42,116 nucleotides of DNA from Planctomycetota bacterium (GTDB lineage: Bacteria; Planctomycetota; SZUA-567; H5-PLA8), in assembly GCA_038227875.1 (NCBI GenBank), contig JBBRPR010000070.1, positions 1 through 42,116 on the forward strand. Reading direction: 5' to 3'. This document shows, in pieces, positions 1-42,116 of this stretch (the first letter of the stretch is position 1; each line of letters opens with the position of its first letter). The notes beneath the pieces were generated by a model, which worked only from the letters and a program-made list of their open reading frames with translations, was not told where the DNA came from and did not search any database. Made by a program: the position numbers and the translations under genes.

Positions 1-67
1 TGAGCGCCGTATCCGCCTCCCTCAGCTTGGCGATGATCTGCTCTGGACTGTGCCTCTTGCGTTTCAT
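1..67 (-). CDS. IS3-family transposase OrfA, N-terminus (partial)
   Basis: ATG at 67 reads MKRKRHSPEQIIAKLREADTAL, a typical IS407-group OrfA start. It is absent from the ORF track because it is truncated. Confidence 0.85.
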   Translation of the reverse strand, partial: MKRKRHSPEQIIAKLREADTAL

Positions 68-139
68 GAGAATCCCTTCCGGCCTCTTCAGGCCTAAGAA
101 CTCTCATAACACCTGGTTCAGTTTTTGGGGAGCAGGTCA
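1..139 (-). mobile_element. IS3-family (IS407-like) insertion sequence, left end; runs off the window
   Basis: The minus strand starts TGACCTGCTCCCCAAAAACTGAACCAG (5'-TG terminal repeat typical of IS3/IS407), followed by an OrfA start. Confidence 0.85.
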
Positions 140-167
140 TCAGCGCTGCAGTAAGAAGGAGGTCGTT

Positions 168-1439
168 ATGGCTGGCAATGCGAAATCGGGTGCTCTCTCC
201 CCATCGGGGAGCGAACGTCTGGAGAAGGCGCTGCAGGTTCAGAAGATCGAGGTACTGTCCGCGTTGTTGGATGGCAGACTGCTGATTCGGCTGGATCACA
301 CCGCTGTCATCGCCGACAAGGTTGTTCAGAACAAGATTCGGAAAGTCAGCTTCCAGACTGAACAGAAGGAACGTTACAACGCGTTCACGCAAGACGTAGG
401 GAAGTTTGGTGTCATTGAGCCGCTTCAAGCATTCCCGGCATGGCAAGGCGACACTGTCCTCATCAAGCTCTTTTCGGGTTTCAACCGCTACGCCGCAACC
501 AAAGCGAATCAGCTTGATGTGATTCTTCACCCGAATCTGGATGAGACCAGCGCGGTCGAGCTTGGAATGAAGCTCAACCATCTGCGCAGTCAGGCTGAAG
601 AACTCGATATGGTGGGTCTCATTGAGGCCAACGTCTCCGTCGCCAATATCGCTTCTGTGTGCGGTGTATCCACAAAAACCGTGGAACGCTGGCAGGCGGT
701 CTGCAAACTCGGTCTCTACGAATACATCGAAAGCAAGCTGCTGAAGCAGGCTGACGTGCTGAAGATCGCCAAAGCATTTAAAGAAATTCCGGAGAAGAAG
801 TTCGAAGACGCACTCTTGGCGCTTAAGAAAGCAATGAAGGGTCAGAAGGACCTCGCACAGACGAATGTCAATAACGAAATCAAGCGTGCAGCCGAGCAGG
901 GTGAGGACGCAAAGGAAAAGGAGATCAAGCCTGCGACCCACTTCCGGAAGGGTTTTACGGGCTGGCTTGACACTTTAGCAAAGTACAAGAGCGTATCTGA
1001 CGACGCTCCTGCCCCGGAGTTTAAGTCCACCGTTGCCGTACAGGATCGGACCAAAGCCCTCAAGGTCTACAAGAACGCCGACTGGAAAGATGGAGTCCCT
1101 TCGATAGGAGTCGAGGGACGCAAGTGGTCGAAGGTCACCAGCAGTCAACTCGCAGAGGTGCAGGAATGGGCTAACACCCTGTTGCTGTGGTTGAACGCTC
1201 AGATCGGCATCAAGAAAATCGAGGAGCAGATCACAAAGAAGGAGACTGCAGCCGCAACAACGCCCCCTGCGCAGACGGAATCCCAGACGGAAGAAACTCA
1301 GAACCCGAGCAGCAAACAGAAGCCACTGCCAATTACCAAGAAGAAAAAATCCGGAATCGTTGCAGAGGGTGTGGGAGCAGGCGAGAACCCTGGTCCAGAG
1401 CGCACCAATCAGACAACGGACGAAGAGAACGCCGAGTAA
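168..1439 (+). CDS. ParB/RepB/Spo0J-like protein (ParB N-terminal CTPase-like domain, HTH, charged tail)
   Basis: AAGGAGG RBS at 156-162 precedes ATG 168; the ORF-track start at 27 lies inside the IS. Motifs: GVIEPL, GFNRYAA (GxxRxxA), LNHLR (ENxxR-like), HTH VANIASVCGVSTKTVERW. Confidence 0.75.
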   Translation: MAGNAKSGALSPSGSERLEKALQVQKIEVLSALLDGRLLIRLDHTAVIADKVVQNKIRKVSFQTEQKERYNAFTQDVGKFGVIEPLQAFPAWQGDTVLIKLFSGFNRYAATKANQLDVILHPNLDETSAVELGMKLNHLRSQAEELDMVGLIEANVSVANIASVCGVSTKTVERWQAVCKLGLYEYIESKLLKQADVLKIAKAFKEIPEKKFEDALLALKKAMKGQKDLAQTNVNNEIKRAAEQGEDAKEKEIKPATHFRKGFTGWLDTLAKYKSVSDDAPAPEFKSTVAVQDRTKALKVYKNADWKDGVPSIGVEGRKWSKVTSSQLAEVQEWANTLLLWLNAQIGIKKIEEQITKKETAAATTPPAQTESQTEETQNPSSKQKPLPITKKKKSGIVAEGVGAGENPGPERTNQTTDEENAE

Positions 1440-1445
1440 CGCCTA

Positions 1446-1478
1446 TGAGGGCGACGGGGACTGTCCCCGTCGCCCTCA
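1446..1478. terminator. Perfect 16-bp inverted repeat after the ParB-like gene (terminator or processing hairpin)
   Basis: TGAGGGCGACGGGGAC-T-GTCCCCGTCGCCCTCA; there is no U-tract, so the function is uncertain. Confidence 0.55.
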
Positions 1479-1512
1479 CTCATTCCAACCAACAACGCGT
1501 GTTCTAAAGGTG

Positions 1513-1530
1513 TGTTCACATGGGTGAACA
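1513..1530. promoter_or_regulatory. parS-like palindrome / putative operator
   Basis: TGTTCAC-ATGG-GTGAACA; the half-sites resemble canonical parS TGTTTCACGTGAAACA and the site overlaps ATG 1520. Confidence 0.4.
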
Positions 1531-1771
1531 TTTGCCATCTTTTGACGATGCAATTGCAGGGGGGATGAATAACCCTGCGATAGAGGCTCACCATGAATTC
1601 CGGGCGAAGCCGCTGTCGCTTAAAATGGTCCCGCGATCCGTCCCAGCGATGGACGCCGAAACGGATCGAGCGACCCGCGCCGCAACCATCCGCTTTCTGG
1701 CAAAGTCACTTGCTGCGTCCTTATTACGGAAGCATGGTGAGAACGAAGCGGCCAAGCGCGTCTGGGAGTGA
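1520..1771 (+). CDS. Small hypothetical protein translationally coupled to the recombinase
   Basis: 83-aa ORF whose TGA overlaps the recombinase GTG (GTGA at 1768-1771); the true start could be 1565. Confidence 0.5.
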   Translation: MGEHLPSFDDAIAGGMNNPAIEAHHEFRAKPLSLKMVPRSVPAMDAETDRATRAATIRFLAKSLAASLLRKHGENEAAKRVWE

Positions 1772-3309
1772 ATCAAATGGCAACCATCCACGGGTACTTG
1801 CGTTATAGCAGCGGCAATCAGAAAGACGGAATCTCACTCGAAATACAACGCTCAGCAATAAAGCATTTTCTCCAAAGCCAGGACAAACTCCGGAACCTGC
1901 CTTACGTCGAGTACGCCGATGAAGGCCAATCAGGGACATCGATCAAGAAACGTCCGGCGCTCGCCAGTCTCCGCACAGCCGTTTGCAAGGACGATGTTGT
2001 AGTCGTGTACAAATTAGATCGCCTGGGACGCAACCTCGCCGACTGCACCGTGGTGCTGGCTGAATGGAAATCCCAAAGCATCGAATTCTACAGCACGCAG
2101 GAAGGTGGCGGTTCACTGACGCGGAACATTTTGCTTTCTGTCGCCGAAGATTTTTCCGAGCAGCTTTCCAACAGAATGCGCCACGTAGCGAAAAACCTCG
2201 TGAATCAGGGTTTCGCCGCGAACAAAGCATGCTTTGGATACATGCTCAGGGCGGATGGTCCGCGTAAACGCATGGTTGTGGTGCCGGAACAAGCAAAGAC
2301 CGTGAAGCGTATCTTCGACCTTCGTGCCAAAGGCAACAGTCATCGAGAAATCATTAAGGCTCTGAACACAGAACGTATTCCTGCTCCGAACGGCGGACTC
2401 TGGCATCTCGGTTGCATCTGCGCGATGCTGAAGAACGAGCGCTATCTTGGCATTGATTATAGTGGCTGCCGGAAATTCAAAAAGGGCGAAGGGCTACAAG
2501 CCAAACGACCAAGGGCAGAATGGACAATCCACAAAAACGCTCATGTAGCAATTGTAGATCGCGCATTGTGGGACCGCGTCCGTGCTCGTGACAGCAACCA
2601 CACGGCACAACATGTAGCCACGCCGAATCGTCGATCACCGCACTTGCTCTCGGGTTTCTGCCGTTGCCCTGAGTGCGGTAAAATGCTGATCGTGCATCAG
2701 TCGAAAGGGCGACGATACTATGGACATGATGGACGTGACACGGCAACAGAACTGCCATGCCATAGTCGCTGCTTCATTCGCAAAGAGATACTTGATAAGG
2801 CCATCTTCGAAATGATCTTTGGTGACATCTTCACTCGTTTCCTAGATGAATTGACTGCCGCGTTTCGAGAGGAAATCCAGCGCGCTCGCGGTCCAGAATC
2901 TCCCGATACACTGCCAAATTTGGTGCGCCAGCATGACGCACTTAGCGCGCGAATTGCGAAGTGGATTGAACGCCAGATGGACGCGCCAGAAGACGAGGAA
3001 CCGGTGATTCGCGAGAAGTTGGATGAAATGAAGCAGCAGCGTAACGATTTGGCTATAGAGATTGACCAGCGACGAAGTTCGTTACCACGGGCTGAGACTC
3101 CGCTGGAAATACTCATTTCGGAATTGAAATCACAGATCCAAGTGATTGCAGAAGTAATCGGTGGCGAAAACGTACTTCAGGCACGAGAACGCTTAGCTGC
3201 TTTAGTTGAAAGCATCACCGTGACGCCTCAGAAGATTGTGGAAGTCGTTGGGCGTCCGGGTGTTGTGCTGTCCGGTACGCCCAGCGTTCATATCCCCACG
3301 GGGATTTGA
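1768..3309 (+). CDS. Large serine recombinase (integrase): resolvase, recombinase, Zn-ribbon and coiled-coil domains
   Basis: YLRYSS catalytic motif, DEGQSG, RPAL, YKLDRLGRN, FGY, LKNERYLG, HVAIVDRALW, LLSGFCRCPECG. Start is 1768 or 1777. Confidence 0.95.
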   Translation: MNQMATIHGYLRYSSGNQKDGISLEIQRSAIKHFLQSQDKLRNLPYVEYADEGQSGTSIKKRPALASLRTAVCKDDVVVVYKLDRLGRNLADCTVVLAEWKSQSIEFYSTQEGGGSLTRNILLSVAEDFSEQLSNRMRHVAKNLVNQGFAANKACFGYMLRADGPRKRMVVVPEQAKTVKRIFDLRAKGNSHREIIKALNTERIPAPNGGLWHLGCICAMLKNERYLGIDYSGCRKFKKGEGLQAKRPRAEWTIHKNAHVAIVDRALWDRVRARDSNHTAQHVATPNRRSPHLLSGFCRCPECGKMLIVHQSKGRRYYGHDGRDTATELPCHSRCFIRKEILDKAIFEMIFGDIFTRFLDELTAAFREEIQRARGPESPDTLPNLVRQHDALSARIAKWIERQMDAPEDEEPVIREKLDEMKQQRNDLAIEIDQRRSSLPRAETPLEILISELKSQIQVIAEVIGGENVLQARERLAALVESITVTPQKIVEVVGRPGVVLSGTPSVHIPTGI

Positions 3310-3365
3310 ACCCCGGTCTTCAGGCTGAGAACCTGACGTCCTGGGCCGGGCTAGACGATGGGGAC
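3291..3365 (-). tRNA. tRNA-Glu (anticodon CTC)
   Basis: GTCCCCATCGTCTAGCCCGGCCCAGGACGTCAGG-TTCTCAG-CCTGAAGACCGGGGTTCAAATCCCCGTGGGGATA forms a full cloverleaf with G1-U72 and no encoded CCA. Confidence 0.95.
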
Positions 3366-3386
3366 CCAATTGACGTTGAAAAGGCA

Positions 3387-3414
3387 ATCGTACGCTCGTT
3401 CGCCGCCGTTTCAA
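3387..3414 (-). promoter_or_regulatory. Sigma70-type promoter for tRNA-Glu
   Basis: Minus strand TTGAAA-N16-TACGAT, about 20 nt upstream of the tRNA. Confidence 0.6.
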
Positions 3415-3449
3415 TTCACATTCCGCGAATCGTTTCGCACCCTCGGGTT

Positions 3450-6400
3450 CTAGTGGCCAAACGTCCCGATCGCTCGCCGCACGACGTAGCGCTGCGTCGT
3501 GATCACTTCGTAAACTGCGTTGTCGATGTACAGCGTCACGCGTACTTTTCGGGTCTTGAGCTTGCCGGGCATCGCTGGCAGATCCTGATTCGGATCGGTT
3601 TCCGAATTCAACGCCTGCTGGAAACTGCCAAAGCCAATCTTCAGCGTGAACTGCCGCGCGCTCTTGCCGGGCTTCAGCTTGAAGACGTCATTGGCCGAGA
3701 ACGGCTGCAGGTTCGGGTCCAGCGAGTTGATGGCCCGCCCGGAGGCGTCCAGCTTGTACGCGCGCACGACATGGCCGACGTCCACCGACAGCGTCTGACC
3801 CGATGGATTGAATCCCGGCGTCAGCGGGAGGATTCCGCTGAGCTGGATCTGATCCTGATTGATCTGCGCGAAGTTCAGCGAGATGCGGATTTTTCGCAGC
3901 TTGAACGGAGTCTTGACGCCCGCGTTGACCGGCAGCAGGAACACCGACGTGACAGACTGCCCGTTGGCGTCGGTAACCGTAAGCGTTACGGTGTAGATGC
4001 TCGGCACGCCAAACAGATGTGTAACGGTACTGCCGCTGGCAGTTGTGCCGTCGCCGAAATTCCAGAAGTACGTCACACCGGTGGTGCTGACGGCGCCGGC
4101 GGTAAACACCACGGGCTGTCCGGGTACGGCAGGATTCGGCGTCGCCACCGGCGGACTGATGATGCTCAGGACTGCGACGTTGAACGTTCCCAGCGTCGCC
4201 GCGGCAAGGAGATTGCCGGTCGTGTCTTTCACCTGGTTGGCCAGCACCGCAATGGTGTAAACACCATTCGCCCCAGCCACCCATGAGCCTCCGGGAGCGT
4301 TGATCTGATACGTCGCCGTCACCGGTGATCCGGGAATGGACGGTACCGAACTCACGAACGTGGCGAGCTGGCTGAATCCATTGGGTCCGGTCACGAGCAC
4401 ATTGGAATTGCCGAACGTGGCCGGATTGATCGCGGCGTTGTCGGAGAAGATCACGGTGAACGTGTAGTGATTAGGATCGGACGCGTTGGTCACGTCCGGC
4501 GCGCTGCCGAGCCGCGCGATCGGCGCGGTCTGATCGAGTTGAATGGCGCCAATGTCGACGACATTCCCCGCTCGAGCGCGCGGATAATTAACGTCGCGCT
4601 GATCGGTCGTCAGCAGACTGGGTGAATTGAAAATGTCCGTGGTGTTGAGGCCCGCGCCGATGGCCGGACTTCCCGGCAAGACGGCGTGTGTTTCCGTTAC
4701 GCCGCCGTTGTTCTGCAGCGGTCCGAGCACCGGGTCCAATGGGCTCCCAGCCGTACCGATCTTGTTTCCCTGCGCGCCGTTGGAAATGCCGGAGACATTC
4801 GTGTCCACGCCGATCAGATTATTGGAACTTGTCGTGTCGATGTTGCCGCCCAGATCGTCGGGAGTGGCCGCCGCGATTCCGCTCTGGCTGGTGTTTTTCG
4901 CCGCAATCGTGCTCACCAGTAACTGGGATGGAGGGGGATTTGAATTGAAGGTATTGTAAACATAGGAGCCGCCACCCGAGGCATAACTGCCTGACGCGCC
5001 AATGGCGGAGACCGAATTGTTCACCACCGTACAATTGTAGATCTGGACGTTGCCGCTGGCGTAGATCCCGCCGCCGTAAGCACTGGCATACGCTGCAACA
5101 GTGCTGTCAGTCGCACTGACGCTGTTGCCGGAAATCGTGCTGTTTTGTATCGTGAGCTTGCCGCCCGAATAAATTCCGCCGCCCTGCGCATGTGCGCCGT
5201 TTGTGCCGTTGGAGGCTTGGGCAACATTGCCGCTGATGGTTGAATTCGAAATGTCGGCGTAGCCGAATACAGAAAGTCCTGCGCCGGCCGCGCGCGGCTT
5301 CGCGCCGCCCGATGCCGTCGCAGAATTTCCTGAGATGGTGCAGTTTTTGATTAACGCCAATCCGGAGAGGATGCCACCGCCGCTGTAAAGGGTCGAATTG
5401 CCAGAGGAATTGGTCGAGATCACCGCATTTCCCGTGAATGTCGAATTCGTGGCATATAAATAATAGGAAAATACGCCACCCGCAAACCCTCGCGGGCCGG
5501 ACGAACTGCATCCGGTGACATTGACGTTATTCAGCGTCAGGTAGTTGAACGAGAAGATTGCACCGCCCGCGCTGAGCTGTGCACCGGTAGTATGGCATCC
5601 AGTGATCGTCACGGTATCCAGCGTCAATTTGGCGCCGCCGTAAAAGCCGTAGTTGTAAAACTGCGGCGCGCCATTGATGCCACCGCCAAACGTGTCTGCA
5701 GCCCCATTAGCGATCGTCATACCGCTGATGGCCACGGTGGTGGTGGGATTGGCATTGAGGACAAAGATTCGCGAGGCACCCTTCGCATCGACCGTTAGCT
5801 TTGCCACGCCCGGCCCGCTGATTGTAAACGGACCGTCGATCAAAATATCGCCGGTCGTCACTGCGATGGCCTGGGGTGCAGCGAAAACCACCGGATCAAA
5901 CGTGATCGTGCTGGGCGAGTCAACAATCGTTCCTGCCGCCGCGCGCAGGCTGCCCGGACCGCTGTCGTTGGTGTTGGTTACGACCAGGGATCGCGCCGGC
6001 TGGACTTGCAAGGAACCGATGTCGATGCTTCCCGTCAGCGGGCGCGGAGCGCCGCGCTGATCGGTCGTCAGTCCCGCGGGATTCGAACCGGCACCCAGCG
6101 CTGGGCTGCCTGCATTCGGCAACAGCGACAACGTGGTTCCGCCATTGGGCAGCGGCGAGCCGAGTTGGGCCGCCTGACCCACGATGTTGGCCGTGTTCGC
6201 GCCATTCAATGCCGCGCCGGGCGAGACCTGAAACAACGAATGGTCGGCATTCAGCGTACCGTCGTAGCTCACACCATTAAAATGGTTGAATGCATCCGCT
6301 CCTGCCGGCGCGGTGTTGCCCGACAGGATTGTGCTCTGCAGCGTCACGGCAGGCGCCAGACTTGAAAGGTAAAGTCCGCCCCCCTTTACTGTCGCAGAGT

Positions 6401-7241
6401 TGTAGGCGACTGTGGAGTTGCGCATTGTCAGCGAGGAGGAATCAGCGTCGACACCACCGCCAACCTGAGTGGCGTGGCAACCCGAGATCGTGGAATTCTG
6501 AATGACGAGGGAGTTGTCCGCAAACACGCCGCCACCGTTCGCCGCAGTGCAATTGCGAATCACGCTTCCACTGATCAGCGTGGGTCCCGCGCCGACGCCC
6601 GTCAACACCCCGCCACCGGAGACAGTCGCGGTGCAATTCAACACTCTTGAATTGATCAGATTCAGAGCGCCGTTGCTGTAGATTCCCGCGCCGTTTTGCG
6701 CGGTACAGCCATTCAATGAAACCGAGTTTAGCGTCACGTTGGAATTAACGGCATAAATGCCGCCGCCCTTAAGGCCTGCCGCGCGTCCCTCGATTCTCAG
6801 GTTTGAGATCGAAACGTTCGAAGGGCCGCTGATATTAAATACCCGGCTTGTACCGGAATAGATGCTCATTCCGTTGTTGACCGCGCCGGTGATCGACATC
6901 GTGTTGGTAATCGGTAGATCACCGCTGGTCAGGAGGATGGTGCTCGGGAAAGGCAGATTGAAATTGATCGTGTCGCCCGCGGGATCCGCGTTGGCCTGCG
7001 TGATCGCCGCGCGCAGACTGCCCGGGCCGGTGTCGTTGGTGTTGGTGACGGTGATCGTCGCGGCTGAAGACCGGCGCGCCGTGCCGAGCAGGATCGCACC
7101 GCAGAACAGCGTCACGGCCGAGAAACGGAGCATTCCTCCCAGCGTTTGAGGCGTTTGCGCCTGCGCGCGGCGGACCGCCTTCGACTCGGGCTGGGATGTG
7201 CGGGTTGCGTCGTGCATGCGCGAAAAAACTCCGTGTCTCAC
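3450..7241 (-). CDS. Giant secreted beta-helix protein with two choice-of-anchor Q modules, Ig-like and PKD domains and a conserved C-terminal domain
   Basis: Signal-like segment ending SSA, VTNTNDxGPGSLRAA twice, GGGIY/GGAI repeats, NGG.T...L.PGSPA.GAG..TTDQR...DIG twice, PKD motif YFWNFGDG. The start is uncertain (7241, 7217 or 7133). Confidence 0.85.
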   Translation of the reverse strand: MRHGVFSRMHDATRTSQPESKAVRRAQAQTPQTLGGMLRFSAVTLFCGAILLGTARRSSAATITVTNTNDTGPGSLRAAITQANADPAGDTINFNLPFPSTILLTSGDLPITNTMSITGAVNNGMSIYSGTSRVFNISGPSNVSISNLRIEGRAAGLKGGGIYAVNSNVTLNSVSLNGCTAQNGAGIYSNGALNLINSRVLNCTATVSGGGVLTGVGAGPTLISGSVIRNCTAANGGGVFADNSLVIQNSTISGCHATQVGGGVDADSSSLTMRNSTVAYNSATVKGGGLYLSSLAPAVTLQSTILSGNTAPAGADAFNHFNGVSYDGTLNADHSLFQVSPGAALNGANTANIVGQAAQLGSPLPNGGTTLSLLPNAGSPALGAGSNPAGLTTDQRGAPRPLTGSIDIGSLQVQPARSLVVTNTNDSGPGSLRAAAGTIVDSPSTITFDPVVFAAPQAIAVTTGDILIDGPFTISGPGVAKLTVDAKGASRIFVLNANPTTTVAISGMTIANGAADTFGGGINGAPQFYNYGFYGGAKLTLDTVTITGCHTTGAQLSAGGAIFSFNYLTLNNVNVTGCSSSGPRGFAGGVFSYYLYATNSTFTGNAVISTNSSGNSTLYSGGGILSGLALIKNCTISGNSATASGGAKPRAAGAGLSVFGYADISNSTISGNVAQASNGTNGAHAQGGGIYSGGKLTIQNSTISGNSVSATDSTVAAYASAYGGGIYASGNVQIYNCTVVNNSVSAIGASGSYASGGGSYVYNTFNSNPPPSQLLVSTIAAKNTSQSGIAAATPDDLGGNIDTTSSNNLIGVDTNVSGISNGAQGNKIGTAGSPLDPVLGPLQNNGGVTETHAVLPGSPAIGAGLNTTDIFNSPSLLTTDQRDVNYPRARAGNVVDIGAIQLDQTAPIARLGSAPDVTNASDPNHYTFTVIFSDNAAINPATFGNSNVLVTGPNGFSQLATFVSSVPSIPGSPVTATYQINAPGGSWVAGANGVYTIAVLANQVKDTTGNLLAAATLGTFNVAVLSIISPPVATPNPAVPGQPVVFTAGAVSTTGVTYFWNFGDGTTASGSTVTHLFGVPSIYTVTLTVTDANGQSVTSVFLLPVNAGVKTPFKLRKIRISLNFAQINQDQIQLSGILPLTPGFNPSGQTLSVDVGHVVRAYKLDASGRAINSLDPNLQPFSANDVFKLKPGKSARQFTLKIGFGSFQQALNSETDPNQDLPAMPGKLKTRKVRVTLYIDNAVYEVITTQRYVVRRAIGTFGH

Positions 7242-7420
7242 AGGTGAAAATCGTTCTGTTCCAGCGTCAAACGCGAGATGGAAAGTGTACTCGGGGTGAC
7301 ACTTAACTTCAAACGTTCAATCGGTTCGTCACCTACAGAACCCTGAAGTTGAACGGTCTCAGTTCAATGTAACATTTGGGCTCACTGCACGGGGTGAAGT
7401 ACCACACCTTATTCATAGGC

Positions 7421-7450
7421 GAATGTTACAAAATGTTACATAATGTTACG
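7421..7450. repeat. Three 10-bp-period direct repeats of AATGTTAC
   Basis: gaatgttaca aaatgttaca taatgttacg in an AT-rich divergent promoter region. Confidence 0.7.
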
Positions 7451-7813
7451 CATTTTCAGGTGCTTGGTGTTTTCCGGTACAACAGCGTTGTGGTACCCTT
7501 TCCGACCACTTGAGCCCTGAGATCAGTCGGCAACTTTTACTCTTGGCGTGATCCCTCCCGAAATCCAATTATCTCGAGCGGCGACCCGAGCTCGGAAGAC
7601 CGCATGGTTTAATAATAGACCGTGGAATGGGATTGGTCAATTAATTAATACATAAATTTATAAAGTAGGTTAACCGCGCGTGCACGCTGCCTCGCTCTGC
7701 CCACGGCGGTCAGCGCGACCCTGTGCAGCGCGATCTTCACAAGCTACCCTCCGTAAGAAAATCGCAGGAAATCTTTCACTGGTTTTGTGATCGCTCACCG
7801 GGAAAATCTCAAC

Positions 7814-8818
7814 ATGAAGAAAATCAACCTGCTCATCAATCTGCCTGCCGGCTTTCACACCGCTCCGGTCCTCAAACCGACGTACGCGCGGCTGGCGAAG
7901 ATCGCCAATCTGCGCAAGCGTTCCCACAACGCCGGCACGGAAATCGCCGCCGATCTGCCGTGGGCCGATGCGATCATCATGTGGTCGTGGCCCGGCTATA
8001 CGCACGAACTGCTCGACCAGGCCACGCGCTTGAAATTCTCGGGCCATCTCGACATCTCGCAGAGCGGCGCACGCGTCGCGCTGGAACGCGGGCTGGCCGT
8101 CTCCGTCACGCGGCGCGCGTTTTCGCCAGCGGTTTCGGAAATGGCCCTGTCCCTGGTGCTTTCCACATTGCGGCAGACGTCCAATTACCACGCGCAGATG
8201 CGCGCCGGACGCGAACCGTGGATCGCGAAATTCCCCGACGAGATCCCGCCGCACGAACGTCAGCTCACCGGACGCGCGGTGGGCTTGATCGGCTTCGGCG
8301 CCGTCGGCCAGCGCCTCGCGGAGCTGCTCGCGCCGTTTCACTGCCAGCTGCGCATCTACGATCCGTTTGTGCCGCAGGAGGTGATCGCGAAATTCGGCGC
8401 CGAGCGCGTCACATTGAAAAGCCTGATCCGCTCCTCGGAGATCGTCGTTCTCTGCGCGGCCTCGAATCCCGGCTCGCGCCATCTGCTCGGCAAAGCGGAG
8501 ATCAACGCCTTTCGCAAGGATGCCGTGTTCGTCAACGTCGCGCGCGCTGCGCTGGTGGACACCGCCAGCTTGATCGCCCGTTTAAAGAAGAACGACATGT
8601 TCGCCGCGCTGGATGTCTTCGACAAGGAGCCGCTGGACAAGTCTTCGCCGCTGCGCAAGCTCCCCAACGCGTTCCTGACGCCGCACCGCGCCGGCGGTAT
8701 TCTCGAATCCGTGCAGCGCATCGTTTCGATGCTCGCCGACGATCTGGAAGCGCACCTCGCCGGCAAGCCGAGGGCGTACGCGCTCCACGAGAAAATGATC
8801 CCGGCGCTCGACGCGTAA
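7814..8818 (+). CDS. D-isomer-specific 2-hydroxyacid dehydrogenase family protein
   Basis: GLIGFGAVG Rossmann motif, FVNVARAALVD, ALDVFDKEP, LTPHRAG. Confidence 0.92.
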   Translation: MKKINLLINLPAGFHTAPVLKPTYARLAKIANLRKRSHNAGTEIAADLPWADAIIMWSWPGYTHELLDQATRLKFSGHLDISQSGARVALERGLAVSVTRRAFSPAVSEMALSLVLSTLRQTSNYHAQMRAGREPWIAKFPDEIPPHERQLTGRAVGLIGFGAVGQRLAELLAPFHCQLRIYDPFVPQEVIAKFGAERVTLKSLIRSSEIVVLCAASNPGSRHLLGKAEINAFRKDAVFVNVARAALVDTASLIARLKKNDMFAALDVFDKEPLDKSSPLRKLPNAFLTPHRAGGILESVQRIVSMLADDLEAHLAGKPRAYALHEKMIPALDA

Positions 8819-8823
8819 CGGCG

Positions 8824-9144
8824 CTACAGGCCTGACGTCCGTTCGACGCGGGCCACGCGCAGTTGAAAGCCTGAATACCATTCCGTGCGTCCGCGGAACT
8901 GCGCGGCAAGATGCTCCGCGTTCTGTTTCCACGCGCGGATCGATTCCTCATCCTTCCAATACGAGACCGTAATGCCAAAACCGTCGCTGCCGCGCGCGCT
9001 TTCCACGCCCAGATAACCGGGCTGCTGCGCGGCCAGTTCTTCCATGCGGTCGGCCACCGCGCCGTAACCGCCCTCCCCCGCTGTGCGCTGTGAACTGAAA
9101 ATCACCGCATAGTACGGCGGCTCGGGCAATTTCGAGAAGGCCAT
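8824..9144 (-). CDS. Antibiotic biosynthesis monooxygenase (ABM) family protein
   Basis: PPYYAVIFSS...QQPGYLGVESAR..GITVSYW..EESIRAWK...EH..AQ..GR..WY. Confidence 0.9.
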   Translation of the reverse strand: MAFSKLPEPPYYAVIFSSQRTAGEGGYGAVADRMEELAAQQPGYLGVESARGSDGFGITVSYWKDEESIRAWKQNAEHLAAQFRGRTEWYSGFQLRVARVERTSGL

Positions 9145-9204
9145 GCTGCCTCGCTCCTCCATTCTAATGGGAATCTGGTCGATATAGATTAACGTGGAAC
9201 AATA

Positions 9205-10224
9205 TTGTCCGCAAAAGGAGCTCCCTTGCGCAAGTCACTTCATGCCGCCGTCGTGCTCTGCCTGCTTGCGACTGTTCCCATTCCCGCGTTCGCCTGGAAC
9301 AACTGCGGACACATGATGGTCGCCGAAGTCGCCTACCAGGAATTGCTGCGCAACCATCCCGAGTTGCTCGCGAACATCATCGCGACGCTGAAAAAACATC
9401 CGCGGCTCGAGGATCTTGAGGCCGAAATCGCCGCACATCACATTCACGAAGACGACCACGATCACTACCTGTTCCTGCTCGCCGCGACCTGGCCGGACAT
9501 GGTCAAGCAGTCCGGGCGTAAAAGTTCCGAGCACGGCAGCGGCCGCTTCGATCCGGAAGACCACCGCGAATGGCACTACATCGATCTGCCATACAATCAG
9601 GACGGTAAGGAACACGCTGGTGAAAAGTTCGACGAAAGCGCCTGGAAGCCCGGCGCGAAATCCGAGCCGCGCAACTGCGAGCAGGCGCTTGACAAATGCG
9701 AAGCCGAACTTCGCGACGCCGCAGTCTCAACCGAGATCAAAGCCAAAGCGCTCTGCTGGATTTTCCATCTGGTCGGCGACATCCATCAGCCGCTCCACTG
9801 CGCCACGCTGTTCTCATCGGCGCTGCCCGACGACGCGCCCTTCGAAAAGGGAGACAAGGGCGGCAACCTCTTTTTCCTCGAGGAGAAATCGAACCGCGGC
9901 CGATTCCGCAAGGAACTCCACGCGTATTGGGACGACCTGCTGGGCAAGTCGATGAGCTTCTCGCACCTGAGCCAATACTCGCGACACCTGATCGCCGTGC
10001 ATCCGCGCAAAAATCTCGCGAAGGAGCTGGCGGAATCCTCCGAGCGCGCGTGGGCGCACGACAGCCACAAGCTCGCCGTCGAGTACGCGTACCAGAACGG
10101 CAAGCTGACGCCAAACCACGATCCGGGCGAGGACTATTTCTACACCGCGCAAAAAGTCGCGGAGTCGCAGGTCGCGCTGGGCGGTTATCGGTTGGCGGAC
10201 AAGTTAGTGGCGTTGATGAAGTGA
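9205..10224 (+). CDS. Secreted S1/P1 nuclease
   Basis: Signal peptide followed by WNNCGH, ATWPD, WHYID, HLVGDIHQPLH, GGN, LHAYWD. Confidence 0.93.
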   Translation: MSAKGAPLRKSLHAAVVLCLLATVPIPAFAWNNCGHMMVAEVAYQELLRNHPELLANIIATLKKHPRLEDLEAEIAAHHIHEDDHDHYLFLLAATWPDMVKQSGRKSSEHGSGRFDPEDHREWHYIDLPYNQDGKEHAGEKFDESAWKPGAKSEPRNCEQALDKCEAELRDAAVSTEIKAKALCWIFHLVGDIHQPLHCATLFSSALPDDAPFEKGDKGGNLFFLEEKSNRGRFRKELHAYWDDLLGKSMSFSHLSQYSRHLIAVHPRKNLAKELAESSERAWAHDSHKLAVEYAYQNGKLTPNHDPGEDYFYTAQKVAESQVALGGYRLADKLVALMK

Positions 10225-10231
10225 AGGCGCG

Positions 10232-10666
10232 CTACGTCATGTCGGGATCATGATCGTCGCGAAGACTATGGAGAAAATCAGGATCATCGCGAACGAGTCG
10301 CGAAACTGTGGCAAGGGCTTCGAGTGTCCGGCCGCTGGGCTTGGCGCCGCTGAGCATCAGAAAAACAACAAACACCGGTCCGCCATCAAGTGCCTTCCAG
10401 TCGAGTCCTTTCACAGATACGCCCAGAGAACACATCATCTCGGCGCTGAACGGCAATCGCGCGTGCGGGATCGCCACACCGGAGCCAATTCCCGTGCTTC
10501 CATACTTCTCGCGCTCAACTAACGCTTTTACACAGTCGTCTACGCGATCCGCAGATAACGCATCGACTTTCACTAATTCGAGCACCAATTCGCGAATCGC
10601 TCCGTCGCGCGTCGTCGCGCGCAGTCGAATCGGCCTATCCATCGGAAATTCATCCCTGAGTTGCAT
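10232..10666 (-). CDS. PTS EIIA domain protein (Ntr/fructose type)
   Basis: EREKYGSTGIGSGVAIPHAR with the phospho-His; DWKALDGGPV. Confidence 0.88.
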   Translation of the reverse strand: MQLRDEFPMDRPIRLRATTRDGAIRELVLELVKVDALSADRVDDCVKALVEREKYGSTGIGSGVAIPHARLPFSAEMMCSLGVSVKGLDWKALDGGPVFVVFLMLSGAKPSGRTLEALATVSRLVRDDPDFLHSLRDDHDPDMT

Positions 10667-10768
10667 GCCGGAATTCTCGCGCGTTCACGGACGAATTCCA
10701 TGGGTATTCTGTCATCCGATTCTGCTCTTGAACGAATACTCCATCCCGCTTCTGATGAGTGGGTGCGA

Positions 10769-11737
10769 ATGACGAATCCCGCTTTCCTGCTCAGCTCACT
10801 CCTGGTCCTGCTGATACTGCTTGCCGGTTGCGGCGAGCCTTCCGTCGCACTCAACGCACCCGCGCTACCATCCCCCGCCCCGTCCGCCCAGCCTGCTCAT
10901 GCCCGCTCCGGCCCGCACGGCGGCGCGCTGATCCCGCTGGGCAACGATCACGTGGAGATCCTCTACGAAGAACCCCACTCGCGGCTCGTCGTCAGTTTTT
11001 TCAATGCCGACGCGACGTCGCTGAAAGGCGTGAACGCCGCGGCTCTTTCCGCGCAATTCAAGGTCTCTCCCGACGGACAATTTCAGACTCTGACGTTTGC
11101 ACCGCTGCCGCTTGAAGGCCAGTCGTCCGAGCTCTGCTCGCGCTTCGCGGCGCCCGCACCGAACGTGAAATCTGAATTCGAAATCGTGCTCCGGCTGCGC
11201 AGCGGCGATGCCGTCTTCCGCGCGCACGCGCTGCTCGATCCAGCCACGATCGCCAGCACCAAATTCGTCTGCCCGATGAATTGTTACGACGGCAAGCTCT
11301 ATCCGCTGCCCGGCAACTGTCCCAAGTGCGGCATGAAGCTGGTTGAAGCGACGAGCGGCGCGCAGCCGCATTCCGATCACCGCCCGCGCCACGGCGGCGT
11401 CTTTTTCATGTCCGCCGACAACTGGCATCATCTCGAAGGCGTCTTCGCGCCGCCCGACGAATTCCGTCTGTATTTTTACGACAACTTCACGCGCCCAATG
11501 GACGCCGGCAGCTTCGACGGCACCGTCGAATTTGAAAGCAAAATCGATGCGGCTGAAAAACCCGCATCCGCGACGCAGAAGCTTCAGCCCGGACCCGGCC
11601 GCGCCTATCTTACGGTCAAAGTTCCACCCACGGCTGCGCTCCCGCTCCGCGTCACCGTACACGTCAAACTAAAACCGGAACAGCCCCCTGAACTGTTCAA
11701 CTTCTCATTCTCGGACTGGGCTCCGCCCAAACCCTAG
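10769..11737 (+). CDS. Heavy-metal-binding lipoprotein
   Basis: Lipobox LLAGC; GPHGG...HVE and PRHGG...HHLE repeats; CPMNC...PGNCPKCGMKL metal-binding motif. Confidence 0.8.
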   Translation: MTNPAFLLSSLLVLLILLAGCGEPSVALNAPALPSPAPSAQPAHARSGPHGGALIPLGNDHVEILYEEPHSRLVVSFFNADATSLKGVNAAALSAQFKVSPDGQFQTLTFAPLPLEGQSSELCSRFAAPAPNVKSEFEIVLRLRSGDAVFRAHALLDPATIASTKFVCPMNCYDGKLYPLPGNCPKCGMKLVEATSGAQPHSDHRPRHGGVFFMSADNWHHLEGVFAPPDEFRLYFYDNFTRPMDAGSFDGTVEFESKIDAAEKPASATQKLQPGPGRAYLTVKVPPTAALPLRVTVHVKLKPEQPPELFNFSFSDWAPPKP

Positions 11738-11760
11738 CATTCCCCGCGCGGGTTAGTCGT

Positions 11761-14700
11761 TTACTTTTTAATTGCGCTCAGTTCACGCTCGTCTGCCATT
11801 TCTGGAATGACTCGGCAAAACCGCAGGAACAGCGCCGGCGTGGCGGCAAAATCGAGCAGCGTTGTCGTCAGCAGTCCGCCCACGACCACCAGCGCCATTG
11901 GATGTAAAATCTCGCGGCCCGGCTGGCCACGACTGATGATCAACGGGATCAGCGCCAGCCCGGTCGTCAGCGCCGTCATCAGCACCGGCGCCACGCGCTC
12001 CTGGCTGCCGCGCTCGATCGTCGAACGGCTCAGCGGCAAGCCCTCGCGTCCGATCAGGTGGTAGTAATGCGAAATCAAGAGCACGCCGTTGCGCCCCGCA
12101 ATGCCGGCCAGCGTGACGAATCCAATTACGCTCGCCAGCGAGAGCGTTTCATGCGCCAGCGCCAACGCGAGCACGCCGCCGATGAATGCGAACGGGATGT
12201 TGATCAACACCAGCAGCACCGGCGCGAGCGCGCGGAAATGGGCGAACAACAGCAGCACCGCGATGCACAGCGCCAGCATCGCCGCGGGCAATAGAAAACG
12301 CGTGGCCTGTCCGCGCGCTTCGTATTCGCCGCTGAACTGCACGGAATAGCCAGACGGCAGCGACGGCGTTACGTTCTGCTCCACCGCCTGCTTCATCGCG
12401 TTCACGGCGCCACCCAGATCGCGCCCGGCCACACTACAGGCGATCGTAATCTGGCGCGCGCCGCCTTCGTGGCGAATCTCCGAGGGGCCGTCCGTTTCAA
12501 TTACATCGGCGACATCCGCCAGGCGCACAAACGCGCCACTCGGCGAGACCAGCGGCATTTCGCGCAGGCGCTCCGGAGATTGCCGTACGTTTTCCGCCGA
12601 CCAGAGCAGCACGTCGCTGGGCTGCCGTGCGCTGAGTGCCGGCGCGATGAGCTGGCCGTTCAGCGCGGTGCCGAGCATCTCCGCCACACCATTCGCGGTG
12701 AAACCGTACTGCGCCAGCGCTTCGCGGTTCAGCCGCGGCTGCAGGCGCGGCACGGGCATCGGGCGATCGTTGATCACGTGCGTCACGCCGGGAACGCTAC
12801 GCACGGAAGTCTCCACGCGCGCGGCCAATCGCCGCAGCGTTTCGACATCGCCGCCGCGCAGCTTGATCACAACCGGCGACTTCACGCCCGACAACAGATG
12901 ATCGATGCGATGCGTGATCGGCTTGCTGACCGAGACCGCCAGCACCGGGACGCCGCGCAGCTTTTCTTCGATCTCACGCAAAACGATGTCGCCGGAACGC
13001 AACACGGCGGGCCGCGACCGACCGAGCACCGGCGGTGATTCCGCGTTGCCCCAGAACGTCACGTCGAGTTCCGAACTGTGCAGGCCTTCGGCGTGTTCAT
13101 CGAGTTCCGCGCGCGCGGTCCGGCGGCCGGTCGTGCGCACTTCCGGAATGCCGAGCAGCATCTCTTCCACTTTTGTGGCGAGACGATTGGATTCCGTCAG
13201 CGAAATTTCCGGCCACGCGCGCAGTTGGATCGTCAGCGTCGATTCACTAAAGGGAGGAAGGTAATCGCGTCCCAGTCTCTCTGCCGTAATTCCCGCCAGC
13301 AGCAACGCGACCGCAAGCACACCGAGCACCGTAATCGGGCGCGGAATGCAGAGCGCGTAAAGCCACCGCGCCGCGCGCTTGAAACCGCGCAGGATCAGTG
13401 CTTCGCCTTGCGGCGCCGACCGGCCCAACAGCAGCGAGGCGAGCGCCGGCGTCAGCGTCAGCGCGACGAGCATCGACATGAAGATCGAAACGATGTACGC
13501 GGACGCCAGCGGCGCGAAGAGCCGTCCATCGAGGCCCGGCAGGAACAGCAGCGGCAACAGCGCCAGCAGCACCAGCGCCGTGCCGTAGACGATCGCCGAA
13601 CGGATCTCCATCGACGCGCTGAAAATGTGCGCGAGCAATCCCGAGGGATGGACTCGCGTATGCGCTTCGGCGATGCGACGTTGAATGTTCTCGACGTCGA
13701 CGATCGCATCGTCGGCCAATTCGCCGATCGCGATGGCGATGCCGCCGAGCGTCATGCAGTTGATCGACTGTCCGAACAGTTTGAACACCGCCGCCGTGGC
13801 CAGCAGCGAGACCGGCATCGCGATCAGCGTCACCAGCACTGGTCGGAAGCGGAGCAGGAAGAGCACCAGGATCGATGCCGCCAGCACCGCGCCGCCAGCC
13901 AGACTTTCGCTCACGTTGCCGACGCTGGAGCGGATGAAATCCGCCTGCCGGAAGAGATTCGGTTCGAGAGTGAATCCGCCCGGCAGGCTGGCGCGCAATT
14001 CGTCGAGCGCCCGATCGACCTCTGCGGTCACGGCGCGCGTGTCGGCTTTCGCCTGTTTCTGCACCGCGACAATCAGCGCCGGCTTGCCGTTCAACGACGC
14101 ATCGCCGCGCGGCAGTTGCGTGCCCGCGCGGAGGGTCGCAACATCACCGACCGTTATCGGGACACCGTCGGTGTTCTTGATCAACGCTCCGGCGAGCGCA
14201 TCCATTGACGCGACTCCGGAAACCGCGACAGCCGTTTCCCGCTCGCTTTCGACCACTGCGCCGCCCACGCTGCTTCGGGCCGTGGCTTGCTGCAGCGCTT
14301 CTTTCAATTCGCTGAACGTCACGCCGTGTTCGCGCATCGCCTGCGGATCGGCGAGCACCTGCCACTGCGGCTTGCGGCCGCCGATCACGGAAATCTGCGC
14401 GACGCCGGGCAGCGCGAGCAGTTTCGGCCGCAGCGTCCAATCGGCGAACGTGCGCAACTGCGTCAGCTGCGCGTCGTCGCTGCCGCCAGGGACCACGCCG
14501 ATCAGCATGATCTCGCCCATCAGCGACGCGTCCGCGAGCATCACCGGCCGGGCGTTGCCGGGCAGCCTGGCCGCGAGCTGATCGAGTCGTTCCTGGACAA
14601 CCTGGCGGTTGCGGTAGACGTCGCTGCCCCATTGGAATTCAATGTTGATCAGCGAAAACCCGCTGCTCGAGACGGAACGAATCGTCGCCGAGCCGGCTGA

Positions 14701-14928
14701 TCCTGAGAGCGCAGCCTCCAGCGGCGTGGTGATCTGCGCTTCAATGTCTTCCGGCGGCAGTCCCGGCGCTTCGGTCATCACCGCAACCGTGGGGCGGTTG
14801 AGATCGGGCAGCACGTCAACGGGCAATTCCAGCGCGGCGTAAAGTCCGTACGCGCAGACCAGCACGGCGATGGCGATTACAAACGCGCGGCGCTGGAGCG
14901 AAAATGCGATGAGGCGATTGAGCATCAT
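11761..14928 (-). CDS. CusA/CzcA-family heavy-metal RND efflux permease
   Basis: LPVDVLPDLNRPTV, GELADDAIVDVEN in TM4, ERVAPVLMTALT; 1055 aa. Confidence 0.95.
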   Translation of the reverse strand: MMLNRLIAFSLQRRAFVIAIAVLVCAYGLYAALELPVDVLPDLNRPTVAVMTEAPGLPPEDIEAQITTPLEAALSGSAGSATIRSVSSSGFSLINIEFQWGSDVYRNRQVVQERLDQLAARLPGNARPVMLADASLMGEIMLIGVVPGGSDDAQLTQLRTFADWTLRPKLLALPGVAQISVIGGRKPQWQVLADPQAMREHGVTFSELKEALQQATARSSVGGAVVESERETAVAVSGVASMDALAGALIKNTDGVPITVGDVATLRAGTQLPRGDASLNGKPALIVAVQKQAKADTRAVTAEVDRALDELRASLPGGFTLEPNLFRQADFIRSSVGNVSESLAGGAVLAASILVLFLLRFRPVLVTLIAMPVSLLATAAVFKLFGQSINCMTLGGIAIAIGELADDAIVDVENIQRRIAEAHTRVHPSGLLAHIFSASMEIRSAIVYGTALVLLALLPLLFLPGLDGRLFAPLASAYIVSIFMSMLVALTLTPALASLLLGRSAPQGEALILRGFKRAARWLYALCIPRPITVLGVLAVALLLAGITAERLGRDYLPPFSESTLTIQLRAWPEISLTESNRLATKVEEMLLGIPEVRTTGRRTARAELDEHAEGLHSSELDVTFWGNAESPPVLGRSRPAVLRSGDIVLREIEEKLRGVPVLAVSVSKPITHRIDHLLSGVKSPVVIKLRGGDVETLRRLAARVETSVRSVPGVTHVINDRPMPVPRLQPRLNREALAQYGFTANGVAEMLGTALNGQLIAPALSARQPSDVLLWSAENVRQSPERLREMPLVSPSGAFVRLADVADVIETDGPSEIRHEGGARQITIACSVAGRDLGGAVNAMKQAVEQNVTPSLPSGYSVQFSGEYEARGQATRFLLPAAMLALCIAVLLLFAHFRALAPVLLVLINIPFAFIGGVLALALAHETLSLASVIGFVTLAGIAGRNGVLLISHYYHLIGREGLPLSRSTIERGSQERVAPVLMTALTTGLALIPLIISRGQPGREILHPMALVVVGGLLTTTLLDFAATPALFLRFCRVIPEMADERELSAIKK

Positions 14929-15002
14929 ATGAGGTATGCTACTCTAATCGTCGCAGTGAATTCGCGAAAGCCGATTAGCCATTTACAGGCTCGGAAGTCA
15001 AC

Positions 15003-16310
15003 ATGACGCCCCGTTCCACTTCCATTTCCTGGCTGCGCACCATCGCCCTCGTCGGGTGCTCGACGGCGGCGGCATTTATGCTGCTCCATGAAATCAGCGA
15101 CACGCGCGTCAGCGCGCATGGCGAAGAAGATTCGGCAGTCAGCGACAACGACCTCGACGTCCCGCGCTCAGTCTCCGCGGAGACGGCAAAATTCATCGGA
15201 CTGAAAACCGTCGAGCCGTCGATGCGGCCGCTGGCGGACTCCGTGGAACTCACCGGCCGCGTGAAAACTCCGCCGGAGGCCCGGCGCAAGGTCTGCGCGC
15301 GTTTCGCGGGAAAAGTTGTCGCGATAAACAAGCACGTCGGCGATGCCGTGAAGCCCGACGACGTCGTCGCCGTGCTCGAAAGCCCCGAGATTGCGCGCAA
15401 TCAGCTGGAGGCCCACCGCTCCGAGGCGGAGATTCAGCGGCTCCTTCTTGAAATCGAGAAGGTGAAAGTCGAAGCCGAGGGGTTGAAGCGCACCGTTCGC
15501 GTCAGCGAACTCCAGAACGAAGCGGCAAAAGCCGAACTCAAGCGCGTCGAAAGCCAGCCCAATCCGGCCGCCAATTTAGCCGCCTTGGAACTGGCCAACC
15601 GGCAGGAGTCCGTGACGCGCACGACCGGCGACCTGCGGCTCAACACGCTGCAGCTCAACCTCGCCGAGACCACCGTCGCCAATCTCACCAAGCAGGCCGA
15701 CGCGATTCGCGCCGTGATGAAAATTCAGCTCGCGTTCGGCAATTCCGAAAACGGCACGCTCAAACTGACCGCAGACGGCTCTGGCGTGGTGACCGCTTGC
15801 CTCGCGGTTCCCGGCGAATGGGTGCAGACCGGACAAACGTTGTACGAACTCGCCGATCGCGCAGCGGTGCAGATTGAGGCCGACGTTCCCGAAGCGCTGT
15901 TGCCGCGCGTGCGGGATCGCAAATCCGACCACGCGACTGTTGCAATAAAAGGGAGCGAGCAATCCATCGATGCCACGGCCGGCGCGCTGGGCGCGAGCAT
16001 TCACCCCGTGCGCCGCACCGCGAGTCTGTATCTCACCGCGCCGAACGCCAACAACGCGCTGCTAGATGACGCACGCGTGGCCGTGACGCTGAACTTGAGC
16101 GAGACGCAAAGCGTGCTGACCATTCCGCGATCAGCCGTGTTGCGGCGTGGGCCGGTGCGATTTGTGTTCGTGAAGAATGGCGACGCTTTCCTGAAGCAGG
16201 ACATTGCGATTGGGCGCACCGACGGCCAATTCGTCGAAGTGAAAGCCGGTCTCGCGCCGGGCGACACGATCGTCAGCGAAGGCGCCGAAGCGCTGCTTCA
16301 TCTGCGATGA
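15003..16310 (+). CDS. RND efflux periplasmic adaptor (CzcB/CusB-like)
   Basis: N-terminal anchor and AHGEED, lipoyl-like halves flanking a coiled coil, LTIPRSAV...VFVK...VEVKAGLAPGDTIVSEGA. Confidence 0.9.
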   Translation: MTPRSTSISWLRTIALVGCSTAAAFMLLHEISDTRVSAHGEEDSAVSDNDLDVPRSVSAETAKFIGLKTVEPSMRPLADSVELTGRVKTPPEARRKVCARFAGKVVAINKHVGDAVKPDDVVAVLESPEIARNQLEAHRSEAEIQRLLLEIEKVKVEAEGLKRTVRVSELQNEAAKAELKRVESQPNPAANLAALELANRQESVTRTTGDLRLNTLQLNLAETTVANLTKQADAIRAVMKIQLAFGNSENGTLKLTADGSGVVTACLAVPGEWVQTGQTLYELADRAAVQIEADVPEALLPRVRDRKSDHATVAIKGSEQSIDATAGALGASIHPVRRTASLYLTAPNANNALLDDARVAVTLNLSETQSVLTIPRSAVLRRGPVRFVFVKNGDAFLKQDIAIGRTDGQFVEVKAGLAPGDTIVSEGAEALLHLR

Positions 16311-16619
16311 AGTAATTCAAAATTAAAAATCAAAAACGCACACGGAAGACAGTGTGCCATGGATGTGCGGACGCTTGGAGCGTAGCGAAAGCGCCCGCTC
16401 ATCCGAATTACGACAGGCCGATTAGCATAGGGAAAATTTTCCCTATGTTGGAAATTAACCAGCGGCCAAAATTGAACGAGGATCCTCAGGCAAATTTGCC
16501 TGACCACTACTAATGGTAGAGTTGTACCTGTGGAACACCTGGGGACAAATTTGTCCCCAGGTATCTCTACGAACCGTTTTCCAGCGCGTGCGTTTTTGAA
16601 TTTTAAATTTTGAATTGCT
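16311..16619. repeat. Intergenic unit: imperfect ~33-bp terminal inverted repeats enclosing three perfect palindromes
   Basis: Arms gtaattcaaaattaaaaatcaaaaacgcac and gcgtgcgtttttgaattttaaattttgaattgc; palindromes at 16426-16447, 16486-16503 and 16537-16562. Confidence 0.85.
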
Positions 16620-16625
16620 ACGCCC

Positions 16626-19600
16626 TTACTTCTTCGCGGTGCCGCCCTTGCCCTTCTTGGACTTGTAGTTGAGCTTCACCACCGAGCCGGCGACGTAGGT
16701 TGCGGTCGTGGTCTTCAGCGCCACGGCCATCGGCAGCGTCACGGACGTGCCTGTGGCCGGCGTGGTGATGTCGGTCAGGCCGAAGGTCGTCAGCCCGGCC
16801 TTCAGGTTTTCGCCGCGCACGCCGAACGTCACCACCACGGAGCTCGAACCCTTGGTCGACGTCTTCACCACCAGCGTCGTGGAACTGCGCGGCGCTTTCG
16901 TCGGTCCGCCGAAGGTCAGGTTGCTCTTGATCACATTGCCGATCTGGACCGTCGCCGTACCACCAAGCGCAGGTGTGCCGCTGGGCAGCGTGAAGCGCAG
17001 GGTCACCGCGATGAAATCGCCGGAACCCGTCGGCACCACTTTGATCTGCGCCTTGTCGACCGAGAGCGGCGAATTCACCGGCGCGCTGGTCGCATCGTTG
17101 GGATCGGTGCCGGCCAGCGTCTCGAGGAAGTCGGGCACACCGTCGCCATCGGAATCCATCGTGAACGACGAGACCACCGCGATCACCAGTGTCGAACTGA
17201 CGGTCCCCGCGCTGTTGGTCGCGGTGATGTGAACCATGTACGTGCCGGCCGTCGTCGGCGTGCCGGAGATCAGATTGCCATTCAGCGTCAAACCGTCGGG
17301 GAGATTCGCGGCCTGGAATGTGATCGGCTGCGTGCCCGTCGCGGTGATGGTGTAGGCGAACGAGATGCCGGCGATCGCGGAGACCGTCAGCGGGCTGGTG
17401 ATCACCGGAGTCGGGAACGCCGGAGCCGGGCCGAAGAGCGAGAACGTGGACGTGTTGCCGGCCGTATCCGTCAGCGTCGCGGTCAGATTCATGCTGGCCG
17501 ACGAAGTCGTATCGATCTTCCAGATGCCGCCGATGCAGGAACTGCGGCCGAGCAGGCTGCCGCCCTGGTCTTCGAGATCGTTGAATACTTCCACCGCGCC
17601 GTCGACGGCGGCGTGGCCTTCGACGTGGATGCCGACGCTGTCACCCGTGGCGCGGCCGCCGGTTCCGGTGCGGTAAACCAGATCAAAGATCGGCGGCTTG
17701 ATGCCGTTGTTGCTGCCGTCGAAGAGCGCGATGCCGCCCTTCTTATTGGAGCTGATGCCGTTGTGCTTGGACGAATTGAATTTCGAGGTCGTCGCGCGGA
17801 CTTCGACGCCGTTGCCGCCGTTGTAGCCGATCGCGTTGCCCTGGCCGGTATCGCCGCCGACCTGTGTGCCGTTGGTGCCCTTCGAGAGGAAAATTCCCGC
17901 GCTGCCGTTGCCGGCAGAACTACGGCCGCCGAGCGTGTCGCTGAGATCGCCGCTGTCGCGCGTGCCCACGTTGATACTGCGCCCAGCCGTGATCAGCGCC
18001 GACGCGCCGACGATGTTGCCCATCACCAGATTGTTGTTCGTGCCCGCGCCGGAGACGGTGACGCCTTCGTAGAGATTGCCGCTGATCACATTCGCTTCGT
18101 CGGCAAGAGTGCTGCCGACTTGGTTGTTGCTACCGCTCTGTTGGATCAGGATGCCGGCGAGATTGGGCTGCGAGGAGCTGCCCGACGCATCCAGTCCGAT
18201 CCAGCAGCCCTTGACAATATTGGACGAGCCGCCGGCGACTTCAATCCCGAACGCGCCGTTGCCGGCAATGCGCAGGCCCTGGCCGTTGGGACCCGGGCCC
18301 GCGGCCGGCAGCGCGCGACTGCCGCCGATGATGTTCGAATTGCCCGTGACGTAGATGCCGTCCTTGGTGAAGCCCACGAGCGTCAGTCCCTGCACCGTAT
18401 TGCTGTTGGAGACCAACTGCAGTCCGTTGGCCGAGCCCGCGCCGCTGCCGTTGACCGTCACGCGCACGTTGGACGCGTCGATGGTCACGTTCCCCTTATT
18501 CATGTCGGGAAGCTGGCTGAGCACATTGATCACCGTCGCGGCGTTCGAGTTGACGAGATTGAAGACGGTCGTGTCGAAGAGAATCGAATCGCCGCTGCGC
18601 GCATCGTTGAGCGCCATGCGCAGCGAACCGGCGCCGGAGTCGGCCGTCGTGGTGACGATCCATTGGCCCAGCGCGCCGCCGAGAATGGTGAACGGCTGCG
18701 CGATCGACGTTCCGCCGCCGGGCGCCGTGTTGACCACCGTCACATTAGCGGTTCCGGCGGTGGCGACGTCCGAAGCGGAAATCGTGGCCGTCAACTGCGT
18801 GGTGCTGACAAACGTGGTCGGACGCACGGAGCCATTCCAGTTCACCTTCGAACTGGTGACGAAGTTCGTGCCGTTGACTGTAAGCATAAAGGCGCCCGCG
18901 CTGCCGGCGATCGCCGCGTCAGGACTGGTGAAGGAGATCGTCGGCACCAGGCTGTTGACGGTGATCGAGATCGTCCCGGTCTTGCTCAGCCCGAACGTGT
19001 CCTGCGACTTGAAGGTGAAGCTGTCGGGTCCGGAATATCCCGGCGTCGAGGTGTAGACGAGATTCGGTGCGGTGCCGCTGATCACGCCGTGTGTCGGATT
19101 GGTGATCGATGCGCCGGGGAACGTCACGCCCGCGTCGTCGATGGTGACGGACTGCAGGGTGATCGCCAGCGGATTGGATGCGTTGGCGGCGATGGGCGTG
19201 GAGACCGGTTCAGATTTCGGATCGTAAATTTCCACGGCGCTGGAGAACCCGCCCACAAATCCGCCGGTGACGAGAATGCGGCCGTCGGCGAGGCTGGTCA
19301 GTTGATGGCGCGTGTGCGGCGTCAGCGTGCTGCCGGTCAGCCCCCACGTGCCGCCGCTGACGGGATCGTACAGATCGACCTGCGCAAACGAACCGTCATG
19401 ACAGCCCACGGCCAGCACTTTGCCGTTGGAGAGCATGCCAATGCGGTGTTCGGTGCGAGCCTTGGTCATGCTGCCGGTGGGAAGAAAGGTGTTGCCGGCG
19501 ACCGAGTACAGTTCGGTGCTGGGAAACAGACCGTTGTTGAAGCCGCCGATCATCAGCACATTGGCGCCACCATTGACGACCACCGCCTGGTGCCGGAAGC

Positions 19601-20885
19601 GACCTGTGATCATCTGCGCGCTCAGTGCAATGAACGAGCCGACACCGGAATTCGCCGTCGGGTCGTACAGTTCAGCGCTGGTGTAGAAGACATTATTGGC
19701 GCTGACATCGGTGCCGCCCGCGATCAGCACGTTGTTGGTCGAGAGCAGCGTGGCGGTGAATTGCTGGCGCGCGGTGTTCATCGAACCGCTGACGGACCAG
19801 GTTCCCGTCGTTTCGTTGTAGCGCTCGGAAGTCCCCGCTGGCGCCAATTCGCCACCCATCACCAACACATCCGGATTAACCGCGGGCGTAGCCAGAAGCA
19901 CGGCGCGGGCATTGGTGCGCGCGGTGCCCATCGAGCCGGTCGGCGTGAAAGTGTTCGTGGCTGGATTGTAGAGGTCGGCGCTGAGCAGGAGTGATGAACC
20001 ATTGGTACCGCCAGCGAGCAGCACCAAGCCGTTGCCCATCAACACGGCGACGTGCCCCGAGCGCGGTGAGGACATGTTGTTCGCTGTCGGCGTCCAATTT
20101 CCGGTGGACGGATCGAACACTTCCGCCGTGTTCAGCGTGGAGGAGTTCATGCCGCCGGCGACGAGAATCTTGCCATTCGGCAGCAGTGTCGCGGTGTGAT
20201 CGGCGCGCGCGGTACCCATCGGATTGACCGACGACCAGCTCGGATCGATCGCGACCGGGAAATCCAATCCACGCAGGTCGGCGCTGAGCGTCAGGCGCGC
20301 CCGGCCGTTCAACATCGGTTCAAGATTCACATTCAAGCGGTCGCCACAACGCAGCACGCGGCCCTTGGCGTCCTTGCCTTCCGGCGCGCTGATCTGCATG
20401 CGCGGCATGTTGTGTGCATCGACGAAGGCCACCGCGCCGTTGCTCTGCACCAGCGGTCGGAGGTCGCCGATGCTCAGTTCCCACGACCAGGACGAACTGT
20501 CGACCGGCCGGCGCACGTACATGAATTCCTCGGTCTTGCCGGGCATCGAGCGGTAGGAGACGTCGCAGGAATCAAACCCGTTGGCGTAGATCAGCGAACC
20601 GTCTGGCGCTTGCGTCGCTTGGCTGGTTTGAGCATCCAAGGGACGGACGGAGACCTGCGCGCCGCCGGCGCTCACCGTCAATGTATCGTCGAAGCGCGCT
20701 GGGAATTTTGTCTCGACCGTTTGCGGAGCGTGTTTTGCTGCCGCGCTGGGGTAATAGCGCTGCAACGCCGACGCGGTCTCCGCGGCGGAGTGCTCCGTCT
20801 TCTGAAGCCTTGCCGTGAATCCGGCAACAATCAGGGCCGCCATTACCAGGATTGCCTTTGTTTTCATACTTCGAATTTCAAACAC
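16626..20885 (-). CDS. Giant secreted kelch-repeat protein with Ig-like, IPT/TIG, beta-helix, putative-Ig and Ca-binding motifs and a conserved C-terminal domain
   Basis: GGAGG RBS before GTG 20885, N-domain ending FPVAIDP, kelch repeats R..HTATLL.NGK.LV.GG...[29 protein letters not shown]...GTDP. Confidence 0.87.
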
Positions 20886-20922
20886 GCAGTCGTCCTCCGT
20901 AGAACATCATTGGAAATTGAAA

Positions 20923-23900
20923 TTATCGCGTCGCGCTGCCGGACTTACCCTGGGTCGCCTTGTATTTCAATGCCGCGTCGCCGCCGCAGTAGAACGTGCC
21001 GGAATCGGTCTTCATCGTCACCACCACCGGCACATGAACCGTGGTCGAGACCGTCGCATTGATCAGCCCGTTGGCCGCCAACGCGTCTTTGAAATTCGAA
21101 TTCTTCACCGTCAACGTCACAAAGAACGACGAGGAACCTTTCACCGCCGCTTTGATGGCGATGGCGGCGCTGGGTCCCGCGGGACCCTTTGCGCGAGGCA
21201 ATTTGAGCTTGGAAGCCGCGGTCATGTTGGCGAAGCTCGCTGCGCCAAATTGCACGCTGACCACCGCGTTCTGAGCGCTCGTGCCATCCGGCAGCGTCAG
21301 CGTGAACATCGCACTCAGTGCATCCCCGCTGGCGACGGCAAAATTCAGCTTCACGGCTGCCTTATCGACTGAGAGCGCCTGCAGCGGCGACGAGACAATC
21401 ACGAGGTCGATTGAATCAGTGCCGAACGCGTTGCTCGCCGTGACGTGAACCACGAACGTGCCCGAGCCGAATGTCGCGCCGGTGATCGTGTCGCCGCTGA
21501 GCGTCAAGCCGACGGGAAGATTGGTGGCGTCGAAGACGATCGGCTGGTCGCCGGTCGCCGTGATTGCGTACGAGAATGGCGCACCGACGGCGGTTTCAGC
21601 CGTCAGCGGACTGGTGATCAGCGGAGAAACGCCGGTGACCGCGGGTGCTGCCGCAACAGTAATGGTGGGTCCGGTTCCTGTAATCCCGCCCGCGTCGCTG
21701 GCGCTCACGACGTAGGTCACCGCGCCGGAGGGACTCGTCGAGAGCACCACCGTCGCCATGCCGGCGTTATTGGTGTCGCTGGTGGGCGTGGAGAGAAATC
21801 CGTTCGCGCCGGTCAGAGACCAGGTCACGGTCGTTCCAGAAGTCGTGACGGCATTGCCGCTGGCATCGATTAGCTGGGCACTTACGCGCACCGCAGTGCC
21901 GGCGCTGACGGACGTGCTGCTGGCACTGACGACGTACTTCGCCGCCGGGCCGCTGAGCGTACTAATAAGGGGTGAAACTCCAGTGGACGCGCCCGTGGTC
22001 GCCGACACCGTTCCGGAAGTTCCCGAGATCGTCGTTGCCGTGAGCAGAACCGTGGCAACGCCCGCCGCATTGGTCAGGCTGGTTGGCGTCGCAAGATTGC
22101 CGATGGCGCCAGTCGGAGTCCACGTCACAACCTGTCCGGCGGTGGCGACGGCATTGCCGTTGATGTCGACGAGTTGCGCCGAGACGGTCACCGCACCGCC
22201 CACCACGGGAGACGTGGTACTGACGCTGACGGTGTACGCCGACGCCGCGCCGGTCTGCGACGTAAACGTCGCGGCCGTTCCAGTGATCGCCAGGCCGTCC
22301 GTCGCCGTCAGATTGTACGCTACATTGGCCTTGGGTCCGGTGGTGAAATTCACGCTGACCTGACCCGACGCGTTGGAGGTGCTCGTCCCCTGCGCGAACG
22401 CGCCGCTGGCGTCGGAGCTCCAGATGATCACGATCCCCGGCGTGGCGACGTTGTTCCCGTTCACATCTTTAATCTGTCCGGAAACGGCCACCGTGCCACC
22501 CGCGACCGGGTTGGTCGGCGTGACAATCAACGGACATTGCACCGCTGTGCCGGCGATGCTGGTAAACGAAACCGATCCGACGTGCGCGCCTTCGGTGGCT
22601 TTGACGGTGTAGAGCGTGCCGGCCGTGGTGGAGGTCGTGTACGTCACCGTCGCCAATCCGGAAACGGTATTGCTGCTGAGACTGGAGAAACTTCCGCCGA
22701 CGCCGGCCGTGAGGCTCCAGTTCACTACCAGTCCGCTGGTCGTCAGTGCGTTGCCAAAGGAATCGGTCAGCTGCGCGTTGACCGTGACGCCGCTGCCGGC
22801 AACTGGCAATGAAGTGCTGGCGGTGACGATGTACTTGTTGGCCGGGCCGGGATTGACGGTGATCGTTCCCGTGCTGCCCGTGTTGGTTCCGTCTGTCGAG
22901 GTGAGGACCAGGCTACCCGCGGTGGTGCTGGCGGTGAAATTTACGGAGGCCAGGCCGGAGCCATTCGTCACGGAGGTCGGGCTGGTGAACGTACCGCCAA
23001 CGCCGGAGGTGCCCCACGTCACCGTCTTCACCTGCGAAACCGGATTGTTATACGTATCGGACAATTGCGCGGTCACGGCATTGCCGGCGCTGCCGACGGT
23101 CATGGAACTGGCCGCGGTCATCACGTATTTCACCGGGACGTCTGCTTGAGACGTGATGTTGATGAAGCCCGTGTGCGGCACCGTGTCCGTGGCCGTAATC
23201 GCGCTCAACCCGGCGCTGGTGCTGGGCGTAAAGGTCAGCGAGCAGTGTCCGGACGAATCGGTCGTGGTGGGACTGGTGGTGAACGTGCCGCCCTTGCCGG
23301 GGGCCGTCCACGTCACCACCAAGCCGGAAGTCGGAACGGGGTTGTTCAATGCGTCCGAGAGCTGCGCGTCGGCGGTGATGGCCGTGTTGACCGTCGGCGT
23401 CGTCGATGAAACCGTCACGATGTACTTCGTCGCCGGACCGGGATTGTTGACAATCAAGAGCGTGCCGTTGGCCGTGCCGTCGGTGGCCGTGACGGTGATG
23501 CTGCCGGACGTGTTGCTCGTTTTGAAACTTACCGAAACATTGCCGCTGGCGTTGGTCAACTGCGCCGTGGACGGCGTAAACGTGCCGCCGGGAGCGCTGG
23601 CCGAAAACGTGACGCTCTGCCCAGCCTGCGGGAGCGCCGTGCCGCCGCCGTCTGCCAACTGCGCCGTCAAGGTGATCGTCTGCCCCACAGTATAGGGTCC
23701 GGCCGGAACAGCCGTAACCAGGTACTGAGCAAACTTGGTCGTGATCGCTGCGCTGGTGCTTGTATACGGAGCATCGGTGGCCGTGACGGTTTCCGTGAGT
23801 CCGGCGGTCGTCGATGAAGTGAACGTCACCGATGCGAAACCCGCCACGGTGGTGCTGGTCGGCGAACCGAACGTCGCGCCCGAGGCGCCGTTGCTGTGCG

Positions 23901-25371
23901 ACCACGTGATCGTGCGCACGGCCGAAACGTTATTGTTGTACTGATCGACCAGCTGCGCGCTGACGGTCACCGGATTTCCCGCAACCGGATTGGTCGTCGA
24001 GAGTCCCAGCGTGTAGTTCGTCGCCGGACCGGCGACCGTGGTGATGCTTGAGGAAGTTCCCGTCAGCGTGCTGCTCGTGGCGGTGAACGTGTACGTCCGT
24101 CCCGAAACCGTATCCGTGGTGAAGGTGACGGTGGCGATGCCGTTGGCGTCGGTACGCGTCGAAGCACTGGCGAATGCGCCGAGAGTGCCGGTCTTGCTCC
24201 AACTGACCAGCATGCCCGGCACTTTAATCGCCGTGTTGGTCGAATCGCGCAATTGAGCGGAGACGGTGACCACAGCGCCGGCCGCCGGCGACGGCACGCC
24301 GGTGCCTGTCACGGTGACCTGAAAGTTGCTGACGGAGCGATTGACCGCGCCCTGATTGATCCAGTCGCGAATGATCTGCTGCTCGGCGGCGTTCAGGTAC
24401 GGCCCGCCCTGCGGCATGCGCACGCCACCGCCGGGCGGCGTGCCTTCGTGAGCTTTGCGGAAGATGTAGCTGGTGCCGGCGTCGGACGGATTAAAATACT
24501 TCAACCCCGACGAAACACCCACAACGTTGACGGTGTTACCGTAGCTCGTCCCCGGATCGTAATAGGGCGTCTGTCCGCCGCTGGTATGACAGCCCGTGCA
24601 CTTGCCGAAGATCGTTTGAATACGGTTGTAGTCCAGGAAATACGGAACGGGCGTGGTCTCGACATCGTTGCCCGAAGGATTCGCCACACACGTCGTAGCA
24701 GGAAGTGCGGTGCCCGAGAACGTGCCGTCATTTCCGGAAATCACGTAGGTGGTCATGCTGGCGCCAGCGGTGAACGTGACCGTGGCCACGCCCGATCCGA
24801 TCGTCGTGGAAGTCCCTGAACCGAACGCGCCACCCGAGCCGGTCTTCGACCACGTCACCGTTCGGCCAGAGGTGCCGACGGGATTGTTGTTGGCGTCGGC
24901 GAGTTGCGCCGTCACTGTCGTGCCACCTGACAGCACGGGCTCGTAATTGGAAAGCGTGACCAGATACTTCGTCGCCACTCCCGCGGCGGCGATGCTCGTA
25001 ATCGTGTTCGACGTGGCCGAATAACCGCCGCCCGAAGCCGTCACGGTGCACGATTGACCCGCGCTGGCCGGAACGGTCAGCGTTGCTGTCGCGTAGCCCA
25101 GCGCGTTCGTTGACGACGACGCGGTGATGCCATAAGCGCCGTTGGAGACCGACCAGTTCACAGTAATCGCGGTAAAAGTTGTGTAGGAGCTATCGTTGAC
25201 CGGCAGGCCCTTGGCATCTGCGAATTGAGCGGTGACGGTGATCGTGCGGGACTGCACGGGCGCGTAGGAATCCGCATAAATGTTCAGCTGCGTTCCCAAC
25301 GTAGCGCCAAACGCCGACTGCGCCGCGAGAGCACAAAATAACACGAAGCCCGTGGACCACAGGGTTCTCAT
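20923..25371 (-). CDS. Invasin/intimin-type Ig-repeat surface protein with an embedded c-type cytochrome domain and a conserved C-terminal domain
   Basis: Signal peptide; about 12 ~100-aa repeats (VTAQL.D..NNPV...V.W....T...G.A.VTFT); CTGCH...RMP.GG.YL...I.DWI.QGA. Lies 37 bp upstream of the kelch gene. Confidence 0.87.
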   Translation of the reverse strand: MRTLWSTGFVLFCALAAQSAFGATLGTQLNIYADSYAPVQSRTITVTAQFADAKGLPVNDSSYTTFTAITVNWSVSNGAYGITASSSTNALGYATATLTVPASAGQSCTVTASGGGYSATSNTITSIAAAGVATKYLVTLSNYEPVLSGGTTVTAQLADANNNPVGTSGRTVTWSKTGSGGAFGSGTSTTIGSGVATVTFTAGASMTTYVISGNDGTFSGTALPATTCVANPSGNDVETTPVPYFLDYNRIQTIFGKCTGCHTSGGQTPYYDPGTSYGNTVNVVGVSSGLKYFNPSDAGTSYIFRKAHEGTPPGGGVRMPQGGPYLNAAEQQIIRDWINQGAVNRSVSNFQVTVTGTGVPSPAAGAVVTVSAQLRDSTNTAIKVPGMLVSWSKTGTLGAFASASTRTDANGIATVTFTTDTVSGRTYTFTATSSTLTGTSSSITTVAGPATNYTLGLSTTNPVAGNPVTVSAQLVDQYNNNVSAVRTITWSHSNGASGATFGSPTSTTVAGFASVTFTSSTTAGLTETVTATDAPYTSTSAAITTKFAQYLVTAVPAGPYTVGQTITLTAQLADGGGTALPQAGQSVTFSASAPGGTFTPSTAQLTNASGNVSVSFKTSNTSGSITVTATDGTANGTLLIVNNPGPATKYIVTVSSTTPTVNTAITADAQLSDALNNPVPTSGLVVTWTAPGKGGTFTTSPTTTDSSGHCSLTFTPSTSAGLSAITATDTVPHTGFINITSQADVPVKYVMTAASSMTVGSAGNAVTAQLSDTYNNPVSQVKTVTWGTSGVGGTFTSPTSVTNGSGLASVNFTASTTAGSLVLTSTDGTNTGSTGTITVNPGPANKYIVTASTSLPVAGSGVTVNAQLTDSFGNALTTSGLVVNWSLTAGVGGSFSSLSSNTVSGLATVTYTTSTTAGTLYTVKATEGAHVGSVSFTSIAGTAVQCPLIVTPTNPVAGGTVAVSGQIKDVNGNNVATPGIVIIWSSDASGAFAQGTSTSNASGQVSVNFTTGPKANVAYNLTATDGLAITGTAATFTSQTGAASAYTVSVSTTSPVVGGAVTVSAQLVDINGNAVATAGQVVTWTPTGAIGNLATPTSLTNAAGVATVLLTATTISGTSGTVSATTGASTGVSPLISTLSGPAAKYVVSASSTSVSAGTAVRVSAQLIDASGNAVTTSGTTVTWSLTGANGFLSTPTSDTNNAGMATVVLSTSPSGAVTYVVSASDAGGITGTGPTITVAAAPAVTGVSPLITSPLTAETAVGAPFSYAITATGDQPIVFDATNLPVGLTLSGDTITGATFGSGTFVVHVTASNAFGTDSIDLVIVSSPLQALSVDKAAVKLNFAVASGDALSAMFTLTLPDGTSAQNAVVSVQFGAASFANMTAASKLKLPRAKGPAGPSAAIAIKAAVKGSSSFFVTLTVKNSNFKDALAANGLINATVSTTVHVPVVVTMKTDSGTFYCGGDAALKYKATQGKSGSATR

Positions 25372-25561
25372 AAATCGTTATTCCCCGAACGCGGCAAATC
25401 CGCGAAACGCTTTTACGTTAGTTGTTTGTGATCGCAGGGCACATCGTGGTTACTATTTAGCAAAGCTGTCAATTATTCCAACTTAATTCTTCCTATCAAA
25501 ATACTAATTCCGATCCGGCCATTCTTGCTGGGTGGTGGCGTCTGAACGGTATTTTTAACAG

Positions 25562-26044
25562 TTACATATCTGTGTTGGTGTGGCAGGACCCCAGGCCGCG
25601 CTTCATCAGATACTTCTGATGGTAATCTTCCGCCGGATAGAACTTCGCTGCCGGAACAATCTGCGTGACAATCGGCTTCTTAAATTTGCCCGACGCGTCC
25701 CAGCGTTTCTTCGCGACTTCAGCTTGAGCCTGCTGCTCCGGTGAATGGAAGAACACCACGGAACGGTACTGCGTACCCATATCCGGACCTTGCCGATTGA
25801 GCGTCGTGGGATTGTGGCTGACGAAAAATATGTCCAGGAGTTTGTCGAAGGCAATCAACGCCGGATCGAAGTCAATCTGCACCACCTCCGCATGGCCACT
25901 CCCGTCAGTACAAACATCTTCGTACGTGGGATTTTCGAGCGCGCCGCCCTCGTATCCAACGGCCGTCGCCGTCACGCCCTTGAGCTTGCGGAACGTCTCC
26001 TCCACACCCCAGAAACAGCCCGCGCCGAACGTCGCCTGTGCCAT
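25562..26044 (-). CDS. msrA: Peptide-methionine (S)-S-oxide reductase
   Basis: [30 protein letters not shown]. Confidence 0.97.
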
Positions 26045-26246
26045 CGCTCGATCCTCCCAATGTCAGGTGCCTATCACGACAAGCCATATATGTAAAGGCA
26101 CAGCGTAAATGTTCCCAGAAGTCCGCGCCTGTATTAATTAACTCGACGAGTACCTGCCACTTGCTTTGTACCTCATCCCGCCGTTACTATGTTAACGGGT
26201 GCTCAGAGGGCGAACTGGCCCACCGCACTCCACTGGGAAACTTACA

Positions 26247-26600
26247 ATGAAGACCGTACTGATTGTCGAAGACGACGATGCAACGCGAATCCTGCTCTCG
26301 CGGCTCGTTGCCGCACAAGGCTACCAGGAATACGCCGTTGCGTCGTGCGATGAGGGTCTGGCGATCATGGCCACGACGCCCGTCGATTTCATCATCATGG
26401 ATTATTTCGTGCCCGGCACCGATCCTGGAAAGTTCGTGGAGAAAGTCAAAGAGCGTAACCCTTCCGCGCGGGTGATCCTCACCTCGCGCGATCCGCAGGT
26501 CCAGAAGCTTTCTCAAGTCCTGCGCGTCGATGCGTGGCTGGGCAAGCCCGTCCAGCCAGACGAGTTAATCAAGCAACTCGCGCGATTCGGCATCCGCTAA
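26247..26600 (+). CDS. Single-domain response regulator
   Basis: VLIVEDD, IIMD (phospho-Asp), ILTS, KP. Confidence 0.9.
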   Translation: MKTVLIVEDDDATRILLSRLVAAQGYQEYAVASCDEGLAIMATTPVDFIIMDYFVPGTDPGKFVEKVKERNPSARVILTSRDPQVQKLSQVLRVDAWLGKPVQPDELIKQLARFGIR

Positions 26601-26693
26601 ACGACATAAATTTTGACGCCCTATCTGAAATCTGTTATCGTAAAGCTATTCTTGTCATTGATTAAACCAGAGACTTACGGGATACCATTCCAC

Positions 26694-28883
26694 ATGCCTG
26701 TTTTTTACTTTTATGCTGTTATACGTCGCTTTTTTCGGTGCACAGAGCGGCATAGTCAGAGTTCCTCACTGCCAACTGCACTCGCCTGCGGCCTGGCAGC
26801 GCTTTTTGCTGCGACCGCCGGAATGAGTTTCGCAGAAGAGGTGGTCCAGTCGCCCAAGGACGCTAAAGCACCAGCCGCCACGCCAACACCGGCCCCGACG
26901 CCCGCGCCAGCCAAGGAGCCAGCCAAGGAGCCAGCCAAGCCCAGCTCGGGATCCAAGGATCTCACCAACCTCTCGCTGGAAGAACTGCTCAACATCAACG
27001 TCACTTCTGTCTCGAAGCGTCCGGAACATCTCGCTTCCGCGCCTGCGGCTGTGTACGTGCTGACCAACGAAGACATCCGGCGCTCCGGAGCCACCAGCGT
27101 GCCTGAAGCGCTGCGTGCCGTCCCCGGCCTGAATGTGGCGCGTGCCGACGCACACACTTGGGCCATCAGTTCCCGCGGCTTCAACGATGTCTTTGCCAAC
27201 AAACTTCTGGTGCTGATGGACGGCCGGGCGGTCTACACGCCGCTGTTCTCCGGTGTCTTCTGGGACGTTCAGGGCACGATGCTCGAAGACATCGACCGCG
27301 TGGAAGTGATCCGCGGACCCGGCGCGACACTGTGGGGCGCCAACGCCGTCAACGGCGTGATCAACATCATCACCAAAAGCCCCAAGGACACCGTCGGCGG
27401 GATTACCTCGGTCACCGGCGGCACCGTGGCGCAGGGTTTCGCGGACATCCGCTACGGCGCGCAGGTCACCAAAGACGCCTGGATCCGCGGCTACGCCACG
27501 TTCACCAACACCGGCGCATCGGAACTTCCCAACGGCGACCGCGCCAACGACCGCTGGTACCAGGGTCACGCTGGTTTCCGCGGACTGTGGGAACCTTCGA
27601 TGGTCGATTCGGTCAACGTGCAAGGCGATGTCTACGCCGGCAGAAACAACGAGGCCTACCAGGTTCCCAACCTCTTTACGGCCACTGTGGATACCGACAA
27701 GCACCTCGACGAGGTCTCCGGCGGAAACGTGCTGGCGCGCTGGTCGCACGGCAAAAAGGAAGAGGCCAACTTTTCCCTGCAGACCTTCATCGATTACACC
27801 GACCGCCAGAACCTGGTTGTCCACGAAACCCGCGAGACCTACGACCTCGATTTCCAGTACAACGTGCCGGTCAACGACCGCAATCGCATCGTTTTCGGAA
27901 TGGATTACCGTCTCACCGCCGACTATTGTCCCCCACGTCCCGTCGTCCAATTGGAACCCCGGCACAATACTTTGGGCCTGGTCAGCGGCTTCGCGCAGGA
28001 TGAATTGAGAGTTCTCAAAGAGCTCACGTTCACGGTCGGATCGAAATTCGAATACAACACCTACACCCACTTCGAATACGAGCCCAGCGCGCGCGTGGCG
28101 TGGACTCCCGCCGCCAAGCAGACCGTGTGGGCAGCCGTCTCCCGCTCCATTCATACGCCTTCGCGCGGCGAACGGGATTCGACGATCGAAACGAACCTGC
28201 TTCCGCCCGGCGCCATCGCCCCCGGCGCGCCGGAGACGCTGGTGAACATCCAGGGCAGCCGCCACGTCGGTTCGGAAGTTCAGATCTCCGGCGAAGTAGG
28301 CTACCGCGTCGAACCGCTCTCGCGCCTGTCGCTGGACCTCGCCGGGTTCTTCAGTCACTACAACAGTCTGCGCACCTTGGATCCTGAAGCGCCGGTGCCG
28401 CAAACCTCACCTGTCCCGCATCTGGTGCTCAACAATATTCTCGGCAACAACATGGAGGGCGTCACCTACGGCGGCGAATTGGTCGTCAACGGTCGGCCCA
28501 CGGATTGGTGGCGCATCCAGGCCACGTACACCAATCTGGAAATCGCTCTGGATACCACCGGTGGCGGATTCGCCAGAAACCTCGGCGCTGAAACAGAAAG
28601 CCCGCGCCACCAGGCTGGGTTGCGTTCGTCATTCGATCTGCCGGAGCATGTCCAGCTCGATGCCACACTGCGCTACGTCGGGCGGCTCGAAAGTCTGGGC
28701 GTGCCCGCCTACACCACCGGCGATTTGCGCGTCGGCTGGGCTCCGACTTCGCGCCTGGACGTTTCGCTGTGCGGACAGAATTTATTCCAGCAACGCCATC
28801 TGGAATTCAAAGCCGGTGGCGTGGTGACGCAACCGACGGAAGTGGAGCGCAGCGTCTATCTGAAGGTGACGCTGAAATTTTGA
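26694..28883 (+). CDS. TonB-dependent receptor
   Basis: DLTNLSLEELLNINVTSVSK plug, RVEVIRGPGATLWGANAVNGVINIITK, C-terminal Phe (YLKVTLKF). The start is uncertain. Confidence 0.93.
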   Translation: MPVFYFYAVIRRFFRCTERHSQSSSLPTALACGLAALFAATAGMSFAEEVVQSPKDAKAPAATPTPAPTPAPAKEPAKEPAKPSSGSKDLTNLSLEELLNINVTSVSKRPEHLASAPAAVYVLTNEDIRRSGATSVPEALRAVPGLNVARADAHTWAISSRGFNDVFANKLLVLMDGRAVYTPLFSGVFWDVQGTMLEDIDRVEVIRGPGATLWGANAVNGVINIITKSPKDTVGGITSVTGGTVAQGFADIRYGAQVTKDAWIRGYATFTNTGASELPNGDRANDRWYQGHAGFRGLWEPSMVDSVNVQGDVYAGRNNEAYQVPNLFTATVDTDKHLDEVSGGNVLARWSHGKKEEANFSLQTFIDYTDRQNLVVHETRETYDLDFQYNVPVNDRNRIVFGMDYRLTADYCPPRPVVQLEPRHNTLGLVSGFAQDELRVLKELTFTVGSKFEYNTYTHFEYEPSARVAWTPAAKQTVWAAVSRSIHTPSRGERDSTIETNLLPPGAIAPGAPETLVNIQGSRHVGSEVQISGEVGYRVEPLSRLSLDLAGFFSHYNSLRTLDPEAPVPQTSPVPHLVLNNILGNNMEGVTYGGELVVNGRPTDWWRIQATYTNLEIALDTTGGGFARNLGAETESPRHQAGLRSSFDLPEHVQLDATLRYVGRLESLGVPAYTTGDLRVGWAPTSRLDVSLCGQNLFQQRHLEFKAGGVVTQPTEVERSVYLKVTLKF

Positions 28884-29449
28884 TGAAATTCTGCCGCATT
28901 CCCTCAAGAAGTCCCCTCTTGGCCGCTGCCTTGCTTTTGGCAGTGCTTGGGGCAGGCTGCACTTTTTGCAGGGCCGGCGATTCCCCGAGTCTGGAGTCTA
29001 AAGTTAAAGCGGCGTGTATTCTGAACTTCATCCGCTTTACCGAATGGCCGTCCACCGACTCCAAAACGGAGATCGTTGTCGGTCTGCTTGGCGACGACCC
29101 CTATGAGGGCGCGTTGGAACAGATTCTCAGCGGCCAAAACGTCGGCGGCCGTAAGATCATCGTCCGGCATTATTCGTCGTCGAGCGATGTGAAGGGCGCA
29201 CAGGTGATCGTTGTGGGCATCACGGACGGCAAAACCAGTCAGGATGCGCTGGAGCAGGTCAAAAATCAGCCGACATTAACCATTGGAGAATCGTCGGCGT
29301 TTCTCGATGAAGGCGGTATGATCCGTTTACTGAAAGAAGATGGAAAAGTCCGGTTTGAAATCAATACGAGCCCGGCAAAGTTTTCGCACCTGACCATCAG
29401 CTCCAAACTTCTGTCCCTCGCCAAAGGGTACCACCCGAAGGGAGATTAG
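28883..29449 (+). CDS. YfiR/HmsC-like (DUF4154) periplasmic protein
   Basis: ESKVKAACILNFIRFTEWP...LTIGE...GGMI...KVRFEIN...ISSKLLSLA; ATG overlaps the receptor stop (TGATG). Confidence 0.9.
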   Translation: MKFCRIPSRSPLLAAALLLAVLGAGCTFCRAGDSPSLESKVKAACILNFIRFTEWPSTDSKTEIVVGLLGDDPYEGALEQILSGQNVGGRKIIVRHYSSSSDVKGAQVIVVGITDGKTSQDALEQVKNQPTLTIGESSAFLDEGGMIRLLKEDGKVRFEINTSPAKFSHLTISSKLLSLAKGYHPKGD

Positions 29450-29453
29450 CGCC

Positions 29454-31889
29454 GTGCACTGGTCGATTCAGCGCAAACTGACCCTCACCATCGGTGCGGT
29501 TGCGTTGCTGGTGCTCATGGCCGCCTGTCTCTGCTTCTACGCCTACGAATACAACGCCGCACGCCAGCAGCTCGCCAGCCGCGCCGAAACGCTGGCCGCC
29601 GTCATTTCCGGAAACGTCACCGCACCGCTTGCATTCGCCGACGCCAAGTCCGCCTCCGAAGCGCTCGCTTCCCTGAAGGCTGACGAGAGCGTCACGGGCG
29701 CGCGTTTGTTCTCCAAGGACGGCACTGTCCTGGCCGATTACCGCCACCCCGGCAAGACCGCGCACCTCCCCGCCGCGACGGCGCCGGACCGCGAAGTGTT
29801 CGATGGCGAACACTACACCGTCATCCGCAGCATCAAGCTCGATAACGACACCATCGGCAGCCTGTACCTGGAAACCGACAACGAACTGCAGCTCCGCCAG
29901 CTCCGTTCGCTGGTCTGGGTGATCGCCGTGCTGCTCTTCAGCTCCGTCCCGATTTCACTCCTGATGGGCTGGCTGCTGCAGCGCCGCATCTCGCGCCCAT
30001 TGCGCGATCTGGCCGAGATCACGCAGCAGGTCTCGCAGCGCAGCGATTACTCCATCCGCGTCACCGCCGCGTCGCAGGATGAAATCGGCATCCTCTTCCG
30101 CCAGTTCAATCTGATGCTCAAGCAGATCGAAGAACGCGACGCGCAGCTCAAGAAAGCCAACGACGAACTCGAAAAGCGCGTGCTCGACCGCACCCGCGAT
30201 CTGCAGACGGCGGAAGCGTCCGCGCGGCAGAGCGCCGTGGAAGCGCTGCGCGCCCGTGACTTGCTCGCCGGCAAGACGCAGCAACTGGAAGCGCAGGCGC
30301 GCGAGCTATCCAAGGCGCGCGACCTGGCGCTGGCCAGCACTCGCGCGAAAGCCAATTTTCTCGCCAACATGTCCCACGAAATCCGCACCCCGATGAACGG
30401 CATCGTCGGCATGTCCGAACTGCTCTCCTGCACGCAACTCAACGCCAGTCAGAAGGAATACACCGACACCATTCTCAGCAGCGCCAACGCCCTGCTGTCG
30501 ATCATCAACGACATTCTCGACATCTCGAAAATCGAAGCGGGAAAATTCCATATCCAGGAACTCGACTTCGACCTGCAGGACCTGCTCGACAACGCGCTGG
30601 AACTGCTGCGTGTCCAGGCCATCCGCAAGCGCCTGTACCTCACCGCGACCATCCAGGTCGCCGTGCCCACGCTGCTGCGCGGCGACGAAGGACGTCTGCG
30701 ACAGGTCCTGATCAACCTGATCGGCAATGCGCTGAAATTCACCGAACGCGGCGGCGTGCGCGTGGTCGTCACCGTCACCCATGACACGGAGAAGGACGCC
30801 GCCCTCCGCGTCGCCGTGATCGACACCGGCGAAGGCATCAGCGACGAAATTCAGAATCGGCTCTTCCAGCCCTTCACCCAGGCCGACGATTCGACTTCGC
30901 GGCGGCACGGCGGCACGGGTCTGGGCCTGGCCATCTCCAAGCAGCTCATTGAATTGATGGGCGGAGAGATCGGCGTCGTCAGCCGCGCAGGCGACGGTGC
31001 GGCGTTCTGGTTCCGCCTCACGCTCAAAAAACAGCCCGGCGTCCAGCGCCCGCCGCGGCGCCACACCACCCACGCGCACGTCAAGCGCCCCGCGCCCAAG
31101 CCGCTGGACCTGTCCGGTGTGCGCGTGCTGATTGCCGACGACACCGTTGTCAACCAGCGCGTCGCTGCGCTGCTGCTGATGCGCACCGGCGTCCAGACCA
31201 GCGTCGTCAACACCGGTCGAAAAGCCGTGGACGCCTGGGCGCTGAACGGTCACGATCTGATTCTGATGGATTGCCAGATGCCTGACATGGATGGCTACGA
31301 AGCCACCCGCGAGATCCGCAACCGGGAAAAGAACGGCGCGCACATCCCCATCATTGCCATGACCGCTCGTGCAATGCTGGGTGATCGGGAGAAGTGTTTG
31401 GAGGCAGGCATGGACGATTTTATCGCCAAACCCATTCAAGCGGAAGAACTGCGAAGCAAGGTCGAAGCCTGGGCTGCCAAAGCCGTCGCGCTGCGCGAAC
31501 AATCCCGGGACCCGGTGCTGGACCTCTCGCGTTTCGGACAACTGGTCGACATCGAAACCAAATCAAAAGCGCCCGGCATGACGCGCGAGATCGTCACGGC
31601 CTATCGCGCCGGCGCCCGCGACGTGGTGACGCAGCTGTCCGCCGCGCAATTGTGCAGCGACACCGAAAAGATCCGCGGCCTGGCCCACAAGGTTGGCGGC
31701 AGCGCCAGCAATCTCGGCGGCGCCCACGTCAGCCGCCACGCCCTCTCCGTTGAACGCGCCGCCGAAGCCAAAAATCTGGAGGCCCTCCCTCCCCTGATCG
31801 AAGCCCTGGTCTTCTCCATTCAGGACCTCGACGAAGCGCTGGTGGAAAAGCTGGCGAGTATGGAAGGGGAGAGAATCGCGAAAGGGTGA
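29454..31889 (+). CDS. Hybrid sensor histidine kinase (periplasmic CHASE8-like, HAMP, HisKA, HATPase, REC, Hpt)
   Basis: FLANMSHEIRTPMNG, NLIGNALKFT, GGTGLGL, LMDCQMP, AHKVGGSA. Confidence 0.95.
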   Translation: MHWSIQRKLTLTIGAVALLVLMAACLCFYAYEYNAARQQLASRAETLAAVISGNVTAPLAFADAKSASEALASLKADESVTGARLFSKDGTVLADYRHPGKTAHLPAATAPDREVFDGEHYTVIRSIKLDNDTIGSLYLETDNELQLRQLRSLVWVIAVLLFSSVPISLLMGWLLQRRISRPLRDLAEITQQVSQRSDYSIRVTAASQDEIGILFRQFNLMLKQIEERDAQLKKANDELEKRVLDRTRDLQTAEASARQSAVEALRARDLLAGKTQQLEAQARELSKARDLALASTRAKANFLANMSHEIRTPMNGIVGMSELLSCTQLNASQKEYTDTILSSANALLSIINDILDISKIEAGKFHIQELDFDLQDLLDNALELLRVQAIRKRLYLTATIQVAVPTLLRGDEGRLRQVLINLIGNALKFTERGGVRVVVTVTHDTEKDAALRVAVIDTGEGISDEIQNRLFQPFTQADDSTSRRHGGTGLGLAISKQLIELMGGEIGVVSRAGDGAAFWFRLTLKKQPGVQRPPRRHTTHAHVKRPAPKPLDLSGVRVLIADDTVVNQRVAALLLMRTGVQTSVVNTGRKAVDAWALNGHDLILMDCQMPDMDGYEATREIRNREKNGAHIPIIAMTARAMLGDREKCLEAGMDDFIAKPIQAEELRSKVEAWAAKAVALREQSRDPVLDLSRFGQLVDIETKSKAPGMTREIVTAYRAGARDVVTQLSAAQLCSDTEKIRGLAHKVGGSASNLGGAHVSRHALSVERAAEAKNLEALPPLIEALVFSIQDLDEALVEKLASMEGERIAKG

Positions 31890-31907
31890 TGCTGTCGCGG
31901 CCGCATC

Positions 31908-32993
31908 CTACTGCGCGTCGTCGTCCTCATCTTCAGCACGGAACTTCAATTGGCTCGCGAGACAGGCGCTGGAATCCACGTCGCTGCGCACGCCTAGAAA
32001 CGTCGGCTGAAACAAGCTGCCGCCTCGGTACGCGTAGAGATAACGCACCTCTACGATTTCGCCTGCCGCGGGAATCGTGGCGTTGGGCGGGATCGTAACG
32101 TTGCCGATGCCCGTGCGCCCCTTCCCGTCCAGCACCTCCATGGCGACACTGCGCTTGCCCGTGTTGACCTTGTTCACCAGCACCGACGCCGTGGCGTAGA
32201 ATTTGTACTTTAATTGCGTGCCGCCAGTGCTGGGCCTGCCGGCCTTGTATGGAGCGTCATGCAACTTCAGCACGACGCCCTCTCGCTGTTCATCCATCAG
32301 GGTCTTGCAGAGCGCCCGCTTCTCCGCCACGCTGCGCGCCGTCTGGACCGGCGCGATCGCGCCGCCCGCACCGAGCAAGGATTGCAACCGATCCAGTCGC
32401 GAACCGTATCCGCTTTCACGCAAATCGCTGCCGGCGCTGAAGAGCAGATCGAACGCATGCAACCGCTCACCGATGCACTCCCCGTCCATCACAAAGTCGC
32501 CATGCGCCGCACCGAGTTTACGCGCATACGCCTCCACCGGCCCGGGCAGCCCAATCGAAAGTCCCTTTCGGTTCACGCCCGTGATCGAGCCGCCTTCGTG
32601 CCGCACCAGGACTCGTTTGCCGTCCTTCTTCTCCTGCGCCCAATACGCGCCGTCCCGGATCAGCCGTTCCAGTTCGTCGTCGTCGACGGGGTTGAGCAAC
32701 TGACAATGAAGTCCGGTGGCGCGCTGCTCTTTATCCGTATGGACATACGGAGTGCCCTCTTCGCCGGGCGTGTAGCCCTTCGCCTTCTTCTCGTTCACCA
32801 GCTTGTCATAAATCTTCTTCGCCGCCGCAAGCGCCACGGGAGCCGCCGTCTTCACCCCCGTGGTAAGCGTGCTCCCCCGCCGCCCAAACGCGAACGAAAC
32901 AATAAAGCCCCCATCCCGCTCCTCAATCGCCGCCTGATACACCTTGTCACTGGACCCATCGCGGTAGTACAAGGTCGTGTTTTCGATGGCCAT
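31908..32993 (-). CDS. WGR-domain-fused ATP-dependent DNA ligase-like protein
   Basis: N-terminal SDKVY...FGRRG...KKAKGY (WGR); ligase motifs QEKKDGKR, DGE, AFDLL, EGVVLK, KYK; OB fold ending P.FLGVRSD. Confidence 0.85.
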   Translation of the reverse strand: MAIENTTLYYRDGSSDKVYQAAIEERDGGFIVSFAFGRRGSTLTTGVKTAAPVALAAAKKIYDKLVNEKKAKGYTPGEEGTPYVHTDKEQRATGLHCQLLNPVDDDELERLIRDGAYWAQEKKDGKRVLVRHEGGSITGVNRKGLSIGLPGPVEAYARKLGAAHGDFVMDGECIGERLHAFDLLFSAGSDLRESGYGSRLDRLQSLLGAGGAIAPVQTARSVAEKRALCKTLMDEQREGVVLKLHDAPYKAGRPSTGGTQLKYKFYATASVLVNKVNTGKRSVAMEVLDGKGRTGIGNVTIPPNATIPAAGEIVEVRYLYAYRGGSLFQPTFLGVRSDVDSSACLASQLKFRAEDEDDDAQ

Positions 32994-33117
32994 CGATAGT
33001 TCTCCTCAGCGTTGACGCAAGTCGCTGCTCGCCAAAGCGTGCTAACCACCTAAAGTACGTAATATCAGACGAAGAGATTACAACGATGAGCGCAAAGCTC
33101 TATACTTGACCTGCAAT

Positions 33118-33146
33118 AAAAACCTCCGCTTCCCGCGGAGGTTTTT
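33118..33146. terminator. Intrinsic (bidirectional) terminator downstream of mreB
   Basis: AAAAACCTCCGC-TTCCC-GCGGAGGTTTTT. Confidence 0.85.
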
Positions 33147-33174
33147 GGGTCCGTTTTCGAAAGCATTACTTCCA

Positions 33175-34233
33175 TCAGGCAACGGCCATTTCGCGGCCGT
33201 CTTCCAGCACGGGCCAGAGGGAGTCGATCTGGTCGAGGACCACGCCGGTGCCGCGGGCTACGGCGGTCAGCGGGTCGTCGGCGCGGCGGACGGGGAGGCC
33301 GGTTTCGCGGGCGAGCATGCGGTCGAGGCCGCGCAGCAGCGCGCCTCCGCCGGCCAGCGTGATTCCGGATTCGATCAGGTCGGCGGCCAGTTCCGGCGGC
33401 GTGCGTTCCAGCGTCTGCTTGATGCTCTTGACGATCAGGTCCAGCGGATCGTGCAGCGCTTCACGGATTTCTTCGCTGCGGACGATGATCGTGCGCGGCA
33501 GGCCTGCCAGCGTGTCGCGGCCGCGGACTTCCATCGTGTATTCTTCTTCCAGCGGGTAGGCGCTGCCGATTTCGATCTTCACCCGCTCGGCGCTCTGTTC
33601 ACCGATCTGCAGATTGTAGACTTCCTTCATGTGCTTGATGATCGCTTCGTTCATCTCGTCGCCGGCGATGCGCAGCGAGGAACTCTGGACAATGTCGGAG
33701 AGCGAAATCACGGCAACTTCCGCGGTGCCGCCGCCGATGTCGACGATCATCGAACCGCGCGGTTCGGTCACGGGAAGTCCGGCGCCGATCGCGGCGGCCA
33801 TCGGTTCCTTGATCAGGCGCACTTCGCGAGCGCCCGCGCGTTCGGCGGAATTGATCACCGCGCGCTTTTCAACGGTGGTGATGCCGGAGGGCACGGCGAC
33901 GATCACGCGGGGGCGGATGAAGCGGCTGCGGCCGTGAGCTTTGCGGATGAAATAGCTGAGCAGGGCTTCGGTGATTTCAAAATCGGCGATGACGCCATTT
34001 TTCATCGGACGAATGGCTTCGATTGATCCGGGTGTGCGGCCGAGCATCTGCTTGGCCTTTTCGCCGACTGCTTCGCCATCCATCAGAACTTTGTTGGTGC
34101 CTTTTTTCACGGCGACGACGGACGGCTCGGAAAGAATAATGCCTTCACCGCGCGCGCAGACCAGCGTGTTGGCCGTCCCCAGATCGATGCCCAGATCCTT
34201 GGAGATCATGCTGTTGAAATAGTCAAAAATCAT
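33175..34233 (-). CDS. mreB: Rod shape-determining protein MreB
   Basis: [41 protein letters not shown] precedes ATG 34233. Confidence 0.97.
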
Positions 34234-34366
34234 GCTGCCTCCCGGCGCGCGAATCACTGCGTTATTCTGTTGTAAGTCCGTTCCATCGAGGAACCTGCGC
34301 ATTCCGTATCGGCAGGCCTACGCACGTAATGCACAAAAAAAGAAAGAAATGTCCGATAAAGTGTGG

Positions 34367-34632
34367 GCGCGCTAAAGCGCGAGGGGTTAGGGGTCAGGGG
34401 CCAGGGGTCAGAATAGAGCGTTCGCACGGGGAAGTCGGGGGTGGTCTTTGCCTTCGGGGTGAGAGTACAGTTCGTCAATCACGAACCTTGATCGTGGCAG
34501 TGCGGGAGTGCCGACTGCTACTGCCTTCTGCCTTCTCGCCACCACCGCGCAGAACACCATCAGCTTCCTCCGTGTCCACGCCCAACTCTGACCCCTGACC
34601 CCTGACCCCTGACCCCTCGCGCGTTAGCGCGC
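34367..34632. repeat. Element with 46-bp terminal inverted repeats built from GGGGTCA heptamers
   Basis: 34367-34412 and 34587-34632 are reverse complements with 3 mismatches; the core is 174 bp. Confidence 0.85.
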
Positions 34633-34638
34633 TACGGC

Positions 34639-34667
34639 TTGCGCGGTCCGCACTGCCCATTTATAGT
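34639..34667 (+). promoter_or_regulatory. Sigma70-type promoter for the trpG/pabA-tilS unit
   Basis: TTGCGC-N17-TATAGT, with AGGAG RBS at 34681. Confidence 0.5.
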
Positions 34668-34698
34668 CATCGCAACACTCAGGAGAGCTTCCCGGTCC

Positions 34699-35268
34699 GT
34701 GATTCTGGTCATCGATAACTACGATTCGTTTACGTACAACCTCGTCCAGGCGCTCGGCACGCTCGGGGCCGTGATGAAGGTCGTGCGCAACGACATGATC
34801 ACCGTCGCGGAGATCGAGAAGCTCAAGCCCGAGAAGATCATCATCTCCCCCGGCCCGTGCACGCCCAACGAAGCGGGCGTCTCGGTGGCGACGATCAAGG
34901 CCTTCGCGGGCAAGGTGCCGCTGCTGGGCGTGTGCCTCGGTCACCAATCGATCGGCGCTGCGTTCGGCGCGACGGTCAACCGAGCCGACCGGCTGATGCA
35001 CGGCAAGACCTCGCTGGTCACTCACGACGGCAAGGGCGTCTACGCGGGGATGGGTAATCCATTTCAGGCTACGCGCTACCATTCGCTGATCGTCCGTGAA
35101 GAGACCTTGCCGCCGTTCTTGAAAGTAGTCTCGCGCACGCAGGACCAGGGTGAAGTGATGGGCATCCGCCACACCGAATGGCCGCTGGAAGGCGTCCAGT
35201 TCCACCCAGAAAGTTTCCTGACCTACGAAGGTCCGACGCTGCTCAAGAATTTTCTGACGCGCTTTTAA
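34699..35268 (+). CDS. trpG: Anthranilate/aminodeoxychorismate synthase component II (TrpG/PabA)
   Basis: [37 protein letters not shown]. Confidence 0.93.
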
Positions 35269-35283
35269 GAAGAAAGCCTCGCG

Positions 35284-36384
35284 ATGCGACTTCCCCTCCG
35301 CGTCGCTCACGCCATCCGCTCGCGCCAGTTGATCGCGCCGGGCGCGCATGTTCTCGTCGCGCTCTCCGGTGGTCCGGATTCCGTCGCGCTGCTGCGTTGC
35401 CTCGTGGAACTCTCCGCCAAGCGCGATCTGGCGTTCCGCCTTTCTGCCGCGCATCTGCATCATGGCATCCGCGGGAAGGACGCTGATGCTGACGAAGCTT
35501 TCTGTGTGAAACTCTGCGCGACGCTGAAACTCCCGCTACTCACCGCGCGCGCTGACACGCCCAGCCTGGCGCGAGAACTGAAGCGTTCGCTGGAAGAAAC
35601 CGCGCGCATTCTTCGTCATTCCTTTCTGGCCGACGCCGCGGAGCAACTCGGCTGCGACACCGTTGCTGTCGGGCACCACGCTGACGACCGCATCGAGACG
35701 GTCCTCTTCCGCCTCTGCCGCGGCACTGGTCTTGCCGGTCTTCAAGGCATCGGCTGGACCGGACCGGTGCGCTTGATCGGCGAGCCTGACGTCGCGGCAC
35801 GGATTGTTTGGTCGAGCTCGCATCACCTCAGTACTCAGGCCTCCGTCCTCAGTCCTTCCGTTTCGGTCGTCCGGCCGCTGCTGGAATGCAGCCGCGCCGA
35901 AGTCCTCGCCTATCTGAAGAGCAAGCGGCAGCGCTTCCGCACGGACGAGACGAACTTCGACACGGGAATTCCGCGCAACGCGTTGCGGAAGATCGTGCTC
36001 CCTGCGCTGGAAGAGAAGGTTCATGCCGGCGCGCGCGCCGCCTTGTGGCGTCTGGCGGAGGAAGCGGAAACGCAGGCCGCGCAGCAGACGTGGCGGCGCG
36101 CGTGGCTACAGGCGTTCGCGGCGTGTACGGAAAGCGGTGAGCTGACCTTGCCGGCACCGGACGAGCTGGAATTACCGGGCGTGGCGGAACTTTCCGATGC
36201 GTTGGAGGTCCTCCGACTTGCGTGGAAATTGGAAGGCGCAAACTTCACGGTCCGCCACGCGCAGGCCCTGCAGAAACTTTTCCAGGCGCGCAGCGGACCG
36301 AAAGTGTTGCACTTCCCGGCTCAGATCGTGGCCGAACGGCGCGGGAAGTGGGTGACTTTACGCCGGCAGAATTCCAATCTTTGA
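35284..36384 (+). CDS. tilS: tRNA(Ile)-lysidine synthase
   Basis: PP-loop SGGPDS, HLHHGIRG, EETAR, HHADDRIET, RGTG, RPLL, RN.LR. Confidence 0.95.
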   Translation: MRLPLRVAHAIRSRQLIAPGAHVLVALSGGPDSVALLRCLVELSAKRDLAFRLSAAHLHHGIRGKDADADEAFCVKLCATLKLPLLTARADTPSLARELKRSLEETARILRHSFLADAAEQLGCDTVAVGHHADDRIETVLFRLCRGTGLAGLQGIGWTGPVRLIGEPDVAARIVWSSSHHLSTQASVLSPSVSVVRPLLECSRAEVLAYLKSKRQRFRTDETNFDTGIPRNALRKIVLPALEEKVHAGARAALWRLAEEAETQAAQQTWRRAWLQAFAACTESGELTLPAPDELELPGVAELSDALEVLRLAWKLEGANFTVRHAQALQKLFQARSGPKVLHFPAQIVAERRGKWVTLRRQNSNL

Positions 36385-36660
36385 CTCTGCCGGGCCGAAC
36401 CTTGTCGTGAGCCTGATAGCTCAGTCTGGCCTGATAGCCAAGGTTCGTTTAGCGTCTTATCGGCTTGAGAACCGCTTCAACATGGATGTCGTATATCAAC
36501 CGCGGGACCACTGGTGGTGCATAGTGGAAGCTGTGCAAGCGTAACGAGTTCGAATGCACATCTCACCCCGATGCGTGTTGGGCGAATAGACACGTGTTCG
36601 TTTGCAGAACAGTCCCCGAACGGCGCGTGACGGTTAAACGCGCAGCGGGTTAGGAGAAGT

Positions 36661-37536
36661 GTGGCAAACGCCTGGCTCCCCACTGCTCATAAGATGCGCC
36701 TGCTCGGCGTGATGCTCGTTGGCGTTGGGATCTTCTTTCTACATTTGTTCACCTCCGAACCGACGGGTGGCATCCCCGGCTTTCCGCACGCGTGGCGCGG
36801 CGCGCCGTTGATTCTTGGCGCGTGCTTCTTTGGCATCAATGGGTTCTACCTCCTCTTTCAGCGGAAGTTCTCGTTGGCGGCGCTGCTGGTTGCCGGGATT
36901 GCGTCAAGCGCGGTGGCGTCGGCGGCTCAGGCTTATGTGCGGAGCATCCGGGACGTGGTGCCCATGGATTCGTACGTTTATTTGCCGGAAAAGGAGCGAC
37001 CTGACTTTATCGCACGCGCCAAGGAACTCGTCACTCCTGATACGCTCCGACGATTTGCCGACGAACAGTATGAAAAAGGCTGGAGTACTGGCGTTGATTT
37101 CGAATCGGTATACGTGACCTACGGCAAGGCACCTCAAAACAAAGATCAGATCGCAGTAACCACCAATCTTGAAGTATGTCCCTTCATCTATCCACTCGCC
37201 CGCGACTCGCGAGTGAGTGTACAGAATTATTCGAATTTTCTACATCTGTGGATTGTCGCCAAACTCACAAACGTGAAGCCGGATGCGACCCATGCTGTTT
37301 CAACTTTTGATTGGGGTTCATCTCGGAATTCCGCGGAATTGGAACTTGTAGAGCTTGTTGATTCCTTGGTGAATTCCAGCCGAGTGCTCATCGGTTCTGC
37401 GAACTATAAAATATCAGTTCGAAAAGCCCGGCATAACACGCTGGCGTGGCTGCGCGACCGTGAGCCAAACACAGAAATAAAGCAGTTCCTGTCAGAGGCA
37501 TTGACAGAATTCGATAAACTGCCAGACCCACCTTGA
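36661..37536 (+). CDS. Hypothetical membrane protein
   Basis: Three N-terminal hydrophobic segments and a lower-GC soluble C-terminus; no family recognised. Confidence 0.6.
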   Translation: MANAWLPTAHKMRLLGVMLVGVGIFFLHLFTSEPTGGIPGFPHAWRGAPLILGACFFGINGFYLLFQRKFSLAALLVAGIASSAVASAAQAYVRSIRDVVPMDSYVYLPEKERPDFIARAKELVTPDTLRRFADEQYEKGWSTGVDFESVYVTYGKAPQNKDQIAVTTNLEVCPFIYPLARDSRVSVQNYSNFLHLWIVAKLTNVKPDATHAVSTFDWGSSRNSAELELVELVDSLVNSSRVLIGSANYKISVRKARHNTLAWLRDREPNTEIKQFLSEALTEFDKLPDPP

Positions 37537-37561
37537 TACCGGCTCTTTGCTTCGCTTACTG

Positions 37562-37643
37562 GCGGGCGGGACGCCCGCGATACGGACGCACGCGTTCGGG
37601 CGCGCGTGCGTTTTTGAATTTTGAATTTTTACTTTTGAATTGC
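37562..37643. repeat. REP-like hairpin, terminator hairpin and TTTTGAA-heptamer arm
   Basis: GCGGGC-GGGAC-GCCCGC; ACGCACGCG..CGCGTGCGT followed by TTTT; 37602-37643 matches the 16584-16618 arm with one extra heptamer. Confidence 0.75.
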
Positions 37644-37653
37644 CTCGCACGGC

Positions 37654-39342
37654 TCACGTCGCGTGCGTGGATTCTTCCAAGAAGCCTTCGAGCTTGCGGC
37701 TGCGGACGGGGTGCTGGAGCTTGCGCAGCGCCTTGGCTTCGATCTGGCGGACGCGTTCGCGGGTCACCTTGAACTTGCGGCCCACTTCTTCCAGCGTGTA
37801 CGTGTATCCATCGCCCAGGCCGTAACGCAGCTTGATGATTTCCCGTTCGCGGAAGGTCAGCGTATCGAGCACCTGCTCGATCTTGTCCTTCAGCATTTCG
37901 TAGCTGGCCACGCTCACCGGCGATTCGACCGACTTGTCTTCGATGAAGTCGCCGAAGTAGCTGTCGTCGGAGTCGCCGATCGGGCGGTCCAGCGAGATCG
38001 GATGCTTGCTGATCTTGAGGATGCGGCGCGTTTCGGAGATCGACAATCCCGCTTCGTCGGCCAGTTCCTCCACGATCGGTTCGCGGTGGAGCTGCTGAAC
38101 GAGCTGCTTGCTGATCTTGCGCAGCTTGCTCATTGTTTCGATCATGTGCACGGGAATACGGATCGTGCGGGCCTGGTCGGCGATCGCGCGCGTGATCGCC
38201 TGGCGAATCCACCACGTCGCGTACGTCGAGAACTTGTAGCCGCGCTGGTATTCGTACTTTTCCACCGCCTTCATCAGGCCGGTGTTGCCTTCCTGGATCA
38301 GGTCGAGGAATTGCAGGCCGCGGTGGCGGTACTTCTTGGCGATCGAGACGACCAGACGCAAGTTGCCGGCGCTGAGCTGCTTCTTGGCGGCTTCGAACGC
38401 GGCGTAGCGGCGGTCCATCAGCGTGACGCGCAGCAGCAGTTCTTCCGGCGATTCCTTGACCGTTTCGACGATGCGGTCGACACGGCGGCGGAGGCGCTCC
38501 AGCTTGTCGGCCTTGTCCGGATTCTTCTCGACGTTCTTGATTTCACCGAGGTAGCTCTGGAGCTGGCGGTTGTAATCGCGCAGCCGGTCCATCAAGGGCA
38601 GGAGCTTCTTGGTGCGCAGACCCAGCTCTTCCAACAGCTTGGCGCCGTTGAGGCGGCGCTCCTTCAGGATCGTGGTGATCAGCAGCGCACGGGGGGCAGG
38701 AAGGTTCGGGTCCTTCAGCTGCGCCAGGTCTTCGGCGTTGCGGGCCAGGATGGCCTTCAGCGTCGTGAGATGGCCTTCCTTGCGTTCGAAGATGTCGTCG
38801 CGTTCGACGCCCGAGGAACCGGACGTCTGGACGGTGCGGTCGAAGGCCAGGTCGGCGCGGTTGAGAGCTTCGAAGATCTCGATCGCCTTCTCGATGACGT
38901 GATCGTTGGTCAGAACCTTGCGGCGGAAGCCGTTGTTCATCAATTCGATGGTCTTGGCGAGCTTGATTTCCTGGTCGCGCGTCAGCAGCGGGATGGAACC
39001 CATCTGGCTGAGGTACATGCGGACGGGATCGTGGAGTTCGCGGCCTTCGGCTTCTTCATCGACGATCGGTTCATCGTCGTTCATGATCGCGGGACTTTCG
39101 TCGCCGGCGGCTTCGCGGGTCGCTTCCTTGTTCTTGATCTCCATCTCTTCGCCGAGTTCGATGCCCTGCTCTTCGATCTTGGTCAAAATGAAGTCAATGA
39201 CTTCCGGAGTCTGGACGTCCGAAGGCAGTTGCTGATCGAGGTCTTCATAGCTGAGCAGACCCGTCTCACGATAGCGCTCGACAATCTTCTCGATTTCTTC
39301 TTCTTGTTTGGGCGTTAAAACGCTCGTATTCGCCTGAACCAA
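37654..39342 (-). CDS. rpoD: RNA polymerase primary sigma factor
   Basis: [51 protein letters not shown] precedes TTG 39342; lies downstream of dnaG. Confidence 0.97.
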
Positions 39343-39568
39343 TGTACGTCCTCCCCAATTTCTCTGACCCGACACGAAGCAGAGCAATATACCCCGACGC
39401 GGGTCGACTTCTAAGACATTTAGAAGCTATTTAGTCAAAATTGCACTCGTGCAAACAGTGTCCTTTTTGACACATTTTGGCACACTTTAAGTGCCTCGTT
39501 TCAACACAGTATCGTGCCCGTCGACCGCTGGCTTGACTGCAAACCGGCGCCCGGGCCCTTACGGCACA

Positions 39569-41503
39569 CTATAAACCATTGGATGACTGCGATTTAAGCT
39601 CTGCGATGGCTTTCCTCAGTTGCACGACTTGCTGGTAGGCTTCTTCTGACCCCGCAGCGTCGCCATTGAGCTTCGCGTGGGCCAGTCGTCGATTGGCTTC
39701 GTCGTGTTTAATGTAGAGGCTAAACCTGCGGAGCGGCCGAATCACCATGTTCAGACGAACACCCGCATCTAATTTTACTCCTTGAGGCCTGCCTTCCGCC
39801 AGTGCAATGCAGAGCGATCGTGCAGATTCCAACACCTTTTCGTCATTTCCATCACTCTGCCCTACTCCCGCGCTGCCCCCAGCGTCCCGATATGTACTTG
39901 GGATGCGTGGGATCAATTCGCGTGCCACTGCACTGCCCGCCGCGCCATCGATCATCGCTGCGGGGTCCGGCGGCAGTACGCCATCGGCCATCGCCGCCAG
40001 AATACACCGGCCAACGACCGCTTCGGGCTTGCCCGTCAACGTCGCCAAGTCGATCTGCCCGACGGCCGCTTCCATCCACGCCGGTTCGTGAAACAAAAAG
40101 CTTAACAATTCCCGTTCCAGTTTCGCGCCTTCATGCTCCGGAGGCGGCAGCACGCCGGTTCCCGCGCCGCTCTCGTCCACCTGCGCTGGAGGGGCGGGCG
40201 GAGGCGCCGGGCGGGGCTCGTAACGCAGATCCCGCTCATTGATATTAAGACGCTTCAGAACCTCGTATCTATAGTTATTTTTCAAGATTGGGTTGGGAAT
40301 CAGCGAGATCAATTCCATTAGATCTTCCGCAGCTTTCTTAACGCCCATCGGTTGCAGCAAGTCATACTTTTTCTTCACCATTTCGAACTTGTAGTCGAAC
40401 AGATCCATCGACTCTTTCAGCGCCGCGTCGAAGGGTTCCTTGCCGTTGGCCAGCAGGAAGTCGCAGGGGTCCTTGTCCTTGCCCGGCAGTCGCGTCACGC
40501 GCGCCGGCATCTCCTCCTGAAAGATCACCGTCAGACTCCGTTCGCTGGCCTTCTCGCCGGCCGAATCCGAATCGGTCATCAGCAGCAGCGAGTCGGCGAC
40601 GCGGCGCAGCTGCCGGATGTGGTCGCTGGTGATCGCCGTGCCCAGACACGCGACGACATTGGTGATACCAAACTGGTGGCACATCATCACGTCCGTGTAG
40701 CCTTCGACCAGGATCGCCTCGCGCGTGGTGATCACCTGTTCGCGCGCGAAGTTCAGCGCGTAGACGGTCTTGGTCTTGCTGAACAGCGGCGTCTCACGCG
40801 TGTTCAGGTACTTCGGTTCGCCCTCTCCCAGGATGCGCCCGCCGAAGGCGATCACGCGGCCCTGGATGTCGGCGATCGGGAACATCAAGCGGTCATAGAA
40901 GAAATCGCGCGGCGGCCCGTCCTCCCGCTGCGACGCCAACCCCGCGGCGACGACTGCGTTCGACGGAGCCTTTAACGCGAGCAATCGCGAGAGCAGCGGC
41001 GATCCGCCCGCCGGCGCGTAGCCGATGCGGAACTGCTCGCACGTCTCGTCGCTTAAACCGCGCTTCTTGATGTACTCCCGCGCGTGCTTGCCCGCGTCGG
41101 TAAAGAGCTGCTCGCGGTAAAAACGCGCCGCTGCGTCGTTGAGCTTAAAGAGATAGCTCTTCCAATCCGTATCCTTCTTGTACTGCTTGGCCGCTTCTGG
41201 ATTGGCTTCGACGCGGATGCCCGCTCTGTCGGCCAGCAGTTGGAGCGCTTCGGGAAATTCGACGCGTTCGTAGAGCATCACGAACGTGAAGACGTCTCCT
41301 TTTTTGTTGCAGCCGAAGCAGTTGAAGTACTGCCCTTCCGGATTGATGTTGAACGAGGGCGTCTTTTCGTTGTGGAACGGGCAGCAGCACTTCAAATTCC
41401 GCCCGGCTCGGACGAGCTTGCCGACGGAGGCCTGGATGACATCGACGATGTTGTTGGCTTCGCGCACGCGCCGCTTGAGATCGTCGGAGAACATACTGGC
41501 CAT
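39569..41503 (-). CDS. dnaG: DNA primase
   Basis: CHC2 Zn finger CPFHNEKTPSF..CFGC, FGGR, KYLN, Toprim VEGYTDV and DSDSAG, KDP. Confidence 0.97.
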   Translation of the reverse strand: MASMFSDDLKRRVREANNIVDVIQASVGKLVRAGRNLKCCCPFHNEKTPSFNINPEGQYFNCFGCNKKGDVFTFVMLYERVEFPEALQLLADRAGIRVEANPEAAKQYKKDTDWKSYLFKLNDAAARFYREQLFTDAGKHAREYIKKRGLSDETCEQFRIGYAPAGGSPLLSRLLALKAPSNAVVAAGLASQREDGPPRDFFYDRLMFPIADIQGRVIAFGGRILGEGEPKYLNTRETPLFSKTKTVYALNFAREQVITTREAILVEGYTDVMMCHQFGITNVVACLGTAITSDHIRQLRRVADSLLLMTDSDSAGEKASERSLTVIFQEEMPARVTRLPGKDKDPCDFLLANGKEPFDAALKESMDLFDYKFEMVKKKYDLLQPMGVKKAAEDLMELISLIPNPILKNNYRYEVLKRLNINERDLRYEPRPAPPPAPPAQVDESGAGTGVLPPPEHEGAKLERELLSFLFHEPAWMEAAVGQIDLATLTGKPEAVVGRCILAAMADGVLPPDPAAMIDGAAGSAVARELIPRIPSTYRDAGGSAGVGQSDGNDEKVLESARSLCIALAEGRPQGVKLDAGVRLNMVIRPLRRFSLYIKHDEANRRLAHAKLNGDAAGSEEAYQQVVQLRKAIAELKSQSSNGL

Positions 41504-41593
41504 GGCGCTTAATTTCCGTGAACGGCTCGGTCCTGCTAGAGGATGTCTTCTGTACCCGCAGGTGTAGTGAATGCAAAAGAGAAATATTTTTTG

Positions 41594-41668
41594 TCTCGCG
41601 CAAAGACGCCTAGACGCAAAGAACGGCGGGTTTTTATTCTCACGCAAAGCCGCTAAGACGCAAAGAAC
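41594..41668. repeat. Two 31-bp direct repeats built from CGCAAAGA units
   Basis: tctcgcgcaaagacgcctagacgcaaagaac and tctcacgcaaagccgctaagacgcaaagaac (27/31 identical). Confidence 0.8.
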
Positions 41669-41848
41669 TGCAGGTGGGTGTTGAGTTCTCCTTGCTCGGC
41701 GATGTTTCAAAATGTTACCAAATGTTACATGGTTTGAGGGTCGATTATTCTGAGCGTGTGCGAATCGGCTTGAGCACAAATCACAGGCAAGGGTGCGGGT
41801 TGGACGTTGCGATTGCAAATTGGACTCGCGCTTTTCTTGCATGAGAAC

Positions 41849-42085
41849 CGCTGGAGTGTGCCACTTGTGGCTTGTCCACCAGTGCGAACTCGCGGACGAA
41901 GGTGGATGGTTCGTGAGGGGTTGAGATCGTCTGAGACCTGGAAGGACGACTGTGGCGGCGTGGGAATCGGGCGCCCTATCATGCCGCGGGTTGTTCGCGG
42001 TCTGGACGCATCGAACGGGCGAGCTTGGTTCGCGAGTGCGGGCACTGGTGGCTTAACGGCTAGCCACCAGTGGCACACTCCGGCG
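41849..42085. repeat. Inverted pair of REP-like palindromes (REPIN-like doublet)
   Basis: 41849-41885 (GGAGTGTGCCACTTGTGGCTTGTCCACCAGTGC) mirrors 42042-42085 (GCACTGGTGGC..GCCACCAGTGGCACACTCC). Confidence 0.75.
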
Positions 42086-42116
42086 CTCTTTTTGCAAGAC
42101 GGGCGTGACGGTCCAA

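Follow-up and report, generated by a model that had tools for sequence, protein, structure and literature searches.

The C-terminal tails of three exoproteins encoded in the window, i.e., the whole analyzed stretch of 42,116 nucleotides, belong to one previously undescribed family of lysine-rich, Ig-like domains of about 150 residues. In this uncultured planctomycete, the domain is the standard final module of Sec-exported, acidic exoproteins that resemble adhesins or enzymes. We tentatively favor, at somewhat less than an even chance, the view that the tail is a self-sufficient cationic module for retention on the cell surface, for which we infer the surface location, the binding partner and the independence from machinery.

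Results

Three Exoproteins with Different Passengers End in Related Tails

The original prediction described three signal-peptide proteins with different passengers and related tails. We found that all three genes exist, with tails at coordinates near those claimed (Table 1). P0001, P0002 and P0003 alike have a signal-peptide-like N-terminus, and their passengers are unlike each other; a CXXCH stretch is inserted among the Big_1/Invasin_D3 repeats of P0003. The true start of P0001 is probably an internal ATG at 7217 or 7133, the former being indicated by the length of the database copy (1255 aa). At the other end of this protein, the profile envelope of the tail extends to the final residue. 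A PKD or putative Ig spacer had been proposed to precede each tail; Pfam supports this for P0001 and, weakly, for P0002, while the spacer of P0003 is seen by eye only.

Table 1. Genes, tails and pre-tail features of the three exoproteins (positions in the window).
Feature	Positions	Strand	Content or supporting evidence
P0001 gene	3450-7241	minus	signal peptide, two choice_anch_Q domains, PKD (3939-4151), tail
P0001 tail (choice-of-anchor Q protein)	3453-3929	minus	stop codon 3450-3452; profile matches, AlphaFold
P0002 gene	16626-20885	minus	signal peptide, kelch propeller (~19206-20240), Big_9, CoaZ repeat (18684-18947), tail
P0002 pre-tail stretch	17175-17414; 17091-17156	minus	PKD-like; TSP3 repeat
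P0002 tail (kelch protein)	16629-17090	minus	stop codon 16626-16628; BLASTP, profile match 4e-33, AlphaFold
P0003 gene	20923-25371	minus	signal peptide, nine Big_1/Invasin_D3 repeats, putative Ig spacer, tail
P0003 tail (Big_1/invasin-like protein)	20926-21390	minus	stop codon 20923-20925; BLASTP, profile match

Pairwise BLASTP aligned the tails of P0002 and P0003 with 53/153 identical residues (63.5 bits, E = 2e-18), and the motifs claimed to be common to the kelch and invasin tails are seen in this alignment. The P0001 tail gave no significant pairwise BLASTP match to the tails of P0002 and P0003 (E = 17 and 23), and the weaker pattern from which its relatedness had been proposed is insufficient alone; profiles were therefore needed to establish its homology. 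When profiles seeded from the P0002 or the P0003 tail were iterated over the six-frame ORFs of the 9.3-Mb genome, the P0001 tail was found at 4.4e-28 and 1.4e-26, in support of the proposed relationship. A profile seeded from the P0001 tail gathered 105 ORFs, with the P0002 and P0003 tails below its threshold for listing.

The Tails Are Cationic and Lack Known Sorting Motifs

The tails are basic, as had been claimed, with a median pI of 10.15 as compared with 4.74 for the passengers; values above 9 were obtained for 99/102 tails and 1/97 passengers. Lysine makes up 9.0% of the tails but 1.8% of the passengers; the GC content of the genome is about 60%. Since arginine is nearly equal in the two (2.2% and 2.0%, respectively), the charge of the tail comes from lysine alone. 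Strands 1 and 6, as well as the last one, contain conserved lysine columns. The tails have the conserved ending G-K-x-G-x-A-K, and the final residue is K in 62/102 and K or R in 70/102; this ending with its terminal lysine could be a recognition motif.

The predicted lack of a transmembrane helix and of LPXTG and PEP-CTERM signals was borne out across the family in this genome. No hydrophobic stretch (19-residue window, Kyte-Doolittle mean ≥1.6) was detected in 116/123 tails, LPxTG occurred in only 1/123, and PEP was present in the last 45 residues of 0/123. Likewise, neither the three proteins nor a set of 40 tails matched any autotransporter barrel family, and the tail models show sandwiches instead of barrels.

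The Tail Is the Usual Last Module of Many Exoproteins in the Genome

Searching the 9.3-Mb genome with the profile, as the original prediction had proposed, we found 123 ORFs that carry the tail domain, one copy each. These counts were obtained with filters off, as the default HMMER filters missed 13 tails belonging to giant proteins of repetitive sequence. The end of the domain lies within 12 residues of the stop codon in 111 of the 123 ORFs, and a signal-peptide-like start was recognized in 98 of 110 tail proteins by a crude hydrophobicity scan, which is not a trained predictor. These data strongly support the idea of an unassigned, C-terminal tail on many unrelated signal-peptide passengers. 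Together, the tail-bearing ORFs amount to about 4.4% of the genome DNA. The passengers among 49 representatives include TIG, cadherin, LamG, beta-helix, PATR, NHL, DUF11, RCC1 and GSDH; PKD was found in 30 of the 49, and a calcium-type TSP3 repeat directly upstream of the tail in 14. In 42/110 proteins, the tail is preceded by a PKD-like domain that ends at most 60 residues before it. The small proteins P0055, P0129 and P0163 consist of a signal peptide and the tail alone. The 12 non-terminal tails are each followed by a further module of 152-270 residues, weakly similar in appearance, and six of these 12 proteins are paralogues of about 600 residues in which Ig-like motifs are visible by eye in the alignment.

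Predicted Fold and Database Comparisons

AlphaFold models of the P0002 tail (pLDDT 91, pTM 0.86) and the P0001 tail (pLDDT 90, pTM 0.85) both show a two-sheet beta sandwich, with about ten strands in the same order and one helix, in line with the beta-rich character originally proposed. The C-terminal residues are modeled as a strand of the fold in both. The tail is predicted to be a V-set-like Ig beta sandwich, the last strand of which is the protein's own C-terminus.

Foldseek returned no match to the tail model at E ≤ 1e-3. Comparison of folds with VIA gave a best Z of 7.0 in the wide search and 6.0 within Foldseek's list; the best matches, all of a generic Ig-like kind, were to V-set Ig, FN3 and FlaF (Z 5-7). 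The matches to FlaF (Z 7.0), the Sap S-layer protein (Z 6.4) and archaellins (Z 5.5-5.8) are all below 8, a range that represents common background. The listed fold matches included no T9SS CTD, and no cohesin or CBM was prominent.

At the sequence level, no relative of the tail was found in Pfam, NCBIfam or the PDB (40 members searched in Pfam and NCBIfam). SafA, Mfa-like and BslA families matched one tail member each, as weak and scattered hits. No Ig-family HMM matched the tails consistently, no CBM or lectin family matched the 40 members in Pfam, and SLH, GW, LysM, CWB2 and OmpA-like domains were absent from their Pfam matches at E ≤ 1. The nearest clusters in the ESM Atlas were labeled "hypothetical", with low recognition. 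In the literature, we found no comparable sorting or anchoring domain specific to one protein family described for planctomycetes. Thus, the tails matched no described domain, they were found to be neither internal modules as a rule nor parts of cytoplasmic proteins, and the P0001 tail aligned with the other two through profiles.

Distribution and Gene Neighborhoods

A word-index search for homologues was too insensitive (12 matches) and was replaced by a full HMM scan, in which the family comprised 2,821 representative clusters. According to the record titles, the genomes of origin were assembled from metagenomes of soil, peat and sediment. One planctomycete family shows a strong expansion of the tail, the distribution of which is patchy in the rest of the phylum; this is consistent with the lineage restriction that had been suggested. 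Copy numbers per genome are graded smoothly from 0 and 1 up to at least 94, and a single match was found in 10 of the 29 tail-positive genomes of the phylum sample. The tail is terminal in 149 of the 150 best representatives, six of which carry two tandem copies, and in 20/21 copies in distant planctomycete families.

No gene family was enriched beside the tail genes in this genome (40 ascertained clusters; smallest uncorrected p = 0.004). ECF sigma/anti-sigma genes were considered as tail-linked regulators and rejected, with 34 of them near tails as compared with 26.1 expected (148 genes). The recurrent neighbors, namely kinases, PhyH, Gfo/Idh/MocA, ABC ATPases, LacI, a GNAT family and FGE-like proteins, were not enriched either. 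Also discarded as candidate machinery were the 12 proteins in which a further module follows the tail; the extra part has no Pfam family, and six of these proteins form one paralogous family. In low-copy genomes (21 tail genes, 20 loci), no neighbor family was common to more than three loci. Exosortase (PF09721) was not detected in the genome, with a positive control. Por_Secre_tail (PF18962) had no match in the whole genome, the control genomes being silent too, and SprA (TIGR04189) had none in the 88%-complete genome and none in 14 control genomes.

Discussion

In the mechanism that we prefer, an acidic passenger with its tail would leave the cytoplasm via the Sec signal peptide, and the folded cationic sandwich would adhere, without covalent linkage, to an anionic polymer in the envelope of the same cell, such as LPS, capsule or similar. 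Diverse passengers would thereby be kept displayed on the cell, and no dedicated machinery would be required. We favor a self-sufficient module because no conserved neighbor gene was found and because tandem copies and signal-peptide-plus-tail proteins occur. GW modules (Listeria InlB/Ami), SLH and CWB2 are C-terminal, basic, sometimes tandem and self-sufficient anchors of diverse secreted proteins on anionic envelope polymers, described mainly in Gram-positive bacteria. Non-covalent anchoring of this type is the mechanism favored for the tail, and we infer such binding to an envelope polymer from its charge alone; unlike these anchors, the tail has an unrelated fold and sequence, without a Pfam match.

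The main rival, which we consider rather unlikely, is that the tail marks cargo for an export or attachment system of the outer membrane that is still undiscovered and has T9SS-like logic. A translocon or shuttle encoded elsewhere would recognize the sandwich, and the tail might be cut off or replaced by an anchor of lipid or glycan. Like the T9SS CTD (Por_Secre_tail, PF18962/TIGR04183; type B, CHU_C), the tail is a globular Ig-like sandwich found at the extreme C-terminus of unrelated signal-peptide passengers, once per protein and in a restricted lineage, and T9SS genomes also encode from tens to more than 100 cargo proteins. The strictly terminal placement, the single copy per protein in this genome and the conserved ending with its preferred terminal lysine all speak for such a tag, and the number of potential cargo proteins (more than 100) and their share of the genome DNA are on a scale similar to known sorting systems. 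In particular, the near-absolute last position, with a further, weakly similar module in even the 12 exceptions, is more readily expected of a signal dependent on a free C-terminus than of a module that only binds and could be placed at will. Choice-of-anchor domains (as named in NCBIfam), which are paired with varied C-terminal anchors in other lineages, are among the passengers, and searches for a T9SS tail, SprA or exosortase that could act on these exoproteins instead were negative, although the T9SS tail and SprA controls were silent.

On the other hand, T9SS CTDs have roughly 70-100 residues and seven strands, whereas the tail has about 150 residues and ten strands. None of the 40 tails matched Por_Secre_tail, TIGR04183 or CHU_C at E ≤ 1 in Pfam and NCBIfam, and the tail occurs in Planctomycetota, in a genome where SprA was not found (control silent). 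The tail also differs in its extreme lysine bias, which is unnecessary for a recognition signal, although T9SS CTDs too have a lysine-rich last motif. Moreover, its occasional tandem copies and its signal-peptide-plus-tail proteins are hard to reconcile with a role purely in export. The copy number is graded within one family rather than all-or-none, and there is no candidate machinery, with blank neighborhoods here and in the 20 low-copy loci. Machinery may lie away from its cargo genes, so the blank neighborhoods are weak evidence. Nevertheless, blank neighborhoods, smooth copy numbers, tandem copies and tail-only proteins fit an autonomous module at least as well. The original prediction of a lineage-specific system with machinery elsewhere in the genome therefore stands as far as the shared, lineage-restricted tail is concerned, while no recurrent neighbor was found and several results lean away from such machinery. 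That the tail is the cargo signal of an undescribed planctomycete secretion and attachment pathway at the outer membrane, an independently evolved functional counterpart of the T9SS that in some lineages would serve over 100 substrates per cell, seems to us slightly less probable still.

Shorter signals offer another comparison. The LPXTG/sortase, PEP-CTERM/exosortase, GlyGly-CTERM and MYXO-CTERM systems each use one C-terminal tag on many passengers (Haft papers PMC1569441, PMC3237569, 10.1101/2023.06.07.544157). Like these short tripartite signals, the tail is borne by many passengers, including choice-of-anchor types (P0001, P0002). The short signals span about 25-35 residues, in which a motif is combined with a membrane helix and a basic cluster, and they are cut by a dedicated enzyme. 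In contrast, the tail is a folded domain of 150 residues, and no exosortase was found in the genome.

It is improbable that the tail faces outward as a ligand-binding module for anionic environmental polymers (pectin-like or sulfated polysaccharides, humic matter, eDNA) or mineral surfaces. An Ig-like sandwich is typical of many binding modules, and the strong positive charge, the tandem copies and the origin of the genomes from soil, peat and sediment are compatible with this role. However, no CBM or lectin matched in the 40 members, and the binding modules of enzymes sit at either end or internally, whereas the tail is nearly always last. The passengers are mostly adhesin-like repeats rather than enzymes, and a second adhesive end would give no tie to the cell. 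PKD and bacterial Ig-like spacers, which adjoin the tail and share its broad fold class, are repeated, internal parts of the acidic passenger, whereas the tail occurs once, at the terminus, and is both larger and cationic.

Still less credible is a co-assembly module, by which tails would pair together or with the double-module proteins into a surface lattice or fiber. The weak, scattered fold and sequence matches to pilin, archaellin, S-layer and hydrophobin sandwiches point in this direction, as do the signal-peptide-plus-tail proteins and the second module behind the tail in 12 proteins, but the matches are no better than any Ig-like model would give (Z <8), and tails that each carry a charge of about +11 should repel one another. 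The least probable reading is a covalent tether in the manner of Braun's lipoprotein, whose C-terminal lysine is cross-linked to peptidoglycan: the enrichment of lysine over arginine and the frequent final K would suit the cross-linking of a tail lysine, e.g., the C-terminal one, to peptidoglycan or another polymer, but 40/102 tails end in another residue, the terminal residues are modeled as an integral strand, no enzyme was associated with the tails, and passengers as large and adhesin-like as these point to a place outside the wall.

For the placement of giant exoproteins on planctomycete cells, Pfam and NCBIfam hold no catalogued family-specific sorting or anchoring domain like the tail. 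The tail marks a defined exoproteome in uncultured planctomycetes of soil, peat and sediment, and with a profile of it, some 2,800 protein clusters, at present called hypothetical or named only after a passenger domain, could immediately be better annotated. It also provides a concrete experimental handle on the choice between simple electrostatic retention and a new secretion pathway.

Homology of the Three Tails

The choice-of-anchor Q, kelch and Big_1/invasin-like proteins of the window (P0001, P0002 and P0003, respectively) are listed below together with the surrounding features. The last ~155 residues of each protein gave no Pfam or NCBIfam match. When the P0002 and P0003 tails were aligned directly, 53/153 residues were identical (63.5 bits, E = 2e-18), and the motifs that the original prediction had listed for the kelch and invasin tails were present in the alignment. 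The P0001 tail showed nothing significant in pairwise comparison with the P0002 and P0003 tails (E = 17 and 23). Iterated profile searches, one seeded from each tail, were carried out in the genome holding the window (G000; 9.34 Mb, 176 contigs, 88% complete, 4% contamination), for which the ORF set comprised all stop-to-stop frames of at least 80 residues (n = 53,153), not curated gene calls. The P0001 tail was matched at 4.4e-28 by the profile seeded from the P0002 tail, and at 1.4e-26 by that seeded from the P0003 tail. The run seeded from the P0001 tail collected 105 ORFs, with the other two tails not among them at its threshold; the three runs had 83 ORFs in common and a union of 109. The P0002 and P0003 tails lie at a divergent edge of the family. 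AlphaFold models of the P0001 tail (pLDDT 90.0, pTM 0.85) and the P0002 tail (pLDDT 91.0, pTM 0.86) agree in strand succession and in one short helix. Because of these profile matches and the matching strand order, the P0001 tail is aligned significantly with the other two at profile level, the point on which the predicted kinship had been made to depend.

Features of the window and their coordinates
Feature	Position	Strand	Description
Low-GC segment	1-4000		GC 0.54-0.55 (remainder about 0.58-0.65)
Large serine recombinase	1768-3309	+	Resolvase, Recombinase and zinc-ribbon domains
P0001 gene	3450-7241	-	signal-peptide-like start, 2x choice_anch_Q, PKD, tail
Heavy-metal-binding-domain protein	10661-11737
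RND pump	11761-14928	-	ACR_tran
Membrane-fusion protein	15003-16310	+	HlyD_D23
P0002 gene	16626-20885	-	signal-peptide-like start, kelch propeller, Big_9, CoaZ repeat, weak PKD-like stretch, TSP3 repeat, tail
P0003 gene	20923-25371	-	signal-peptide-like start, nine Big_1/Invasin_D3 repeats, tail
CXXCH motif	24586-24600	-	within P0003
Three consecutive genes	26613-31889	+	TonB-dependent receptor, YfiR/HmsC-like DUF4154 protein, CHASE8 hybrid histidine kinase
ATP-dependent DNA ligase	31908-32993	-	N-terminal WGR domain
mreB	33175-34302

Between the end of the serine recombinase and the 3' end of the P0001 gene lie 140 bases, and the recombinase, together with the low-GC first 4 kb, may mark the edge of a mobile element. 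The CXXCH motif lies in a ~100-residue insert between the Big_1 repeats of P0003 (residues about 240-345; no Pfam match); in this adhesin-like protein, the insert may bind haem c. The RND pump and membrane-fusion protein genes are divergent and do not form one operon, the row from the TonB-dependent receptor to the CHASE8 kinase looks like a signalling cassette, and the ligase gene adjoins mreB.

Copy Number, Position and Passengers

A profile of the 109 tails matched 110 ORFs of G000 with the default filters of HMMER. Since PKD-bearing giants showed about 120-180 unexplained terminal residues, the filters were suspected of missing tails. With the filters off, the tail was found in 123 ORFs, one copy each; 13 true tails on very long repetitive proteins had been lost under the default settings. 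Counting the terminal domains of giant proteins requires that these filters be off. With 136,485 codons in total, the 123 frames make up about 4.4% of the genome.

In agreement with the predicted C-terminal position, the domain ended no more than 12 residues from the stop in 111 of the 123 ORFs. The other 12 carried a further 152-270 residues behind the tail, and in five aligned cases the strand pattern of this extra part was weakly similar. Six of these 12 form one paralogous family of ~600 residues (loci L099-L104; contigs C10, C3, C43 twice, C87 and C1), in which a signal peptide is followed by Ig-like motifs (recognized by eye in the alignment), then the tail-like domain and another, unassigned module of ~170 residues, with no Pfam family above threshold. 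The 12 proteins were considered as machinery and are not obvious candidates, given that no Pfam family was found in the extra part and that half are paralogues. The expectation that tails sit on signal-peptide proteins was borne out by a crude hydrophobicity scan, in which 98 of 110 ORFs had a hydrophobic h-region behind a candidate start; the remainder were mostly fragments or had unclear starts.

Some tail genes of G000 appeared interrupted (C100:8796-10449, C100:15150-16925, C9:202439-202876 and C6:187479-187769), including one ORF pair overlapping in different frames, one in-frame stop between the PKD part and the tail, and an internal TGA in two matches. Pseudogenes, assembly errors and read-through are all possible explanations. 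The tail at C100:15150 is nearly identical to that of a 6232-residue giant on contig C34.

The passengers, i.e., the parts upstream of the tail, are very diverse. In 49 representative database proteins (ordered by E-value, with an M start and at least 300 residues, up to a size limit), they contained TIG, cadherin, LamG, beta-helix, DUF5650, PATR, RCC1, DUF11, NHL and other propellers, DUF4394, GSDH, YHYH and FG-GAP domains, and no family at all in eight. A common ending was PKD (30/49), sometimes a TSP3 repeat (14/49), and then the tail. Of 110 proteins of G000, 42 had a PKD-like domain whose end lay at most 60 residues upstream of the tail; a TSP3-like motif was located upstream in 20 of 109, and 84 of the 108 PKD-bearing ORFs carried the tail.

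Phyletic Range

The DnaG of the window shares 52-72% identity with its counterparts in Planctomycetota assembled from lake-sediment, peat and soil metagenomes. The tail was present in 17 of 41 related genomes, G000 counted: in 14 of the 16 other genomes of the same family, in both genomes of the sister family (6 and 11 copies), and in none of 22 from the remaining families of its order and class. Copy numbers within the family of G000 were 1 (G002), 3, 11, 16 and 19, with others from 37 to at least 94 and the highest at 72-94, the scoring being capped at 94; two genomes (G007 and G010, each 91% complete) had none. At 20 loci from low-copy genomes, 20 of 21 tails were terminal. When the phylum was sampled evenly (301 genomes), 29 genomes matched at E ≤ 1e-6, namely G000, six of its own family, and members of seven other families with 1-10 matches each (12 candidates per genome scored).

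Among 1.84 billion representative proteins, the profile matched 2,821 at E ≤ 1e-3, 2,153 at E ≤ 1e-10 and 502 at E ≤ 1e-30. In the best 150, a copy ended within 12 residues of the end in 149, and six had two tandem copies. Three small proteins of this set consist of a signal peptide and the tail only (P0055, P0129 and P0163), and two of a signal peptide, a ~25-residue cysteine-rich piece and the tail (P0059 and P0149). Since the annotation places one of the latter two in a Candidatus Binatia assembly, the family also extends beyond Planctomycetota.

Absence of a Known Family or a Specific Solved Relative

When 40 tails were scanned individually at E ≤ 1, any Pfam family that appeared was matched by a single member, and any NCBIfam family by two at most. 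A search with the tail profile through all PDB sequences yielded a best E of only 1.1, and Foldseek with a confident tail model gave no match at E ≤ 1e-3. A wide fold search of 48,161 chains gave a best Z of 7.0 (the FlaF sandwich) and none at Z ≥ 8; rescoring the top 999 Foldseek matches gave a best Z of 6.0, mainly for V-set Ig domains such as CTLA-4 and nanobodies. Since such values equal the stated background of the tool for any sandwich, the modelled fold is assigned only to the Ig-like class, without a specific solved relative. In databases, members are called "hypothetical protein", "PKD repeat protein" and "IPT/TIG domain-containing protein", and the titles and abstracts covered in the literature contained nothing on such a tail domain. 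As for known anchors, 116 of 123 tails lacked any 19-residue window with a Kyte-Doolittle mean of at least 1.6, LPxTG occurred in only one, and PEP near the end in none.

Charge and Possible Function of the Tail

Terminal tails (n = 102) had a median pI of 10.15, with 99 above 9, as compared with 4.74 for passengers (n = 97; one above 9), and the net charge per 100 residues was +7.2 and -2.1, respectively. This charge is owed to lysine alone, which made up 9.0% of tails versus 1.8% of passengers, with arginine at 2.2% versus 2.0%, in DNA of about 60% GC. At profile columns 13, 63, 67, 78, 81, 146 and 151, K or R was found at a frequency of at least 50%, and an aspartate at position 26 was kept in 96%. 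The tails end in a motif of the type Y-x-A-K-x-G-K-x-G-x-A-K, the final residue being K in 62 of 102 and basic (K or R) in 70; in the models of the P0001 and P0002 tails, the final residues form a sandwich strand at high confidence.

The tail had been predicted to be a novel sorting or anchoring signal. The distribution logic of such a tag is established, namely one tail on many passengers, placed last, on exported proteins and restricted by lineage; the function itself we infer. Flanks of 6 kb around the tail genes of G000 showed no convincing enrichment of any gene family. ECF sigma/anti-sigma genes, the largest real neighbour family, were rejected with 34 observed versus 26.1 expected, and the smallest uncorrected p among 40 neighbour clusters, themselves picked for nearness to tails, was 0.004. 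In ten cases, two tail genes lay no more than 3 kb apart, one of these cases being a single frameshift-split gene. At the 20 low-copy loci, no neighbour family was common to more than three. Exosortase was not found in G000, and control genomes gave matches; SprA and T9SS-type tails had no match in G000, yet control genomes gave none either, so that these are weak blanks.

We tentatively favour the explanation that the tail may be a self-sufficient cationic retention module, which would bind an anionic envelope polymer and so retain the protein without further machinery. The extreme, lysine-specific charge contrast, the graded copy numbers with single-copy genomes included, the tandem copies and tail-only proteins, and the blank neighbourhoods all argue for it. 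The main alternative, that the tail is the cargo tag of a putative outer-membrane pathway, is somewhat less probable, with the almost invariably terminal position and the conserved last motif in its favour. Outward-facing ligand binding by the tail seems improbable, co-assembly through tails more so, and covalent tethering through a tail lysine very improbable. Whatever its role, the tail is a real, large and undescribed domain family that behaves like a C-terminal surface-targeting module, and its mechanism is approachable by experiment.
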